This document shows positions 1 to 64,000 of a stretch of 64,000 bases of DNA, one piece after another (within the stretch, counting starts at the first letter, position 1; each line of letters starts with the position of its first letter). Source of the stretch: an uncultured bacterium. Lineage in GTDB: Bacteria > Zhuqueibacterota > QNDG01 > DTFT01. Location of the stretch: positions 65,479 to 129,478 of the forward strand of contig CAVTNR010000001.1 of NCBI GenBank assembly GCA_963736115.1. The letters run 5' to 3'. Both the position numbers and the translations under genes were made by a program. The notes below the pieces were generated by a model that had not been told where the DNA came from, did not search any database, and saw only the letters and a program-made list of their open reading frames with translations.

Positions 1-1077
1 CAGACCAGCCGGGAAGGCATCGTGCTCCTGAAGAACACCGGTGTTCTGCCCATCCGGCCCGCATCCGCGAACCGCATTCTGGTGACCGGTAAATTCGTGA
101 CCGACATCGCGGCGGGCGGCGGCGCCGCGGAGGTGAAGGGCTATGACCCGGTGACGCTTCTGGACGCGCTCAAAAAGGAATACGGCGAACGTATCGTTTA
201 CGATCCCTATCCCTCAGAAGCCGCGCTTCGGGAGGCGGACGCGGTTCTGGTCAATACCGGCACATCGGACTGCGAGGGCTGGGACAGGCCCTTCGACCTG
301 CCCGCGCACGAGAACGCCTTCATCCAAAGATGCCTGGCCGCGAACTCGCGGTCCGTGGTCATCGTGCATTCAGGTAGCGGGGTCAACATGAGCCCCTGGA
401 ACGGACAGGCCGATGCGGTGGTCTATTCCTGGTACAAGGGACAGATCGGGAATGTCGCTTTGGCGGAAATCCTTTCGGGCCGAACCAATCCCTCAGGCCG
501 CCTGCCCATCAGTATTGAAAAGCGTTTCGAGGATTCGCCGGGATACGGTTATATGCCGGAAGGCGATACGCTTTACACGGGTTGGGCCGGAAAAAGGGAA
601 TATGAGCATCCGGTTTACGACATCGAATATAAAGAGGGCGTGTTTATCGGCTACCGCTGGTACGAGCACAAACGGATCGAGCCGCTGTATGCCTTTGGTC
701 ACGGGCTGTCCTATACCACATTCGAATTTTCGGATCTGAAAATCGCCGAACCGTCCGTGAAACCGGGGGAGACGGTTCATGTTTCGCTCCGGGTCCGCAA
801 CACAGGACTCACGGAAGGCGCGGAAACGGTTCAGCTCTATGTCCGCGACGAGGCCTGCTCCGTCCCCCGTCCTGAAAAAGAATTGAAGGAATTCTCGAAG
901 ATTTTTCTGAAGCCGGGAGAGGAACGAACCGTGTCCTTCGAACTGGGGAAGGACGCATTCGCGTTCTGGGATACAGACCGCGGGGACTGGACCGTGGAGC
1001 CGGGCGTTTTCCGCGTCCTGATCGGAAAATCGTCCGCGGATATCGTGCTGGAGGGGGGAGTGGAAGTGGTTCGGTAG
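1..1077 (+). CDS. GH3 beta-glucosidase/xylosidase, C-terminal part (5' truncated by window edge)
   Basis: The frame is open from base 1 (QTSREGIVLLKN). It carries GH3 C-domain motifs NPSGRLP, YKEGVFIGYRWY and PLYAFGHGLSYT, and an Fn3-like tail (ETVQLYV, RPEKELKEF). Confidence 0.93.
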   Translation, partial: QTSREGIVLLKNTGVLPIRPASANRILVTGKFVTDIAAGGGAAEVKGYDPVTLLDALKKEYGERIVYDPYPSEAALREADAVLVNTGTSDCEGWDRPFDLPAHENAFIQRCLAANSRSVVIVHSGSGVNMSPWNGQADAVVYSWYKGQIGNVALAEILSGRTNPSGRLPISIEKRFEDSPGYGYMPEGDTLYTGWAGKREYEHPVYDIEYKEGVFIGYRWYEHKRIEPLYAFGHGLSYTTFEFSDLKIAEPSVKPGETVHVSLRVRNTGLTEGAETVQLYVRDEACSVPRPEKELKEFSKIFLKPGEERTVSFELGKDAFAFWDTDRGDWTVEPGVFRVLIGKSSADIVLEGGVEVVR

Positions 1078-1414
1078 GCTGTCCGTGCGATTAACGGATT
1101 GAGTGGTTATTTTTTTTCAAATCAGGACTTGCGTCTCTGCAGCAAGTCCTTTTCTGTATATGAGCTTGATGGATGGGGCCGGTGCGGCATGGGTTTTTTT
1201 AATAAAAACGGTCTTGACATTCTCGTTTTTTTATCTAATTTGACATTATATTACCACTTTAAGTTTAGAATCTCCGTCTTTAAAATTTCAGAAACGGTCT
1301 TCATCCGATTGCCCCGGTCATACCCGCAATCGGCATCGGAACGGAGTCGCATCCTTCCAACGGTCCCAAAGGTCGCGTCGTTCGTCCGGATGAACACACG
1401 AAAAGGAACCTGAC

Positions 1415-4003
1415 ATGCCCCAGAAAAACAGGATCATTCTTGTCACCGGTGACGTCGTTCTCGACCACCATGTCTATGTCGGGGAAAGAACAGGTCCGGA
1501 CTCGTCCAGACGGGTCGGAACGATCGATCGGACCTCGGAGGGCGGGGCGGGACTGGTCTTCCGCATTCTCGAGACCCTTTCCACGCGGGATCATTCGACA
1601 CCTGGAGCCGAGGGAGGATACACGGTCGAATTCGGCCTTGATTCCGGAATTTTCGGCAAACTGGATTCCTGCCTGAACGCTTACGCGAACTGGAGGCCGT
1701 TTCCTCTGGATAAGCAACAGATCTGGCGGATGGACAGGGAACTGGGATACGGGAGCCCCTGCTCGAGGGTTTTTCCGTACGCCGAGCACTGCAATCCCAA
1801 ACTTTCCCCGGATCCGGAACTCCTGCTGATCGATGACGGCGGACTGGGCTTCCGGCATGGCATACAGAAGGCCGCATGGCCGTTCTGCCTGACCCATGAA
1901 AATGCCGGACTCCCGCGCTGGATCGTTCTGAAAATGTCCAGCCCGCTGGCGCAGGGCGACCTGTGGAGGCTTCTGTCCGGCCGTTTCCGGGACCGGCTGA
2001 TCGTGGTCGTGTCCATCGGCGACATCCGCAAGGAGGAGGTCCAGGTCAGCAGGGGCATTTCCTGGGAGCGCACGGCGATCGATCTCACCGAGGAACTGTG
2101 CGCGAATCCAGCGGTCAAGGGGCTCCTGAACTGCAGGCACCTGATCGTGTCGTTCGGGGACGAGGGGGCCCTGCACGTCGAAATCACCGGACAGGAGAAA
2201 CGGTTCAGGCTCTTTTTCGACATCTCCCAGATGGAACAGGAATCCGGCGAAAAGATCAAAGGCCGGGGGCTTGGATTCACCGCCTGCCTGACCTCGGGGA
2301 TGGCGGACAAACTGGCGCGTGGCGGATCGGAGGACCCGATCGCGGAAGGGATCCGGGCGGGGCTTTCGGCCATGCGCATGATGCACCTGCAGGGGCACGG
2401 TCCCGTGACCGACGGGACCCCCGGCTTTCCTTTCGATGCAGTGGCCCGGGACATCCTCGATCCGAAGAGCCGGTTTTCGGAGATTGATCTTCCCGATCCG
2501 GAGCGGTCCGATGCGGGCGTGAAAAAATCGTGGACGATCATGACCGCTTTTCTGGGCGGCGTGAAGAAAAATCCGCGTCCGCTGTACGGCGCGGGCCGCC
2601 GGGTCGCGATTCTGGGACCGGATGCTCTGAACCATGTTCCCTTCTCCCGTTTCGGCAGGGTGTTCACCGTGGATCGGAACGAGATCGAAAGCCTCCGTAC
2701 CATTCAGACCCTGATCCGGGATTACCTGGATCGGGATCCGGGAAAGAAGCCGTTGAATCTGGCCGTGTTCGGCCCTCCCGGCGCCGGGAAAAGTTTCGGC
2801 ATCGGCGAAATCGCGCGGGGCATTCTCGGGAAAGACGTACCCATACTCGAATTCAACCTGTCCCAGTTCGGAGACCCCGCCGCGCTGATGGGCGCGTTTC
2901 ACCAGGTGCGGGACAAGGTCCTCGAAGGGGTCATGCCCATCGTATTCTGGGACGAATTCGATTCGCGCGAGTACTTCTGGCTCCAGTACCTGCTCGCCCC
3001 CATGCAGGACGGGAAGTTCCTGGAGGGCCAGATTTCGCATCCGCTGGGGAAGTGCGTTTTCGTTTTCGCGGGCGGCACGAGTTATACCATGGAGAATTTC
3101 GGCCCGGTTCCGGGCGATGCCCGCAAATGGGAGGAGTTCAAGATCAAAAAGGGCCCTGATTTCGTCAGCCGGCTCGCGGGGTATCTCAACGTGCTGGGCC
3201 CCAACCGGCGGCTCGTCATGAATCCGTCGACAGGGACATGGGAGGATGACCCCGGCGATGTCTGTTTCCCCGTTCGAAGGGCGCTTCTGATGCGCTCCAT
3301 GCTCGGGTTGAAGGACGGGGACCGGCTGGATATCGATCAGGGCGTTTTGTCCGCTCTGATCGAGACGGACCGGTACAGGCACGGATCGCGGTCGCTGGAG
3401 AAGATCGTCCTGTCGCTGAAACGGACGGAATCCGCCATCCGTAGATCGGACCTGCCCACGGACGATATCCTGTCTCTCCATACGGACACGAACCGTTTTA
3501 TATCCATCATCAACCGGGACATGGCATTTCGATCGAATGCCGAGGTTCTGGCTCCGTTCGTGCACGAATTTTACAGGAAACTCGGAAAAGCGGAGGGGTG
3601 GATCCGGAAGGAAATGGACGTGGATTATCAGGACCTGCCGGATGAATACAAGGACGACAATCGCGCGGCGGCGGGCCGGGTATCCGCCGTCATTTCGCTC
3701 GTCGGGCTGTACATCGTGCCGGAGTCGCACCCGGTTTCCGATCCGCCCGGCGAGATAAAGGAAATCATCGGACGGAACATCGAAATTCTCGCTGAGGCCG
3801 AGCACAACGGATGGATGAAATACAAGCTGCAGAACGGATGGACGACCGGGGAGAAAAGGGACGAATCACGCAAGGTGCACGATTGCCTGAAACCCTATGG
3901 CGTATTGTCCGAGAAAGAGAAGGACAAGGACAGAAATTCGGCCAGAAACTTCGCCGCCATCATTAAGGAGGCGAAGTTCAAGCTGGTGACGAGTCTGGGG
4001 TGA
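1415..4003 (+). CDS. PfkB/RfaE-like N-domain + AAA ATPase + C-terminal RyR-repeat protein
   Basis: N-terminal ILVTGDVVLDHHVY...GGAG resembles RfaE/ribokinase. Walker A GPPGAGKS, Walker B IVFWDEFD. RyR motif AEAEHNGWMKYKLQNGW..G..RD..KVHDCLKPYGVLSEKEKDKDR. AAGGAA RBS upstream. Confidence 0.85.
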   Translation: MPQKNRIILVTGDVVLDHHVYVGERTGPDSSRRVGTIDRTSEGGAGLVFRILETLSTRDHSTPGAEGGYTVEFGLDSGIFGKLDSCLNAYANWRPFPLDKQQIWRMDRELGYGSPCSRVFPYAEHCNPKLSPDPELLLIDDGGLGFRHGIQKAAWPFCLTHENAGLPRWIVLKMSSPLAQGDLWRLLSGRFRDRLIVVVSIGDIRKEEVQVSRGISWERTAIDLTEELCANPAVKGLLNCRHLIVSFGDEGALHVEITGQEKRFRLFFDISQMEQESGEKIKGRGLGFTACLTSGMADKLARGGSEDPIAEGIRAGLSAMRMMHLQGHGPVTDGTPGFPFDAVARDILDPKSRFSEIDLPDPERSDAGVKKSWTIMTAFLGGVKKNPRPLYGAGRRVAILGPDALNHVPFSRFGRVFTVDRNEIESLRTIQTLIRDYLDRDPGKKPLNLAVFGPPGAGKSFGIGEIARGILGKDVPILEFNLSQFGDPAALMGAFHQVRDKVLEGVMPIVFWDEFDSREYFWLQYLLAPMQDGKFLEGQISHPLGKCVFVFAGGTSYTMENFGPVPGDARKWEEFKIKKGPDFVSRLAGYLNVLGPNRRLVMNPSTGTWEDDPGDVCFPVRRALLMRSMLGLKDGDRLDIDQGVLSALIETDRYRHGSRSLEKIVLSLKRTESAIRRSDLPTDDILSLHTDTNRFISIINRDMAFRSNAEVLAPFVHEFYRKLGKAEGWIRKEMDVDYQDLPDEYKDDNRAAAGRVSAVISLVGLYIVPESHPVSDPPGEIKEIIGRNIEILAEAEHNGWMKYKLQNGWTTGEKRDESRKVHDCLKPYGVLSEKEKDKDRNSARNFAAIIKEAKFKLVTSLG

Positions 4004-4081
4004 TCGACCGGAGTACGATGAAATGAGTGGTGACTCCGGATGATTCGATCGGGGTCGGGAGTTTGGGGTCCGGCGGCTTCT

Positions 4082-5722
4082 TTACCGATAGAGGCTTAAC
4101 AGGTTGTCCCGCACACAAGAAAGCGCCGCATCGCCGCCAATGCCCGTCTTTTGATCGAATTTCACTTCGTATGATTTTCCGGTATTCAGATGAACGGCTA
4201 TGATGGTTAGAATGCCGTCGATGTCGAGCTTGAAGATCACATCGAACTTGTGAAATCCTTCCGGTTTGGGCTCGACATTCTCGATGGTCAGCTCGCCGAT
4301 GGGCGTGTTCTCGAAAACAAACTGGCCTTCTCCTTGGTAAATCGACACCTTGATTCTCGTGACATTTTCAGGATTGGTGATATTGGAGATCTTCACTTCG
4401 ATCGGAATGTAGCTGCCCTGCGCGATTATCCGTACGCATTGGCCGCCCGCGACTCCGATTCCGATCGAATGCTCCGTGATCAGGTGGATCTGCCTGTCGT
4501 CCAAGGACTGATCGTTGAATGTCAACGATTCCCTCCGGCGCTTGATGTCGAATCCGCCTTCGGTGGAGTCGAACCGCCTGGCCAGTATCGCCGCGCCCCG
4601 AGCCGCTGCAGTAGCCGGATTGATTTCACCGCGGATGAAACCATCGTCCTTCTTGAAATAATCCCGCAGCATCTCCCTGATCTTAGGGATTTTACTGGAT
4701 CCCCCGACCAGGAGGACCGCGTCCACCTGGTCTCTTTCGATGCCTTTCTGTTCCCTGGCGTTGTTGATGGCCATATCGACATAGTTAAGGGATTTGCGAA
4801 GGAGTCCGTCGATCAGAGAAAGCATTACGCCCCGTGACAGTACCAGCCGGACGCCGGGTTTAATTGATTCAAATACAAGAGTTGTGTACTCATTGAAGGA
4901 CAGGGAGATTTTAGCATATTCGGCGATCGATTTGAGATTCGCCTTCGCCTGCCAGTCCGAGCCGACATCGATTCCCTGCTTGCCCAGCTCCTCGACCGCC
5001 CATTCCCCGATGGCATCATCGAAATCCACGCCGCCGAGACGCGGGTCACCGGATGTCGCGATGACGCTGAGATTGCCCGTTTCCATCCGGACGATGGACA
5101 CGTCAAACGTCCCGCCCCCGAGATCGTACACCAGATAGGTTTTTTTCTCAGCTTCCTCCCGGTCCACTCCGTAGCAGATGGCCGCGGCTGTCGGGTCCGG
5201 GATGAGCTGCCTCGGATACAGCCCGGCGAGCAGGGCGGCTTCTTCCGTCGCCTTCTTTTGAGGCTCCATGAAGTAGGCCGGCACGGTCACCACCGCGTCG
5301 TGGATTTCCTCCCCGATTTCCCGTTCGGCGACTTCCTTCATCTTCATCAGGATGAAGGCGCTGATTTCCTGGGGCAGCATCCATTGGCCAGCGAAAAAAA
5401 CCTTCACGGGATCCCCGGGCTTGAACACATTTTGGGCATTGAACCGTTCTAGGGATCTATTATTGGGCATGAATAGCTTACCCATATCCCGCTTGATTTC
5501 GATTATGGTGTCCTCTGGACGGACGGGGAAATTGCGCTTGGCGGCAGCGCCCACAATGACCTTGCGAAGCATCGGGTCCGTGCTGACGACCGAAGGGGTC
5601 GTTTCGAAATTGGTGTCCGATTCCGGATTCCGGAGAATTTCAGCCTGTTCAATATGGGTATTATAGGAGGCTACGGCCGAATACGTCGTACCGAGATCGA
5701 TACCGATTACTTTGTGATACAT
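4082..5722 (-). CDS. Hsp70 family protein, short paralogue (546 aa)
   Basis: Hsp70 signatures [22 protein letters not shown] and [13 protein letters not shown] at 5722 follows a GGAGGG RBS. Lacks the C-terminal lid/tail. Confidence 0.92.
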   Translation of the reverse strand: MYHKVIGIDLGTTYSAVASYNTHIEQAEILRNPESDTNFETTPSVVSTDPMLRKVIVGAAAKRNFPVRPEDTIIEIKRDMGKLFMPNNRSLERFNAQNVFKPGDPVKVFFAGQWMLPQEISAFILMKMKEVAEREIGEEIHDAVVTVPAYFMEPQKKATEEAALLAGLYPRQLIPDPTAAAICYGVDREEAEKKTYLVYDLGGGTFDVSIVRMETGNLSVIATSGDPRLGGVDFDDAIGEWAVEELGKQGIDVGSDWQAKANLKSIAEYAKISLSFNEYTTLVFESIKPGVRLVLSRGVMLSLIDGLLRKSLNYVDMAINNAREQKGIERDQVDAVLLVGGSSKIPKIREMLRDYFKKDDGFIRGEINPATAAARGAAILARRFDSTEGGFDIKRRRESLTFNDQSLDDRQIHLITEHSIGIGVAGGQCVRIIAQGSYIPIEVKISNITNPENVTRIKVSIYQGEGQFVFENTPIGELTIENVEPKPEGFHKFDVIFKLDIDGILTIIAVHLNTGKSYEVKFDQKTGIGGDAALSCVRDNLLSLYR

Positions 5723-6051
5723 TTTAATCCCTCCCAATAGATGGGAACATGCAGAAATTTATCGGTACAGGATTCTATCACTAGGGGATCAGATGGCGAT
5801 TCATAAAATCGGAGCAAGGAAATGCCATAGACGGCAGGCTATACCGAAAATACAAGAAGGTGGCTTTCGCGGAAATATAAGGATGTCTTTCACGCTGACG
5901 ATCGTGTCTGTGGCCTTGTTGTTCTAGTATTTTAATCGATTTAGAATAGCAGAAGAGATGCGTATCAAAATCGTATTGAACCGAATGTTCGTTGAAAGTG
6001 GAAATCTTTCTTCCATGTATGCCAGATATTCTGAATGAATGTTTGCGGTAC

Positions 6052-9000
6052 TCACATGGTTTTGAGCACGTCCTTGATGTTGTTCAGCAATTTTACCGCC
6101 TCTGTTTTCATTTCGTTGTCCGGCGATTCGTGAATGACCCTCTCGAAATATGATGCCGCCTTTCGCAATTCAGACTCTCCCCGATCGCCGGTTCCGGCAT
6201 GGTATTTCTCGGCTGCAGACTGGAATAAACAGAACGCGTAATAATAAACCGCGTGCAGATTGTCCTTGTCCAGGTCCTGTATCTCCTCGAAGCAGGGGAG
6301 AAGATCCCTGCATTTATCAGGAGTGTCCAGCCTGTCCACGGGGGCCAGAGCCGCGGCGACCATGAGCTGACGCTTGTTCTCTATAATTTTTGAGAGAATT
6401 TCGGGCTCAGGCCTGGTTTCTTCATCGCCCGACGATTCCAGGGAACGCAACGCTCCATCTATGTCTTCGTCGATAAGCGCGATCAGCGAATGCGCTTCTT
6501 CAGGATTGCCTTTGATCCATTGATTGTAAACACCCAGTAATTGCTGCGCGGTCCTGAGGATGTCCGGACTGCTCTCCAACTCCTTCACGAGAAGATCCCG
6601 GGCAGTCCGATATTCCTTCTTCTTTATCGCATCGGCGACAAGCGCGGATCCCTTTCTGTCGGATAGCATCTCCCGGCACTGTTTGACGCCTTCGACGCTG
6701 ATACCATGCTTCAAGCATCTTTCCAGGTGGGGGATCGCCTCCGCGGGTTGTTCGAGCTGGGAAAAAAGGAATGCGACAAGACGCGCCGGTCCGGTTAACT
6801 CAGGGAAATCTTTGCACCAGGGTTCGAGATCTGAAATAATCTCCCGGATTTTTTCCTCAGTCATCGGAGTTTCTTTCTGATACAACGCGTTCACTGAGTC
6901 AGGATAGAATGGCCTGGGGTCATCCAACAGTGTTGCCAATTGCCTATTGTTTTCATCTGGACTTTTTGCCCACTCGTTGGATATTTTCCGCCAGAACTCT
7001 TTATGGCGCGGCAACGAGGCTCTGATCTGTTTAAATCGGGCACTGTCCGATTTAGAAAAATGGTCGCACAGATGGATGAACATATCTGAGGGATGAACGT
7101 GTCCAGAGTCTTGATAATGACGGGCGAGGTTTTCAGTTCATTTGCGATACCGTTTGCTGCGGCTTCGACGAGCTCCTTCTGAAATTGCGTCGGGATATCG
7201 TTCAGCCGGTCGAGAATAAGGAGAGAGTCAATCGATTTTATTTCTATACCCCAGTCAACTTCCCCCTGTTTGCTGAATTCTTTGTCATATCTCCAAAGTT
7301 GGGAGAAACCGAAAAAAAACAAGAATTTAAGCCTGTACACGTCCTCAATCCATTCGATGAGATGGCTCTCATCGGCGTGGTAGTTCGGATTGTTCGCCAG
7401 AGTCAGCCCTTCCGTCGTTTCACAGAAAGAAAGGGCAGACTGAAGGCGCGAAACGCATGTGCTGCGGAATCCCCTTCCGATCCGTTCCGGCAATTCCTGG
7501 CACACGCGGTCGATGAATTGGTCCAACATATCTTTGTATCCGGTTTTTACCTGCTGGGCATGCTCCCCGCCATTTTTCTTTCTGTCTGTTTCGCCAGTCG
7601 GATCCTTTTGAAGGGACCGGTCACGGCCCAGTAGGAGAACTGGAGTCCGCATTTCGAACCAGCGGTTCAGGAATTCGGCCTGCTTGTGTGCCACAAATTC
7701 CCGAAGCAGGCCCGGACTGTTGAGGAGATCGATCAGTTTCCGGACGCGGCCCTTGTGGTCTGGTGTCTGGTCCTTAGAATCCCATAAAAATCCGTTCGCG
7801 AATGCCCATGCAAAATTTTTATGGAAATCAGACCGGGCCAAGGCTGAAACACGGGGGTTGTCCGTCGCGATCGCGTGGAAATAGAGGACTTCACAATACG
7901 ATTTCCAGGATAGCAATGTCTGACCGTGATCGGTCGAAGTCAGTGTGTCGCATACGGCGATATTTTTCAGCGCAGGCAGGTACAGACGGTCGATGTGCAG
8001 GCATTTTTGCCAAAGCAAACGGGCCCGGCGGCTTTTTCCGAGGCGATGAAGGGTGGTGGCTGCCTGCATCAAAACAGACATCTCGAGTAATTTCAGCTCA
8101 GGAAGGCCGCGTTGTTCCCCCGTATAGGCGTCAAACGTGGACAGACTGTGATCGATGATACTGTCGACTTCATCGTCGACCGCCTGAAGCGTTTGCCCCA
8201 GGCCTTCGGGCCCCGAAAAAGAGTTCGGTTCGATTTTCCGTCTCGGGGAGTCGGTTCCACCAACTGCAGGCTGCGCAACTTGGTTTTGAGCGGGAAGGGC
8301 CAATTTGACCAGGTGTCGGCCGAAGCGACCCTGAGCGGTCAGATGTTCCTTGAACCGGGATTCGAGTTCAGTCGCTTTCTTTTCAAGCGTCTTGTCCAGG
8401 GCTGTCATCCGCCGGGCCTCGGTGATGCGCAGGATGGCCGCTTCGTTTTGTTTCGGAAGGGAATTGATGAATAGCCTGATTTCCAGCGCGAGCGTCGCCT
8501 GTTCGGGTGTAAGCGTTCCGGTCTGACGGTCCTCGGTCGTCATCTGTTTCAAACGGGTCCAGTACGAGGCGATCTTTTCCGATGTCCCGGTCGATTCAAT
8601 CCAAAGCGCATCCAGGACGTCGGCCGGAGACTCGAGTGATCCGGGCGTTCCTTCTCGAGGAAGGAGCCGTGATCGCCGTAGACTCGATCTTGCCGGACCA
8701 TTCCACGAATTTCGGTGAAGCCGAATCCGCCGGTTTGTCGGGCTTGATCGGCATGGAAGCCAGCTTGGCGCCGATCCGGGCATGGATCTTTCTCAGGTTG
8801 GACGGCGGATTCAGCTCATTGAAGGCTTTTTTACATTCCTCCATTTTCAACGTGAACGCGTTGCGTCTCGTTTCCGGGGAAGCGGAAGGCCGAAGAACGG
8901 CGTCCAGTTCATCGGATGGAATCCCGAGTATCTGTTTCTGGAGCCGTTCGATGCCCGAGAGACCGTTTGACGCCGATTCCTGAAGCCGGTTCAGGGCTGC

Positions 9001-10371
9001 GGTGAAGATCACGTGGTCCTTCACCACCAGCGCGGCGGCTTCTTTGGCCGCAGCGGATTGCATCCTGGGCTCGAGATCGCCCTTTAACAGGTCGAATCCC
9101 TCCTGCGCCAGGTTCTTCAGATTCTGATGGGACGATTCCAGCTGATTGATGATGTCGCGGGCCGCTTCCGGCGTGATGCGCTGGATCTCGGACGATGGTG
9201 CGGCCTCGACAATGGCCGGTGGGGGAGGGGCGTTCAGTTTGTTCGCAGCGCTGATCAGTTTCCGGATCAACGCATTCGATTTTTCGGCGGTCTCCGGTTC
9301 GGATTCCGGATGGCGGGATGGATCGAGCAGTTGTTTGGCGGACCGGTATGCGCTGCTGGCGGGGAACTCGATTTTCCGCCAGAGCAGGCGTTTATCATGG
9401 ATCAGTGCGATGATGAGAGGCGGCAGCCTGCCGCCGGATAACGAATCGGCCAGAGAACGGGGCAGATCCTCGGCCGGCATCTCAAAAAGCGAACAGATAT
9501 GGTCCAGAAGGACCATGGCTTCAGGGCATTCCTTCACCTCGATTTTTTCCTTCAATTTCCGGATGGAAGAGACAGGGTAACCGATGATCAGCCATTGAAC
9601 CGCGCTGATGACGAATGCCGGTATCCCGGATTTCCGTTTCCTGCTCCGTTCCAGAATATCCCCCAGCAGCGGGGTTAGGGTCTCCATCCGCTTGCGGCTG
9701 GCTTCTTGCTCCAGATGCCGCTCGGCTTCAAGGTCAATAACGCCCGACCACCGGCATTCGTCCTCGCCGCTGAACCGGTTCATGGGCCCCGCGTCTGGTT
9801 CGGACGTTTCCTTTTTGGAAGGATCTCCCTTCATGCCGGAAGGCATCGGCGCCGGCTGATCCGATTTCCTTGCTTCGGCTTCAACTGAGGCCAGGCTTTT
9901 TGGGGGTGTGAAATTGAGCAGATCCTTTTCGAATGTATTCTCTTTTCCACGGATCTTCGAGATGATCCGATCGGCTTTTTTTCTCAAACCGTCCGGTTCG
10001 TACTCAGTTCGGCCTTTGTACCCATCGTTCAATTCATGATGCAGAATGGCGATGTGCGCCCAAAGCCGGTGGCTGGTGGGGCACAGCTTGACGGCATCCT
10101 TGAGCCATCGGCAGGCCGTTTCCAAGCTTCCGAGCGATATATAGAGACGAGCCAGATGATAGGAGTAACGGGGGTTCGTGTCGTCGATCCTGCGAGCTTC
10201 CAGAAGAAGGCGGATCGCGTCTGGAACGGGCGTTCGGGGGTGAAGCGCAAGGCGGAACAGGGATTCCGCCAGAGCCTCGGCGGATTCAAAGGAATGGCTG
10301 CGCTTCCGCTCTTCCCTGAACTTCTCGATAGCCCGATTGAGCCGCTCGGTGTCATAAACCAGTTTTTTCAT
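6052..10371 (-). CDS. Large TPR/helical-repeat protein (~1440 aa), interrupted by two compensating frameshifts (~8655 and ~7085)
   Basis: ORFs 8596-10371, 6891-8783 and 6052-7083 overlap and read as one protein; the first and last share a frame. TPR-like segments include YSYHLARLYISLGSLETACRWLKDAVKLCP and AVYYYAFCLFQ. Confidence 0.72.
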
Positions 10372-10372
10372 G

Positions 10373-12097
10373 CTACGCCTTTCCGAAGAGGGACTGTAGC
10401 CGTGATCCGTCCGAAATCTGAATGCCTCCGGTGGAGCCGAGCGCCAGGGAATCGATGCGGGGGTTGAAACTCAGAATGCCTGCGGCATGCGTGTATACGA
10501 TTTGGCCGTTCTTGAGAAGGGCATAGGTGTGGTCAGGATAAACGAATGAGACGTAGTGATCTTCATCCTGCACGCCGATACAGTAAGGCCTGGCGCCCTT
10601 TGTCGCATGGAATTTGATTCGCGGTACCAGCTGTTCGTCCACGAAAAGGCCGCTGCCGGTCTCATCCAAAGCAAGAATTCGATTTTCGGAGGGCATCGCA
10701 TGGGATATGTTTGCCAGATTGGAATGCCAGGGTGTCATCTTCCATTCGGCTAGAGAATACTGGTACAGTTTCTTTTCGCCGATCATGACAATATGGTCCT
10801 TGAAGCGTTTCATCCCGATGATGGAACGTTCCACCGGGAATTGTCGGACTGGCTGGTTCTCATGATACACGCAGAAATGACCCTGAAAATCGACAAGGCA
10901 GACGACCCGTCCGTCCGACTGGAAATCAAGGATTCCTGCCGGATGGCTGAACGACAGGCTTTTCTCACAGGAAGAGGAGTCGATCCGGACCATGTCGCCG
11001 TTCCACATTCCAACCATTACCTGTTCGCCGATGAGAATGCAATTCCCGGGAATTGCATACGATGGATTGCCCGGTTGTAATTGGATTTCCTTGCATTCAC
11101 CGGTTTCCCGAATCAGAAAGATGTTTCCGCACCAGTCGGCAAGTGCTATCAAACTGCCGGTGCATTGAATTTTTTTCATCTTCGAATGTACACGGACTTT
11201 GCCCAATAATTGTCCAGACAGGTCGAATACCCGGATATCGGTCAGATCGACCACGATGAACGCCTTACTTGTTTCGAAGAAATGGACTTGGGTGTTTTCT
11301 GGAGACCGGCCATATGGAACGGAAACGCCAGGACCTGGCGGAGGAGGTGGTGGTGTAGATACGACCTCGAAAGGATTGCTTGATGATGATTTATACCCAT
11401 CGGAACTGGCCGTAATGATGACATGACCGACTGAATGCCGGAAGGACAGGTCATTAAATACCGCAACCCCCTGGGATGTCTTCTGTTTGAGGGTACCCTG
11501 AAATCCATCTATATTTGCTGTCAATTCAACAATTTGGTCTTCTGAGCCGGGTTGTCCCCGGTCGGAGAGTGAAAGGCTTATTGGAGGTAATGTATTGTGA
11601 ATGACGACGTTGCCCAAAGGGGCTGCCCATTCAAGTTGTGGTACTTCACTGGTTATATTCAAACCCAAATCATGAATCAGTCGTGACAGCCAATGATCTG
11701 GATGTTTTTTTACGTCGAGATAATGGATATGATTGATCGACATGGGAATCAGGGATTTTGCCTCTTGATCGAGAAGAATAGGAAATATCTTGCCGGCGCT
11801 CCCGGTCGGATCAATTTGCAAAGTCTTTGTCAGTTCCCATTGAGTCATTTGTTTGTTAAAATATAGCGTGGAATAAACCAGAATTACGCATCGGCTCCGG
11901 AAAATAGCTTTTGCAAGAGCGTCGAGATATGATTGAGAAATTTGAAGACCGTTATCTTCATCCAGGAAAATGCCCGGTCTTTTTCCTTGTGGCGTTTTAC
12001 ATTGAGTCAATGGGATGTACAGGGAATTTTTAACCCAATCGTACTCTTCGCGCGCATAGCTGATGAAAATGTCGTAGGTGAATTCGCTGTTTTCCAT
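10373..12097 (-). CDS. TIR domain + Ig-like domain + beta-propeller protein
   Basis: TIR motifs YDIFISYARE, IFLDED, AIFRSRCVILVYS and QWEL. Then an Ig-like segment (GVAVFNDLSF), a poly-Pro linker and WD40-like blades (LADWCGNIFLI, VGMWNGDMVRI). Confidence 0.87.
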   Translation of the reverse strand: MENSEFTYDIFISYAREEYDWVKNSLYIPLTQCKTPQGKRPGIFLDEDNGLQISQSYLDALAKAIFRSRCVILVYSTLYFNKQMTQWELTKTLQIDPTGSAGKIFPILLDQEAKSLIPMSINHIHYLDVKKHPDHWLSRLIHDLGLNITSEVPQLEWAAPLGNVVIHNTLPPISLSLSDRGQPGSEDQIVELTANIDGFQGTLKQKTSQGVAVFNDLSFRHSVGHVIITASSDGYKSSSSNPFEVVSTPPPPPPGPGVSVPYGRSPENTQVHFFETSKAFIVVDLTDIRVFDLSGQLLGKVRVHSKMKKIQCTGSLIALADWCGNIFLIRETGECKEIQLQPGNPSYAIPGNCILIGEQVMVGMWNGDMVRIDSSSCEKSLSFSHPAGILDFQSDGRVVCLVDFQGHFCVYHENQPVRQFPVERSIIGMKRFKDHIVMIGEKKLYQYSLAEWKMTPWHSNLANISHAMPSENRILALDETGSGLFVDEQLVPRIKFHATKGARPYCIGVQDEDHYVSFVYPDHTYALLKNGQIVYTHAAGILSFNPRIDSLALGSTGGIQISDGSRLQSLFGKA

Positions 12098-12148
12098 TGA
12101 GGTCCTCTCGCGGCTGATCGGGAAACCTGAGAAAATTGAACGACCGGT

Positions 12149-13018
12149 TCAGTACCGGCCGAACCGCTTCAACGAAGATTCGAAATGCCCTTCCCTGACG
12201 AAATCCATCAATGCGTTGATCCGGCAGGGGATGAACGGATGACCCGCATTCATGTTGATCGGTCCAGCGACCGGGGCCGAGACGAGCAGCGGATATTGAA
12301 CCGAAAGGTATTTCTCAAGATCCACGTTACGGGCCAGTTCCACGCTTTTCAGGGCGACGGACAGCAGAGCAGAGGCGGCCTGTTTCCAGTCGCCGCACAT
12401 CAGAAGACCGATCCGGTCGCACCGGATTTCCATGCTTCGACAGTTGGCCATGACCTGGCGGTACACATTTTTCCATTCCTGGCCGGGAATGACGCGGTTC
12501 AGGACGTCTTCCTGGTTGTTGTCCACGAGATCCCGGATCAGGAATCCCAGCGACATTTCGCGGCACCATTCAGAGGTGTAGCTCAACAGATGCCCAGTTT
12601 CATGCCCGATGACGAAGGCCAATTCGATCTCGTTGAGGTTTTCAACCAGCCGGGTTCCGAGCAGCATGATGGGCCGTTTATGACTGACCACACTGACCGC
12701 GGACCAGGAATCGATGCCCTTACGGCCAAGATCCGAGACGACATAGACCTCGGGCCTGGCCCAGCCTGATTGACTGTACAGGTATTCGAACAATCGGTCC
12801 AGTCCGGGCAGCAACCGATAATCGACCAGCAGGCCGCCATCCAGTCCGATGATCCGTATTTTCTCGGTCCACTCGTCATGCCGGGATTCGTAGCGATCCA
12901 GGCCCGGCACCTGGGCCTCAATCCGGGACAGTGGGACGGATTCCCAGAGAAGCTGGAGATCGATAGCGCCCAGCCTGGGGAGCGATTGGGTATCGATGTC
13001 TTTCGAGATGAGTTTCAA
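12149..13018 (-). CDS. M48 family zinc metallopeptidase
   Basis: HExxH motif in ELAFVIGHETGH, followed by EIRCDRIGLL and HPFIPCRI, as in M48/HtpX-like peptidases. TTG start. Confidence 0.87.
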   Translation of the reverse strand: MKLISKDIDTQSLPRLGAIDLQLLWESVPLSRIEAQVPGLDRYESRHDEWTEKIRIIGLDGGLLVDYRLLPGLDRLFEYLYSQSGWARPEVYVVSDLGRKGIDSWSAVSVVSHKRPIMLLGTRLVENLNEIELAFVIGHETGHLLSYTSEWCREMSLGFLIRDLVDNNQEDVLNRVIPGQEWKNVYRQVMANCRSMEIRCDRIGLLMCGDWKQAASALLSVALKSVELARNVDLEKYLSVQYPLLVSAPVAGPINMNAGHPFIPCRINALMDFVREGHFESSLKRFGRY

Positions 13019-13030
13019 GGCTGTCTATTC

Positions 13031-15130
13031 CTATAATACACTATTGATTTGGGAGAGAATACCTTCGTACTGGGATACCATCTGCGACAGTGCATCCATC
13101 GCTCCCTTCGAAGAAACCTTCATTTGAGCCAGGGATGCAGCGGATTTGGCGTTGGATACCCTGCCCCGGAAATTTTCCAGATCGTAACGACTCGTGAACT
13201 TCGAACCGGACTTCAACACTCCGATGATGGACAGGAATTCCTTCCCGTGTTCGTCGACGACAGCCTTGTCCTTGAACTGCGCCCGGAACGAGGCGTTCAT
13301 GTCCTCGACCTGTTTGAGGTTGCGCTCCACTGCCTCTTCCAGCTGGTCGAGATTTTTTCTGGCGACATCCGTGATCAGCTTGCGGTTCAGGGCCGGAATC
13401 TCCCGCTTCAGTTTCCGCAGATCCTCGGTGATCTCTTCCAACTTGGTCTCTGAGTCGATTCCTGATTTCGCCCGTTCCATGATGGCCTTGAAACGCTCGC
13501 CGGCCTGCTGGATTACCGCGGCATCATTTTTCTGATCCTCGATGATCTTGCTCAGGGATTGCAGCGCTTCCAGATTGCGGTCAACCGCCTTGTCGAGCTG
13601 GGCCAGCGTCGCTTTAGAGTCATCACCCGTAATGTCGGTCAGAGCCCGAGTGGCCTGTTTTTTCACTTCTTTCAACCGCTTGAGGAGCTCCTCGAACACC
13701 TGGGGGCTGTCGATTCCCTGCTTGGCCCTTTCCATGATGGATACGAATTCAGTGATGATGGTGTTGACTCTCCGGGTCTCCTCCTGACGCTTGATCAGCA
13801 TCGAACGGATGCTCTGAAAGAAATGGATCGCCTGCTCGACCTGGGCGAGTAGTTGGGCCGGAACGGGCTGACCCGGATCGGCTGCGGCCTGTCGGGCAAA
13901 TTGGCGGGTTGTATCCAGTTCGGAAAGAACCGTATCAATGTCCGGGAGGCGCTGGTTCTGGAACGCGTCGTTGAACTGGCGGAATCGGCAGGCGGCGGTC
14001 AGGAAACTGAGAAATGGATATTCTGGAACGTACCGAAGCGCTGTGAATAAAATGCGCTCAGCGCCTGTAAAATCGCCTTGATTCATATGCTGTTGGGCCA
14101 CTTGGACCTCGTCCCGTACGATTAGGGACTGGAGTTTCTCCCGGTCCGCGGGCGATCCGGCCATCTTCACTTCGGAAATTTTCTTCGAGGAACCAAGCCG
14201 ACCCAGCAGACCACCCGTTGAGAACTGCCTGAGATAGGCCTCGAACAACCGGGCTTCAGTGGTTCCCTTGTATCGGTCATCGACCTTCCCGAGCGCCCTC
14301 AATGCCCGCCCGAATTCCTCCTTTTTGAAATGCTCGATGGCCGGATGCAGTGCCATGTACAGGAGCTGGGATTCCAGATCGTTTTTCAAGCCGTTCAGAA
14401 TCGACGGTACGTTGTGCCCGGCGACGCGGATCCCTTCCAGAACGCACTCGTACGCGGCGGCTGGGTTCCGCTGCCCCATCAGGAGGATCGCCTTGAAGGC
14501 ATAGTATTCGGCGCGGCTTGGATCGAGCTGCATCAGTTCGGACAGCTGGTTGAACAGCATGTTCGCGCTGAGGAGCATGAGAATGGGAAACTTGACGTAA
14601 ACCTGGCCGCAGGCTTTCGTCTTCAGCATAGCGATCAGATCGGCGAGCGGTTTTCCCGTATGGGCGCCGTCTATGGAGGCGAGGATCCGCAGGGCGGTGA
14701 TCTGCGTGCTGAGCGTTCCGATCGGAGAATCCGAGTTCAGGATGCACAGCGCCTTCAGGTACAGGGCCTCGGGATGGGCTGGTTTCTTGGCCAGGTAGGC
14801 ATCGAGCTTCTGAACGGCTTCCTGGTATTCTTTTTTCTGAATGTGCGCTTTCGCCTGCTGCAGCAGTGCGATGTCCACGTCGATGAGACCGCCTACCTGA
14901 CGGAAGGCATCGTCCGGCAGTATTTCCCCCAGACGCAGCGACTCATCCGACTTGGCACTGGCGGCCATTTTGTTGAGCTCCGCTTGGACGTCGAAGCCGT
15001 TCATCTTGGCCTTGCTGGGGTCGATGACCGGACCCTTCAGCACGAAACCTTCCTTGAACTCCGGCACCTTAGTGGAGACCTTCATCAACTCCGGTGCTTC
15101 AACGAACTGGCTTTCTTTAACGGCGGTCAT
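13031..15130 (-). CDS. TPR protein with three C-terminal 85-aa helical repeats
   Basis: TPR-like segment AKAHIQKKEYQEAVQKLDAYLAKKPAHPEALYLKA. IMERAK(Q/S)GIDS recurs at a 255-nt period. Confidence 0.82.
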   Translation of the reverse strand: MTAVKESQFVEAPELMKVSTKVPEFKEGFVLKGPVIDPSKAKMNGFDVQAELNKMAASAKSDESLRLGEILPDDAFRQVGGLIDVDIALLQQAKAHIQKKEYQEAVQKLDAYLAKKPAHPEALYLKALCILNSDSPIGTLSTQITALRILASIDGAHTGKPLADLIAMLKTKACGQVYVKFPILMLLSANMLFNQLSELMQLDPSRAEYYAFKAILLMGQRNPAAAYECVLEGIRVAGHNVPSILNGLKNDLESQLLYMALHPAIEHFKKEEFGRALRALGKVDDRYKGTTEARLFEAYLRQFSTGGLLGRLGSSKKISEVKMAGSPADREKLQSLIVRDEVQVAQQHMNQGDFTGAERILFTALRYVPEYPFLSFLTAACRFRQFNDAFQNQRLPDIDTVLSELDTTRQFARQAAADPGQPVPAQLLAQVEQAIHFFQSIRSMLIKRQEETRRVNTIITEFVSIMERAKQGIDSPQVFEELLKRLKEVKKQATRALTDITGDDSKATLAQLDKAVDRNLEALQSLSKIIEDQKNDAAVIQQAGERFKAIMERAKSGIDSETKLEEITEDLRKLKREIPALNRKLITDVARKNLDQLEEAVERNLKQVEDMNASFRAQFKDKAVVDEHGKEFLSIIGVLKSGSKFTSRYDLENFRGRVSNAKSAASLAQMKVSSKGAMDALSQMVSQYEGILSQINSVL

Positions 15131-15141
15131 GGAGATTCCCT

Positions 15142-15369
15142 TTATTCTAGATCGATATTCTCAGGCTCCGGCACGTTTTCGAGTAGATGTTCGGCGGACC
15201 GCCGGCATAACTGGTATTCCTTCTCCTGGGTGATATCCGTCAGCTCAAGGATCGAGGATACGACGTTCATCTGTTCCGTCGAGAATTCCTCTGCTTTCGT
15301 GACGCTTTCGGAGCTCACAACCAGCGCTTCGAGCATCTTTTTCCTGTTGAGAGACTGGGTTTTGGCCAT
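15142..15369 (-). CDS. Small acidic hypothetical protein (75 aa)
   Basis: ATG lies 3 nt after the upstream stop with a GAGG RBS, and the ORF fills the gap in the operon exactly. Confidence 0.75.
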   Translation of the reverse strand: MAKTQSLNRKKMLEALVVSSESVTKAEEFSTEQMNVVSSILELTDITQEKEYQLCRRSAEHLLENVPEPENIDLE

Positions 15370-15372
15370 GGA

Positions 15373-17426
15373 TCACCTCTTTTTCCTGGTTTCCTTCGGG
15401 GCGGCCGGTTTGATCCTTCGCGTTTTCGCGGGTGGGCCTGCTTCCAAAAGGAGGATTTCCGCCGGCTCCGGGGTTAAAATACCTTCCTTTTCATCCTCCT
15501 CTTCAGGCAGCAGCACTTCGCCGGTGTAGACCAGAACCCGGTTGACTTTCGCCTCCACCTGATCGTAGGTGTCCTTGATCCGCTGAGTGTTTTCCGAAAT
15601 CTCTTTCATCGATTTTTCCAATTCCTCTTCGGCCTTTTTCCCCTTTCCGGCGGGGTCTTTCGATGCGCCGGCCTTGATCGCGCCGATGATGGCGCCCATC
15701 CGCTTACGGATGAATTCCTGCCGGGTGGAAAGGTTCTGAATGGTCGGCCCTTCGCCGCTGGTCGCCTGATCTTCGGTTATCATTTCCCCAAGGAGATGCC
15801 TGAAATGCGGGAAGGCTTCCAGGCGATGGATCAACTTTTCCTTCAGCTCCTCCTTCAGTACCTGAGGGACGCTTTTATTGTCCAGATAATTATTGACGAT
15901 CGAAAAGTATGTTTTGATGGAATCCTTCTGGAGTTCGTCCAGTTTTCTTTCCCGCTTGATGATGAGGTCCACCTCGGGAACTAGCGAGCTCGATTTCTCG
16001 AGCATGTCCAGCGACTCCTCCCGAAGCGCATTGTGGAAGAAGAAATAATCGACCAGCCCCTGAATCAGTTTGGGGTCGGGCATTTCGGAATCGATGGCCA
16101 TGACCTTGTTCAGGCGATCACGAAGGCTATCCCGTTCCGCAGGGGTCAGGCCCGATTTTTCGTCTTTTTCGCACCATTCGTGAATCAGGGAGACCGCATG
16201 CCAGAGAAGGACGTTCCGGATCAGAAGGTCCTTGTCGTCAAGTTTGCGCTCGCCTTCACCCGCGTATTCATCGCCGCCGGATTTACCGGTTTTCGCCTTT
16301 TGCGATTGAGGATCCCCGTAGTCTTTTTCGAGCTTTTGTACAATACCCATCAGGGGTTTCCGCAGCTGGCTCCGTTCTCCGGAACACCACCGGCAGAGCA
16401 GAAGTCCGATTTCGGCGTTCATCGTCGAACGCTTCTCCTGCGTCGCCCGTGCTTCCGCCGCCTCGAAATATTCCCTGGCCTGGAGGAATTCCTTGTTGAA
16501 AAGCGAAACAATGCCCAATGTGACCTGGTGATCGCTGATACTTCCGGGAACCCGGTCTGCATGCACGCCCAGACTCCGTACGCGGTCAAAGTACTGAACA
16601 GCCTCCTTGATTTCGCGCTTTTTCCAGTGTTCTTTCCCGAGATTGAAGCAGGCGATGCTCATCAGCTCCTTCGATTTGAGAAAATCCTGGAGTGCATCCT
16701 GGTTGGTATCGTATATCTCATAAGCGTACTTGTATTTCTCCACTTTTACTTTCGCCCAAAGGTCCAAATACTGAACCGCCGGATCCGATAGGTTTACCCT
16801 AGACAGGTCCTCTATCGTCCCGCTGCAGTCGTCTCGCAGGGCGCGGAGGTAGGCGCGCGCAAAATAGGCCTCATCGAGGTCGTTCTGTTTGAGCCCTGAG
16901 GTGATGGCCTTTGTCAGCAGATCCTCCGCGTCCGTATACTCGGTTCTCCTCTCCTGATCGATGATCCGGAGCGCCTGAAGCAGGGGTTTTCTTTTCTTCG
17001 CGGGCTGAATGATCGAGAAAAAAAGAATGAGCCCCAGAATCACCAGGATCAGAAAACCGAGCACGGTACCGCCGATCAGGATCAGACTTCTGTCTATTCC
17101 GGCGAACAGTCCCTTTTTCTCTCCGGCTGATTCTTCGGTCAGACCGGTTTCTGCGGCGCCGCGCCCGGAAGGGGATACTGCCGGAGTTCCCGATGGTCCG
17201 GTTTCGGGCGGAACGGAAGCCGAACTGTCGGCCGGGCCGACGGTTGTCCATGTGTGGTCCGGCTTGAGCAAGACCTGTGCGCGCCCTTCGTCCGGGCGAG
17301 TTCGTCGGCCACCGACGGAGCGGCGAGTATCGCCACAAGGAGAAGGATCGTCAGCCCCATGGCTTTCGTCCGGCTATTTTGTCCCATCGGAAGTTTGTTT
17401 CGGAAAATCCGCCTTGATCGCCGCAT
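15373..17426 (-). CDS. Membrane-anchored TPR protein with signal peptide; frameshift at ~17282
   Basis: ORF 17139-17426 supplies a signal peptide (GLTILLLVAILAAPSVA) that joins ORF 15373-17271 at ARTKG/QVLLKPDHTW. TM helix LILIGGTVLGFLILVILGLILFFSII is followed by TPR-like repeats (AYFARAYLRA, ACFNLGKEHW). Confidence 0.75.
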
Positions 17427-17456
17427 TTTCCCCTCTTTCCTTTTTTCTGGATACCG

Positions 17457-19039
17457 TTACCGTCTGCAGTCTGTCAGCATTTTCTCGAGCTGGAGGATCC
17501 GGCTGCCGAAACGCTCGATGACCGCGGGCTCGACGCGCCGCGGATCCGTGACGGGATATCGTGCGACCGTGGACAAGGCGTTTTTAATCCCGTCCAGGAA
17601 GGCGCGAGCAGCCTCGAACTTGCCGGGGCTCTCCGGGATTTCACCGATCAACGCTTCCGAGTACAGCAGGGTCCGCGGAAATTCCCACCACATGAAGGTT
17701 GGCTGCCCTCGGGACGGGTCCCCACTTGCACTGGATGAGTAGTAAAGGTACGGGTGAAGAACCTGCTGGGCATTGACAAACTGGCCCTTTTTAATGAAAT
17801 AGGACGTCACTTCCATGAACAGTCTGTCCCTATCGGTGGTTGGAAGCGCATGATAATCACGCCACGCCATGGCGATCATCTTGGCCGGGCTGTCCATCTG
17901 AATCTTCGACGGCGCGTCGGTGTGGTCCGGACCGGTCCAGTTGAGAAGAATCGCGAGCTGCAGCCGGTGGGATTCGATGTTCCCGGCGGGAGCCGATTGG
18001 ACGGCCCGTTCGAGCCATTCCAAGCCAGCAACCGCGTCCTGAAGATCCTCCTTTGCGATCCTTCCGGCTAGTAGAAGGAGATCGAACCGGCTCTCTCCCA
18101 GACAGACATCCCCGATGAAATCGATGGCCTTTTGAAACCGTTTTTTAGCCCGGAGGTCTTCCACGACGGCTCGGGGATCCAGGCGGTCTGCGAGGTCCCG
18201 CAGCTTGACGGCCGCCTGGGCTGGATCCGCGTCTGCTCGGATCCGGGGATCTGGATCCAGTGCGGTCCGTACCATGTGCACGACTTCCGGATACAGATCG
18301 ACCCGGTCGATCCAGATAGGCATTCTTTTCGTGAGCCCCTCCGGCTCGAACAGGGTGCTGGACGCCCCTTTTTGAATGAGCAAGAAGGGGTCTTCCGTCG
18401 CGCTCCATGAAAAGAGGCATTGCATCATCATAACCCCGCACACGTAAATATCGAGGTTTCGGTCCCGGATCATTTTTCGGTTCCCCCGGATGAGTTCGGG
18501 GGCCAGAAATGGGATTCGGGAGGGTTCGGCGAGCAGTGTTTCGAAACGCGGCCAGTACCCCAGGACGGAAGCGCCAGCAGAACCGGCCACTGATCCTTGA
18601 ATACGATGTCCGCAGGCATGGGGTAATTCACTTCCCCGTTCGTCTCCCACCAGACGGGCAGGGAACCGGCGACCTTCGACATGAGGAAAAGGCGGTTCCG
18701 TGGGTCGGCTTCGGACAGCAGTTCGAGCATGCTGCGTCCGCTTGTTTCATAGGCCACGTAGAAAAACAGGCTGCCCTGCACCGTCACGTCGCCGGTCTCC
18801 ACGATCTGCGCCAGTCCCTGCCTTTGCGGTTTGCCGATCCACCCGTCTATTTCCGAGCGTTGGGTGAGCGACAGGACATCGTCGATCGGAAGGAGGCGGA
18901 AATACCGACTTCCGGATGCCTCCCGGTACACATAACCCCGCAGGCTCGGGCCCACGTATTCGAGCCGCTCGCCGGCCCTGCCGACCTGTAGCGTCGCGGG
19001 CGGGTTCAGCGGGTCATTTTTTCGCTTTTGCGTAGACAT
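17457..19039 (-). CDS. Ser/Thr protein kinase-like (probable pseudokinase) + TPR; frameshift at 18558-18561
   Basis: Joins ORFs 18470-19039 and 17457-18650 at a G4 run. Kinase C-lobe motifs FLAPEL, DIYVCG and ALDPDPRIR are present, but no HRD or DFG. The true start may be the ATGA overlap at 19017. Confidence 0.72.
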
Positions 19040-21056
19040 CTTCGAGTGTGTCTCCCAAGTCTTCCAGCTTCTCGCCGGTAATTCCGGAATTCAGGGCTGA
19101 TATGAAATCGCTGAACGCCTTGAGTAGGTTTGTGTCCGTCTCCTGGAGCAGATGTTTCTGCGTCCGACGGACGATGGATTTGAACTGTTCCGGAACGGGG
19201 AGTGCGGGTTCCGGAATTCCTCCCGCGGCCGGTGCTCCCTGGGCAGGCTCGGGCTTTACCGGAGTGGTGGGGGAACCGGGAGAAGGCGTCGCCGGTCCCG
19301 GCGCTGGCTGTTGCGGCTGGGATCCGGGTACGGCTCCAGGCTGCGGGGGAGGGGTGAAGCCGCCCGGACCGGATGGACCCGGCTGCGGGGGGACCTGGAC
19401 ACTGCCGTGGGCATATAGACCGAGCAGTGTGTTTCGCTTCTGGATCAAGGCGGCGTCTCCCCCGATGCCCGTCTTCTGCTCGAATTTCATTTCATACTGC
19501 TTCCCGGTCTGCACGTGGAAGACCACCATGGTCAGGAGTCCGTTGACGTCGAGCTTGAAAGTCACTTCGAACTTGTGAAATCCTTCCGGCTTGGGATCGA
19601 CGTTCTCGATGGTGAGCTCGCCGATCGGTGTGTTCTCGAAAACAAACTCGCCTTCTCCCTGAAATACAACCGCTTTGATCCGCGTCGCATTCTCCTGATT
19701 GCCGAATATGTCGTTCTTCACTTCGATTGGGATGTTGCTGCCTTGAGCGATCATCCGCACGCACCTACCGCCCGCGACGCCGACCCCGAGCGAATGCTCC
19801 GTGATCAGGCGGATCTGCTGGTCGTCCACGGACTGGGCGTTCAATTTCAACGATTCATTCCGGCGCTTGATGTCGAATTCGCCCTCGGTGGGAGCGAATC
19901 GCTTTGCCAGTATCGCCGCGCCCCGGGCGACCACGGTGTCCGGATTGAGTTCGCTTTTGACGAAGCTGTCATCCTTCTTGAAATAATCGAGGAGCATTTC
20001 CTTGACCTTGGGGATTTTGCTAGAGCCGCCGACCAGGAGAATCGCATCCACCTGGTCCCGGTCGATCCCTTTCTGCTCCCGGGCGTTGCTGATGGCCTTG
20101 TCGACGTAAGTGAGGGACTTGCGAAGGAGTCCGTCGATCAGCGACAGAAAGACATCTTTCGTCAGGACCAGCTGGAGCTCGTGTTTAATTGATTCGAGCG
20201 ACATCGTCGCGGATTCGTTGTAACTCAAGGCGATTTTGGCCGGTTCCGAGACCGATTTGATCTTCGCCTTCGCCAGAGGGTCCGCGCCTACATCGATTCC
20301 CTGTTTGCGGAGCTCTTCGACCGCCCATTCCACGATGGCATTGTCGAAATCCCCACCGCCGAGACGCGGATCGCCGGCCGTCGCGATGACGTTCAGATTG
20401 CCCGTTTCAACCTGGATGATGGACACGTCAAAGGTTCCGCCCCCGAGATCGTACACGAGATAGGTTTTTTTCTCCGTCTCCTCCCGGTCCACTCCGTAGC
20501 AGATGGCCGCGGCTGTCGGTTCCGGGATGATCTGCCTCGGGTACAGCCCGGCGAGCAGGGCGGCTTCTTCAGTCGCTTTCTTCTGCGGCTCCATGAAGTA
20601 GGCGGGCACGGTCACCACCGCGTCGTGGATTTCCTCCCCGATCTCCCGCTCGGCCACTTCTTTCATCTTCATCAGGATGAACGCACTGATTTCCTGGGGC
20701 AGCATCCATTCCCCTGCAAAAAACACTTCCACAGGTTGTCCGATCTTGCGGGCGTTCTGGGCCCGGAATCGTTCCAGGGCGTTGTTTTTCTCTGAGAACA
20801 GCTCGCCCATTTCCCGCTTGATTTCTATCACGGTGTCCTCGGGGCGGACGGGGCAATTTCGCTTGGCAGCAGCGCCCACGATGACCTTGCGGAGCATCTG
20901 GTCCGTGCTGACGACCGAAGGGGTCGTTTCGGGATTGGTGTCCGATTCGGGGTTCTTGATGATTTCAGCCTGTTCAGTATAGGTATTATAAGAAGCCACG
21001 GCCGAATACGTCGTACCGAGATCGATACCGATCACCTTGTGCATTTTGTCGTTCAT
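19014..21056 (-). CDS. Hsp70 family protein with Pro-rich linker and helical tail (680 aa)
   Basis: Motifs [45 protein letters not shown] and [11 protein letters not shown]. Substrate-binding domain ([13 protein letters not shown]) followed by a Pro/Gly-rich segment. Confidence 0.94.
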
Positions 21057-21872
21057 GATTTTGCTCCTTGACTGGTGTGTGCGGCGCTGTCCTTGTGCGA
21101 ACGGTTTTTATCACGGTCCGAAACCGGACGGGTCTTCCCGATAATGACCCGGCAGGGCCTAACCAGAACCTGGCCCGCCCTGTACCCGGATTGTTCGACC
21201 CGGATCACCTTTCCCTCATCACCTTCGCCGTACCCGAGGCATTCCATGGTCAGAGGATCGAAATCAGCCCCGGGCTGAACCTCGAAAGGGGTATAACGGA
21301 GGGCCTGGGTGATGCCGGTGAGAAGATCGAGTATGGAGTCCGTATTTTTCAGGAACTCCTTCTCGTTTTCGCTGCCTGAGTAATGACGTTTCATCGACTT
21401 CAGGGATTCCATGGCCGGGATCAGCGCGTTGAAAGTCGAACGTCCGATGAATTCCTTGCGGTCTGAAACGCAGGTTCTCCTTGAACCGTTCCAGCTCCAT
21501 GCCGACCGAACGGGAGAGGGACTCCTGGGCGGCCTGAAGCGACGAAACGGTTGCGATGACCTGCGTTATTTTACCTTCCAGATTGGAAACCATCCGGTAG
21601 AGGCCGACCATGTCTTCGGCCAGTTCTCCCAGGGTTTGGAGCAGGTCATCATTCTTACCGTCGCGGATTCCCGCCCCCTTGAAAAAATCGACCGTGAGGG
21701 TCTGTTTGGACAGATCCAGATCGATCGGTTCCTCACTCCCTGCGGCGCCCACCGGGTTCTGCCCGACGGCGGTTTTCGATTCCTTCCTGGGGGAGGTCCC
21801 GCTGGCCGATCCGCCGGATGGTTCGTTGTGCGGAATGTCCGGCTGATCCGCACTGGGCTTTGTTTTGTTCAT
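21053..21872 (-). CDS. GrpE-like nucleotide exchange factor; frameshift at ~21470
   Basis: The coiled-coil N-part (ORF 21264-21872) joins the GrpE C-terminal motif PGADFDPLTMECL...VIRVEQSGY...LVRPCRVII (ORF 21053-21412). ATGA overlaps at both ends. Confidence 0.8.
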
Positions 21873-22489
21873 GGTTCCTCCTCGTCGATCCGCTTGTTGT
21901 ATTCAAAATCCGTGTTGAAAATCCTCCGGGTCAGGTCGCTGGGATGAAAGCAGTGGAGATTTTTGATTTCTTCGAAAAAACGGGAGAGTTCCTTGCGGAT
22001 ATAGATCAGCTTTGTCCGGTAACCGCTCAACACGTCCGCCCGGAAATCCTCGAAGCGGAGCAGGATGCAGGGAGGGTTAGACAGGTCGTACTTTCGTCGA
22101 TCCTCTCCTTTCTCCAGCAAGATCAGGTTGATCTCGTTCACTTCTTTGTCGATGCGCAGGATGTCGGATTCGATTTTTTTGAAATCGGGATCGGCCTTAA
22201 GGGCTTCCTTCTCCAGATCGAAGATTTCCCCGTTCAGTTTTTTCAGGGCCGCGGGATCGGATTTTTCGGAGTTTTTCTTCATGGTGTCCAGCCGGCTTCT
22301 GGCGGATGGAAGACCGGGGACGGCCTCGAAGATCTTGGCCTGCCGCGTGACAAGCGCCTGTCTTTGAGCATTCAGAGACTGCAAAAATTCTCCCTTGGCG
22401 TCCATGATTTCATTTGCGGTCGCGTCCGGGGTTAGTCCCAGTTTGGCGTAGGAAGTGTTTCGGCTGAGGATCACGGGGTAATTGAACAT
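21869..22489 (-). CDS. J-domain-like protein lacking HPD, with coiled-coil insertion
   Basis: YAKLGLTPDATANEI resembles J helices I-II and EVNEINLILL...DRRKYD resembles helices III-IV. CAGGGAGA lies upstream. First gene of the operon. Confidence 0.68.
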   Translation of the reverse strand: MFNYPVILSRNTSYAKLGLTPDATANEIMDAKGEFLQSLNAQRQALVTRQAKIFEAVPGLPSARSRLDTMKKNSEKSDPAALKKLNGEIFDLEKEALKADPDFKKIESDILRIDKEVNEINLILLEKGEDRRKYDLSNPPCILLRFEDFRADVLSGYRTKLIYIRKELSRFFEEIKNLHCFHPSDLTRRIFNTDFEYNKRIDEEEP

Positions 22490-23048
22490 AAGACACCTGA
22501 TCTCCCTGTGAATGGACGACTTGTCGTTGTTTTCGATGATGGGGTTCGATAAGGAGATGGAAAGGAGGCGTTATCTGTCGGCCATCCCATAGGCATGAAT
22601 AAAAAAAGGAATGGCCCACCGCTGACTCGGAATTTGCAGCGTTGGAAATCCTCACTCCCTCCCCAGAATAATGGTTTTCGAAAAAACGAAAAGAAGAGCC
22701 CGACAAATCTCTATAAATAAATAATAATAAAACGATGAGTATACAGGTATAGGAATAATGTTTGCAAAATATTGATTATTTGTTTGAAAATCAAGAAGAA
22801 TGTCCGGCATTTCGACATTAAAAGGCATAATATCCAGAATATATAATCATATAGAGTTTGAAAGCGAGCGGGATTCCGCTGTCGCCAAAATGTAAACAAT
22901 TATAATTAAACAGATTACGAAACAACAGAAAGATATTCCTCATTCTGTGTCCGCAGGGGTGGTTCTGGCATTTTTCCAAATTACTATCAATAGTAACGAC
23001 ATCTGAAGAAGAGGAAATAATCCAGGCGTTTGAAATCAGCCCACGGTT

Positions 23049-24182
23049 TTATTTCAATTCCACGATCTCCCGCACCACCGCCTCGGCCGCTTTCTCCAGG
23101 GGCCCGGCGGCCGTTCTTACGGACGGGTCCTGCGCCAGGGTTTCCCCGACTTTTTCCAGCCTGCTGAAATTCCCGAAAATGATTTTGTAAAGGGGTACCT
23201 TCGACCCGTAATTTCCCCAGTCCACCTCGGTCTTCATGAACCGGCTGAACGAACCGGAAAGACGGATGAACAGGCTTAAAGCCTTCTTGGGCAGTTCGTT
23301 CAGTACGACACCGTCCAGATCCCTCACTTTCGACAGAAATTCGCGGATGGCCGGTTGCGGATAGACCTCCTCGAAGAACCGGATGAAACGGGCGCTCGTC
23401 ACGCCGCGGAGCTCGCACAAATTTCCGCTCAGGCATAGATAGAGAAGTTCGATGGCCTGGTGGAAAACCGGAAGATCAAGGTGTTTCGCCGTCAGAATTC
23501 CGGGGCGCTGGTCGTCGTGCCAGGCGGCTTGAAAGACGGTTTTGCCGACGTCGAGCACGAAATCGTCCACTTCCCGTTCCGTGGCGGCGGTCCCGGATTC
23601 GGCGAGCAGTTCTCCCGCGCCTTCCCGGAACCGGGAGAGGCGGAGAAAATACTGCTCGTGGCCGGCGGACATCAGCCGGATGAACCGGTCGTCGATCATG
23701 GGATAGCCCGGACTGACGTAGAGATCCTCGACGATCAGGCTGTATTCCGCCCAGAAATCCTCATGGACCCGGCACAGGTAGTAGACGGGCATATCGTGCG
23801 GAGTCAGTCGGATGTCCAGGTAGACCCGGTAATTGCATGCGTCCCGGATGCACGACTGCAGACCTTCCTGATTCGTGAGGCGGACGGAATGATCGCCGTA
23901 AGGCGACCGGATTGTGACTTCGCGCGTGAGGGTCTCCGAGATGTCGGACAGGATCCGGCTGGATCCTCCCGCGTTTTCGAGGGTGAGACGATGGGCGTCG
24001 TAAGTCCGGATGGCCTCGAGAAGCGGGGCCAGGATCGATCGGGGGTCCATGTCCCAGGTCGAATGACCCGGCACGTACCCGTAACGGCTGTGCGAGGTCG
24101 ATCCTTCCTCGAAATCTCCGTCCCGCGTCCGGTCGGAGCCGGTAGCAACGGCGCCTTCGGTGTCCCAGTATTCATCGGTCAT
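23049..24182 (-). CDS. Hypothetical protein (377 aa), last gene of the AAA/vWA operon
   Basis: Overlaps the vWA gene end, has a GGGGAG RBS and protein-like composition. No family recognised. Confidence 0.8.
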   Translation of the reverse strand: MTDEYWDTEGAVATGSDRTRDGDFEEGSTSHSRYGYVPGHSTWDMDPRSILAPLLEAIRTYDAHRLTLENAGGSSRILSDISETLTREVTIRSPYGDHSVRLTNQEGLQSCIRDACNYRVYLDIRLTPHDMPVYYLCRVHEDFWAEYSLIVEDLYVSPGYPMIDDRFIRLMSAGHEQYFLRLSRFREGAGELLAESGTAATEREVDDFVLDVGKTVFQAAWHDDQRPGILTAKHLDLPVFHQAIELLYLCLSGNLCELRGVTSARFIRFFEEVYPQPAIREFLSKVRDLDGVVLNELPKKALSLFIRLSGSFSRFMKTEVDWGNYGSKVPLYKIIFGNFSRLEKVGETLAQDPSVRTAAGPLEKAAEAVVREIVELK

Positions 24183-26322
24183 GTTTCGACTCCCCGTTTT
24201 TCGTTACCGAACGGTTGCGTTCCCGGATGCAGGAGGCCACGTATCGGCCGATTTTCCGCGCCACCGCGGCCGCGTCGTTGAGCTCGTCGGGAAGCACGGG
24301 AATAATTTTATCCACTTGTTTTTCCAGCCCGGTTTCCCGATCGATCCCAAGCGCGACCATGGTGGTGTGCAGTTTCCCGTTTGATTCCGCGTTCAAGGAC
24401 TCGAATACGGCCTGCACTTCCACTATCCCGGACTTGGAATTCTGGAAGGACCGGTTCCATTGGCAGTCGGTGATTAAAATCAGGTACATCATGCGTCCGC
24501 GGGCGAGGGCTTTGGCCTCGCGCATGATGAAGGCAATGGAGACAGCGTCTGACTGAACGCCGGTTCCGGTATCCGGGAGTCCGGGCAGCGCCCGGAGCGC
24601 GTCCTGCTTGTACAGCACGGGCGTTTTCTTCGGATGGTAAATCCACTGAACCAGGGGGCCCGTCATGCCCGGCCGGACCTCTCCGCTGTGGTACAGGCCG
24701 GCAAGAAGCTGAATTTCGCTCCGGGACGTGGATTTCAGCCAGGCCGCGGTCAGGAGTTTCAGCATGTGCATCTGACGGCTGTTCAGCGATCCCGATCCGT
24801 CACAGGCGATGGCCAGCACCGGCCGGCCGCGACGGTCCGCCCTTTCCCGCATGCGGTACCGTTTAAACACGGCCGCCGAAAAATCCGCCAGGGACAGCCG
24901 TGCGGTGTCCAGTGCCCCGGATGTGCGCAAACGGTCCGTTTCGGGAAGCTTCTGCACGTTCGGATAGAGGCTTCGGCGCAGAGCTTCAGTGACGGGGAGG
25001 GCTTCCTCCAGCAGCTTTTGACAGGCGGACATGTCCTCTGAAAGCGGCACCGGTCGGTCGAATATCTCGGCAGTGGTGGTCTTGCCGTCAGCCAGGGGCA
25101 CTTCGATCTGGCGTCCGTCGGACGGGCTGCCCTCCATCAGGCCGCCGTCGAAGATTTTAAAATGAAGCATCCGCTCGACCAGATCGGACCTGATGTCCTC
25201 CCAGGACCGTTGACGGATTCCGGCAGCGCGCAGGGTCATGATGAATTTGACGAGCGCGGTTTCCTCCTGGTCGGTCCGTCCCAGGGGATCCTCCTTGGTC
25301 CCGGACAGGAGGTTGTTGACCATTACCATGGTCAACCGTTCGACGATACTGTCCGGATCGATCAGCAGGGGCGGTGTGAGCCGTTCCAGCGGATGGAGTT
25401 CCGATTCCCCGGAAGGCTCGCCGGCTTCCACGTCAAATACTTCGTCTAGTACGTCGAGGGCCTCAGGGTGTCCGGGTTTAGCCGAGTTGAGGAACTGAGA
25501 CCGTTCCGGATTTATTTTCCGGGGAGCCTTTACCATCGGCGCGAGCGCCTTGACCAGGTCGCGGCCCCACTGGTTCCCCAGTTCCAGGAGGAATCCCGGT
25601 TCCGTCCGGTTCAGTGCCTCGATATAGGGGCGAGACGTCAAGACGGTCTTTTCCAGCATCATAGCCGTGACAGGATGCAGTTCCAGCCGCCTGAAATCGG
25701 GCAGAAGCTCCCCGTAGAGCACGCCGTTGAAAACCACGTCGATCACGGTGCGGAACCGGAGATCCTGCTGAGACGCCATGAAGAGACGGTAGATCTCGAG
25801 CGCGGAGAAGGCGGGATCGGACGACAGTTCCTGGAGCAGGATCCGGATGCGAATGGCCTTCTCGATGATTTTCACCAGAAGGAGCCGGTTTTGACCATCC
25901 GTCTCGGTGCCTTCCGTCACCGTCTCATCTTCGAGCATGAGAATCAGGGAAATCACCTTTTCGCTGAAAACAGCTTCATATTCCAAATATCCGGTCAGTC
26001 CGATGGCGGCGTACGCCGCCGCGACCGCCGGGTACTGCGTGTACAGGCAGCTGAGCTGGGGTTTCACGCAAAAGGGCGATTCGGGATCGGGATTCCGCCC
26101 GGCGAGCCTGTGAACCGCCGTCTGGATCTGGGTCATCCGGCGGTAGAAGAGGTTCTGGGCCGGGAGCCTCTCCGAGAGATCCATGTTTGGACGGAACGCA
26201 TCCCCCAGGGTAATTCCCGCCCAGTCCGATTTCGACTTGCGCTTCCGGTAATAGGAGGAATACCATCCGCGGGTCGAGTGATCATCGTCCCGGTTTGAAG
26301 CGTTTTTCCCGGCTGTTGTCAT
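24172..26322 (-). CDS. vWA-domain protein (CobT/NorD-like MoxR partner)
   Basis: C-terminal vWA with MIDAS LAIACDGSGSL and LILITDCQ, preceded by SGALDTARL. Directly follows a MoxR-like AAA gene. Confidence 0.85.
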   Translation of the reverse strand: MTTAGKNASNRDDDHSTRGWYSSYYRKRKSKSDWAGITLGDAFRPNMDLSERLPAQNLFYRRMTQIQTAVHRLAGRNPDPESPFCVKPQLSCLYTQYPAVAAAYAAIGLTGYLEYEAVFSEKVISLILMLEDETVTEGTETDGQNRLLLVKIIEKAIRIRILLQELSSDPAFSALEIYRLFMASQQDLRFRTVIDVVFNGVLYGELLPDFRRLELHPVTAMMLEKTVLTSRPYIEALNRTEPGFLLELGNQWGRDLVKALAPMVKAPRKINPERSQFLNSAKPGHPEALDVLDEVFDVEAGEPSGESELHPLERLTPPLLIDPDSIVERLTMVMVNNLLSGTKEDPLGRTDQEETALVKFIMTLRAAGIRQRSWEDIRSDLVERMLHFKIFDGGLMEGSPSDGRQIEVPLADGKTTTAEIFDRPVPLSEDMSACQKLLEEALPVTEALRRSLYPNVQKLPETDRLRTSGALDTARLSLADFSAAVFKRYRMRERADRRGRPVLAIACDGSGSLNSRQMHMLKLLTAAWLKSTSRSEIQLLAGLYHSGEVRPGMTGPLVQWIYHPKKTPVLYKQDALRALPGLPDTGTGVQSDAVSIAFIMREAKALARGRMMYLILITDCQWNRSFQNSKSGIVEVQAVFESLNAESNGKLHTTMVALGIDRETGLEKQVDKIIPVLPDELNDAAAVARKIGRYVASCIRERNRSVTKNGESKHDR

Positions 26323-26337
26323 GGCGTATCATCCCAC

Positions 26338-27351
26338 TTAAAAAAGGTTGCCCTGTATGGTCGTGGTTTCGTCTTCCTCCATCTTCAGACCGAAGACCTG
26401 GTTGAAAACGCTGTGGTTCAGCTTCCGGTCCTCCAGGCTGGCATTGCCCATCAGGGTGGTCTGGGTGATCTGCTGAAGGCTCAGGTGGGGCATGGCGCCG
26501 GCCATCCGCAGAAATGCCAGGTACCCGTAAATGGAAGGCGGCGGAACGGATTGAAGCCTCCCCTCGACACGGTGTTTTCGGATTTCCTGGCCCATCGCGA
26601 CCACCTTGACGATCAGGTCCCTTTTTAACTCCGACGCATGGGTCTCGCGGACCAGATGCTGGAGGACCAGAATCTCGAGATCGGCCGGAAGGTAGTCGAG
26701 CGTGATGTTCATCGAGAACCGACGTTTCAAGGCGTCATCGAGAGTGACCAGAGTGTGGGTCGATTCGTTTTCCGCCTGGTAATTGCTGTCGGAGATCCAT
26801 GTGATGAATTCACCGCGGATGGTGTTGCCGTCGGGGAGCAGAATATGCCCCCGGGTCATCAGGTCGAGAAGGCCCCCCTGCACGCTCGAAGAATGAACCC
26901 GTCCCATCTCCCTCAGCCAGACCAGTGGGTAATTTGCGTCTGTGGACGCCTCCGCGTCCTTCAGGGATTCGACCAGTTTGCTCGGCTCGTCGTACGTGGT
27001 GCCCCCCTTGAGCGAACGCCGCTGGTACAATTCACCGGGCGTTTCGTAGACGGCCATTTCGACGGGATACACCTTCAGGAGTTTGACGGGAAGCCCGAGC
27101 CGGTTGCAGACATGGCTGAAGTTTTCCGGCACCCGGTACAGCGCCTCGATCAGGGACGTTTTGGCACTGCCGGTCGGTCCGCTCAGATGGATGAATTCAT
27201 GCGAGGCAATGCCGTACACGAGCGATTCCAGGATCCATTTCAGGATGAAAAGGGGATTGCCGCCGGGCGCGGGAAGCAATTCGATCAAATCCTCCGCGCC
27301 GGCCTTCCGGTACGCTTTTTCCGCAGCGATGTGAAATACCTGTTTCGACAT
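26338..27351 (-). CDS. MoxR/CbbQ-like AAA+ protein with degenerate Walker motifs
   Basis: Walker A variant LSGPTGSAKT; the Walker B position reads VWLREMGR. Also SDSNY and LDDALKRRF (Arg finger). AAGGAGG RBS. Confidence 0.85.
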   Translation of the reverse strand: MSKQVFHIAAEKAYRKAGAEDLIELLPAPGGNPLFILKWILESLVYGIASHEFIHLSGPTGSAKTSLIEALYRVPENFSHVCNRLGLPVKLLKVYPVEMAVYETPGELYQRRSLKGGTTYDEPSKLVESLKDAEASTDANYPLVWLREMGRVHSSSVQGGLLDLMTRGHILLPDGNTIRGEFITWISDSNYQAENESTHTLVTLDDALKRRFSMNITLDYLPADLEILVLQHLVRETHASELKRDLIVKVVAMGQEIRKHRVEGRLQSVPPPSIYGYLAFLRMAGAMPHLSLQQITQTTLMGNASLEDRKLNHSVFNQVFGLKMEEDETTTIQGNLF

Positions 27352-27368
27352 GGCGTCCTCCTTATTGT

Positions 27369-29636
27369 TCAGGCCGGCCGAAGGGTCAGCCGTTCGTCCG
27401 AATCCGCATCAACGATCCAGACGGCTGAAGATCCGGCCCGGTTTTTTCTCAGGAATTCCATGAAAGCCTCCGCGGCCAGCGACCGCGCCTCCTCGATGAT
27501 CGCGCGGGCCCCGAATGCGAGGACGTGTGTGTCCATCCGTCCAATCACCCGCGATCCGACCGAAGGTTCCACCCGGACTTCGTCTACGTTCATCCGCATC
27601 CGTGACGCGGCCGCCCAAATCGAAGCGCGTATGGCGCGTTCGACGATCAGAGCCAGGGCGGGTCCGTCCAGCGGCCGGAACAGGATGGGTGTCCCGATCC
27701 GGGATAGAAAAGCGCCGGAGAAAAGATCCCGGATTTCGGAAAGGACCGTGTTCCGGATCTCCCGGTCGGAGGTCTGATCCTGAAATCCGATGCGTTTCCG
27801 CACTCCCTCGTCCCTTCCATTGGGCAGATTGATGGTGAACGCGAAGACCAGGTTGGCGCATGAGAACATCGTGCCCGAGGCGCTCTGGCCTTCGCCGGTC
27901 TCCAGGATCTGCAGGAAGATATCCGCAATGGCGGAGCGGACTTGGGGTGGCGCATGATCCAGGTCGCTCACCTCGACGAGGGCTCCGGCGTGATGTTTGG
28001 CGGCTTGTTCCAGTCGTCCGCTCTGGTAGGAGCCCACGATACCGCGTCCCGAGCCGAGAAGCTGGGCCGAGGCTGTGTAGAAATCGGGTATACTCGCAGC
28101 ATCGATGTTGATGTAGGGAATGCCCAGTTCCCGCGCCACCAGGACGGCGCTCTGGGATTTTCCTGTGGCCGGCGTGCCCTGGGCGCAGTAGCGGATGGGC
28201 TGGTGATCCGGCCGGGTCAGGCATTCCATTCGTAACCTCGCCACCAGCTGGTCGATGGCGTCGTCCTGGGCCAGGATTTCGGTCTTCACGACATCCGCCA
28301 GGTCAGACCGGGTCAGCACGGCGTTCAGACGTTCCTGGACATGCTCCAGTCGTCCGCCGCGGGGGCGGTTGGGCAGACCTGAAAAAGTCTCGGACAGTTC
28401 ATGTATATCCGTGGCGAAATCCCTGGCAGGTCGCGGAGGCGAGCCTCCGGCCTGAAGGATGTTCCATTCCCGCTGGACCAGCGCTGTCAGCACCCGGACC
28501 CGGCCCGAGGCCGGAAGGTCCGAGAGGGCCGACCGAATCCGGTCGAACAATCCGGATTTCAGCGCCGCCGGCACGCCGCCCGATTTCCAGCCGACCTGAT
28601 CGATTGAAAACCGGATCATCGAATCCTCCGGGATGTCCGGGGCGTGGCGGATAACCGGCAACAGGGGATCACTCGTACCGCCCTGCCCGCCGTGGAACAC
28701 CGATTGGAGTTGCGGATAGTTGCCCGTGAAAATGACCTGTTTCCCGGAGCCGGCCAAAAGTTGAAGCATGGTCTGCACTTCGTTGGCCATCTCGTAGGGA
28801 TTGATTCCGAAATTCAGGCATGCCGCGGGTACGGCCACAATGCCGGGAGCCTTGCCGGCCAGATCCACAAGTGTTTTTCCGTTCAGGGACGGCACCATCA
28901 GGCGTCCCACCGTTCCGCCGGCCGAGGAGAGATGCCGGGCCAGGTGGGCCAGAAGGTAATCCCCGGCGACCGGGTGCTGTATCGCGACGGCGATGGAGAG
29001 GGATCCGCTCATGAAATCGATCACCTGCCCGCACCAGGCGTCGAGAACCGGGGCGAAGGCGTCATCCGATTCCTTTCCCGGAAGGATGCATTCCAATATT
29101 TCGGAAATGTTCTTGTACCGTTCCAGCAGATCCGAGTCCGCAAGATCCTCGGGCAATTCGTCCTGAAGCGCAATGGCGGCGGATTCAAGATTCTTCAGCT
29201 CCGAGAGGAATACCCCGGAGCGTGTGGGCGTCATCGGGATCGCCTGAACCCGCATTTCGACCCACAGCGATGACTGACCGGAATCCGTCGTCTGGGCGGG
29301 AGGAATGAGGCGGACTTTATCGCCGAAACGGGACAGATGGGCGAACAGATTTTCGGCGGAGATCCGGACCGAGCGGGGCGCTTTCAGAAGTTCGAATTGT
29401 ATTCCGAGGACCCCGTCTTCGACAAGCCGGCAGGTGATGGCGCTGAGACCCTTCCGTCGGTTTTTTTCGCCCGGTCCGGTCCGGAAGGATTTTCCATCCG
29501 GCGCGACCGCCATTTCGATCGGAACAGCCTGACGGATCAGGCCGATGATCTGGTGAATGACGATGGCCGGATCCGGGCCGTCCGGGGTTTTGGAATTCCA
29601 GCTTGAGACGGTCGGCTGTTTGAATCCGGATGTCAT
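27369..29636 (-). CDS. ClpA/ClpB-like AAA+ protein (D2-like domain recognisable)
   Basis: Motifs EILAQDDAI, GTPATGKS, LLGSGRGIVGS, FLQILETG, FLSRIG..ILFRPLD and FGARAI follow the ClpB D2 layout. ATG at 29636 after AGGAGA. Confidence 0.85.
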   Translation of the reverse strand: MTSGFKQPTVSSWNSKTPDGPDPAIVIHQIIGLIRQAVPIEMAVAPDGKSFRTGPGEKNRRKGLSAITCRLVEDGVLGIQFELLKAPRSVRISAENLFAHLSRFGDKVRLIPPAQTTDSGQSSLWVEMRVQAIPMTPTRSGVFLSELKNLESAAIALQDELPEDLADSDLLERYKNISEILECILPGKESDDAFAPVLDAWCGQVIDFMSGSLSIAVAIQHPVAGDYLLAHLARHLSSAGGTVGRLMVPSLNGKTLVDLAGKAPGIVAVPAACLNFGINPYEMANEVQTMLQLLAGSGKQVIFTGNYPQLQSVFHGGQGGTSDPLLPVIRHAPDIPEDSMIRFSIDQVGWKSGGVPAALKSGLFDRIRSALSDLPASGRVRVLTALVQREWNILQAGGSPPRPARDFATDIHELSETFSGLPNRPRGGRLEHVQERLNAVLTRSDLADVVKTEILAQDDAIDQLVARLRMECLTRPDHQPIRYCAQGTPATGKSQSAVLVARELGIPYINIDAASIPDFYTASAQLLGSGRGIVGSYQSGRLEQAAKHHAGALVEVSDLDHAPPQVRSAIADIFLQILETGEGQSASGTMFSCANLVFAFTINLPNGRDEGVRKRIGFQDQTSDREIRNTVLSEIRDLFSGAFLSRIGTPILFRPLDGPALALIVERAIRASIWAAASRMRMNVDEVRVEPSVGSRVIGRMDTHVLAFGARAIIEEARSLAAEAFMEFLRKNRAGSSAVWIVDADSDERLTLRPA

Positions 29637-29681
29637 ACGTTCTCCTGTTCTGGGTGATCCAGCCACCCGATCCGGATAAGG

Positions 29682-29696
29682 ACAAAAAAAAGGCCA
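29682..29696 (-). promoter_or_regulatory. Possible sigma54 (-24/-12) promoter for the AAA/vWA operon
   Basis: Minus strand TGGCCTTTTTTTTGT = GG-N10-GT (canonical is GC), 46 nt upstream of the ATG and beside a divergent sigma54 activator gene. Confidence 0.3.
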
Positions 29697-29843
29697 GTTT
29701 TATAATGACCTGACCGGGTTGCAGTTAGGCGACGCATGGGGTTGAGTTTTCCCGGTTGATTTATATGGGACAATGCACTAAATTGTAAATAATACCGCGT
29801 GCAGATCAACTGCCGGACCCAAACACCACCCCGCGGGAGGATC

Positions 29844-31499
29844 ATGGAATACCAGGCCCTGCGATTCGAAGACCCGGACCGTCCGACATGCTGTACCCTC
29901 AGCGCGGAGACCGCCGAAGACATCCTTGAAATCAGGAAGGGTCGTCTTCCCGTTGTTTATCTGCTCGCGGACGACGCCATCGACCGCTTCACCGGATACC
30001 CCGCCCTGATCCGCGACCGCGGAACCAAGCACAAGAAAAAATCCCTGTCCGACCTGCTTCTCGGTTACGACCGAATCTGCATGATCCGGGGCTCCTATGA
30101 AGGAATCCGCCAGCTGATCCGGAGCTGTAACGATCTCCTGAAGAACGCCCGGGTTCAGGCGGATCAGAACGCGTTCCTCATTTTCATTCCCGACGGTCCC
30201 TTCATCCGTCTGTGGAATCGAACCAGCGGGAGCGGAACGCGCGCAAGGGACACGGGCAGATCCCTCGATCCCGGGACCCGGTCCGAGCTTCCCGGGATGC
30301 TTCCGATCCAGGAGGTTCCCCCGGAACTAAACGAAAGCTATCTGGGCCATTCGGAAGATGTTCGGCTGGTCCGGCAGTTGATCCTCGTCGCGGCCCGCTG
30401 TGAGAATCCGATTCTGATCCTGGGCGAATCCGGAACGGGCAAAGAGATCGCGGCCCGGAGCATACACCAGTTGAGCCTCCGGCGTAATCTCCGGTTTGAG
30501 GCGGTCAACTGCGGCGCACTTCCCACAAACCTGCTCGAATCCATTCTGTTTGGACACAAGAAGGGCGCATTCACCGATGCCAAACGGGACAAAAAGGGTT
30601 CCTGGGAACTGGCGGGAAAGGGGACGCTTTTTCTGGATGAGATCGGCGACCTGTCGCTGGAGAATCAGGTTAAAATTCTGCGCGTTCTCTCCTCCGGCCG
30701 GATTCGCCCGCTCGGCGCTGACGAGGATGTCGCCGTCCATGCGCATGTCATTGCCGCGACGAACCGGGATTTGTTTTCGATGGTACAGGCAGGACAGTTC
30801 CGGGAGGACCTGTATTACCGGCTGCGGTCTTTCCTGATTTTCACTCCTGCCCTGAGAAACCACCCCGACGACATTCCGCTGATGGCGCAAAGTTTTTGGA
30901 AGAAAATCACACGAGACGATTCGGCCCGCCTTCCGGCCTCCGTGCTGACCGAGATGAAGGCATACCCCTGGTACGGGAACGGCCGGGAGATGAAGAACCT
31001 GCTCTCACTGCTGTACGGTCTTTTCGGAAGGGTTCCGCTAGGCGTGGAACATTTCAGGGCGGTTTACCGGTATCAGCGGAATGACGCGCGTCCACGGAAG
31101 GGCGCTCCGGACGGGAATGATCTCTCGATGCACCGGGCCGAGTGCCTCCAGCACCTGAAACGGACGGATGAGGTCCTGCGGGAGGTGCAGATGGCCGTTC
31201 AGCCGCATCTCAAGAAAACGAGCCGGACTCCGGCCGACACGCGGACGACCGTTGCCCTGATCGAAAACCGGATTTACGAGCTCGAGACCCTGTGTCTCCA
31301 TCCCGTTCTTTTCGTCCATCCGGAGCTGTATCAGCGGATCCGCGATTTAAGCGCGGAACTGGTCGGTCTGGTCCGGCATTTGAGAAAATCGAGCGGTGCG
31401 GTGAAGGCATACTGGGCCAAACATCTGGATGGCCCTTGTCAGGAAACCCAGCGAATGGTCTTCCGGGAAGTCGGGAAGCTCATGCGGACTCGGAAATAA
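29844..31499 (+). CDS. Sigma54-dependent transcriptional activator (bEBP AAA domain)
   Basis: Motifs ILGESGTGKE, VNCGAL, ESILFGHKKGAFTDA, LFLDEIGDL, AATNRDL and FREDLYYRL. ATG at 29844 after GGGAGG. Confidence 0.92.
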   Translation: MEYQALRFEDPDRPTCCTLSAETAEDILEIRKGRLPVVYLLADDAIDRFTGYPALIRDRGTKHKKKSLSDLLLGYDRICMIRGSYEGIRQLIRSCNDLLKNARVQADQNAFLIFIPDGPFIRLWNRTSGSGTRARDTGRSLDPGTRSELPGMLPIQEVPPELNESYLGHSEDVRLVRQLILVAARCENPILILGESGTGKEIAARSIHQLSLRRNLRFEAVNCGALPTNLLESILFGHKKGAFTDAKRDKKGSWELAGKGTLFLDEIGDLSLENQVKILRVLSSGRIRPLGADEDVAVHAHVIAATNRDLFSMVQAGQFREDLYYRLRSFLIFTPALRNHPDDIPLMAQSFWKKITRDDSARLPASVLTEMKAYPWYGNGREMKNLLSLLYGLFGRVPLGVEHFRAVYRYQRNDARPRKGAPDGNDLSMHRAECLQHLKRTDEVLREVQMAVQPHLKKTSRTPADTRTTVALIENRIYELETLCLHPVLFVHPELYQRIRDLSAELVGLVRHLRKSSGAVKAYWAKHLDGPCQETQRMVFREVGKLMRTRK

Positions 31500-31523
31500 G
31501 CGGAAGAAAGGACTGGCCCATCC

Positions 31524-31964
31524 ATGAATTCGATACGACCGTTCTCGCTCTCCATTAAAGGCCTTATTTTCAACGCCGATGGGCGCTGCCTGATTCTGAA
31601 ACGATCGACGCTGAACAGAAATTACCCGGAGAAGTGGGAGCTTCCGGGCGGGAAACTGAATCCCGGTGAGTCGTTCGCTGACGCGTTGTGCCGGGAGGTT
31701 TCGGAGGAAACCGGCCTGCATATCGAGATCGACCATCTGGCGGGCGCGGTGGAATCGGAGCTCCCCGATTGGAGAATCGTGCATCTGGTCATGACCGCCC
31801 ACACGATACCGGGTGAAATCCGGCTGAGTTCGGAACACACGGATTACGCCTGGGTGGCGATAGACGATTTGGCGGAGTTGGATATGCCGGAACACTTCCT
31901 CCGGTTCATCCATGAGTACCGTAGAAAGGAGGGACTCCATGCCGGTGCGTCGCGGCCTCGTTAA
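31524..31964 (+). CDS. Nudix hydrolase
   Basis: Nudix box GGKLNPGESFADALCREVSEETGL. Confidence 0.92.
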   Translation: MNSIRPFSLSIKGLIFNADGRCLILKRSTLNRNYPEKWELPGGKLNPGESFADALCREVSEETGLHIEIDHLAGAVESELPDWRIVHLVMTAHTIPGEIRLSSEHTDYAWVAIDDLAELDMPEHFLRFIHEYRRKEGLHAGASRPR

Positions 31965-34446
31965 ACAGCAGATCGGAAAATACAGCCAGGAGTACAGGCA
32001 TTACGAAGTGTATTCACAGGTTCTAAGGAAAATACTGGAAGCGGCATGCCGGCAGGCCGCTCCGCTGGCCATCGTGCAAACCCGCGCGAAAACCGTCTCG
32101 AGCTTCGCGGAGAAAATTATCCGCAAGCCGACCGCGGACCCGGTCCATGATTTTACGGATCTTTGCGGGGCCCGGGTGATCACGAACACCAAAACTGAAG
32201 TCGATCGGTTGTGCGGGTTCATCCGTGCGAATTTCAATATCGATGAGCAGAACAGCCAGGATACTTTCGAACGGCTGAAAACGGCGGAATTCGGTTATCT
32301 GTCCGTCCATTACATCGTGCAGATCGACAGGAAGGAGATTCTCGGCATCCCCATTCCGGAATCGATCGGCGCGAGAAAGGCGGAAATTCAGGTCCGGACC
32401 CTGCTTCAGCATGCCTGGGCGAATATGAGCCATGACCTGATCTACAAGAACCGTTTCGAAGTACCCAGGCGATGGACCCGAAGCCTGGCGCGCACTTCGG
32501 CCCTGCTGGAACAGGCCGACGGTGTATTCGACGAGGTGCTCGGGGAACTCGATGCATACCGGCTCCATTACGGCATCTTGTCCGAACATTCCAAGAGGGA
32601 CGAGGAACTGAAGAATCTCGAATTGATTCTCGAGAATGAACCGGTCGAATCGCACAAGCCCGCAATCGCGCTCCGGATCGCCCGGCTGCACAAGACCGGC
32701 TGGAACTGGGAGGGGATCATTGACCGGCTGGGACCGTTCTCCGCCCGGAAATGCGGCGAGAGGCCGGAGATTCTCATGGAGTACGGCTATGCCATTTGCA
32801 GGAAAAACAAGGACAATCCCGGCGGCAGGGTTTATCTGAAAGGCCAGAAGCTTCTCGCGGAAGCGGCGGAATCGGGTGCGGGTGAGAATCACAGCGATGC
32901 GATATGCCATTACGCATGGTCTTATGAGAACATCAAGGGTCGCGAGCAGAAGGCCCGGAAACTGTACCGGCAGGCCCTCGACGCGGATCCGAAAGATCCC
33001 TATGCGCTCGCTTCCTTTCTGGAGTTTGAATTATTCTGCAGCCGTGACGACCGGTTCATACCGTACATGAAACCGACTTTGCTGCAGGCCGTCGAAACCT
33101 GCCGGGCCCACGTCAGGGCCGGGATGGAACTCCCGTGGGCCTTTTTCACCATGGGTAAAATGCATCTGCTCCTGGGCCAGCCGTATGAAAGTCTCGCGGC
33201 GGTCGCGACCGCCATACACGTCTGCCTGGGAACCGCGACCTGCGTGCCGCGGGACGTTTTTCAGGAGCAGCGGAATTTCCTGCGGCGCATCAATACCGGA
33301 AGGGAGTGGCCGCCCGCGCATCGGTGGGTCGATAAGACGCTGATGCTTGCGGAAGCCATTCGATCGCCGGACGGCCGTGCCCTGCGCCAGTTGAAGGAAA
33401 TGCGGAGGAGGCAAAAATCCTTTGCCGGACCGGTCGTTATCGTGGCGGGCGGCGCGGATTCATCCGTCCAGGGGAAAATGGCGGAATACCGTCTGCCGTT
33501 GATGCAATCCTTCGACGGTTTTTCCGGCACGGTCGTTTCCGGGGGCACCCGGGCCGGGATTCCGGGACTGGTCGGAGAAATGGCGCGAAAAGTTTCAGGT
33601 CGGAAAAGCGGAGGGCTGTTTGCATTGGCCTATCTTCCCGGTAAAATGCCGACCGGTGTCCAGATCGATCCGCGTTATCATGAAACCGTCATTCTGGAAG
33701 GAGACGATTTCACCCCGGACCAGCCTATTCAGAACTGGATCGACATGATCGCGTCGGGCATCAAACCTTCCGAAGTGAGGGTGCTGGGCATTAACGGGGG
33801 AAGGATTGCCGCTTTCGAGTACCGCCTGGCCCTCGCGCTCGGCGCCCGCGTGGGAATCGTACAGTCCAGCGGAAGAGCCGAATTGGATTTGCTGAAGGAA
33901 GCCAGATCTACCGCGATAAAAAATCTGGTGTGGCTTCCCGCGGACGCCATGACCCTTCGGGCGTTCGTCAATCCGGGCCTGACAGTGATGTCGCCCGGCC
34001 ATCTGGAAAGCGCGGGCAAAGCCATTCATACCGCTTTTTTGGTTGAGAACCGGCATCGAATCGTCGATCGGGCCATGCTCCCGTGGGAGGAATTGCCCGA
34101 GGACCTGAAGGAGTCCAATCGGAGCCAGGCGGCCTATTCCGTTCAAATTCTCAAGGCGGTCGGTTATGGTGTCCGAAAAGCCGCTTCGTCCCGCGTCTCC
34201 ATTCGGTTCACACGCAGTGAAATTGAAACCATGGCCGAGATGGAGCACGGCCGCTGGGTTGTTGAAAGGCTGGGAAGCGGGTGGAAATATGGTGAAAAAA
34301 GGGACCCGGTGAACCGAATTAGTCCCCACCTGGTGCCGTGGAAAGAACTCGCGGACAAGTTCAAGGGATATGACCGCATCGCCGTGTGCAAATGGCCGGC
34401 TCTGCTGAAGGATGCGGGATTGGAGATTTATCGACAGAAACGATAA
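31939..34446 (+). CDS. RelA/SpoT-type nucleotidyltransferase (alarmone synthetase) + TPR + SLOG + RyR repeats
   Basis: Synthetase motifs RAKTVSSFAEK, DLCGARVI, GYLSVHY and EIQVRTLLQHAWANMSHDLIYK, then TPR helices. SLOG-like VIVAGGA/VVSGGTRAGIPG/NGGRIAAFE. RyR motif AEMEHGRWVVERLGSGWKYGEKRD..SPHLVPW. AAGGAGG RBS before ATG 31939. Confidence 0.88.
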   Translation: MPVRRGLVKQQIGKYSQEYRHYEVYSQVLRKILEAACRQAAPLAIVQTRAKTVSSFAEKIIRKPTADPVHDFTDLCGARVITNTKTEVDRLCGFIRANFNIDEQNSQDTFERLKTAEFGYLSVHYIVQIDRKEILGIPIPESIGARKAEIQVRTLLQHAWANMSHDLIYKNRFEVPRRWTRSLARTSALLEQADGVFDEVLGELDAYRLHYGILSEHSKRDEELKNLELILENEPVESHKPAIALRIARLHKTGWNWEGIIDRLGPFSARKCGERPEILMEYGYAICRKNKDNPGGRVYLKGQKLLAEAAESGAGENHSDAICHYAWSYENIKGREQKARKLYRQALDADPKDPYALASFLEFELFCSRDDRFIPYMKPTLLQAVETCRAHVRAGMELPWAFFTMGKMHLLLGQPYESLAAVATAIHVCLGTATCVPRDVFQEQRNFLRRINTGREWPPAHRWVDKTLMLAEAIRSPDGRALRQLKEMRRRQKSFAGPVVIVAGGADSSVQGKMAEYRLPLMQSFDGFSGTVVSGGTRAGIPGLVGEMARKVSGRKSGGLFALAYLPGKMPTGVQIDPRYHETVILEGDDFTPDQPIQNWIDMIASGIKPSEVRVLGINGGRIAAFEYRLALALGARVGIVQSSGRAELDLLKEARSTAIKNLVWLPADAMTLRAFVNPGLTVMSPGHLESAGKAIHTAFLVENRHRIVDRAMLPWEELPEDLKESNRSQAAYSVQILKAVGYGVRKAASSRVSIRFTRSEIETMAEMEHGRWVVERLGSGWKYGEKRDPVNRISPHLVPWKELADKFKGYDRIAVCKWPALLKDAGLEIYRQKR

Positions 34447-34705
34447 ATCCTAAGATTTTCATTAGCTTGATCCCGCATAATAGGCAGCGGGGAGCTTCAA
34501 TCTGAGTCGCTTTTGCGTAAACTGTGATCACTGCAGGCTTGCCGAGAGATATCCTAATAGGTGACTTTGTTTATCCTTTCACCGGTACGGCCCGCAGGAG
34601 ACGGTCAACCATCAATAACATGGTTCTTGCTTTTTTTTGTCCCCTCGATACATATATCCATTGGACTTTAAGGTTTTTTTTATATGGCTGAAGTCGCTCT
34701 GCCCC

Positions 34706-34734
34706 TTGCGATCCTCAATAAATTATAGTATATT
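34706..34734 (+). promoter_or_regulatory. Putative sigma70 promoter of the PKD cluster
   Basis: TTGCGA-N17-TATATT, 54 nt upstream of ATG 34788. Confidence 0.5.
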
Positions 34735-34787
34735 TTATGGATAGCTTCGGAAAACTCTTCCTTCCGTCCAGAATTCGGGAGGTTCCC

Positions 34788-37700
34788 ATGTTGAGCCGCA
34801 TCCAGTCCCTGTCACAGCGTACGCTCCCGATTCTCCTGCTTCTGATCCCCCTATTGTCCGATCCGTCCCTGCGGGCCGCGGAACGCCGGACGAATGTGAA
34901 TTTTCTGGTGACAGCCGGCCGGGACGCGTCGATCTCTTCCGGGGACAGCCTGTTCCGCTCCGTTTTCTTCATCCGGTGTCCTATCGGTTTCAAATCCCCT
35001 GTTTACGTCCGGATTTTCGACGCGGACGCTGGCGGCCGTTTCGACCAGCCGGCTTCCGGGGACCGCGCCCGTTACCGGGTTTTCGGTAAAGGCGCCATCC
35101 GGCATTCCATCCGCTCGGTCCGCGACGCGCTCCCGGACGCAAAACCGCTGGCCGATCTCGAGATCGGGGAGGATGTGCTGTACGACGGCCAGTGGCGGAC
35201 CCTGGCGGTTCTGGTTCCGGCGGACGGGCAGGAAGCGGATTCGATCCGCGAATTTCAGCTTGTCGTAGACGGCGCGGCCGGAACCGGGGTCAACCGTTAC
35301 CGGCTTTTTGTCTCATCCGAAGACAGCCGCAACACGCCGGTCGAAGGGCTCGTGATTTCGAGCCCGGTCGCAACCGTCCTGCTGCCGGCTTCCAATATCC
35401 TGGTCACCCGCATTCCATTCCGCATCCCTTCAGCGGTTTCAGGCCTCAGGATCACGGTTTTCGACGCCGAGAGCATGGGCGAGTGCTATGTGCAGACTGA
35501 AAAACGCATGAAGATACAGGTTCCGGTTTCAGGCAATATGGAATCACGATCCACGCATGTGGACCTCCTGCCGGAGGAGAGGGGCGGAAAGGCCGGACTG
35601 ATGTTCGCGGGATCCCACTCCAGGCAGGACCATGTTCAGTGCCGGATCGAGGACGACTCCGGCGCCACGGTCGATTTTCTCATGCCAGCGTTTTCTTCCA
35701 CGGACAACAGCCTGCCCTCGCCTGCCATCGATCTTCAGCCGCTATCGGATTGTGTGTCCATCGTGCTCGACGCGTCTCGTTCGACCGATCCGGACGGGGA
35801 CCAGCTGTTTTTCGAATGGAAATCCGGAGGGGCGTGTATCGGCGCGGGACCGCGCATCGTTCACCGTTTTCCCGGGCCGGGCCTGTACAAGGTCGAAATG
35901 ACAGTGCGCGACAATTCTGGATACATCGCGGACCGGCGGACATTGGAACGGGCCGTGCGGATCAACGAGCCCCCGGTTTCCCTGCCTGCCGCGCCTTCGG
36001 GAGGAGCGCCGGGAGAAGCCCTGGTTTTCGATGGCAGCGGCTCGTCCGACGCGGACGGAAGGATCACGGCCTGGCGCTGGGATTTCGGAGACGGGGCCGG
36101 CGCATCGGGCGCGGTCACCCGGCACACGTACGCGGTTCCCGGCCATTACCGCGTCACTTTAACCGTGGAGGACGACAGCCGGTCGTTCTGCGCGTCGGAC
36201 GGCCAATCCGTTTCAGTGCGCATCAATTCGCCGCCGATGGCCCGTATGCGGGCGCAGTCCAGAGCCGCGGTCGGGGAGGAAGTGCAGGCGGACGGCGGCG
36301 GGTCGAAGGACGCGGACGGAACCCTTGTCCGGTACGCATGGGATTTCGGAGACGGCGCGACAGCCGAAGGCGTGACAGCCGGCCACAAGTACGCAGCGCC
36401 TGGCCTTTACCGCATCCGCTTGGCCGTGACGGATGACGCGGAACGGATCAACAGCTCGCAAACCGATTCCGCTCTGGTACGGATCAATGCGCCTCCCGAA
36501 GCGAGGGGACAGGCTCCGGCCGTTGTCGCGGCGGGTCAGGAAGTTGTGTTCGATGGTTCCGCATCGCGCGATCCGGACGGCCGCATTGTCGCAACAGAGT
36601 GGATTTTAGGCGACGGATCCGCGGACGCGTCCGGGCCGATTGTCCGGCACGCGTATGAAAAGCCGGGCACCTACGAGGTGATTCTGCGGGTCCGGGATGA
36701 TTCCGGAGTGTCCAGCGACACGGACACGCTCCGGCTCTCCGTCCGGGTGAACGCGCCGCCTGTTCCGAATGCGGGAGGCGACCGGGTGCTCAATGAAAGC
36801 GTCGCGCTGTTTGACGCGTCCGGATCCGCGGATCCGGACGATCCCATCATTTCTTACCGTTGGGATTTCGGGGACGGAAAGTCCGCTGAGGGCCTGCGTG
36901 TGCGCCATGCTTACAACCTGCCCGGCACTTATGAGGTCAGCCTCACGGTCACGGACGCTTCCGGCACGTCTTCCGCTTCGCGGACCGGCCGCATCCGGGT
37001 CACGGTGAACCATCCTCCAATCGCGGACGCGGGCCCGGCCCGCACCGTAGCCCCGGGGGAGCCGGTGCTTCTGGACGGTGGATTCTCGAGCGATCCGGAC
37101 GGCCGCATCGAATCCTTCCGCTGGGAGATCGAACCCGGTATTTTCCGGGAGGGCCGGCGGGTGGAGATCGCATACGACAAACCCGGACTGCGCCAGCCCC
37201 TCCTGTTCGTCCGGGATGACGCGGGCGCTGAGGATGTTTTCGCGACCGAGATCCGTGTCAACGCGCCGCCGGTTGCGGCCGCGGCGCCGGTACCGTCCGC
37301 GGCGCCCGGCGACACCGTGGTCTTCGACGGAAGGGGCTCCCGCGATCCGGACGGCCGCATCGCCGAGGCTGTGTGGGACTTCGGGGACGGAACGCCGCCC
37401 GTCAACGGACTGCGGTGCGCCCATGTGTACGCGGCACCCGGCGTCTACTCCGCGGTCCTGAGAATCCGGGACGACAGCGGCGCAGGCAACGGGTTGGCCT
37501 CGGTGGTGTGCACGGCGGCAATCAACCACGCGCCGGAACCGGACGCGGGCGGCGACCGCAGCCAGTGCGGTTTGATGGTGGATTTCGACGGATCCGCCAG
37601 CCGGGACGCGGACGGAGACGCCCTGTCCCTGAGATGGGATTTCGGGGACAGCACCTCGGCCTATGGCAGGCGCGTCCGCCACCGTTACCCGAAACCGGGG

Positions 37701-39602
37701 CTGTACCCGGTGAGGCTCATCGCGGACGACGGAACCGGACTGGCGAACGGCCGGAGCGAGACCTTCATCAAGGTTCACCTGCATTCCGCGCCCGTAGCCA
37801 TTCTGGACGCTCCCGTCCAGGTATGCGCAGGGGAAAATGTTCTTTTCGACGCAAGCCGGTCCTTCGACGAGGATCGGGATCTGCTTTTATTTGAATGGGA
37901 TTTCGGAGACGGAGCGAAGGGAGCGGGGGCGACAGCCGAGCACACCTTCCGCGCTGGCGGGCTGGTTCGGGTTCTTCTGACCGTGCGGGATAACAGCGGA
38001 CTGCCGTGCAATGAATCGGCGGCTACGGCCGTGATACGCGTGACCGACGCGCCCGTGGCGCAGGCCGGACCGGATCAGACCGTATGCGCAAATCAATCCG
38101 TTGTGTTCGACGGAACCGGGTCCGGGGGCGGCAAACGGCCTATTCAGGGATACGAATGGGATTTCGGGGACGGCGGCCAGGGCGGGGGCGTCCATCCCGT
38201 GCATGCTTACACGCGGCCGGGACTGTACACCGTGCGGCTCCGGATCACAGTGCCGGCAGAGGGGAATTGCGAAAATTTTTCGGAGGACGAGATGACGGTG
38301 CGGGTCCTGCCCTCTCCGGTCGCATCCTTCGAGGCGGATCCGGTCGTCTGTCCGGGAGCGGATGTGGTGTTCGATGCCGGCGAACCGGATGGGGAACCGG
38401 CTCCGGCAGGGCGTTATGAATGGGACTTCGGGGACGGTGTCACGGGTTCGGGACCCCGGATGACGCACCGGTTCGGAAAACCGGGGACCTTCACGGTCCG
38501 TCTGACCGTGACCACGGACGGTGAGGAGGGCTGCCGGACCGCATCGGCTGAACGGACGGTATTCGTGAACGAAAGACCCGAGGCCGGAATCGAAACCGGG
38601 CATGTGGAACGGCCCGGCCCGGGCGAAGCCATCCGGTTCATGGCTTTTCAGAGCCGGGACGGAGACGGGGTCATTCGCTCCTATACATGGGATTTCGGAG
38701 ACGGGGAAAAGGCCGAAGGTGTCGAGGCCGTGCACCGATACCGGAAGCCGGGCGCATTCCTGGCTGTTCTGCGGGTGGAGGATGACAGCGGCACGGATTG
38801 CGGAGTCGATACCGTTTCCGTCCGGATGCTCATTGAAAAACCCGCGGACCCGTGGGCGCCCGTAGGACCGGCTGCGCTGGCCGTCGGGGAGCCTGGTGTT
38901 TTTTCCGTCCCGGAGAACGGTCCGTCCGGAGAAACGGTCTGGACGTTTGGGGACGGGGACACGCTGACCGGCCCGCGGGTTTCCAAGTCTTTCCGCGCAC
39001 CGGGAACCTGGCAGGTTCAGGCGGGCGGTTCCGGATCCTGGAGCAGGTCCGTCGAGGTCCGGGTCATGGCTGCGCCTGAAGTGACCGCGCCGGAGCGCAT
39101 GGATGCCGACGTCCTCGTTCCGACCGAGTTCCGCGCGTCCGTTTCAGAACGGGACCTCGTTTTCCCAGCCGTGGTCTGGAATTTCGGGGACGGCCGCATG
39201 CTGGAATCCAATCCGGCCGTTCATACCTATGAGAAACCCGGATCCTACGAGGCCTCCGTAACCGTGAGGGATGCCCGCAATCCGGCTGTTCCGGCCGCGG
39301 TCCGGCCGGTGGCCGTGACCGTGCACCCGCCGCCGGAGGCCCGCATCGAAGTCAGCCCTGACACCCTGTACGCCGGCGGCGGCAGGGACGAGGTTCTGTT
39401 TCTGGCCGTGCCCCTTCATCCGGATGTCCCGATCGCGGCGCAATGGGAATTCGGAGACGGCCGGTCCGGCCGGGGCAGCCGCGTCCTGCATGCCTACGCC
39501 CGTCCGGGCGCGTATACGGTCCGGCTCACGATATGGAATACCCACCGTCCGTCGTCCAGACCGGTGTCTGTCGAGAAACAGATTCGGATATGGCCGCGAT
39601 GA
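34788..39602 (+). CDS. Large secreted PKD-repeat protein
   Basis: N-terminal signal peptide and about 14-15 PKD repeats (FDGSxSxDPDG..WDFGDG..HxYxxPGxYxVxLxVxD). GGGAGG RBS. Confidence 0.92.
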   Translation: MLSRIQSLSQRTLPILLLLIPLLSDPSLRAAERRTNVNFLVTAGRDASISSGDSLFRSVFFIRCPIGFKSPVYVRIFDADAGGRFDQPASGDRARYRVFGKGAIRHSIRSVRDALPDAKPLADLEIGEDVLYDGQWRTLAVLVPADGQEADSIREFQLVVDGAAGTGVNRYRLFVSSEDSRNTPVEGLVISSPVATVLLPASNILVTRIPFRIPSAVSGLRITVFDAESMGECYVQTEKRMKIQVPVSGNMESRSTHVDLLPEERGGKAGLMFAGSHSRQDHVQCRIEDDSGATVDFLMPAFSSTDNSLPSPAIDLQPLSDCVSIVLDASRSTDPDGDQLFFEWKSGGACIGAGPRIVHRFPGPGLYKVEMTVRDNSGYIADRRTLERAVRINEPPVSLPAAPSGGAPGEALVFDGSGSSDADGRITAWRWDFGDGAGASGAVTRHTYAVPGHYRVTLTVEDDSRSFCASDGQSVSVRINSPPMARMRAQSRAAVGEEVQADGGGSKDADGTLVRYAWDFGDGATAEGVTAGHKYAAPGLYRIRLAVTDDAERINSSQTDSALVRINAPPEARGQAPAVVAAGQEVVFDGSASRDPDGRIVATEWILGDGSADASGPIVRHAYEKPGTYEVILRVRDDSGVSSDTDTLRLSVRVNAPPVPNAGGDRVLNESVALFDASGSADPDDPIISYRWDFGDGKSAEGLRVRHAYNLPGTYEVSLTVTDASGTSSASRTGRIRVTVNHPPIADAGPARTVAPGEPVLLDGGFSSDPDGRIESFRWEIEPGIFREGRRVEIAYDKPGLRQPLLFVRDDAGAEDVFATEIRVNAPPVAAAAPVPSAAPGDTVVFDGRGSRDPDGRIAEAVWDFGDGTPPVNGLRCAHVYAAPGVYSAVLRIRDDSGAGNGLASVVCTAAINHAPEPDAGGDRSQCGLMVDFDGSASRDADGDALSLRWDFGDSTSAYGRRVRHRYPKPGLYPVRLIADDGTGLANGRSETFIKVHLHSAPVAILDAPVQVCAGENVLFDASRSFDEDRDLLLFEWDFGDGAKGAGATAEHTFRAGGLVRVLLTVRDNSGLPCNESAATAVIRVTDAPVAQAGPDQTVCANQSVVFDGTGSGGGKRPIQGYEWDFGDGGQGGGVHPVHAYTRPGLYTVRLRITVPAEGNCENFSEDEMTVRVLPSPVASFEADPVVCPGADVVFDAGEPDGEPAPAGRYEWDFGDGVTGSGPRMTHRFGKPGTFTVRLTVTTDGEEGCRTASAERTVFVNERPEAGIETGHVERPGPGEAIRFMAFQSRDGDGVIRSYTWDFGDGEKAEGVEAVHRYRKPGAFLAVLRVEDDSGTDCGVDTVSVRMLIEKPADPWAPVGPAALAVGEPGVFSVPENGPSGETVWTFGDGDTLTGPRVSKSFRAPGTWQVQAGGSGSWSRSVEVRVMAAPEVTAPERMDADVLVPTEFRASVSERDLVFPAVVWNFGDGRMLESNPAVHTYEKPGSYEASVTVRDARNPAVPAAVRPVAVTVHPPPEARIEVSPDTLYAGGGRDEVLFLAVPLHPDVPIAAQWEFGDGRSGRGSRVLHAYARPGAYTVRLTIWNTHRPSSRPVSVEKQIRIWPR

Positions 39603-41953
39603 GCCTGCGGCTCCACATCGGACTCCGCGACGGCCGCATCCTGTCCCGTCCTGAAGGACCCAGCCGCATGCGAAGGTCATTCCTGCGTCTGATCGGGGTC
39701 TGCTTTCTCGTGTTCGGTTTCGCCGGAAACGGACCGGCCCAGACCAGGGATGACGTGCAGGTGACGCTGGAAAGCAACGAGAGCCTGCGTTCTCTGGCCG
39801 CGAAATACCTCGGCGGCCCGAATGACTGGGAAATCCTTCTTCTGGTCAACGGACTCAAATCCCCGGATCAGCTCAGAACCGGACAGCGGCTGTGGATTCC
39901 GGTGAAACAGTTTCACAGGACCGTTGCCGGACTGGACCGCTGCAGATCCGCCATTGCGGCAGCCAATGCCGAAGGCGCGTCTATTCTGGCCACGCAACGG
40001 ATCACGGAGGCGGCGGAACTGGAGAGCCAGGCGCTCGGTCACAAGAAGCGGGGCGAACTGGCCGAAGCGCAGAAGGACGCGGATGAGGCGGCGCGGCTCG
40101 CGCAGGCCGCCCTGTCCGAGACGCGCGCGAAGCGGCTCCAGTCCGTTGCCGCGGTACTCAAGGAAAAACGGGGGACCGTTCAGAAACGGCCGCCGGATTT
40201 GCTGCGCTGGGACGACGCGGCGCTCCTGCAGGAATTGATCGAGAAGGACCGCGTTCGCACCCTGTCCCGGTCGTACGGGAACATCCAGTTCGTGGACGGC
40301 AGCAGCCTCCGCATGGACGAGAACGCCCTCATCGTCATTGAATCGTCCAAAAAGGATGTGGTGAAGAACACCAGCGCGGCGGACATTCTGGTGCTCGAAG
40401 GCGATGTCTCCGCCCTGATCCGTTCCCTGTCTTCCGGGAATCCGCTTCGCGTGTCGTCGCCCGGGGTCCAAACCGGCGTTCGGTCCCGCCATTTCATGGC
40501 CGGCCGGGATCGGAACCGGACAGCCCGTTTCTCCAATTTCGACGGAGAGCTGGACGTTTCCGCGGCCGGACGCACGGTGAAGCTGGCCGCCAATGAGGGA
40601 ACGCGGGTGAAATCCGGAGCCGCGCCGGAAAACCCGCGGAAACTGCCGGATCCTCCGATTCCCATAGAACCTCGGCCGGGGCGCTCTCTGTTCACGGATT
40701 CCATCGACTTTTCCTGGCGGCCGATTGCGGGCGCGGAATCCTTCCGCGTTGAAATCGCCGTGGACCCCGCGTTCAATACAGTGGTGAAAACCCTGGCATC
40801 CGCGGGCACCGGGGCCCGATGGTCCGATCCGGAAAACGGAACGTATTTCTGGCGGGTCCGGGCCGGAGACCGGGACCGTCTTCAGGGGCCTTTCTCCGCT
40901 CCGTCCGCCTTTACCGTACGCAAGGATCATACACCTCCGTTTCTGGAATGGAACGCGCCCGTGTCCGACACGGTCGTTTCCGGCGAACGTCTCCGGATAC
41001 ACGGAAGGGCTGAGTCCGGCGTGACGGTGACCGCGGGAGGCGACACACTGACGCTGTCACCCGGCGGCGCGTTTGTAGCGGATGTCCGGGTCGGACCCGG
41101 AAGCGGGATACTCCGCGTCGCCGCGGTCGACTCCGCCGGAAACCGGAGCGAAATCAGCCGCCGTGTGACCGTTTCCTCAGGCCCGGAACTTTTCATCCTC
41201 GATATGCAGCCGTCCGACCGAACGGCGGCGAATACCCTTACACTGGCGGGCTCCGTGAAACCGGGCGTCCGGCTGTGGCTGAATGGCCGTCCCGTGGACA
41301 TCCGGGCCGACGCCTTCCTCTTGTCCATGGCCCTTCAGGAAGGGGAGAATGTTTTCCATTTCAGGGCCGTTTCCGCAGGGGAAGATGAACAGTCCCGGTC
41401 CGTCACCGTCATTTCGGATGTCACGCCCCCGATTCTACGGATGCCGGATCCGCCGGAATACACGAACCGGCCGGAACTACGGTTCGAGGGAGATGTGTCT
41501 GAACCGTGCGATCTCCAGCTGAACGGACGGTCTGTCCCGTCCGACTCCGGTCGTTTTCTGGTGTCCGTGCGCCTCACGGACGGGCCGAATGCATTCCGGT
41601 TGGAGGCCGGGGACTTGGCGGGAAACGCGTCCGAGCGCAGGTTCATGGTTTATCTCGACACCGTGCCGCCGAACGTCGTATCGTCCTCGTTTTCCATGCC
41701 GAGGACGGCCGGGGGGGAAACAATCGAGGCGATCGTGCGGGTCGCCGACGCCGGGGCCGGGGCCGCGAGAACCGCGTCCTGCGTTGTGGAAATCCTCCCC
41801 TGCGTCATCCGGATCCCGATTCTGCTGAAGCGCGCTCCGGATTCGGACGAATATCGGGCAAGCCTGGCGGTGCCGTCCGGATGCGTCGGAGCCCCGGCTC
41901 TGAGAGACCTGACGGTCTCCGATTATCTGGGCAACACGCGGCGGATTCCGTGA
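39599..41953 (+). CDS. LysM + FecR + Ig/Fn3-like domain secreted protein
   Basis: ATGA overlap with the PKD gene (alternative start 39668). Signal peptide, LysM-like ESLRSLAAKYLG..NGLKSPDQLRTGQRLWIP, FecR-like DRVRT..IQFVDGSSLRMDENA, and Ig repeats (D.AGN.S). Confidence 0.82.
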   Translation: MSLRLHIGLRDGRILSRPEGPSRMRRSFLRLIGVCFLVFGFAGNGPAQTRDDVQVTLESNESLRSLAAKYLGGPNDWEILLLVNGLKSPDQLRTGQRLWIPVKQFHRTVAGLDRCRSAIAAANAEGASILATQRITEAAELESQALGHKKRGELAEAQKDADEAARLAQAALSETRAKRLQSVAAVLKEKRGTVQKRPPDLLRWDDAALLQELIEKDRVRTLSRSYGNIQFVDGSSLRMDENALIVIESSKKDVVKNTSAADILVLEGDVSALIRSLSSGNPLRVSSPGVQTGVRSRHFMAGRDRNRTARFSNFDGELDVSAAGRTVKLAANEGTRVKSGAAPENPRKLPDPPIPIEPRPGRSLFTDSIDFSWRPIAGAESFRVEIAVDPAFNTVVKTLASAGTGARWSDPENGTYFWRVRAGDRDRLQGPFSAPSAFTVRKDHTPPFLEWNAPVSDTVVSGERLRIHGRAESGVTVTAGGDTLTLSPGGAFVADVRVGPGSGILRVAAVDSAGNRSEISRRVTVSSGPELFILDMQPSDRTAANTLTLAGSVKPGVRLWLNGRPVDIRADAFLLSMALQEGENVFHFRAVSAGEDEQSRSVTVISDVTPPILRMPDPPEYTNRPELRFEGDVSEPCDLQLNGRSVPSDSGRFLVSVRLTDGPNAFRLEAGDLAGNASERRFMVYLDTVPPNVVSSSFSMPRTAGGETIEAIVRVADAGAGAARTASCVVEILPCVIRIPILLKRAPDSDEYRASLAVPSGCVGAPALRDLTVSDYLGNTRRIP

Positions 41954-42027
41954 GGGGGTTCCCTGCGCCGGAACCGGGCCGGCTCCGGCAGCCGCGACGA
42001 TCCATCCCATCCTGAACGAAGACGACG

Positions 42028-43719
42028 ATGAGAGCATTCGAGATTCTCAATAAAAGGCTCCTTTTTTTCACTTTTCTCGCCGCGTTCCTGCTGGTTTCGG
42101 TGCTGCCTGTCCTGATTTCAGGCTTCATCATCCTGAACCGCACCGAGGAGGAGCTCAAGAGTTCACTCAACGAAAGCAATTACCTGATCGCGCGCGCGAT
42201 CGCGGTGGAAATCAGCGACTCCAATCTGCGGCCATGGGCCGCCCTGCTCGGGGGTCTGGCTTCAGCGCCGCGCGCCGGATCCGGGCTGCCCGAATCGTTC
42301 GACGGCCTGGTGGACCAGGCGTTCCGGCAGGAGGATCAGTTGGCCGTGCTCTCGGTGCAAACGGCCGGGCGGCGGGAACCCCGTCACTACATCAACCGGC
42401 TTTTCCGCGAGGAGCTGAACCGCCAGGATCCGGACGAGCTGACCCGCCTGTTCTCCTTCCGGGAGACGGGGGAGACCGTGGGGCGGCCGGTTCTGCTCGA
42501 TTCCGGCCGTTCCGTTTTCCTGCCGGTCGAAGCGGCCGACCGCACCGGGGGAAAGCCCCTGCTCACCGTGCGCGGCGTCTTCCGGATGAATCCTTCTCTC
42601 GAGGCCTTCGATCAGGACGTCTCTCCGATGCGGCGGCAGATTTACGTGCTGGACCGGAACGGGGACGTCCTGTTCCGGAACGGATTCGCGGAAATCGGGT
42701 CGGGAAAGTCCCTGCCGTATCCTCTTTTGCCGGCCGGCGCGCGCGCCGCGTCGGTATTCCGGACCGTTGCTTTCGATTTCAACGGTGAGAAGCATCTGGG
42801 GTATGCCTATCCCATGGCCGTCACGGGATGGCGCGTCGTTTTGGTGTATCCCCAGGACAAAGCGTACGCCCTGGTTTCAGGAACGCGCCGGAGCATCCTG
42901 GCGACTTTGGGAGCCGCGGTGCTCCTCAGCCTGGCCCTGTCCTTCCTGCTGGCCTGGTTCCACTCCAGCGTGATCGTCCATGCGAAGGAGGCTCTGCAGC
43001 GGTACGCCGACAAGCTCGAGCAGACCAACGCCGAGCTGGATGCGTTCGCTTCTTCGATTTCACACGACCTGAGCGCGCCGCTCCGGCACATCATGGGTTA
43101 CGCGGACATCCTGGAGATGCGCCTCAAACCGACCCTCGATCCCAAGGATATGGGGCATCTCGAAAAGATCGCCACCGCCGCCCGGCACCTGCACGCGCTC
43201 GTACACGACGTACTCGTGTTCTCCAAGATGGGGCGCTCGGAAATCCATAAAACACGGGTGTTGCTGTCCGCGCTCATTGACGCGACCCGCGCACGGCTGG
43301 AGCCCGACATCCGCGGCCGCGCCATCGCCTGGCGGGTGGACGGCGGTGAGACGCTTTGGGGTGATCCCACCATGCTGCAGCTGGTTCTGTTCAATCTGAT
43401 TTCCAATGCCCTCAAATTCACGCGTGACCGCGAGCATCCCCTGATCGAGATCGGCGCCAGGCCCGGTCCCGAAGAGACGACCGTGTTTGTCTCGGACAAC
43501 GGCGTCGGTTTCGACAACCGGGATCAGAACAGGTTGTTCGGACTTTTTCAGCGTCTGCATGATCGTGCCGAGTTCGAGGGACACGGCGTGGGGCTCGCCC
43601 ATGTGAGGCGCATCATCGCCAAGCACGGCGGCCGAACCTGGGCCGAGAGCCGGCCCGGCCGCGGCGCCACCTTCTACTTTTCGCTCCCCGTCGATACCCT
43701 GGAACGGATTGAGAAATGA
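42028..43719 (+). CDS. Membrane sensor histidine kinase with Cache-like periplasmic domain
   Basis: Two TM helices, H-box ISHDLSAPL, N-box NLISNALKF, and G-boxes DNGVGF and GHGVGLA. Confidence 0.93.
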   Translation: MRAFEILNKRLLFFTFLAAFLLVSVLPVLISGFIILNRTEEELKSSLNESNYLIARAIAVEISDSNLRPWAALLGGLASAPRAGSGLPESFDGLVDQAFRQEDQLAVLSVQTAGRREPRHYINRLFREELNRQDPDELTRLFSFRETGETVGRPVLLDSGRSVFLPVEAADRTGGKPLLTVRGVFRMNPSLEAFDQDVSPMRRQIYVLDRNGDVLFRNGFAEIGSGKSLPYPLLPAGARAASVFRTVAFDFNGEKHLGYAYPMAVTGWRVVLVYPQDKAYALVSGTRRSILATLGAAVLLSLALSFLLAWFHSSVIVHAKEALQRYADKLEQTNAELDAFASSISHDLSAPLRHIMGYADILEMRLKPTLDPKDMGHLEKIATAARHLHALVHDVLVFSKMGRSEIHKTRVLLSALIDATRARLEPDIRGRAIAWRVDGGETLWGDPTMLQLVLFNLISNALKFTRDREHPLIEIGARPGPEETTVFVSDNGVGFDNRDQNRLFGLFQRLHDRAEFEGHGVGLAHVRRIIAKHGGRTWAESRPGRGATFYFSLPVDTLERIEK

Positions 43720-43727
43720 GCCGCTGA

Positions 43728-45149
43728 ATGGACGCCACGCGTGAACTGAAAATTCTGTACCTCGAGGACAATCCGCTCGATGTGGATCTGACCCGATCGC
43801 GCCTGGAGGCCGAAGGACTGCTCCACCGCATGACCCACCTCAGGACCCGGGCGGAGTTTCTCGATGCGATGCAGAAGGGCGGATTCGACGTCCTGATGAT
43901 CGACTATTCCGTCCCCGGTTTCGCAAGTCTGGAGGCGCTGGAAATCGCGCGCGCGCTGTACCCGGACGCGCCCATCCTCATCATCTCCGGCACCATCGGA
44001 GAGGAAATCGCCATTGACACCATGCGGCGCGGCGCGAACGATTATGTGCTCAAGAACCGCATCTCCCGCCTGTCACCGGCCCTCCGTCGCGTCGTGCAGG
44101 AAGCCGAGGACCGCCGCCGCCGCAAGGAGGCCGAGAAGGCTCAGCGGGAGGCGGAAGCCCGGTACCGGACCCTGTTCGAGGCTTCGCCGGAGGCCGTTTT
44201 CCTCATCGACGGTCAGGGCGTCATCCGGGACTGCAACCCGGAAGCGGAGCGGCTCCTGAACATACCGGCGGTGCGGATTGTGGGCCGCTCCAGCTCTGAG
44301 GTCGGATTCCTCGCGCGTTTCAGCGCCGGAGCCGCGGCGGCGTCCGTCCAAGACGCCGGTGATCCGGGCCATCCATCACCCTCCGAGGAGCGGATCGATT
44401 CGGAGGGGACCGGTCGATGGGTCGAGGTCATTCCGGGCCGCGTGCGCGTGGACGGCGGCCGGGGTTTTCAGGTGATCGTGCGCGAGATCACGGGCCGGAA
44501 ACAGGCGGACGAACGCATCCAGAACAGCCTGAGGGAAAAGGAAGTCATGCTCCGCGAGATCCATCACCGCGTGAAGAACAACCTGCAGGTCATCTGCGGC
44601 CTGCTCGCGTTCCGCAGCGGTGCGTCGGGCGTCGGGCAGGGCGGGATGTGCCTCGAGTGCCGGGACCGGATCACCACGATGGCCCTGATCCACGAGCGGC
44701 TGACCCATTCGGATGATCTCTCACGCATTCCCTTCAGAGAATCGGCCCACAGCCTGGTCAGCGAGCGCGTGCTGAGCATGCCCCCGCCCAGGCGCGTGTC
44801 CTTCGAACTGGATATCGCGGATGTCACGTTCAAACTTCCGCTGGCCGTGCCTCTGGCGCTGATCCTGAACGAACTGGTCAGCCGCGCACTGCGGAACGCG
44901 TTTCCGGACGGCCGGAAGGGGACCCTGCGGGTGAGTCTGACCGCGGACGGAGGAAACGGCTGGATCCTGGCGGTCCGGGACGACGGCGCCGTGTCGGCGC
45001 CGGAAGCCGGCGGGGATGCGGACACCGGCATGCGTCTGGTCCGCATGCTCGTCGAACAGATCCGCGGCGAAATGACCATGTCCGTGGAGAACGGAACCGT
45101 CTGCCGGTTTCGGTTTCCGGCCGTGTCCGAATCTTCGAACGGACCCTGA
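43728..45149 (+). CDS. Receiver-PAS-HisKA_2 (HWE-type) hybrid protein
   Basis: Receiver motifs ILYLEDN, DVLMIDY and GANDYVLK; PAS segment LFEASPEAVFLID; H-box EIHHRVKNNLQ. Confidence 0.9.
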   Translation: MDATRELKILYLEDNPLDVDLTRSRLEAEGLLHRMTHLRTRAEFLDAMQKGGFDVLMIDYSVPGFASLEALEIARALYPDAPILIISGTIGEEIAIDTMRRGANDYVLKNRISRLSPALRRVVQEAEDRRRRKEAEKAQREAEARYRTLFEASPEAVFLIDGQGVIRDCNPEAERLLNIPAVRIVGRSSSEVGFLARFSAGAAAASVQDAGDPGHPSPSEERIDSEGTGRWVEVIPGRVRVDGGRGFQVIVREITGRKQADERIQNSLREKEVMLREIHHRVKNNLQVICGLLAFRSGASGVGQGGMCLECRDRITTMALIHERLTHSDDLSRIPFRESAHSLVSERVLSMPPPRRVSFELDIADVTFKLPLAVPLALILNELVSRALRNAFPDGRKGTLRVSLTADGGNGWILAVRDDGAVSAPEAGGDADTGMRLVRMLVEQIRGEMTMSVENGTVCRFRFPAVSESSNGP

Positions 45150-45247
45150 ACCGGCGGCCGGGCCCGGACACGGAACCTGCGGTTTCCGCCCGGATGCGCA
45201 GCCGGAGGAAATAAAATCCATGCAATGAAGGGAGCCATCCGAAAGTC

Positions 45248-46129
45248 ATGAGCGCCATGAAAAGACGCACCTCCTCGCGGACCGCCGTCCTGCTGATCCA
45301 CTGTCCGGATCAGAAAGGGCTTGTGCTCGCAGTGACCGATTTCCTCTACAAGAACAACGGCAATGTCGTGTATCTGGATCAGCACGTGGACCCCGAACGA
45401 CGGCTGTTTTTCATGCGGATCGAATGGGAGCTCTCGGATTTCGCGATCCCGGACGATAAAATCGGAGAATTTTTCGGGGTTCTGATGGCCAAGAAGTACC
45501 GCATGAAATGGCAGTTGTACTTCTCGGACGAAAAGCCCCGGATGGCCGTGTACGTGTCCACGCTGTCTCACTGTCTGTACGACATTCTGCACCGAATGCA
45601 TTCGGCCGAGTGGAAGGCTGAATTGCCCGTGATCATCAGCAACCACCCGGATCTCGAGGCGGTGGCGCGGAAGAACGGCATCGCTTTCTCCTGCATACCG
45701 GTCACGGCCGAGAACAAGCGTGAGGCCGAGAAGGCCCAGCTCAAGGTGCTGCGGGCGCACCGCGTCGAATTCGTCGTGCTCGCGCGATATATGCAGATCC
45801 TCTCGGAGGAGTTCATCGCCCAGTATCCCAGCCGCATCATCAACATCCACCATTCCTTCCTGCCGGCGTTTCCGGGCGCCAAGCCCTACCATTCCGCCCA
45901 TGAGCGCGGCGTCAAGATCATCGGCGCGACGAGCCATTACGTCACCGGAGAACTGGACGCGGGTCCCATCATCGAGCAGGACGTGACGCGGATCAGCCAC
46001 GTGGACACGATCGACGATCTGGTCCGGAAGGGCCGGGATCTGGAGAAACTGGTTCTGTCGCGCGCGGTCTGGCACCATCTGCAGAGAAAAATCCTGACCT
46101 ACGGGAACCGGACGGTGATTTTCACGTGA
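45248..46129 (+). CDS. purU: Formyltetrahydrofolate deformylase
   Basis: N-terminal ACT (CPDQKGLV), then VVLARYMQILS, INIHHSFLPAFPGAKPY, GVKIIGATSHYVT and LDAGPIIEQD. Confidence 0.96.
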   Translation: MSAMKRRTSSRTAVLLIHCPDQKGLVLAVTDFLYKNNGNVVYLDQHVDPERRLFFMRIEWELSDFAIPDDKIGEFFGVLMAKKYRMKWQLYFSDEKPRMAVYVSTLSHCLYDILHRMHSAEWKAELPVIISNHPDLEAVARKNGIAFSCIPVTAENKREAEKAQLKVLRAHRVEFVVLARYMQILSEEFIAQYPSRIINIHHSFLPAFPGAKPYHSAHERGVKIIGATSHYVTGELDAGPIIEQDVTRISHVDTIDDLVRKGRDLEKLVLSRAVWHHLQRKILTYGNRTVIFT

Positions 46130-46204
46130 CGGTTCCGTCCGGACGGGTTTCAAGGATACATACTGTGCGGAAGCTCCCGCCTCCGCGCCGGCACCGCAGG
46201 GGCC

Positions 46205-46240
46205 AACCCGGAACCTGGAACTCGGAACTCGGAACGCAGG
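46205..46240. repeat. Heptamer tandem repeat (AACYYGG-like)
   Basis: AACCCGG AACCTGG AACTCGG AACTCGG AAC in intergenic DNA. Confidence 0.75.
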
Positions 46241-46416
46241 AATGTCCGATAGCCTCGCTGAGAAGCTTGCCCTGGACTTGATCCGGGGACGCTCGGCATA
46301 TCGGGCCAACAAACTTGGCCGGAATCGTCCGATTCAAACCCGATACCGGAATTCACTCTTCAGGGTTTCATTCATGAAAGGCTTAAGCCTGAGCTCCAAT
46401 GACGATATGCTTTCTT

Positions 46417-46447
46417 AACTATGAACCATGAACAATGAACTATGAAC
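46417..46447. repeat. Heptamer tandem repeat (AACHATG)
   Basis: AACTATG AACCATG AACAATG AACTATG AAC. Confidence 0.75.
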
Positions 46448-46465
46448 TTTTTTAACGGAGCCGCC

Positions 46466-46801
46466 ATGGGATTTTTCAGGGCCGATCAATTCAAGAGAAA
46501 GGAAGTCCTCCCCGGCATACGGGTCGGTTCCGCTTTTCTTGAAAAACTGATGCTGACGCATTTTACCATGGAGGCGGGATCCGTGGTGCCCCCGCACGCG
46601 CATCCCCACGAGCAGATCAGCTTTGTGGTGTCAGGCGAACTGGACTTCACGCTCGAAGGTGAGATGCGGCGTGTCGGCCCGGGTGAAGGGTGCGCGGTTC
46701 CAGCCGGAGTCCGGCACGAAGTGCGGGTCCTGAAACCGGCGGTGGTCATCGACTGCTGGCATCCCGTACGCGAAGATTACATCGTCGGCGATCCTGAATA
46801 A
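46466..46801 (+). CDS. Cupin domain protein
   Basis: Cupin motifs VPPHAHPHEQISFVVSG and VPAGVRHEV. ATG 46466 follows GGAG. Confidence 0.9.
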   Translation: MGFFRADQFKRKEVLPGIRVGSAFLEKLMLTHFTMEAGSVVPPHAHPHEQISFVVSGELDFTLEGEMRRVGPGEGCAVPAGVRHEVRVLKPAVVIDCWHPVREDYIVGDPE

Positions 46802-46816
46802 AGAAAGGGATTTAAA

Positions 46817-48376
46817 ATGAAAAAACGCATCGTTCTCCTGTTGCTTGCGGCCTCCTGCGCACTTTCCGCGAAGACGCAGTCTGCGAACCGAATTGTCATC
46901 AGCGCGGACATGGGAAAAGATACGATCAGCGCGTTCATCTACGGCCATTTCGCCGAGCATCTCGGCGCCTGTATTTACGGGGGCATCTGGGTCGGTGAAG
47001 ACTCGCCAATCCCGAACACCCGTGGCGTGCGGAACGATGTGGCCGCGGCCCTGCGGGAGATCAAGCCGGCCGTGATCCGCTGGCCGGGCGGGTGCTTCGG
47101 AGACACCTATCACTGGATGGACGGCATCGGCCCCCGGGAGTCGCGGCCCTCCATCGTCAACACGACCTGGGGCGGAGTCACCGAGGACAACAGCTTCGGC
47201 ACCCATGAATTCCTCGATTTCTGCGACCAGGTCGGCGCCGAACCCTACATCGCGCTGAATGTGGGAAGCGGCACGGTCCGCGAAGCCGCGGACTGGGTGG
47301 AATACGTTAATTCGGACGCAAAAAGCCCGATGACCGGGCTGAGGCGGAAAAACGGCAGGGAGAAGCCCTGGAACGTGAAGTACTGGGCGGTCGGGAATGA
47401 AAGCTGGGGATGCGGCGGCAACATGACTCCAACCTACTACTCCGACCTCTACCGGCAGTTCGCGACATACATGCGGGCCGGAAATCTCTATCGGGTGGCG
47501 AGCGGAGGGACGGATCCCGACGTCGACTGGACGGAAACGGTGATGGATCGTCTCTGCAACAATCCCCACAACGCCATCCGGTCGCTCATTCAGGGATACG
47601 CTTTCCACTATTACACATTCGCCCGCGGCTGGAACGACAAGACCTCGGCGACCCGGTTCGGAGAAGAAGAGTGGTTCGACACCATGAAGCAGACCTGGGT
47701 CATGCAGGAGAGTCTGGAGAAACACATCCGCATAATGGATCAGTACGATCCGGCCAATGCCATCGGCGTCATCGCGGACGAATGGGGCAACTGGTTCGAC
47801 GTCGAACCGGGCACGAATCCCGCGTTCCTGTACCAGCAGAACACGGTGCGCGACGCGGTCACCGCGGCCCTGTACCTCAATATCTTCAACAATCACTGCC
47901 GCAGGGTCAAAATGGCCAACCTCGCCCAGACCGTGAACGTGCTGCAGTCCGTGCTTCTGACCCGCGGGACCGAGATGGTCCGGACGCCGACCTATTACGC
48001 GATGAAGATGTTCAGTCCGCATCAGAATGCCGTTCTTCTGCCGATTGAAACGGCGTGCGAACCGCTTACGTCCGGCGGCCGGAGCATTCCGGGACTCTCC
48101 GCATCCGCGTCGCGCGACGGCAAAGGCCGCATTCATGTCTCCCTCGCCAACCTGGACCCGGTCCGGGACAAGGAAGTGCTCTGCGACCTGCGCGGAAGGA
48201 GCAAAACGGAAAGAGTGACAGGCGAGATCCTGACCGGCCGCACGCTGAATGCATACAATGATTTCGGAAAGCCGGAGGAAGTCCGGCCCGCGGCTTTCAA
48301 CGGATTCACGGTGACCGGAAACGTTGTGACCGTCCGGCTGCCCGCGAAATCCGTGGTCGTTCTCGAGCTGGAGTGA
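46817..48376 (+). CDS. Alpha-L-arabinofuranosidase, GH51
   Basis: Signal peptide; motifs IYGHFAEHLG, RWPGGCF, WAVGNESWGCGG, DEWGNW and MANLAQTVNVLQ. Confidence 0.95.
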   Translation: MKKRIVLLLLAASCALSAKTQSANRIVISADMGKDTISAFIYGHFAEHLGACIYGGIWVGEDSPIPNTRGVRNDVAAALREIKPAVIRWPGGCFGDTYHWMDGIGPRESRPSIVNTTWGGVTEDNSFGTHEFLDFCDQVGAEPYIALNVGSGTVREAADWVEYVNSDAKSPMTGLRRKNGREKPWNVKYWAVGNESWGCGGNMTPTYYSDLYRQFATYMRAGNLYRVASGGTDPDVDWTETVMDRLCNNPHNAIRSLIQGYAFHYYTFARGWNDKTSATRFGEEEWFDTMKQTWVMQESLEKHIRIMDQYDPANAIGVIADEWGNWFDVEPGTNPAFLYQQNTVRDAVTAALYLNIFNNHCRRVKMANLAQTVNVLQSVLLTRGTEMVRTPTYYAMKMFSPHQNAVLLPIETACEPLTSGGRSIPGLSASASRDGKGRIHVSLANLDPVRDKEVLCDLRGRSKTERVTGEILTGRTLNAYNDFGKPEEVRPAAFNGFTVTGNVVTVRLPAKSVVVLELE

Positions 48377-48386
48377 GGCCGGCGGC

Positions 48387-49736
48387 ATGCACGATCCGAA
48401 ACGGCCGGTTCTCCGGCGGACGGAAGGAAAAATTGAGCCTCGGCCACGGCCGGAGCGGAAGTTCCGGCACGCGCCCCGGCATACGCGGGTTTTCGCCGGC
48501 CTTCTGGCCGGACTGGCCGCCGGTTTCGCGGTCCGATTTTCGGGCCTTTCCGAAGAGACAGTCGAAGTCATCGTCCGCTGGGTGAAACCGGCCGGGGACA
48601 TCTTTCTCCGGTTGCTGTTCATGACGGTCATGCCGGTGCTGATCTCCGCCCTGTCCCTCGGTGTCGCCGGACTGGGCGATATCCGGCGCGTGGGACGCAT
48701 CGGTTTGAAAACCCTCGGGTTCACGCTGTTCGTCTCCTGCGCGGCCGTGCTGACCGGGGTTCTGGCCGTGCATGTGCTGAATCCGTCCGGCGGTCTTTCG
48801 GAAGCGGACCGGCTGGCGCTGTTGAAACGGTTCCCGGTTCCTGCATCGGCTCAGGCCGCGGGGACGCAGGCCGGCGGCGGGATGATCGATGCGCTGGTGA
48901 AAATCGTCCCGAAGAACCCGATCGAGGACATGGTCCGCGCCTTTGATCCTTCTTACACGGGCGGCGGCATTCTGGCGGTGATATTTTTTGCATTCATGCT
49001 CGGCATCGCCATGGCGATGGTCCCGCCCGAAAAAACGGCCGGCCTGAAGGCCTGTCTTGAGGGCCTTTTCGAGACCATGATGAAGCTGATCGACATCGGC
49101 ATGCGTTTCGCGCCGTTCGGAGTGTTCGCCCTGCTGTTTTCGCTTTCAGCCACCATGGGCTTTTCCATACTGGCGATCCTGTCCCGGTATGTGGCCGTGG
49201 TTCTGGCGGGCTTGCTCTTTCACCTGTTCTTTACGTATTCTGTTCTGCTTTCCGCATTCGGCCGGATGCGTCCCGGATTCTTCTTCCGGAACACGGCGGA
49301 ACTGATGCTCATTGCATTCTCCACCAGCTCGAGCAACGCGACCCTGCCGGCCGCGCTCCGGACCGCCACGGACCGGCTCGGCCTGAAAAAGGACGTCAGT
49401 CGCTTCGTGCTGACACTCGGCGCGACCGCCAATCAGAACGGCACCGCCCTGTACGAAGGCGTGACCGTGCTTTTTCTCGCGGGCTGTTTCGGAGTGCCTC
49501 TCACGTTCGTCCAGCAGATTACGGTCGTTTTGCTGTGCGTGCTGGCCGGGGTGGGCACGGCCGGCGTTCCGGGAGGATCCTTGCCGGCCGTGATCATGAT
49601 TCTGGCGGGCATCGGCGTGCCAGCCGAGAGCATGGGCATCATTCTCGGAATCGACCGCCTGCTCGACATGTCCAGGACGGTGGTGAATGTGCAGGGGGAT
49701 CTTGTCGCCGCGGCGGTCGTCAATAGAAGTTCATAG
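48387..49736 (+). CDS. Dicarboxylate/amino acid:cation symporter (DAACS, GltP-like)
   Basis: Motifs FSTSSSNATLP, GATANQNGTALY and GIDRLLDMSRTVVNVQGD; multiple TM helices. Confidence 0.94.
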   Translation: MHDPKRPVLRRTEGKIEPRPRPERKFRHAPRHTRVFAGLLAGLAAGFAVRFSGLSEETVEVIVRWVKPAGDIFLRLLFMTVMPVLISALSLGVAGLGDIRRVGRIGLKTLGFTLFVSCAAVLTGVLAVHVLNPSGGLSEADRLALLKRFPVPASAQAAGTQAGGGMIDALVKIVPKNPIEDMVRAFDPSYTGGGILAVIFFAFMLGIAMAMVPPEKTAGLKACLEGLFETMMKLIDIGMRFAPFGVFALLFSLSATMGFSILAILSRYVAVVLAGLLFHLFFTYSVLLSAFGRMRPGFFFRNTAELMLIAFSTSSSNATLPAALRTATDRLGLKKDVSRFVLTLGATANQNGTALYEGVTVLFLAGCFGVPLTFVQQITVVLLCVLAGVGTAGVPGGSLPAVIMILAGIGVPAESMGIILGIDRLLDMSRTVVNVQGDLVAAAVVNRSS

Positions 49737-49742
49737 TCGCGT

Positions 49743-49809
49743 GGTTCCGGGTTCAGGGTTCCGAGTTCCGAGTCACTGACCTGACAACCTGGAACTCGGA
49801 ACTCGGAAC
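49743..49809. repeat. Inverted heptamer-repeat element (hairpin-forming)
   Basis: GGTTCCG GGTTCAG GGTTCCG AGTTCCG faces the complementary AACCTGG AACTCGG AACTCGG AAC. Confidence 0.75.
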
Positions 49810-49849
49810 ATCGGTAGTTGTCAATTCCTTCAAAGGAGACTCCATCCGT

Positions 49850-51355
49850 ATGCCTCACCACCTGTTCGCCCGCAAACCGCTGAAACTGCTGCTGGAGGAA
49901 GCCAAAGGCGAGAACCGTCTGCGCCGAATTCTCGGTCCCGTGGGGCTGACGAGCCTCGGCGTCGGAGCCATCATCGGAACCGGCATATTCGTCCTCACCG
50001 GCGTGGCCGCGCACGACAAGGCCGGGCCGGCCCTGATTTTGTCCTTTGTCATCGCGGGATGCGCCTGCGTGTTCGCGGCCCTGTGCTACGCGGAATTCGC
50101 GTCCATGGTGCCGGTCGCGGGCTCGGCCTACACCTATGCCTATGCGACGCTCGGCGAGCTGTTCGCCTGGATCATCGGATGGGACCTGGTTTTGGAATAT
50201 ACCGTAGCCTCGGCCGCGGTGGCGCACGGGTGGTCCGCGCACTTCCAGGACCTGCTCGGGAGCTTCGGAATTCACCTGCCGTTCCGGTGGACGCACCCGC
50301 CCTTCGACTTCAATCCGGAGATCGGCCTGTTCATGTCGACAGGCGCGGTGTGCGACCTGATCTCAATCGGTATTACAGCGCTGATCACGGTCATTCTCGT
50401 CAAGGGGATACGGGAGAGCGCGGGTGTCAACGCGCTCATGGTCGGATTCAAGCTGGCGGTTGTGCTTTTCGTCATCGTGGTCGGGGCTTTCTACATTGAT
50501 CCCGCGAACTGGAAGCCATTCGCGCCGTACGGGTATTCCGGCCTGAGCTTTTTCGGAAAAACGATTTTCGGCCAGCACGGCCCCGGCGGCGAGCCCCTGG
50601 GCGTGCTGGCGGGCGCCGCGATCATTTTCTTCGCCTACATCGGTTTCGATTCGGTATCCACGCATGCCGAGGAAGCGAAACGGCCGAACCGGGACGTGCC
50701 CATCGGCATTATTGCCTCTCTCATCATATGCACCGTGCTCTACATCGCCGTGGCAGCCGTGCTCACGGGCATGGTGCCCGCCGCGCAGATTGACATCCAC
50801 GCGCCGGTTTCGGACGCCTTCCGACAGAAGGGCCTTCCGTTCGCGCGGCGGCTCATCGACCTGGGCGCGATTACGGGCATCACGTCTGTTCTGCTTGTCA
50901 TGATGCTGTCCCAGCCGCGCATTCTGCTGGCCATGGCGCGCGATGGGCTCATTCCGCCGCGGTTTTTCGGATCCATTCATGACCGGTTCCGCACGCCCTG
51001 GAAGTCCACCATACTCACTGGCATGCTCGTGGGCGCCATGTCGTCCCTCATTCCGCTCCGGGTGCTTGCGGATCTGACCAACATCGGCACCCTGTTTGCC
51101 TTTATCATCGTATGCTCAGCCGTTCTGGTCATGCGACGGATGCACCCGGAGGCGGAGCGGCCGTTCAGGGCGCCGTTTTTTCCGTGGGTCCCCATACTCG
51201 GTATTTTACTCTGCCTGGTGCTGATGTTTTCCCTGCCGGTTGAGAACTGGTGGCGGCTTTTTGCATGGCTCGGGGGAGGTCTTCTGATCTACTTCCTCTA
51301 CGGCCGGTCACGGAGCGTGCTGGCCCGGATACGGGCGGAGGAAAAGACGCGTTAG
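49850..51355 (+). CDS. APC family amino acid permease
   Basis: Motifs GAIIGTGIF, ALCYAEFASMVPVAGSAYTY and FFAYIGFD; about 12 or more TM helices. Confidence 0.95.
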   Translation: MPHHLFARKPLKLLLEEAKGENRLRRILGPVGLTSLGVGAIIGTGIFVLTGVAAHDKAGPALILSFVIAGCACVFAALCYAEFASMVPVAGSAYTYAYATLGELFAWIIGWDLVLEYTVASAAVAHGWSAHFQDLLGSFGIHLPFRWTHPPFDFNPEIGLFMSTGAVCDLISIGITALITVILVKGIRESAGVNALMVGFKLAVVLFVIVVGAFYIDPANWKPFAPYGYSGLSFFGKTIFGQHGPGGEPLGVLAGAAIIFFAYIGFDSVSTHAEEAKRPNRDVPIGIIASLIICTVLYIAVAAVLTGMVPAAQIDIHAPVSDAFRQKGLPFARRLIDLGAITGITSVLLVMMLSQPRILLAMARDGLIPPRFFGSIHDRFRTPWKSTILTGMLVGAMSSLIPLRVLADLTNIGTLFAFIIVCSAVLVMRRMHPEAERPFRAPFFPWVPILGILLCLVLMFSLPVENWWRLFAWLGGGLLIYFLYGRSRSVLARIRAEEKTR

Positions 51356-51586
51356 AACTGTGGAACGTTCGAACGTTTGAAAGTGACAAAGTGTAGCCGT
51401 TCAAATGTGCAAACAGTTTTATCCAAGTTCGGGGACCAGCGGTTTAATTTTTATTAAGAAAGATGGATTTATTTTGATTACTTTACGAAAACCTGCCCCT
51501 GGGAAATCGACATCTACGGGCGGTATTCCGATTGGATCGGGTATGAATTCTTCATCATGCACAGGGAATAACGGAGGCGGTTACCC

Positions 51587-54502
51587 ATGAGTCGCAGATC
51601 CCCCTGTCTTCGGACCGTGCTGTGGCTTGTACTTCTGGCCGTTCTGCATGGCGCAGCGGTTGCAGTGGAAATAAACCCGCCGCGTGAACGTCTGAGAATG
51701 GACGACGGATGGCGTTTCGCCTTCGGCCACCCGTTCGACGTTTCGAAGGATTTTAAACACGGGACCTCCTATTTTTCCTATCTTGCCAAGGCGGGATTCG
51801 GGGACGGCCCCGCGTCGAAATCCTTCGATGACAGGCCCTGGCGGATCCTCGACCTGCCCCATGACTGGGCCGTGGAACTTCCTTTCGACGAAAGGGCCGG
51901 ATACAGCCACGGGTACAAAGCGCTCGGCCGTAATTTTCCCGATAACTCGGTCGGCTGGTACAGGCGGTCCTTCCGGATTCCCGTGTCCGACCTGGGCCGT
52001 AGGATTTCAGTCGAATTTGACGGCGTGCACAGGAACGCGGCCGTATTCATCAATGGTTTTTATCTCGGCGAAGAACACAACGGCACGCTCGGGTTCCGGT
52101 ACGACTTGACGGATTATCTGGAATACGGCGGCATTAACGTGATCGCGGTCCGGGTCGATGCCATGATGGAGGAGGGATGGTATTACGAGGGCGCGGGACT
52201 GTACCGGCATGTCTGGCTGGCTAAAACCGGGCCCCTGCATGTACTTCCGGACGGCGTGTCCGTGTCCGCGGAATATACAGGCGGGCCCGCTGAAATCCGC
52301 ATCGGAACATCGGTCGTCAATGAGAGCCGGACGGGCGCGGCGTTCTCAGTGGAATGGTCCGTTTCTGACGGCCAGGGAAGAACAGTCGCGTCCGGTTTGC
52401 CCGGTTCCGCGTTCCTGGACCCGGGCAAGGCCGCGGATTTAACCGCCGCGATCCGGCTTGCGGATCCGAAACCCTGGTCCGTACGGACGCCTGTGTTGTA
52501 CACGCTGACGACCGCTGTCCGGTCGGGCGGGATCATCGTGGACCGCGTGGAAACCGCATTCGGCATACGGTCTTTCCGATTTGACGCGGATTCAGGATTC
52601 TATCTCAACGGCGGGCATCTGCCGCTCCGGGGCGTCAACCTGCACCAGGACCATGCCGGCGTCGGCGCGGCCGTGCCGGACGGCCTCACGGAGTTCCGCC
52701 TGAAAAAACTGAAGGAAATCGGGTGCAATGCGGTCCGTTCCTCGCACAATCCCCCTGCTTCCGAACTTCTGGACGCCTGTGACAGGCTGGGCCTGCTGGT
52801 CATCAACGAGAACCGGCTGATGGGCGTCAGTGCGGAGCATCTGGACCTCCTGAAGCGTCTTGTGCTTCGCGACCGGAATCATCCTTCGGTTCTGGTCTGG
52901 TCCATCGGAAATGAGGAGTGGGCCATTGAGGGGAATGAAACCGGCGCGAGGCTGGCTGCAGCGATGCAGGATTTCGTCCGGGACCTGGACCCGACTCGGC
53001 GCGTGACGTATGCGGCCAGCGGATGGGGAAGGGGCATATCGGACGTCATCGACGTGATGGGTTTCAACTATATCTTCAACGGGGACATCGACAGCCAGCA
53101 CAGCCGCCGTCCCGGTCAGCCGGCCATCGGCACGGAGGAGACCACGTCGCGCTGCACGAGGGGCATATACGAGGATGACCCGGTCCGGGCCTGGATGCAG
53201 CCCACGGACCGGAAGCCCGGGGGCCGCAGTCTGGAGGAGGGATTCCGTTTCTACGCGGCCCGTCCGTTCCTGTCCGGGATTTTCTACTGGACCGGTTTCG
53301 ATTACCGGGGAGAACCCAATCCTTACGGCTGGCCGCAAGTTGCATCCCAATGCGGCATTTTCGACCTGTGCGGATTCCCCAAGGATATGGCCTGGTATCT
53401 GAAGGCCGAATGGACGTCCGAGCCGGTCGTCCACATCTTACCCCATTGGAACTGGAGCGGCCGGGATGGAAGCCCGGTATCCGTGTGGGTTTACTCGAAC
53501 TGCGAATCCGTTCAGCTTTTCCTGAACGGGAAGAACCTGGGAAGGAAAGACAGGCCGGAGCACGGTCATCTGGAATGGTCCGTCCCGTACAGGCCCGGCG
53601 TCCTGTCCGCAAAAGGTTTCCGGAACGGGAAAGCGGTCGCCGAAACGACCGTTGAAACGACAGGACCGGCTTCCGCGGTCCGGCTTCTCGCGGACACGCA
53701 GGCGATGAAAGCGGACGGGGAAGACATCATTGCTGTGACGGTCCGCATCGAGGACGCCTCGAAACGATGCGTGCCCGCGGCCGGCCATGAGATCGTATTC
53801 CGGCTGGAAGGCCCTGGCCGCATCATCGGAGTCGGAAACGGCAACCCCTCTTCTCATGATCCGGAACGTTTCGTCGAATCGGTGAGTCAGGCCGCGGTCA
53901 CCGGACTCAGAGCCGGATTCGCGGATCCGGCCTCCATACCGGAAGCGACAACACCGGATTTCGACGATTCCGCATGGCCTTTCGCGATCGACAGCCAGGG
54001 GAATTACTCGGTCCGGTCCGGGGATACGACTCAGGCCATGATTCTCAGGGGCGGATTCCTGCTGCCGGAACTGCCTTCCGGCGCCGAGGTGACCCTGTAT
54101 TCGAAGAGTCTCGGTGAAATCCAGTCTGTTTACGTGAACGGACGCAGGGTCGCGGAAGGCATACGGAGGGACGATCCTGTGGTTCCGGTCCGGCTGGAGC
54201 CCGGCCTCCTGCGGCAGGGTAAGAACGTCTATGCAGTCGCCGGAAAACCGCTCGTGCCGCGGGTTCTGTACGACAATCTCAACACCGATCCGGGAGTCGT
54301 GCAGGTGTCGATCCCGGCGTCCCGTTGGAAACGGAACGTGTTCAACGGTCTGGCGCAGGTGATCGTCCAGTCCACGGGCGGGCCGGGCCGGATACGGCTG
54401 TCCGCTGAATCGCCGGAGTTGAAGCCAGCCGTCCTCCAGATCCAGGCGGAACCGGCCACAGTCCGGCCATCCGTGCCGGTTATCCAAAAGGAGACTTTAT
54501 GA
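51587..54502 (+). CDS. Beta-galactosidase, GH2
   Basis: Signal peptide; motifs LPHDWAVE, GVNLHQDH, RSSHNPP, RDRNHPSVLVWSIGNEE and WTGFDYRGEP. Confidence 0.94.
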   Translation: MSRRSPCLRTVLWLVLLAVLHGAAVAVEINPPRERLRMDDGWRFAFGHPFDVSKDFKHGTSYFSYLAKAGFGDGPASKSFDDRPWRILDLPHDWAVELPFDERAGYSHGYKALGRNFPDNSVGWYRRSFRIPVSDLGRRISVEFDGVHRNAAVFINGFYLGEEHNGTLGFRYDLTDYLEYGGINVIAVRVDAMMEEGWYYEGAGLYRHVWLAKTGPLHVLPDGVSVSAEYTGGPAEIRIGTSVVNESRTGAAFSVEWSVSDGQGRTVASGLPGSAFLDPGKAADLTAAIRLADPKPWSVRTPVLYTLTTAVRSGGIIVDRVETAFGIRSFRFDADSGFYLNGGHLPLRGVNLHQDHAGVGAAVPDGLTEFRLKKLKEIGCNAVRSSHNPPASELLDACDRLGLLVINENRLMGVSAEHLDLLKRLVLRDRNHPSVLVWSIGNEEWAIEGNETGARLAAAMQDFVRDLDPTRRVTYAASGWGRGISDVIDVMGFNYIFNGDIDSQHSRRPGQPAIGTEETTSRCTRGIYEDDPVRAWMQPTDRKPGGRSLEEGFRFYAARPFLSGIFYWTGFDYRGEPNPYGWPQVASQCGIFDLCGFPKDMAWYLKAEWTSEPVVHILPHWNWSGRDGSPVSVWVYSNCESVQLFLNGKNLGRKDRPEHGHLEWSVPYRPGVLSAKGFRNGKAVAETTVETTGPASAVRLLADTQAMKADGEDIIAVTVRIEDASKRCVPAAGHEIVFRLEGPGRIIGVGNGNPSSHDPERFVESVSQAAVTGLRAGFADPASIPEATTPDFDDSAWPFAIDSQGNYSVRSGDTTQAMILRGGFLLPELPSGAEVTLYSKSLGEIQSVYVNGRRVAEGIRRDDPVVPVRLEPGLLRQGKNVYAVAGKPLVPRVLYDNLNTDPGVVQVSIPASRWKRNVFNGLAQVIVQSTGGPGRIRLSAESPELKPAVLQIQAEPATVRPSVPVIQKETL

Positions 54503-55494
54503 ACATCGCGTACGGGGCACCGCTCGAAAAGGCGTGGAAACGCATGACACAGGCTCTGTTCCGGCCTTTCGACATGAGGAAATGGCTGGTCATGGGATTC
54601 ACCGCTTTTCTCGCCGGATTGATGGACTATCAGGGCGGCCGGTCCGGCCGCTCGAGCCAATCTCTCGACGGACGGGATTGGCGCGATATTCTCGAACTTC
54701 CGGCCGAAGCCTGGGGCTGGCTGACCGGGCATCCGCTCTGGGCGGCGCTGATTTTCGCGGGCGTCATCGCGGTCATTGTTCTGTCCGTGGTCCTGACCTG
54801 GCTGTCCTCGCGCGGCAAGTTCATGTTCCTGGACAATGTTTTCCGGGACAGAGCCGCGATTCAGGCGCCCTGGCGGGAGTATCGTCCGGCCGGTGATTCT
54901 CTGTTCATCGCCCGGCTCCTGCTCGGCGCAGCGGCCTTCGCCGTTTTCTCCATCTATCTGCTCGGTTGCCTGCTGGTCCTGATCGGGATGGCCGGGAGCA
55001 ACGCTTCCGGAGACGGCATACTGCCGACCGTCCTGCTCATGGCTGCGGGACTGCTCCTGCTGATTCTCGCCGCGTCTTTCGTGGAGATCTGCCTGAACGA
55101 TTTCGTGGTGCCGGTCATGGCCAAACGCCGAATGACCATTCTGCCCGCGGCCGGATTATTCTGGGATCTGTTCCGTCAAAACCCAGGCGCCTTCCTCCTG
55201 TACGGGCTTCTGGTGTTCCTGCTCAAGGTCGCGGTCGTTTCGCTGATCGTGGCGGTAGGGCTGATGACCTGCTGCGTCGGATTTTTGCTCCTGGCCGTGC
55301 CTTACGTCAATTCAGTCATCCTGCTTCCGGTTTCATATGTCTTCCGGGCTTTTTCCCTGGAATTTCTCGGTCAGTTCGGACCAGGATTCGACCTGTATGT
55401 AGGGAAAGGGAAGAGCGGGCGGAAGCCGGCTTCGAAACGAACCGCTGTGTTGAAAAAGCCTTCCCGCGGAAAGGCTTCAAGGAAAAAACAGTGA
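54499..55494 (+). CDS. Integral membrane protein of unknown function
   Basis: Several hydrophobic helices, ATGA overlap with the GH2 gene and an AAGGAG RBS. Confidence 0.82.
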   Translation: MNIAYGAPLEKAWKRMTQALFRPFDMRKWLVMGFTAFLAGLMDYQGGRSGRSSQSLDGRDWRDILELPAEAWGWLTGHPLWAALIFAGVIAVIVLSVVLTWLSSRGKFMFLDNVFRDRAAIQAPWREYRPAGDSLFIARLLLGAAAFAVFSIYLLGCLLVLIGMAGSNASGDGILPTVLLMAAGLLLLILAASFVEICLNDFVVPVMAKRRMTILPAAGLFWDLFRQNPGAFLLYGLLVFLLKVAVVSLIVAVGLMTCCVGFLLLAVPYVNSVILLPVSYVFRAFSLEFLGQFGPGFDLYVGKGKSGRKPASKRTAVLKKPSRGKASRKKQ

Positions 55495-55570
55495 ACATTT
55501 CCGAACACCGGTTCTTGGACAACCGCCTGATGTGAACCGGTCATCCCAAATATCAAGGAGCAGTCATCAC

Positions 55571-56980
55571 ATGCGCAAGAAGAAAACCGAACAAGAGACG
55601 GGAGGGATGTGTTCGAGACGGCAATTCCTGGCGGCCACGGGCGCGGCCGCGGCCGGGCTGGCCGCGGGTTCGCTCTCGAAACCGGCCCGGCTGTTCGCGG
55701 ATTCCCCTTTACGGCCCTACGCCGGTACGGCCCTCGTGGCCGCGACGCAGGCTTACGATTATACAAGGGAGAATGTCAAGGCCCGCGTTCAGCACCTCTT
55801 TGAAGCCCTGGGCGGCATCGGGGATGTGATCCGGTCCGGTGATAAGGTCGCGATCAAAATCAACATCACGGGCGGGACCTCGTACGACGGCAACGCCCGG
55901 CTCAAGGGCGTCCCGCTTGTCGAGAGCGTCTGGACCCACCCCGAGGTGATCCGGGCTGTGGGCGAGTGCATTCTCGACGCAGGCGTACGACCGCAGGACC
56001 TGTACATCGTTGAGGCTATCTGGGGTATGGACTCCTACAACAATTACGGTTATAAGGAAGTACAGGAGTCGCTGGGCGCGACCCTGATTGACCTGAATAA
56101 GACCGCGCCGTACGGCGATTTCGCGGATCAGCCCGTGGGGAGCAATTTCTGCGACAGGGAGAGCTTCAAGCTCAACCGCATTCTGACTGAAGTGAACGCA
56201 TTCGTCTCCATCCCCAAGATGAAACACCACCTGACCGCGTGCGTGACGCATTCGATGAAAAACCTGATCGGTATCGTTCCCCTTCTGCCCGAAATGGGCA
56301 GCGGATGGCGTTCGAAACTGCACAGCGGCATCACCAACAACGACAAGCAGGACCTCCAGCGCGCCATCTGCGACCTGAACATGGCCAGGCCCATTCACCT
56401 CGCCGTGATCGACGGCATCAAAACCGCGGACGGCGGAGAACTGCCCACGGCATCGACGTTCGCGCCGAAGGCGTATAACCTTCTTCTGGCGGGCAAGGAT
56501 CCGGTCGCGACGGACAGCATCGCCTCTCTGCAGATGGGCAATGACCCGCAGGCGGAGAAGCTGTACCGGCCCGACGGAACGGCATGCCTCAATTACCTGG
56601 CCCTGGCGCGGGAAAAGGGCATCGGCACCAATCTCCTGTCCGAAATTGAAATCGTGGGAGACGGCGCGGAATCCATACAGACGTCCGTCCGGACGCGAAA
56701 ACAGCCGGAACGGCCCGGCCGCATCGCGCTGTCGCAGAACTTCCCCAATCCCTTCAACGCGACCACGGTGTTCCGCTATTTCCTGCCGGAAACGGCCCAT
56801 GTCACGATCCGCATCCTGGATGCCTCGGGCCGAAAGGTTTCCGTGCCCGTGGATGCCGTCACGGCTTCGGGCGAGCATGAACTGCTCTGGTCGGCCGGGA
56901 GCCTGCCGAGCGGCGTTTACCTCTGCCGCATGCAGGTCGGCCGTTTCTGGGAAGTCCGCAAATTCGTGCTCCAGCGATAG
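55571..56980 (+). CDS. DUF362-family protein with Tat signal and C-terminal sorting (T9SS-like) domain
   Basis: Tat motif SRRQFL; DUF362 motifs GDKVAIKIN, THPEVIRAV, SIPKMKHH, SMKNLIG and DPVATD; CTD LSQNFPNPFNATT..SGVYLCRM. Confidence 0.87.
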   Translation: MRKKKTEQETGGMCSRRQFLAATGAAAAGLAAGSLSKPARLFADSPLRPYAGTALVAATQAYDYTRENVKARVQHLFEALGGIGDVIRSGDKVAIKINITGGTSYDGNARLKGVPLVESVWTHPEVIRAVGECILDAGVRPQDLYIVEAIWGMDSYNNYGYKEVQESLGATLIDLNKTAPYGDFADQPVGSNFCDRESFKLNRILTEVNAFVSIPKMKHHLTACVTHSMKNLIGIVPLLPEMGSGWRSKLHSGITNNDKQDLQRAICDLNMARPIHLAVIDGIKTADGGELPTASTFAPKAYNLLLAGKDPVATDSIASLQMGNDPQAEKLYRPDGTACLNYLALAREKGIGTNLLSEIEIVGDGAESIQTSVRTRKQPERPGRIALSQNFPNPFNATTVFRYFLPETAHVTIRILDASGRKVSVPVDAVTASGEHELLWSAGSLPSGVYLCRMQVGRFWEVRKFVLQR

Positions 56981-57046
56981 GCGAAACGCCGGCCGGTTGG
57001 GTCTTGACATTTTGCCTATTTTAAATGAAATTACGTCCGGTCCGAT

Positions 57047-57195
57047 CGGGCGGCCAGAAGCCCGGTCCTTCTGGTCCCAGTTTTCTTGATGATCGGAGAT
57101 TGGACTTCTGGCCGCTCCGACGGGTCTGACCCCCCGCCGCTTACGGTATCCATCATCCAAGTTTTTTGCGATACACCACTGCTTGCGGCGGGGTC
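57047..57195 (+). promoter_or_regulatory. Structured 5' leader of the polyamine operon (candidate cis-regulatory RNA)
   Basis: GCGGCCAGAAG (57050-60) pairs with CTTCTGGCCGC (57105-15) or alternatively with CTTCTGGTC (57068-76). A second stem forms between GACCCC..GCCGC and GCGGCGGGGTC (57128-57195). Confidence 0.45.
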
Positions 57196-57233
57196 CATCA
57201 TTCACCAACGGACGATTTTTGAAAGGAAATGAA

Positions 57234-58418
57234 ATGCCGAAAAAGAAGAACGAATGTTCCGGCAAGGAGAAATACCTCAAGGGAAAGCGTATCCTTCCCA
57301 AACCGATTTCCGGAACCACCGACATTGTCAGCCTCATCGATAACATGGACGCTTACAACGGAGGCCGGCTCCGCGCGGCCTGCCATCTTCTGAGGGACAA
57401 ATACTCCAAAAGCGACGTCACCGTCGGACTCAGCCTGGCCGGGGCCATGACGCCCGCGGGCATGGGGCCGTCGGCCATCATCCCCCTGATGAACCACGGT
57501 TATATCGACTGGATGACGGCGACCGGCGCGAACATGTACCACGACCTGCATTTTGCGTTCAATCTGCCGATGTTCCGCGGCAGTCATAACGTGGACGACG
57601 CGGACCTGCGGCGGAAGGGCGTCACGCGCATTTACGACATTCTGTTCGACTACGAAGACGTCCTCATGGAAACGGACCGGCGGCTGAGGCACATCCTCGT
57701 CCGGCCGGAGTTCCAGAAGGAGATGGGCACGCGTGAGTTCTACCACCTGCTCGGCCGGATCATGGACGAATGGGAGCGGAAGAACAGAACCGGGCAGGTG
57801 AGTATCGTGGCCGCCGCTTTTCGCAACGACATCCCGGTCTTCACCTCTTCGCCCGGCGATTCCACGATCGGCATGAACGTGGCCGGCATCGAACTGCTGG
57901 CCGAGGCGGCCGGTCTGCAGAAACAGTTCCGCCTCAAGATCAATCCCAGCATCGATGTCAACGAGTCGACGGCCATTATCCTGAACGCCAAGCGGACCGA
58001 GAAGGGAAAGACCGCCGTAATCCTCATCGGCGGCGGAAGCCCCAAGAATTTCATGCTCCAGACCGAGCCGCAGATCCAGGAAGTGCTCATGATTCCCGAG
58101 CTCGGCCAGGATTATGACATCAACATCACCGACGCCCGACCCGACACCGGAGGCCTGTCCGGCGCGTCGCCCAGCGAGGCGGCGAGCTGGGGAAAGATCG
58201 ATCCCGACAAGATCGATGAGAGCGTCACCGCCTACGTCGATTCCACGGTGGCCCTGCCCATGCTCACGGCCTATGTGCTCCGGTCCGCCAGGAAGAAAAA
58301 ACTAAAGCGTCTGTACAAGCGGGGACCGGAACTGTACCGGGGCCTGATCCAGGCGTACCTCGAAAACAACCGGGAAGTCGGGGATCTCAAACGGCTCATC
58401 GGAAAACTGCCGGAGTGA
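57234..58418 (+). CDS. Deoxyhypusine synthase-like protein (probable homospermidine synthase)
   Basis: Motifs LAGAMTPAG, TGANMYHD, SPGDSTIG, IGGGSPKNF and DTGGLSGASPSEAASWGK. Confidence 0.92.
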   Translation: MPKKKNECSGKEKYLKGKRILPKPISGTTDIVSLIDNMDAYNGGRLRAACHLLRDKYSKSDVTVGLSLAGAMTPAGMGPSAIIPLMNHGYIDWMTATGANMYHDLHFAFNLPMFRGSHNVDDADLRRKGVTRIYDILFDYEDVLMETDRRLRHILVRPEFQKEMGTREFYHLLGRIMDEWERKNRTGQVSIVAAAFRNDIPVFTSSPGDSTIGMNVAGIELLAEAAGLQKQFRLKINPSIDVNESTAIILNAKRTEKGKTAVILIGGGSPKNFMLQTEPQIQEVLMIPELGQDYDINITDARPDTGGLSGASPSEAASWGKIDPDKIDESVTAYVDSTVALPMLTAYVLRSARKKKLKRLYKRGPELYRGLIQAYLENNREVGDLKRLIGKLPE

Positions 58419-58433
58419 GCGGAGGGAGGCATC

Positions 58434-59583
58434 ATGAAGAAAAAATGGCTGGACCTGACCGCGCGCTACGGAACGCCGCTGTTTCTGCTAGACCATGACG
58501 TCATCCGGAGCAATTACCGGACCTTCAAGAAACACCTGCCGCGCGTGCAGTGCTATTACGCGGTGAAGGCGAACTCGAATCCGGAAATCGTCAAGACGCT
58601 GTTCCAGGAGGGCGCGAGCTTCGACGTCGCCTCGTACAATGAGTTCATGCAGGTCTACGAGTACATCCGGCATTTCAAGGAAAAGGACCAGGAGTTCTTC
58701 ATCTGGGACAAGATCATCTTCTCCAACACGATCAAGGACCGGGACACCCTGAGAAAGATCAAGCGGTACCGGCCGCTGGTCACCTATGACAACCTGGACG
58801 AAGTCCTCAAAATCCGGGACCACTGCAAATCGGCGGGCCTGGTGCTCCGGCTCAAGGTGCCCGACGTGGGATCGCAAGTGGAGATGGGCTCCAAGTTCGG
58901 ATGCGAGCCGGGCGAAGCCATGAAGCTGATCCGCAAGGCCGTGGATGCCGGGCTGAAGGTGGAGGGCATCAGTTTCCACGTGGGCAGTCAGTGCACCCAC
59001 TTCGACAATTATACGTCCGCCCTGGCCATCACCTCGGATATTTTTCACGACGCGCGGAAAAAAGGTTACGACCTGAATCTCATCGACATCGGAGGCGGTT
59101 TTCCGGTGCCGTATGACGACCAGGTGCCCCGGTTCGAAAAGCTGGCCGGCCTGCTGAACGCCGAATTCGACCGGCTCTTCCCGGACGACATTGAAATCAT
59201 CGCGGAACCCGGACGGTTCATGGTGGCCACGGCCGCCACCCTGATTTCGGAGATCATCGGCAAGGCGCGCCGGGACGGAAAGGTGTTCTACCACATCAAC
59301 GACGGCGTGTACCACACGTTCTAGCGGTGTCGTGTACGATCACTGGATTCCCAATTTCAAGGCCGTCCGCCGCGGGAAACCGGAAGTGTGCGCGGTCGTG
59401 GGCCCGACCTGCGACAGCTTCGACAAAATTACGCTTTCAGCCCACCTGCCGGCGAATCTGAAGATAGGAGACCTGCTGATCACCGGGAATATCGGCGCCT
59501 ACAGCACCGCATCCTCCACGCGATTCAACGGATTCGACGGCGCTATCATTCTTCATCTGGACGGGGATAAGCCGAGGGCTTAG
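58434..59583 (+). CDS. Ornithine/lysine decarboxylase (fold-type III PLP); +1 frameshift at 59322
   Basis: YAVKAN, SKFG, FHVGSQ, DIGGGF and EPGR precede the TAG. GPTCDSFD and GAY follow in the +1 frame (TTC T AGC GGT = F-S-G). Confidence 0.9.
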
Positions 59584-59684
59584 ACCCGGTCCGGCGTACC
59601 CCGCGCACCGCCGGTTCTGACAGCCTCCGGATCTTGGTTCCGCTCCGGTGGCCGTTCCGGATCCGGCCCAGCAGGAGTGTTCGC

Positions 59685-61208
59685 ATGCACCCATTCCGGA
59701 TGCTCATCATGGTTCTGATGGCCGCGCCTTTTCTGCGTGCCTCGGTTTTTGTGACGGCCCCGGACGGCGATGATGCAAATCCCGGGACATTCGACCGTCC
59801 ATTCGGAACGTTGGCCAGAGCCGTGGACGCGGCGCTTCCCGGAGACACCGTGTATGTTCGCGGGGGGCAGTGGATTCTACCCGATGCCATCCGCATTTCC
59901 GCTTCCCGGAGCGGCGTTGCGGACCGTACGGTCCGGTTTTCCGCCTTTCCGGGTGAGAGGCCGCTCCTGGATTTTTCTTCCAGCCCCCTGGGGAAGAAAG
60001 GTATCCTGCTTCAGGCTTCACACTGGCGCATCACGGGGCTGGATATCCGGGGCGCGGGTGACAACGGCATGGAGATCGACGGCGGGTCGCATAACATCGT
60101 TGAACATTGCGCTTTCTTCGAGAACCGCGACACCGGACTCCAGCTGAGCCGCGGCGCCTCGGACAACCGGATCATTCGCTGTGATTCCTACAGGAATGCG
60201 GACCCGCCCGATTACGGAGACGCGGACGGATTCGCGCCCAAGCTGGCCGTCGGAACCGGCAATGTTTTCACCGCCTGCCGCGCGTGGGAAAACTGCGACG
60301 ACGGATGGGACGGGTATCTCCGAGGCGCGGACGGCGTGACCACGGTACTGGACTCCTGCTGGACCTGGCGGAATGGTTTTCTGGCCGACGGCACGGATCC
60401 GGGATCCCAGGCCAACGGAAACGGATTCAAAACGGGCGGCGGAGACGACGGCAACGCGTCTCGCCTCATGCATCACGTCATCCTGAACCGCTGTATTGCC
60501 TTTGACAACAAGGCCAAGGGATTCGACCAGAACCACAACCGCGGAACCATGACGCTCCGGCATTGCTCGGGATACAGGAACCGGGCGGCCAATTACAGCT
60601 TCTTCGAGGCCGTCAACGAGGGTCAGTCCGTATCGGTCCGGAACGGCCTTTCCTTCGCCGGCTCCGTGAGTCTGGCCGGTACCGTCGAACAGGGCCCCGC
60701 CAGCTGGCAAAGTCCGTTTCACGTGGGCGAGGAAGACTTCGTCACACTGGACACCGCAGGCGTGTCCGGGCCCAGGGGCGAGGACGGCGCGCTTCCGGTT
60801 CTTGATTTTCTCAGGCTCGCGGAGGGCAGTGATCTGGTCGACGGGGGGGAGGATATCGGAGAAATATTTTGGGGAACCGGCCCGGATCTGGGGGCTTTTG
60901 AGAGCCCCTTTGCCAGCGCTGCGCCGGACATGCGCATCCGGCCGGAAGGATTCGCCTTGGTTCCGGCGTTTCCGAATCCCTTCAACTGCCGCACCGTGCT
61001 CCGTTACCGGAACCCGGTTCCCTGCCGGGTGACCCTTACCGTCCTGGACGTGACCGGCAAGCGTGTCGAGACACTCGTGGATGCAATTCTCGGACCGGGG
61101 ACGCACGAGACCGTATGGGACGCCGGAGTCCGGGCCAGCGGGGTTTATCTGATCCGGTTTTCGGTGAACGGATTCTCCGAAACGCGTAAAATTCTTCTGC
61201 AGAAATAG
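59685..61208 (+). CDS. Polysaccharide lyase family 9 (pectate lyase-like) with C-terminal sorting domain
   Basis: PL9 motifs DADGFAPKL, NCDDGWD and NGNGFKTGG in beta-helix repeats; CTD PAFPNPFN..SGVYLIR. Confidence 0.9.
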   Translation: MHPFRMLIMVLMAAPFLRASVFVTAPDGDDANPGTFDRPFGTLARAVDAALPGDTVYVRGGQWILPDAIRISASRSGVADRTVRFSAFPGERPLLDFSSSPLGKKGILLQASHWRITGLDIRGAGDNGMEIDGGSHNIVEHCAFFENRDTGLQLSRGASDNRIIRCDSYRNADPPDYGDADGFAPKLAVGTGNVFTACRAWENCDDGWDGYLRGADGVTTVLDSCWTWRNGFLADGTDPGSQANGNGFKTGGGDDGNASRLMHHVILNRCIAFDNKAKGFDQNHNRGTMTLRHCSGYRNRAANYSFFEAVNEGQSVSVRNGLSFAGSVSLAGTVEQGPASWQSPFHVGEEDFVTLDTAGVSGPRGEDGALPVLDFLRLAEGSDLVDGGEDIGEIFWGTGPDLGAFESPFASAAPDMRIRPEGFALVPAFPNPFNCRTVLRYRNPVPCRVTLTVLDVTGKRVETLVDAILGPGTHETVWDAGVRASGVYLIRFSVNGFSETRKILLQK

Positions 61209-61232
61209 AGTTCAAAGCCCGGGAATAGTTCA

Positions 61233-61775
61233 ATGTTCAAAGTTCAAAGAAAAAAAAGTCGGATTATCGTAATCGCCTGGATCCTCGTCCTGCTCCTCGG
61301 TTTCCGGCCGGCCATTGGGCAGTTCAAAACCCGCCTGCCCACGGGATGGCAGGTGACGGAAAAGAGCGATTATACGGACGAGGACGTCCGGTTTTTCAAC
61401 GGCGCTTTGCCGAATGTGGCCCATGGAGATTTCGACGGCGACAACCGCAGGGACCATGCCTTCATCCTGATACAGAAGGAAGAGTTCAAATGCGGGCTGT
61501 TCGTCCTGCCGGGTTCCGGCGGGCAGACACTCAAGCTTCAGGAAATACCGCTCTCCCGGAGGGATGGAAAAATCCACGCGGGATTGTCGCCCGTCAAACC
61601 CGGAAAGTACCGGACCGCATGCGGCAGGGGGTTCTGGGAGTGCGGTCCGGGCGAACCCCCGGAACTGGAGCTGACCCGGACCGGCGTCTATTTCTTTTTT
61701 TTTGAAGGCCACAGTTCGATTTTCTACTGGAACGAGAACGGCCGGTGTTACAGCCGCGTCTCTCTGTCCGACTGA
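61233..61775 (+). CDS. Secreted hypothetical protein
   Basis: Signal peptide-like N-terminus and a Ca-binding-like motif GDFDGDNRRDHA. Confidence 0.7.
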   Translation: MFKVQRKKSRIIVIAWILVLLLGFRPAIGQFKTRLPTGWQVTEKSDYTDEDVRFFNGALPNVAHGDFDGDNRRDHAFILIQKEEFKCGLFVLPGSGGQTLKLQEIPLSRRDGKIHAGLSPVKPGKYRTACGRGFWECGPGEPPELELTRTGVYFFFFEGHSSIFYWNENGRCYSRVSLSD

Positions 61776-61898
61776 CGCGACTTCCCGGAACCTTTCAACG
61801 GTCCCTTCATCCACCCATTACAGGACGGAACAATCATTGAACACCCATAAGGTGCTACCAGGCCGCGAAGAGCCGGTCTGTTTCCGGATAACGACCGT

Positions 61899-62879
61899 AT
61901 GACGCAACTCATCCCCCATCAGCGAGCGGTGGGCCGCCTGCTCCGAATCACGTGGCATTACCGGTTCAGCCGCAGGACGGAAGTTCCCTACGCCCCGTAC
62001 CGGCTCTGGATCGAACCCACCAACCGCTGCAATCTCGAATGCGTGATGTGCCCGAACAAACGGCAGGCCGATGCGGATCTGGGATTCATGGAGACCGGCC
62101 TTTTCCGCTCCGTGATCGACCAGGCCGCGGGATCGGTGCACGATGTCAATCTCCATCACCGGGGTGAACCGACGCTTCATCCGGAGCTGGAGGAGATGAT
62201 CCGTTACGCGGACGAAAAGGGAATCAAGGTCAAACTGCATACCAATGGGACCGCTCTGACGGAACAGCGGTCCGATGCGCTCATCCGCTCCGGTCTCCGG
62301 CTCATCTCGTTTTCATTCGACGGGTATGATGCGGAGACCTACGAATCCGTCCGTGTCGGGGCGCGGTACGAGGCGACGCTGGAGAAGATTCTCCGATTCC
62401 TGGAATTGAAACGCAAGTTCGGGGCCCGCGGCCCGCGCACCGTGGTGGAAGTCATGGAGATCGCTGGACGCGCGCCGGACCCGGCGGCCAAGGCCCGTTT
62501 CGCCGATTCCCTGGCCGCGGCGGGGCTCGACCGGCTGATCATCAAGAAACCGCACAACTGGGCCGGGAACGTGGACATGGGCAAACCCGTGCCGGACGCA
62601 TTCTCGGCCTGCACCTTTCCCTGGCACGCGCTGGTCGTTCTGTGGGACGGCCGCGTCGGGTCCTGCCCGCATGATTTTTTTGCGAAAATCATATACGGAG
62701 ACGTTCGGAACGCGCCGCTCCGGGAAATCTTCAACAGTCCGCGGATCCGCGATTTGCGCGCGTCCATGCGCGAAGGCCGTTTCGAAGCCCTGTCCGAGCC
62801 GTGCCGCTCCTGCGATTCCGTGCGGCGAAAGAGAGCGGGCGGAATTCCGTTATCCAGTCTGAAATTTTTGAGGGACTGA
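61899..62879 (+). CDS. Radical SAM protein with SPASM/twitch domain
   Basis: CxxxCxxC motif CNLECVMC, plus GEPTLHP and TNGT; C-terminal CTFPW..CPHD..CRSC. Confidence 0.93.
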   Translation: MTQLIPHQRAVGRLLRITWHYRFSRRTEVPYAPYRLWIEPTNRCNLECVMCPNKRQADADLGFMETGLFRSVIDQAAGSVHDVNLHHRGEPTLHPELEEMIRYADEKGIKVKLHTNGTALTEQRSDALIRSGLRLISFSFDGYDAETYESVRVGARYEATLEKILRFLELKRKFGARGPRTVVEVMEIAGRAPDPAAKARFADSLAAAGLDRLIIKKPHNWAGNVDMGKPVPDAFSACTFPWHALVVLWDGRVGSCPHDFFAKIIYGDVRNAPLREIFNSPRIRDLRASMREGRFEALSEPCRSCDSVRRKRAGGIPLSSLKFLRD

Positions 62880-62884
62880 GCAAG

Positions 62885-62988
62885 AGTTTCGCGTTCCGGG
62901 TTTCGAGTTCCGAGTTAAAAAATGATATAGGTTCGGAGGGGATCCAAGTTGGATATAACCCGGAACTCTGAACTCTGAACACGGAACC
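62885..62988. repeat. Inverted heptamer-repeat element
   Basis: AGTTTCG CGTTCCG GGTTTCG AGTTCCG faces AACCCGG AACTCTG AACTCTG AACACGG. Confidence 0.75.
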
Positions 62989-63026
62989 GCTTAATGGTCC
63001 AATTGTCAACTCACATGAGGCAATTC

Positions 63027-64000
63027 ATGAAAAGAACTTACTTGCATGCGATGCTTCTGATTATTCCACTTCTTGCTGCCGCCTGCGCCGGCCGCGGGCC
63101 GGAAATTCCGGCGGACGGAAAATGGGAAGGCTGCATGCTCGGCATGTTCACGGCCGAAGGCGAGGCGCGTTTTCCGGAGCACGGGGAGTCCGGCATACGC
63201 TCTTTCGAAAAGCTGATCGGCAAGCCCGTCGGGAGTGTCATGTGGTACTGCACCTGGGACGACGCCTTTCCCGCGGCCGCGTGTGAGACCGCCCGGGGTC
63301 TCGGCTGCATCCCCCACGTCACCTGGGAGCTTTTCCGCCCTTCAGTGAATTCGAACAATACCAGGCCCGTAGACTCGCCGTCCGAAACGGGGCTTGACGA
63401 CGTGCTGGCCGGAAAGAGCGACGCGGTCATCGATTCCTTTGCGGCCGGTGCCCGCCGGTGGGGTGGACCGGTTTTGATCCGCTTCCTGCATGAATTCAAT
63501 GGAAATTGGTACATCTGGGGAGGACTCAAGAACGGCGGCTCGGACGGCGGTCCCGCGAAAGTTGCGGCGGTCTGGCGCTACACAGTGGACCGGTTCCGCA
63601 GAGCCGGCGCCCGGAACGTCCGCTGGGTTTGGTGCCCGCACGGCCCCAGCATCGATCTCACCCCGGACCCCTGGAACCGGATCGAAAATTACTGGCCGGG
63701 CGACGGATATGTCGACTGGATCGGACTGGATGCCTACAACTGGTACCCGCGGGATCCCTGGGGAAGCGACCGGCCGTACGACGACTTTCAGTCCTGTTTC
63801 GGGGACCTGGTGCGCGACTGCGCCCGGTTGGGCGACCAGCCCATGATGATCGCGGAGTTCGCGTCCGGAGAATTCCAAATGGACAGCCGTACAAAGGCGG
63901 ACTGGATACGCGACGCCTTCGTCCGGCTGAAGCGGGATTATCCGAGGATCAAAATCGTCACCTGGTTCCACATCAATAAGGAGCTGGACTGGCGGTTGAA
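63027..64000 (+). CDS. GH26 glycoside hydrolase (beta-mannanase-like) lipoprotein, 3' truncated
   Basis: Absent from the ORF track because it has no stop in the window. My translation from ATG 63027 gives lipobox LAAAC, RFLHEFNGNWYIWG, YWPGDGYVDWIGLDAYN and PMMIAEF. Confidence 0.9.
   Translation, partial: MKRTYLHAMLLIIPLLAAACAGRGPEIPADGKWEGCMLGMFTAEGEARFPEHGESGIRSFEKLIGKPVGSVMWYCTWDDAFPAAACETARGLGCIPHVTWELFRPSVNSNNTRPVDSPSETGLDDVLAGKSDAVIDSFAAGARRWGGPVLIRFLHEFNGNWYIWGGLKNGGSDGGPAKVAAVWRYTVDRFRRAGARNVRWVWCPHGPSIDLTPDPWNRIENYWPGDGYVDWIGLDAYNWYPRDPWGSDRPYDDFQSCFGDLVRDCARLGDQPMMIAEFASGEFQMDSRTKADWIRDAFVRLKRDYPRIKIVTWFHINKELDWRL

Follow-up and report, generated by a model that had tools for sequence, protein, structure and literature searches.

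A recurrent gene cassette combining a dedicated Hsp70 and GrpE with TIR, pseudokinase and TPR proteins: a candidate chaperone-driven conflict system

Themes that combine HSP70 and GrpE with DnaJ or TPR modules are encountered inside conflict systems, as described in PMC7159879, and in tripartite systems an HSP70-like NTPase has been reported to substitute for the STAND NTPase (preprint 10.64898/2026.10.19.760177). In the GAP1-N2 type DO-GTPase systems (Kaur, Burroughs, Iyer & Aravind 2020, eLife 9:e52696), a private HSP70 and GrpE belong to a multi-gene predicted conflict system, some members have a second, shortened HSP70, partner proteins carry DnaJ or TPR modules, and membrane association occurs. 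The operon described here, which is located in a window of 64,000 nucleotides (the whole stretch of DNA that was analysed), has these likenesses, its second Hsp70 (Hsp70b) being comparable to the shortened copy. Unlike the DO-GTPase systems, it contains no DO-GTPase (PF19993 had no match in the 87%-complete genome, and a Walker A motif is absent from every cassette protein), and a GAP1 or FNIII-repeat protein was not found (Pfam, E <= 0.01). Moreover, its constant partners are the pseudokinase-TPR, membrane TPR, TIR-propeller and giant TPR proteins, a set that is not listed together in the available part of eLife 9:e52696.

Defence modules in which lidless DnaK-like domains are fused to EACC1-protease proteins are described in preprint PMC12642450, and they share with the present cassette the recruitment of a lidless Hsp70-type domain to a module, predicted or demonstrated to act against phages, that also includes a protease. 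According to that text, the domain is about 50% identical to DnaK and belongs to one polypeptide together with a caspase-like protease and the pore-former EACC1, whereas the Hsp70 studied here is a separate gene product with about 35% identity to DnaK, the presumed effector is a TIR protein, the M48 peptidase is optional, and EACC1 or caspase domains were not found by Pfam. Stand-alone TIR-TPR defence pairs (BcTir/Tpr; preprint 10.1101/2023.05.26.542521) and Thoeris effectors bearing TPR (Thoeris VII/VIII; preprint 10.64898/2025.12.03.692087) are likewise on record, and resemble the cassette in that a TIR with a catalytic Glu adjoins TPR proteins. In contrast to Thoeris, no ThsA-type receptor-effector is present and the PADLOC match to ThsB1 is marginal (E 0.006), while the TIR protein carries a propeller-like domain and is invariably encoded together with the Hsp70, pseudokinase-TPR and membrane TPR proteins.

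The canonical DnaK-DnaJ-GrpE machinery is resembled in an Hsp70 with invariant ATPase motifs (9 sequences) and a beta substrate-binding domain, a GrpE gene immediately upstream, and a third small gene in the co-chaperone position. The differences are that the helical lid has given way to a Pro-rich linker followed by a new domain at the C-terminus, that the Hsp70 scores far under the NCBIfam DnaK and HscA cut-offs and forms a separate clade, that the third gene lacks an HPD motif and has a J-like stretch of 22 residues only, and that the genes are embedded among TIR, pseudokinase and TPR genes. The earlier note on this DNA could not assign the operon to a named system, and this judgment holds: no PADLOC system model and no system in the literature searched matched it. 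Besides ThsB1, the single-protein PADLOC matches on the TIR protein included a weak one to PDC-S66 (2.3e-7).

Gene content and integrity of the operon

Ten genes of one orientation occupy the minus strand from 22489 to 6052, and an extra Hsp70 copy is found at 5737-4082. The features are as follows.

22490..23048, minus strand: presumed promoter region of the operon, a 559-nt AT-rich intergenic stretch upstream of the first gene
21869-22489, minus strand: "J-like" helical protein, 206 aa; six orthologues aligned
21053..21872, minus strand: GrpE-type nucleotide exchange factor; overlapping frames 21264-21872 and 21053-21412
19014-21056, minus strand: Hsp70a, 680 aa; Pfam HSP70, E 5.1e-118
17457..19039, minus strand: predicted pseudokinase-TPR protein; frames 18470-19039 and 17457-18650, giving about 520 aa on read-through
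15373-17271, minus strand: membrane-anchored TPR protein, 632 aa; one TM helix, residues 70-88
15142-15369, minus strand: 75-aa acidic protein; 22 invariant positions in 5 orthologues
13031-15130, minus strand: TPR/coiled-coil protein, 699 aa; TPRs at the N-terminus, repetitive coiled coil at the C-terminus
12149-13018, minus strand: M48-like zinc peptidase, soluble, 289 aa; Pfam Peptidase_M48, 38.3 bits against a cut-off of 20.3
10373-12097, minus strand: TIR - middle domain - beta-propeller-like protein, 574 aa; TIR_2, 52.2 bits against a cut-off of 28
6052..10371, minus strand: giant TPR/helical-repeat protein, in three overlapping frames (8596-10371, 6891-8783 and 6052-7083)
4082-5737, minus strand: Hsp70b, 551 aa; 76% identical to Hsp70a

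The open reading frames listed in the earlier note were recovered on the minus strand upon re-checking. Its statement that neighbouring genes overlap or are at most 51 nt apart applies to most junctions, the exceptions being 185 nt between the kinase-like and membrane TPR genes and 314 nt before Hsp70b, where promoter-like sites are located. At the upstream end of the operon the GC fraction falls to 0.519 (22001-24000 bin), and no sigma-54 consensus site was found in 22490..23048.

Four frameshifts are present in the window's assembly only, the orthologues being intact: one in GrpE (near 21471-21481), one in the kinase-like gene (near 18557-18575) and two in the giant TPR gene (in 8596-8783 and 6891-7083). 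The frames of the latter gene total roughly 1,400 aa, while complete orthologous frames comprise 1,184-1,292 aa and the gene is a single intact frame in G028, G034, G115 and Nocardia. Whatever the family does, the window's copy may be a decaying relic with real frameshifts and an operon that no longer works in this genome, a reading that we regard as a serious possibility but hold to be the less probable one. Four frame changes within 18 kb, none of which has a counterpart in G028, G034 or G115, speak for decay, as do the intact gyrB and secA genes of the same assembly, which indicate that indels are not everywhere in it. However, the housekeeping dnaK of this assembly is broken into five fragments, four frame changes falling within 1.8 kb, and fragmentation of this essential gene points to local assembly errors; moreover, the pieces of the cassette frames are still long and contain no further stops, and the remaining seven genes are intact.

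Chaperones, TIR protein and scaffold

In Hsp70a, the nucleotide-binding and beta substrate-binding domains are followed by a Pro-rich linker and, at the C-terminus, by a helical domain of about 65 aa. The helical lid is missing, since the Pfam HSP70 match spans only profile positions 1-501 of 599. The C-terminal domain is family-specific and conserved in every full-length gene seen; it is missing in Hsp70b and cut by the contig end in L004. In a tree with 12 DnaK sequences, HscA and HscC, all nine system Hsp70s are placed behind one branch (SH-aLRT 100, length 0.99), so that the family does not fall among housekeeping DnaK proteins, a point on which the earlier note had made its proposal depend. 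The same note had spoken of private Hsp70s in the plural, which does not hold for the family: Hsp70b is a lineage-specific second copy that is found only in the window's genome, falls within the group of the window, L001 and L002 in the tree, and consists of the nucleotide-binding and beta substrate-binding domains without linker or C-terminal domain, and no second Hsp70 was found downstream of the giant TPR gene in G028, G034, G115 or G1233. The C-terminal piece of the window's GrpE matches Pfam GrpE at 36.5 bits (cut-off 25.8), and its intact orthologues of 246-269 aa score 32.8-51.2 bits.

The first gene had been labelled J-like, but a true J-domain is not supported. The N-terminal motif of its product is similar to helix I and the beginning of helix II of a J-domain, and its best PDB profile matches are DnaJA1 J-domains (E 0.025), but the HPD motif is absent and hhalign against 11 DnaJ J-domains aligned 22 columns at a probability of 17%. 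The AF2 model is a coiled-coil bundle (pLDDT 72) for which fold searches returned generic coiled coils only, and the C-terminal tail, modelled with low confidence, contains an invariant FHPSDLTR motif. The 206-aa protein may be regarded as a candidate co-chaperone or adaptor.

The TIR-propeller protein is the presumed effector. Its profile finds bacterial TIRs at E 1e-11 to 3e-14, among them the NAD+ hydrolase AbTIR, and Glu88, which is invariant in 7 out of 7 sequences, corresponds in an alignment to the Glu of 'QKEL' in PdTIR 3h16. From the TIR-Ig-propeller architecture proposed before, the TIR part was borne out by its TIR_2 score, while the propeller is a lead from ESM-Atlas feature matches (0.91-0.93 to WD40/PQQ clusters). 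In the M48 peptidase, H139-E140-x-x-H143 and E197 are invariant in all five sequences at a mean column identity of 76%, and a TM scan revealed no TM helix. The peptidase had also been considered a core effector, which its presence in five of the nine loci that extend to its position does not support.

A kinase fold of the kinase-like protein was confirmed on the predicted structure of an orthologous domain (AF2, pTM 0.82), with PknB and GCN2 as best Foldseek matches (E 2.6e-9) among at least 500 matches at E <= 0.001. By motif spacing in the alignment, the HRD and DFG positions lack Asp in eight out of eight sequences and the APE motif is retained; with the catalytic aspartates apparently gone, the protein is predicted to be a pseudokinase. 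The membrane TPR protein, for which the TM scan covered the window's protein and four orthologues, has a KKRK stretch after its helix, which suggests that the repeat domain is cytoplasmic. It is the sole membrane protein of the cassette, is anchored by one N-terminal helix and shows no evident domain on the outside, and the membrane sensing that had been envisaged is not supported. The TPR Pfam matches of the window's proteins are mostly under curated cut-offs, whereas orthologues pass, as does the membrane TPR protein in L031; the first piece of the giant TPR protein exceeds the cut-off for TPR_14. The TPR/coiled-coil protein, a putative accessory scaffold, has weak Pfam matches in the window and matches above cut-off in L033, and its PADLOC matches are weak and of coiled-coil type only. 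Finally, the 75-aa protein ends in a conserved VPEPE.ID.E motif and is additionally found in L054.

Conservation, distribution and neighbourhood

That homologues of these genes should co-occur in other genomes, on which the earlier note also relied, was found in 10 further cassette loci from at least four phyla. Including the window, 7 of the 11 loci have the common gene order (the others being L001, L002, L032, L033, G115 and G1233), one is rearranged, one is reduced (L003, Nocardia) and contig ends truncate another two (L004 and L034). The rearranged locus (L031, Paractinoplanes) retains the TIR, TPR, GrpE, Hsp70, kinase-TPR and membrane TPR genes. Recurrence of an identical order of orthologous genes across phyla, at 25-85% protein identity, places the arrangement far beyond chance. 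The core consists of GrpE, the lidless Hsp70 with its own C-terminal domain, and the pseudokinase-TPR, membrane-anchored TPR, TIR-propeller and giant TPR proteins, and the TIR-propeller gene is present in all nine loci extending to its position. The M48 peptidase, the 75-aa acidic protein and the TPR/coiled-coil protein (seven of nine loci) are accessory. None of the 11 loci was seen to carry a caspase variant.

The distribution of the cassette is rare and patchy. Within the phylum to which the window belongs, 4 of 167 genomes have it; it was further found in 1 of 401 sampled genomes of Myxococcota and in none of 401 of Thermodesulfobacteriota, and the one clear match among 401 sampled Actinomycetota was the query's own genome. 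The kinase-like domain family comprises 167 clusters at E <= 1e-10 among 1.84 billion representatives. The AAA-RyR and vWA genes that flank the cassette in an island are both present in G000 and G028 and have no match in the congeners G029 and G030, nor in G031, and the kinase-like gene follows the same pattern.

The window's flanks contain immune-type genes (Clp-MoxR-vWA, RelA/SpoT-SLOG-RyR and AAA-RyR), and a TIR_2-TPR gene and a HATPase_c_3 gene flank the cassette in G115. The vWA and Tubulin_2 genes adjoining the related locus G1233 are likewise of immune type and add to the likeness with the DO-GTPase systems. The flanks of L003, L031 and L004 are ordinary metabolic or export genes, without defence genes, which counts against a role in conflict.

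Possible function of the cassette

On slightly better than even terms, we read the cassette from its sequences as a multi-protein bacterial conflict system with an Hsp70 switch, most likely serving anti-phage defence or cell suicide. In favour of this are the recurrence of the cassette and its patchy occurrence, the separate Hsp70 clade with invariant ATPase motifs, the invariant TIR Glu, the predicted pseudokinase, the immune-type neighbours and the published precedents. Besides the ordinary flanks and the absence of a PADLOC system match, three observations weigh against this: the J-like protein has no HPD and weak J-domain homology, no ThsA-like or other receptor for a TIR-made signal is conserved in the cassette, and the frameshifts may mean that the operon copy in the window's genome is dead.

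A specialised proteostasis, assembly or stress-signalling machine without a conflict role, in which Hsp70 and GrpE would serve a membrane-tethered TPR/propeller complex, the TIR would be an interaction adaptor or would produce a physiological signal from NAD, and M48 would be a quality-control protease, seems unlikely to us. Dedicated single-task Hsp70s do exist, since E. coli hscA adjoins the isc genes and the hscC locus includes djlB, djlC and a Sel1-repeat gene; several cassette loci have non-immune flanks, no PADLOC defence model was matched, and huge repeat proteins would be plausible chaperone clients. However, such a machine fits poorly with a distribution that is very patchy even inside one genus, with an invariant catalytic Glu in a TIR whose nearest solved relatives are bacterial TIRs, one of them AbTIR, and with immune-type neighbours in four genomes, while a conserved dead kinase suits a decoy or scaffold better than housekeeping. 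Two independent adjoining units, i.e., a chaperone module from the J-like to the membrane TPR gene and a Thoeris-like or BcTir/Tpr-type TIR-TPR pair, are still more doubtful, for although the known TIR-TPR pairs and TPR-bearing Thoeris effectors, the separate TIR_2-TPR gene beside the cassette in G115, and the TIR and TPR genes lying upstream instead of downstream of the chaperone genes in L031 are in keeping with them, both halves are present in all nine loci reaching far enough, the rearranged and reduced ones included, the genes overlap or are 1-51 nt apart, and the propeller-bearing TIR and the giant TPR are orthologous across these nine loci.

In the conflict system that we favour, a private Hsp70, catalytically competent and paired with a GrpE of its own, would constitute the NTP-driven switch, in the place of the STAND, MoxR or GTPase switch of other systems. 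The TPR, pseudokinase and propeller modules may form a scaffold tethered at the inner face of the membrane, which would detect an invader protein or serve as a decoy for one. The Hsp70 cycle, together with GrpE and the HPD-less helper, would hold the TIR protein inactive or drive its assembly, and the three accessory proteins may tune or process the complex in the sub-lineage that carries them. Once freed, the TIR would oligomerise and cleave NAD+, resulting in depletion or signal production, and the growth of the infected cell would be halted.

Organization and conservation of the cassette

The cassette consists of ten co-oriented minus-strand genes (22489-6052) encoding, in this order, a J-like protein (206 aa), GrpE, Hsp70a, a kinase-like-TPR protein, a membrane TPR protein (632 aa), a 75-aa protein, a TPR/coiled-coil protein, an M48 peptidase, a TIR-propeller protein and a giant TPR protein, and it is followed in the window by a second Hsp70 gene (Hsp70b). 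The genes that an earlier note had listed for 22489-4082 were borne out by the analysis, all on the minus strand, with direct Pfam or NCBIfam support for GrpE, both Hsp70s, M48 and TIR_2. At most junctions the genes overlap or stand 1-51 nt apart, in line with the maximum spacing of 51 nt claimed in that note, which is exceeded ahead of the membrane TPR gene (185 nt) and of the Hsp70b gene (314 nt); the latter gap contains promoter-like sites. An AT-rich spacer of 559 nt lies between the first cassette gene and a Clp-MoxR-vWA module upstream. The sigma-54 promoter pattern was matched twice in the window, against 3.3 matches expected by chance, and not near the operon. Rfam and tRNA scans of the window returned no match, nor did a PHROGs search with eight proteins.

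Features of the cassette and its flanks in the window
1415-4003, plus strand: AAA ATPase (weak bpMoxR-like match) with RyR, 862 aa
4082-5737, minus strand: Hsp70b
10373-12097, minus strand: TIR-propeller protein
12149-13018, minus strand: M48 peptidase
19014-21056, minus strand: Hsp70a, with its C-terminal end at 19014-19400
21053-21412, minus strand: C-terminal piece of GrpE
23049-29666, minus strand: Clp-like protein (degenerate first ring), MoxR, vWA and an unknown 377-aa protein
29799-31499, plus strand: sigma-54 activator, divergent to the Clp-MoxR-vWA module
31912-34446, plus strand: RelA_SpoT-SLOG (LSDAT_prok)-RyR protein, 844 aa, 9.8 kb from the cassette

Three of the cassette genes are interrupted in the window. 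Overlapping-frame splits are found in the GrpE gene (near 21471-21481) and in the kinase-like gene (near 18557-18575), and the giant TPR gene is frameshifted twice (within 8596-8783 and within 6891-7083). The orthologues of the split genes are single open frames at locus L001 of the congeneric genome G028, at L002 of G034, and in G115, another genome of the phylum. The source assembly is a MAG (31 contigs, 87% complete) in which four frame changes break the housekeeping dnaK (contig C8, 16488-18275) into five pieces, and in which gyrB and secA are intact; rpoB, a further frameshift control, was absent from the assembly. One public DNA run (0.05 share of words) yielded scattered near-identical short contigs, none of which covers any of the four frameshift sites, and no RNA run with matching sequence was listed. 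It seems that the MAG is affected only locally by indel errors or by mixing of strains; true decay of the window's copy, which would be independent of the other alternatives considered here, is possible, although we lean against it. The functional reading rests on the intact relatives.

Scanning with Hsp70a, using one genome per species, identified 31 loci, comprising 26 ordinary dnaK loci (34-39% identity) and five closer relatives (41-83% identity). Three loci were added by a metagenome scan with a 5-row version of the kinase-like alignment, and whole-genome searches added G115 and the Myxococcota genome G1233. A protein search with the kinase-like protein of L001 returned five proteins by a word-limited method, and the family is larger by full profile search: the kinase-like domain profile matched 246 representative clusters among 1.84 billion at E <= 0.001 (167 at E <= 1e-10 and 125 at E <= 1e-30), almost every one of ~500 aa, the length of the domain plus TPR.

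Comparison of the loci by tblastn with all cassette proteins and by Pfam revealed the same parts together across loci, so that the co-occurrence of homologues in other genomes, on which the proposal of a system depends, was confirmed. The full order from J-like to giant TPR, with M48 optional, is present in the window, L001, L002, L032, L033 and G115. The contig of G1233 begins at the kinase-like gene and has the same order from there on, and contig ends truncate the cassettes of L004 (Desulfobaccales) and L034. In Paractinoplanes pyxinae (L031) the genes are reordered as TIR, TPR, GrpE, Hsp70, kinase-like-TPR, membrane TPR and TPR. In Nocardia concava (L003) the cassette is reduced to Hsp70, kinase-like, membrane TPR and TIR-propeller genes and one for an 1184-aa TPR protein; GrpE and the J-like gene were not found there with the cassette queries.

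Presence of downstream cassette genes in the loci that reach far enough
TIR-propeller protein: 9 of 9
Giant TPR protein: 9 of 9
TPR/coiled-coil protein: 7 of 9
75-aa protein: 6 of 9 (no match in G115 to the query used)
M48 peptidase: 5 of 9

The cassette is rare, occurring in 4 of 167 genomes of the window's phylum. The Actinomycetota sample gave one clear match in 401 genomes, the query's own genome, besides four candidate matches at 25-28 bits; the Myxococcota sample gave 1/401, and the Thermodesulfobacteriota sample 0/401, the latter being insensitive since the carrier of L004 (G169) also went undetected. The AAA-RyR and vWA genes flanking the island are present in the window's genome and in G028, and were not found in the congeners G029 and G030 (96% complete) or in G031; the kinase-like gene follows the same pattern within the genus.

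The Clp-like/MoxR/vWA module, the sigma-54 activator, the RelA/SpoT-SLOG-RyR gene and the AAA-RyR gene of the window are all syntenic in G028. The Clp-MoxR-vWA module was considered as part of the cassette and rejected, since it is linked only within the window's genus: it is found upstream only in the window and in L001 of G028, with no tblastn match in L004, L032 or L033. Unlike the MoxR-vWA ternary systems, the cassette thus does not have MoxR and vWA as constant partners. Two large RyR proteins flank the island on both sides, and both also lie beside the cassette in G028. A nucleotide signal made by the TIR protein might in principle be sensed by the RelA_SpoT-SLOG-RyR protein, which does not belong to the cassette at the other loci. 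The flanks of L003, L031 and L004 are ordinary; upstream of the partial cassette of L004 (1-7954) lies an export-type cluster of HlyD-family proteins, a PqqD/M50-like fusion, a SecA-like ATPase and an outer-membrane efflux protein. A stand-alone, convergent TIR_2-TPR gene (515 aa; L048, contig C62, 300-1847) lies beside the cassette in G115, where a flanking piece (L049, 5353-11036) encodes an AAA protein of the sigma-54 type, which also has AAA_22, and an HATPase_c_3 protein. In G1233 (L054, contig C25, 12971-18175) the giant TPR gene is directly followed by genes for a 736-aa vWA protein and a 982-aa tubulin-like protein (Tubulin_2), resembling the tubulin/vWA themes of DO-GTPase conflict systems.

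Hsp70 proteins and their helpers

Hsp70a and Hsp70b matched the Pfam HSP70 family with E-values of 5.1e-118 and 1.6e-109, respectively, and both lack the helical lid, the profile match stopping at position 501 of 599. Hsp70a scored 381.5 bits and Hsp70b 355.4 bits against the NCBIfam DnaK model (TIGR02350), both short of its cut-off of 822.55 bits. A maximum-likelihood tree (quick search) was built from 23 Hsp70s, i.e., nine system proteins, 12 DnaK proteins, and HscA and HscC of Escherichia coli, 15 near-redundant DnaK rows of the 26 housekeeping rows being omitted. The nine system proteins split off from DnaK, HscA and HscC on a branch with an SH-aLRT of 100 and a length of 0.99, which agrees with the earlier description of the chaperone as a dedicated one. 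The joining of HscA and HscC is a long-branch pairing and was not relied on. Hsp70b branches within the group of the window, L001 and L002. The notion of several private Hsp70s per system was not supported: Hsp70b follows the giant TPR gene in the window only, with no match to a second Hsp70 in G034, G115 or G1233, and in G028 an AAA-RyR gene lies 139 nt past the giant TPR gene, where the window has Hsp70b. The hscC locus of E. coli K-12 (L036, 678000-688000), with the J-proteins djlB and djlC and the Sel1-repeat gene ybeT, offers an annotated parallel on a small scale, a private Hsp70 being accompanied there by a repeat protein.

The phosphate-binding and catalytic motifs of an active Hsp70 ATPase (IDLGTT, and the lysine of a 14-residue motif) are present, and positions D12, K80, D203, T208 and G343-G344-S345 of Hsp70a, which we take to correspond to the ATPase positions in DnaK numbering, are invariant in nine Hsp70 sequences. 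Whereas DnaK has a helical lid, the cassette Hsp70 carries beyond the beta substrate-binding domain a Pro-rich linker, of ~20 to >200 residues depending on the orthologue, and an unrelated conserved C-terminal domain. This helical domain of ~65 aa (VPEQFKSI...LEDLGD.LEDVY), present in Hsp70a, has no Pfam match, and its conservation extends from the window to Actinomycetota; Hsp70b does not contain it.

GrpE (PF01025) exceeded the gathering cut-off of 25.8 bits in seven loci, with 36.5 bits for the C-terminal piece in the window, 32.8-51.2 bits in L001, L002, L004, L032 and L033, and 26.1 bits in L031; the GrpE-like gene of G115 was detected by tblastn only. The J-like protein has 32 invariant positions among six sequences and no Pfam match, and its likeness to J-domains is limited to the N-terminal T.Y..LG..P.A...EI..A. 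Its top matches among PDB profiles were DnaJA1 J-domains (weak, E 0.025), and hhalign against 11 DnaJ J-domains aligned 22 columns at low probability. The HPD motif after helix II is missing in all six orthologues; an invariant FHPSDLTR (H-P-S-D) is present in the C-terminal tail, which is a low-confidence region of the model. Fold searches with this model returned generic coiled coils only, which speaks neither for nor against a J-domain, and the ESM Atlas gave no usable match. The predicted complex of Hsp70a residues 1-560 with the J-like protein received the lowest possible score, which weighs neither way.

TIR, peptidase, kinase-like and repeat proteins

TIR_2 was matched at the start of the TIR-propeller gene (52.2 bits), and the TIR profile matched AbTIR (an NAD+ hydrolase), PdTIR and TcpB with E-values of 3e-14 to 4e-11. 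Glu88 is invariant in seven of seven sequences and aligns with the Glu of QKEL in PdTIR (3h16); its equivalent is presumably the catalytic glutamate of TIR NADases. The TIR fold and this conserved residue fit a TIR NADase, and NAD+ cleavage is predicted. Feature similarity suggests a candidate propeller in the protein, and its Ig-like domain is putative. The M48 peptidase (38.3 bits, Pfam cut-off 20.3) has H139, E140 and H143 of HExxH and the downstream ligand E197 invariant in five of five sequences, and no membrane segment was detected in it. The sole membrane protein of the operon is the 632-aa TPR protein, with one TM helix (residues 70-88). TPR matches in the window are mostly under the Pfam cut-offs, which the orthologues pass.

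An AF2 model of the kinase-like domain, made from eight aligned sequences, had high overall confidence. Foldseek placed PknB and GCN2 on top (E 2.6e-9, with maximal match probability), with at least 500 matches at E <= 0.001, and the bilobal protein-kinase fold of Hanks-type Ser/Thr kinases is present. By motif spacing, the glycine-rich loop and APE are kept in the alignment, and neither the HRD Asp nor the DFG Asp occurs in any of the eight sequences: FPMPADIVF stands at the place of HRDLKPxN and LLALP at that of DFG. The protein has a kinase fold without these aspartates, and is therefore a pseudokinase.

Relation to known systems and proposed function

The cassette could not be assigned to a named system in the earlier note, and the PADLOC models likewise gave no system-level match. 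Full-text literature searches likewise returned no description of it, although the supplementary tables of the nearest papers may list such neighbourhoods. According to these papers, GAP1-N2 DO-GTPase systems contain HSP70 and GrpE, and FNIII proteins there carry fused DnaJ or TPR modules (Kaur et al. 2020, PMC7159879), HSP70-like NTPases can substitute for STAND NTPases (2026 preprint, 10.64898/2026.10.19.760177), lidless DnaK-like domains are fused to EACC1-protease modules (2025 preprint, PMC12642450), and Hsp70-like CnuD proteins are described in the CoCoNuT paper; none of the four matches the partner set of the cassette. Walker A was not found in the cassette proteins of the window, L001, L003, L031 and L032, and the DO-GTPase family PF19993 had no match in the 87% complete genome. 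Among 15 ORF pieces there was no Pfam family of GAP1 or FNIII-repeat proteins at E <= 0.01, the Pfam set being assumed to include GAP1 models from its bpMoxR and DO-GTPase2 models. Thoeris needs a ThsB-type TIR and a ThsA-type effector (SIR2, TM or Macro with SLOG), whereas among 20 proteins scanned the ThsA models had no match and ThsB1 reached only E 0.006.

It is established that the cassette is conserved in gene content and order, that its Hsp70s form a clade of their own and that its distribution is patchy; as judged from conserved residues, the active sites of Hsp70, TIR and M48 are preserved and the kinase is evidently dead. The most likely explanation, for which we put belief and doubt at about equal weight, is an Hsp70-switched, TIR-armed conflict system on a scaffold of membrane-tethered TPR protein and pseudokinase. 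The cassette proteins would assemble into one complex, repeat, propeller or pseudokinase modules may do the sensing, the chaperone would gate the TIR, and the output would be NAD+ cleavage. A dedicated chaperone or assembly machine of non-immune function is unlikely. Two juxtaposed units instead of one system are less likely still.

Plant TIR-NLRs are licensed by HSP90-SGT1. A more far-reaching and rather doubtful form of the conflict-system explanation is that the cassette acts as a bacterial equivalent of immune receptors licensed by chaperones. In this form a private Hsp70/GrpE engine, lacking a canonical J-domain, would take the place of the STAND NTPase as the switch, and would load or unload a membrane-tethered guard-and-decoy complex controlling a TIR NADase. 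The guard-and-decoy complex would consist of the pseudokinase as decoy and the TPR and propeller modules as sensors, and the invariant HPSD tail motif of the helper and the C-terminal domain of Hsp70 may be docking elements of a non-canonical cycle. The cassette is present in cultured actinomycetes, and the conflict-system explanation is therefore directly testable. If that explanation holds, a copy of Hsp70, the best-studied housekeeping chaperone, would have become the dedicated, ATP-driven switch in an immune-like system, an additional switch type beside STAND, MoxR-vWA and GTPase. Moreover, it would provide a tractable bacterial model for chaperone licensing of immune receptors, would help explain what drives an Hsp70 where an HPD J-domain is lacking, and would reveal a role of conserved prokaryotic pseudokinases, e.g., as decoy or scaffold.

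Follow-up and report, generated by a model that had tools for sequence, protein, structure and literature searches.

A candidate ligand-gated alarmone synthetase with SLOG and RyR domains, paired with a Nudix hydrolase in an uncultured bacterium

Background

One of the closest described systems is Tde-SAS of Treponema denticola (TDE1711, DsRel family), in which an HD-free RelA/SpoT synthetase domain is followed by a TPR domain and the hydrolase is encoded separately, as at the locus described here (PMC10434055). According to the available part of that study, Tde-SAS is the main (p)ppGpp source of its organism and its TPR domain acts as a brake; unlike the protein described here, it is 410 aa long, carries neither SLOG nor RyR, and is served by an SAH hydrolase (Tde-SAH) instead of a Nudix enzyme. 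RelP and RelQ (PDB 2be3, 3l9d, 6fgk, and 5dec) align with our synthetase over ~170 residues with all motifs (3.6e-21 to 7e-18), but in these proteins of ~210-250 aa the synthetase domain stands alone, free of sensor domains, and no Nudix is dedicated to them. The toxSAS enzymes (FaRel, CapRel) also combine a RelA/SpoT synthetase with an adjoining neutralising gene, which can be an alarmone hydrolase; however, they are remote in sequence, and the protein described here is four times larger, with small-molecule sensor domains and a Nudix partner.

Type I Thoeris (ThsB TIR and ThsA SIR2-SLOG) resembles our locus in fusing a SLOG sensor to a growth-arresting effector (arrest being only proposed here), in that TIR genes are often found near the family (23 of 79 loci), and in that the cADPR signals of Thoeris are also ligands of RyR domains (PMC13232231). 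The Thoeris effector is a SIR2 NADase, whereas here the effector is a RelA_SpoT domain, the SLOG belongs to the TRPM (LSDAT) type, and a product hydrolase is added. Phage RyDEP/RyR sponges, animal RyR Repeat12, and TRPM2 (SLOG and NUDT9H Nudix) have the Pfam families PF02026, PF18171, and PF00293 in common with this locus. Those modules belong to ion channels or stand-alone anti-defence proteins, while ours are host-encoded and enzyme-fused, and the TRPM2 Nudix is NUDT9-like whereas the one found here is MutT-like. The ADPR-related modules SLOG, RyR, and Nudix, all three known from animal Ca2+ channels, are found together in one operon here. No description of this architecture was found in the literature covered, which did not include the study likeliest to mention it, Burroughs et al. 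2015, where LSDAT was reportedly named. In the available portion of Kaur et al. 2020 (PMC7159879), the RelA domain appears only as a rare vWA-fused effector.

Gene content of the locus

We analysed a 64-kb stretch of DNA (hereafter, the window) from an uncultured bacterium. It contains a 146-aa Nudix hydrolase gene (31524..31964, + strand) and, overlapping its end, an ORF at 31912-34446 (+ strand) of 844 aa that includes a RelA/SpoT synthetase. The start of the latter is assigned to the ATG at 31939, which lies 5 nt after the ribosome binding site AAGGAGGG (31926-31933) and gives an 835-aa form that is 100% identical to a protein database entry (P0005). With this start (gene 31939..34446, + strand, delimited by ribosome binding site, start, and Pfam domains) and the Nudix stop at 31964, the overlap is 26 nt, as the earlier note had it; the alternative start at ATG 31912 would extend it to 53 nt. 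Residue numbers of this protein are counted from ATG 31912, not from ATG 31939. From its N-terminus, it runs through a RelA/SpoT synthetase domain and a helical region resembling TPRs to a SLOG of the TRPM type and, last, a module of two RyR repeats in tandem.

The synthetase domain (residues 57-181; 32080..32454, + strand; Pfam RelA_SpoT 1.5e-18) keeps all catalytic motifs, namely RxKxxxSxxxK, DxxGxR, GYxSxH, EIQ(V/I)RT, and HxxxYK, and has no HD domain, which places it in the synthetase-only RSH class. R58, K60, S64, K68, D83, G86, R88, G128, Y129, H133, E158, Q160, R162, T163, H167, H174, Y178, and K179 are invariant across 28 homologues of 40-72% identity, and the catalytic motifs were again invariant in a second alignment of 36 homologues. 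The earlier description of an intact synthetase that lacks an HD hydrolase domain is therefore upheld, the latter by the lack of any Pfam HD match at E up to 0.1. TGS and ACT domains had no Pfam match at the same limit either, and the NCBIfam TIGR00691 match is limited to positions 188-287. Profile searches against the PDB retrieved RelP/RelQ at 3.6e-21 to 6e-14, versus 1e-4 for the toxSAS CapRel (7ztb) and 0.02 for FaRel2 (8pu3). By profile, the domain is far nearer to housekeeping RelP/RelQ than to toxSAS, and the same search placed it in none of the toxSAS subfamilies FaRel, FaRel2, PhRel, PhRel2, and CapRel. With 835 aa, a SLOG, and RyR repeats, the protein also falls outside the strict small alarmone synthetase class of single-domain proteins of ~200-400 aa.

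The synthetase is followed by a helical linker with TPR-like repeats (residues ~200-500; 32509..33411, + strand), for which Pfam returned sub-threshold TPR matches only (TPR_2 at 18.2 bits, E 0.0026, the cut-off being 27). TPR families are precomputed in 11 of 120 listed homologues and were detected in the relatives at loci L058 and L032, and look-alikes in the ESM Atlas include RelA_SpoT and TPR clusters of ~410-420 aa (score 0.77-0.78), which serve as a lead only. The earlier note had placed a SLOG-like domain after TPRs; the SLOG scores above its Pfam cut-off, while the TPRs are sub-threshold in this protein. Its suggestion that alarmone production is triggered by the TPRs is unsupported, and in Tde-SAS, the sole characterised SAS-TPR enzyme (PMC10434055), the TPR domain is a brake.

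The SLOG domain (residues 507-672; 33430..33927, + strand) matches LSDAT_prok (PF18171, 1.1e-6) with conserved GGT-x2-G-x2-G and INGG...E motifs. Its score of 28.4 bits lies above the gathering cut-off of 25.4 by a marginal amount, and PF18171 is precomputed in 45 of 120 listed homologues. A profile of the domain found nothing significant among the solved structures of the PDB, with TRPM2 (6co7) at E 0.11, and the sequence points marginally to a SLOG of the TRPM type. The SLOG region of TRPM2 is an ADPR binder, as reported in part of PMC13143021.

The C-terminal end carries the tandem RyR module. The first repeat (residues ~700-757; 34009..34182, + strand) aligns to a RyR2 repeat with H706 and W725 and is degenerate, having lost the acidic residue, in place of which stands S735-N-R. 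The second (residues 771-842; 34222..34437, + strand; Pfam RyR 8.7e-15) is canonical, with H779, W782, and D821; the Pfam match spans residues 771-828 with 55.2 bits against a gathering cut-off of 27.4, and its PDB relatives are the RyR1/2/3 repeat domains and 3nrt from B. thetaiotaomicron. H779 does not vary among homologues, and W782 and D821 hardly do. Their spacing of +3 and +42 equals that of RyDEP H75/W78/D117 (PMC13232231), and three of the four RyDEP ligand residues (H, W, H, D) are kept, Ser804 occupying the position of RyDEP H100. In the available part of that study, RyDEP acts as a glycosidase and cleaves 2'/3'cADPR through H75, W78, H100, and D117; six of eight tested phage PF02026 (RyR) domains bind 2'/3'cADPR; catalysis was found in one of nine RyDEP-family proteins tested, RyDEP itself alone; and adenine nucleotides, AMP-PCP for example, are ligands of RyR3 repeat domains. 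The earlier note had overlooked that, on the strength of this study, the RyR module is a better-documented candidate sensor than the SLOG.

The partner protein has a Pfam NUDIX match of 1.5e-19 (70.7 bits against a gathering cut-off of 21.1) and a complete Nudix box (GX5EX7REUXEEXGU; G43 to L65, 31650..31718, + strand), in which the translation shows every residue of G43-x5-E49-x7-R57-E58-V-x-E61-E62-x-G64-L65. ADPR is a common substrate of Nudix enzymes. Here, the best NCBIfam matches are of the MutT, NudI, and NudG types, every one under its cut-off, and the closest solved relative is 3grn, a 'MutT related protein' (3.8e-25). An ADPRase first turns up at 2.4e-4 in the NCBIfam and PDB searches, which favour MutT, NudI, and NudG over the ADP-ribose pyrophosphatase/NUDT9 class, and we describe the protein as MutT/NudG-like.

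The partner gene across related loci

Neighbourhoods were compared at 79 loci with relatives of the synthetase. A Nudix gene is a same-strand neighbour or is fused in 43 of them (upstream in 26, downstream in 14, and as an N-terminal fusion in 3, all three confirmed by Pfam), so that the linkage on which the earlier note had staked its proposal recurs in other genomes. In homologues of 965-985 aa, an N-terminal extension of ~115 aa showed no Nudix and no family match. Four further loci, Nudix-free throughout, carry instead an HD protein of ~180-230 aa, 17-46 nt upstream or with a 16-nt overlap. Its profile retrieves 7p1y (1.2e-46), on which no literature was found, and then Mesh1, Rel, and SAH hydrolases. 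These four loci fall within one clade of six rows in the tree, sister to the clade with downstream Nudix genes. No adjacent hydrolase of either kind is found at the remaining 32 loci.

That a Mesh1/SAH-type hydrolase takes the place of Nudix at these loci fits the earlier assignment of Nudix as an eraser and argues, from gene content, that the partner gene removes the product of the synthetase. Because a non-homologous alarmone hydrolase fills the same slot, the substrate of the partner would be a 3'-pyrophosphate product. Of the earlier interpretation, the linkage of Nudix and its putative role as eraser are retained, and the TPR trigger is dropped.

The same swap bears on the idea of a nucleotide-remodelling enzyme, in which the synthetase would pyrophosphorylate a molecule of the ADPR type bound in SLOG or RyR, the second RyR repeat or the SLOG would act as a glycosidase, and Nudix would trim the product. 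LOG-type SLOG enzymes cleave N-glycosidic bonds and Nudix enzymes cleave ADPR, which would suit this scheme, as would the H/D pair retained here, on which the RyDEP glycosidase relies (PMC13232231). The 3'-pyrophosphate product suggested by the Mesh1/SAH-type swap, the Nudix that is MutT/NudG-like and not ADPRase-like, and the standing of RyDEP as the only catalytic one of the nine family proteins in the available part of PMC13232231 make it highly improbable.

A classical toxSAS toxin-antitoxin pair also seems very unlikely. The synthetase would then be a toxin acting by pyrophosphorylation of the tRNA 3'-CCA or by ATP depletion, the Nudix its antitoxin, and the C-terminal domains would recognise a phage protein as in CapRel. 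The two overlapping genes are as expected of such a pair, and SAH proteins reportedly serve as toxSAS antitoxins. PADLOC likewise matched the pair, to candidate systems only and to no known system (PDC-S07 for the Nudix protein, 2e-23; PDC-S33 alone for the synthetase protein). However, CapRel (1e-4) and FaRel2 (0.02) are remote compared with RelP/Q (4e-21), the gene order varies between upstream, downstream, and fused, and 32 hydrolase-free loci would be odd if the antitoxin were essential. To our knowledge, SLOG and RyR domains have been small-molecule pockets in all studied cases, which also speaks against this reading.

Family distribution and genomic neighbourhood

Among bacteria and archaea, at least 587 species genomes encode a relative of the synthetase protein, and phyla and domains are intermixed in the gene tree. 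Genome content was surveyed in 50 family-bearing genomes, of which 33 also carry a full-length Rel/SpoT, including that of the nearest relative (72% identity). Full-length Rel was not found in the other 17 (PVC phyla, archaea, and two fragmentary cases), and our own assembly, 87% complete, yielded neither HD_4 nor a long RSH. Given the co-occurrence with Rel/SpoT and the mixed tree, the synthetase gene is by these comparative data an accessory gene, not the main alarmone gene; in the 17 genomes without full-length Rel, that main role could fall to its protein.

These observations have to be set against the view that this is an ordinary stress or housekeeping synthetase of the DsRel/RelQ kind, whose sensors would couple (p)ppGpp synthesis to the energy state or to NAD/ADPR, outside any conflict, with an obligatory hydrolase in the form of Nudix or SAH. 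RelP and RelQ are its nearest solved relatives, Tde-SAS is a working (p)ppGpp synthetase where a long RSH is absent (PMC10434055), and full-length Rel is missing from the 17 genomes and from our assembly, all as this view would expect. We consider it unlikely, in view of the full Rel/SpoT in most family-bearing genomes, the intermixed tree, and the TIR, STAND, and extra RyR genes that neighbour most loci. The narrower idea that the synthetase is the only one of its genome, as a basis for a housekeeping role, was rejected, since the assembly is 87% complete and the nearest relative and the 33 genomes have full Rel.

At least one partner of any kind was found at 66 of the 79 loci. TIR genes lie within 6 kb, the limit applied to TIR and STAND genes, at the 23 loci mentioned above, and 56 have none in that range; all 29 neighbouring TIR matches were confirmed by Pfam, and the proteins are mostly fused to STAND, WD40, or TPR parts. 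DUF4062-STAND genes occur within the same distance at 17 loci, and TIR or DUF4062-STAND genes together at 36. DUF4062 was also considered as a relative of TIR and rejected (hhalign probability 1.7%, with likeness confined to the first strand). A TIR_2 gene is present in 44 of the 50 family-bearing genomes and absent from 6, versus 4 of 14 control genomes. TIR proximity and genome co-occurrence lend indirect support to the sensing of TIR products by the SLOG, which the earlier note had proposed. In the window, a 574-aa TIR-domain protein is encoded at 10373..12097 (- strand; Pfam TIR_2 1.1e-13), 19.4 kb upstream of the Nudix gene.

RyR domains are likewise not confined to the synthetase. The whole assembly has two RyR matches, both inside the window, the second belonging to an 862-aa protein (1415..4003, + strand) with an N-terminal part of no known family, a weak AAA+ P-loop, and a C-terminal RyR. 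Full-length homologues of it are found within 6 kb of the synthetase at 14 of the 79 loci, and further RyR-domain proteins, including TrkA_N-RyR and AAA+-RyR types, at 35. The pair of a Nudix and a sensor-fused synthetase is widespread, unstudied, and often located beside immune-type genes.

Proposed mode of action

In the reading that we propose, to which we give an even chance of being right, an alarmone synthetase is gated by a ligand, its partner is dedicated to erasing the product, and both work in a TIR-linked nucleotide-signalling conflict network that is probably antiviral. It builds on the domain layout, on catalytic and pocket residues kept in homologues, on the linkage, the exchange of Nudix for SAH, and the co-occurrence of TIR, STAND, and RyR; we infer which ligand and product are involved, which way control runs, and that growth is arrested. 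The large protein would be a receptor-effector fusion. At rest, by analogy with Tde-SAS, the RelP/RelQ-like N-terminal pyrophosphokinase would be restrained by the helical TPR-like region. The SLOG and the tandem RyR would each supply a pocket for an adenine-ribose nucleotide, the likeliest ligand being ADP-ribose or a cyclic ADP-ribose isomer produced by TIR-domain proteins, whether their genes lie close by or in other parts of the genome. Its binding would free the synthetase to transfer pyrophosphate from ATP to the 3'-OH of a purine nucleotide, and the product, most likely (p)ppGpp or pGpp and possibly (pp)pApp, would arrest growth. The co-translated MutT-type Nudix would hydrolyse this product, setting a threshold against leaky activation and allowing recovery. 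Against this ligand-gated conflict reading, no TIR gene adjoins the pair, the nearest in the window being the one 19.4 kb away, and the neighbouring TIR proteins may be effectors rather than signal makers. The loci and genomes free of TIR genes, the likeness to RelP/RelQ, the 17 genomes in which no full-length Rel was found, the marginal SLOG score, Ser804 at the H100 position, the degenerate first RyR repeat, and the PADLOC matches to candidate systems alone weigh on the same side. Membership in Thoeris is not indicated, with no TIR adjoining in the window, no PADLOC Thoeris model matched, and no ThsA-type effector (SIR2-SLOG or Macro-TM) matched.

There is a modest chance that the system is a self-contained writer, reader, and eraser. 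An adenine-type alarmone such as (pp)pApp would be read by the SLOG and RyR of the synthetase itself and by the RyR of neighbouring TrkA_N-RyR and AAA+-RyR proteins, and erased by Nudix or SAH, with TIR-STAND genes merely co-resident. More than two thirds of the loci (56) are TIR-free within 6 kb, yet 35 of the 79 have extra RyR proteins, and the synthetase is the sole nucleotide-making enzyme seen in those loci; moreover, RyR3 repeat domains accept AMP-PCP (PMC13232231) and Tde-SAS also makes ppApp (PMC10434055). Opposed to this, the ligands on record for RyR in bacteria and phages and for TRPM-type SLOG are of the ADPR type and not 3'-pyrophosphorylated nucleotides, and the 36 loci with TIR or DUF4062-STAND genes are a high number for pure co-residence. 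The available part of PMC10434055 also reports no allosteric stimulation of Tde-SAS by alarmones.

If the ligand-gated conflict reading is true, it would join alarmone growth control by (p)ppGpp or (pp)pApp with TIR NAD-derived immune signalling, so far separate fields, and would give host-encoded RyR domains a first cellular role, as receivers; phage RyR domains were recently shown to bind or cleave cADPR. A bolder version, tentative and in our view doubtful, is that TIR-made cyclic ADP-ribose read by the SLOG/RyR pockets sets off an alarmone burst. Stringent-response chemistry would then form the effector side in a Thoeris-like system that Nudix/SAH resets, RyR would be a receiver shared by synthetase, AAA+, and TrkA_N effectors, and the SLOG, RyR Repeat12, and Nudix modules that gate animal TRPM2 and ryanodine-receptor channels would stem from this prokaryotic network. 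That one prokaryotic operon unites the three ADPR-related modules which regulate TRPM2 and RyR in animals bears on the origin of these modules. The family is large, has a clean two-gene core, and is testable in E. coli.

Adjacent AAA+ genes

A divergent ClpB-like AAA+ gene (27369..29666, - strand; AAA_2 3e-7) is a recurrent neighbour of the family, its homologues lying within 4 kb at 13 of the 79 loci, with clearer matches there (AAA, AAA_2, and ClpB_D2-small). Meanwhile, a sigma-54-type enhancer-binding protein is encoded 24 nt upstream of the Nudix gene (29844..31499, + strand; Sigma54_activat 2.5e-59). PADLOC RtcR_PspF2 matches this protein in its AAA+ core only, and its N-terminal and C-terminal regions (~165 aa each) had no Pfam match even at E up to 5. 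A sigma-54 promoter for the operon was rejected, as a search that allowed TGGCAC-N5-TTGCW at most 2 mismatches returned 16 matches versus 20.3 expected, none ahead of the operon. For the enhancer-binding protein, Nudix, and synthetase genes, a common sigma-70-like site at 29679-29706, a consensus match alone, is more likely. Orthologues of the enhancer-binding protein adjoin the synthetase at three other loci (L002, L034, and L036).

Operon organisation and domain content

Three close-set genes on the forward strand make up the locus. The one furthest upstream codes for a sigma-54-type enhancer-binding protein (29844-31499). Next, 24 nt 3' of it, comes the gene for a Nudix protein of 146 aa (31524-31964), which in turn is overlapped by the gene for a large synthetase protein (31939-34446). 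The ATG at 31939 lies 5 nt 3' of AAGGAGGG and yields the 835-aa form that is also a protein database entry (P0005). This start gives an overlap of 26 nt between the two genes, in agreement with the earlier note. Pfam recovered NUDIX in the 146-aa protein (1.5e-19), whose Nudix box is complete. In the large protein (residues numbered from an ATG at 31912), it recovered RelA_SpoT (residues 57-181, 1.5e-18), a predicted SLOG domain of the TRPM type (LSDAT_prok, 507-672, scoring 28.4 bits where the cut-off is 25.4) and RyR (771-828, 8.7e-15), and found no HD domain. The architecture proposed in the earlier note was thus recovered for Nudix, a synthetase lacking HD, SLOG and RyR, while its TPRs gave only sub-threshold Pfam matches. 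Judged by sequence, the large protein belongs to the RSH superfamily, and the PF02026, PF18171 and PF00293 domains of the pair are true ones.

The enhancer-binding protein displayed a strong sigma-54 AAA+ core, with neither a recognisable sensor domain in its first ~165 aa nor a recognisable DNA-binding domain in its last ~165 aa. RtcR-type PADLOC models aligned to the core only, and the gene is linked to the synthetase only in the nearest relatives (loci L002, L034 and L036). Downstream, a 290-nt AT-rich spacer separates the operon from a gene for a secreted-looking protein of 1621 aa with 15 PKD repeats (34737-39602, forward strand); in L002, the nearest relative, the operon is likewise followed by this PKD-repeat neighbour.

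A widespread and conserved family

All of the best 120 database matches carried both RelA_SpoT and RyR, with identities of 40-72% and, for nearly all, coverage of 97-99%; LSDAT_prok was precomputed in 45 of these 120. With each species represented by a single genome, at least 587 genomes encoded a relative. Among those listed are Acidobacteriota, Chloroflexota, Planctomycetota, Bacteroidota, Actinomycetota, KSB1 and several archaeal lineages; most of the related loci come from MAG contigs, with taxon labels that in some cases seem to be mistaken. Across 28 aligned members, none of the synthetase motif residues varied, and equally invariant were GG-T-x2-G and G629-G630 of the SLOG part and E778, H779, R781, E785, R786, W810 and D821 of the RyR part. 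Shorter relatives consist of either RelA_SpoT and TPR (~400 aa) or SLOG and RyR (~410 aa), and hence the full protein reads as a putative fusion of two modules.

The synthetase domain and the housekeeping alarmone enzymes

A profile of the synthetase domain alone matched RelP/RelQ structures best (3.6e-21 to 6e-14), followed by CapRel (1e-4), long Rel (7e-4) and FaRel2 (0.02). Tde-SAS of Treponema denticola, described as the only characterised SAS-TPR enzyme, makes ppGpp, pppGpp, pGpp and some ppApp, and its TPR domain acts as a brake (PMC10434055).

The protein might also be a housekeeping synthetase whose activity is adjusted to NAD/ADPR status, which we judge quite unlikely. This reading is weakened by the full Rel/SpoT that is also present in 33 of 50 family-bearing genomes, including that of the nearest relative, and by a synthetase gene tree that mixes domains of life. 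In the window's own genome, whose assembly is 87% complete, we detected neither a long Rel/SpoT nor an HD_4 domain, a lack most likely due to an assembly gap. Among archaea, Atkinson et al. 2011 list for Methanosarcina acetivorans an unplaced synthetase, 'divRel', with no known hydrolase.

Two unrelated hydrolases occupy the partner position

ORFs were called in 80 related loci, of which 79 contained a closed synthetase ORF (in L076 it leaves its contig). A same-strand gene related to the window's Nudix (phmmer E < 1e-3) was found directly upstream in 26 loci, directly downstream in 14 and fused to the N-terminus of the synthetase in three, the fusions being upheld by Pfam. The linkage to Nudix in other genomes, on which the earlier note had staked its module, therefore holds in 43 of the 79 loci, a conservative tally, since L080 scored 'none' only through overlap in ORF calling and several other loci have a Nudix 1-3 kb away.

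Four loci with no Nudix match (L027, L030, L041 and L077) instead encoded an HD protein of ~180-230 aa, located 17-46 nt upstream of the synthetase gene or overlapping it by 16 nt. Its profile matched PDB 7p1y (1.2e-46), then Mesh1 (3nqw, 3nr1, 5vxa), Rel hydrolase domains and small alarmone hydrolases (SAH). On a FastTree phylogeny of 73 rows (the window and the 72 loci whose ORF reached 700 aa, the seven with shorter ORFs being excluded), hydrolase arrangements were clustered, with 24 changes against 36.6 in shuffles; none of 200 shuffles gave so few. All fused forms group in a single clade, and the SAH loci sit within a clade of six rows whose sister clade has the Nudix downstream. This displacement provides the strongest argument at hand for a Nudix that acts on the product of the synthetase, as two unrelated hydrolase folds, one of them a dedicated alarmone 3'-pyrophosphohydrolase, take the same slot. 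The window's Nudix is MutT/NudI/NudG-like and not ADPRase-like; that the large protein is an enzyme remodelling ADPR seems to us highly improbable.

Candidate sensor domains

Both C-terminal domains have relatives that handle adenine-ribose nucleotides. The MHR1/2 region of TRPM channels is a SLOG domain, which binds ADPR in TRPM2 (PMC13143021), and the sensor of Thoeris ThsA is likewise a SLOG (PMC7272460). As reported in a 2026 preprint, the phage PF02026 protein RyDEP cleaves 2'/3'cADPR, six of eight homologues bind these signals, and the ligand residues H75, W78, H100 and D117 are conserved in Repeat12 of animal RyR (PMC13232231). In the window's protein, H779, W782 and D821 keep the RyDEP spacing (+3, +42), with Ser804 at the +25 position, and a RyR1 repeat aligned to it carries H, W, H and D precisely at the RyDEP offsets. 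A degenerate RyR repeat (~700-757, with H706, W725 and S-N-R) precedes the canonical one, which makes the RyR module a tandem resembling Repeat12.

Genomic neighbourhood

ORFs within 4 kb were clustered, and HMM searches were then run across whole loci. TIR genes occurred within 6 kb in 23 of the 79 loci, with all 29 matches to TIR_2 or ThsB_TIR above Pfam cut-offs, and STAND NTPases with an N-terminal DUF4062 in 17, the two together covering 36/79. A TIR_2 gene was present in 44 of 50 family-bearing genomes versus 4 of 14 control genomes. Extra RyR-domain proteins were detected in 35/79 loci; the shorter ones, chiefly TrkA_N-RyR, accounted for 23 loci, while 14 loci encoded full-length homologues of the window's second RyR protein no more than 6 kb from the synthetase gene. 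In 13 loci we found a ClpB-like double AAA+ protein, five of them with a YbjN-like protein, and in 66/79 at least one partner of some kind. Conversely, 56 of the 79 loci have no TIR nearby, a point in favour of a module in which the RyR and SLOG pockets read the synthetase's own product, with the hydrolase as eraser; we regard this as unlikely.

The fit of the window to the neighbourhood pattern is loose. The genome has just two RyR proteins, both encoded in the window, and the second of them (1415-4003, forward strand, 862 aa) lies 28 kb from the operon, combines a C-terminal RyR with a weak AAA+ P-loop (GPPGAGKS) and has no known Pfam family in its N-terminal half. A long run of genes on the reverse strand follows (4082-29666), which resembles a chaperone/NTPase-type conflict island; no PADLOC system matched it. 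It includes two HSP70 paralogues (4082-5737 and 19014-21056), a TIR protein (10373-12097, 19 kb from the operon), an M48 peptidase (12149-13018), a MoxR-like AAA_5 protein (26338-27351), four TPR-like proteins, seven proteins without a Pfam family and, divergent from the operon, an orthologue of the recurrent ClpB-like AAA+ neighbour (27369-29666).

Proposed mechanism and comparison with known systems

From the domain layout, the conserved residues, the linkage of the two genes, the displacement of one hydrolase by another and the neighbouring genes observed here, we infer, with about even confidence, a ligand-gated receptor-effector fusion equipped with an eraser. SLOG and tandem RyR would bind an adenine-ribose nucleotide, most plausibly an ADPR/cADPR-type signal from TIR proteins, and binding would free a RelP/Q-like pyrophosphokinase from its TPR-like brake. 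The resulting alarmone burst would halt growth, and the co-translated Nudix (SAH in one clade) would degrade the alarmone, providing both threshold and reset.

The window's protein falls outside the class of small alarmone synthetases in the strict sense, nor is it a member of the toxSAS subfamilies by sequence. The pair may nevertheless work like a toxSAS-SAH pair, by analogy; that it is a toxSAS-type toxin-antitoxin pair sensing a protein we consider improbable. Neither gene content nor PADLOC models make the system a Thoeris, although the protein may operate in the manner of ThsA, which also joins a SLOG sensor to an arresting effector. The architecture was not described in any publication found by our literature search, which did not cover Burroughs et al. 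2015; that work reportedly defined LSDAT and could show it.

Variants among the related loci

Four homologues of 965-985 aa (P0023, P0028, P0041 and P0100) share a conserved N-terminal extension of ~115 aa ahead of the synthetase domain, which matched no Pfam family and is not a Nudix. In a Bathyarchaeia MAG (L032:1466-4648), the synthetase-SLOG-RyR ORF runs on into a KaiC-like ATPase domain (residues 841-1042), either a true fusion or the result of a missed stop or frameshift. The copy from a Methanosarcina MAG (L027) is sister to a Rikenellaceae copy (L030), with end branches of 0.13 and 0.17, which points to a recent transfer between domains or else to a mistake in binning. The label 'uncultured Klebsiella sp.' of L008 looks wrong, since this copy groups with those of Lentisphaerota and Verrucomicrobiota and its genome has no long RSH. 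In L075, the upstream neighbour of the synthetase gene (L075:1924-5934) encodes a polyvalent protein of 1336 aa with ddrB-ParB, MuF_C and LPD3 domains, of a kind characteristic of phages and conjugative elements, suggesting that this copy may be carried by a mobile element. Finally, at L007:8621-10225, directly downstream of the synthetase gene, a DUF4062 fused to a sugar-nucleotidyl-transferase (NTP_transferase) replaces the usual DUF4062-STAND.
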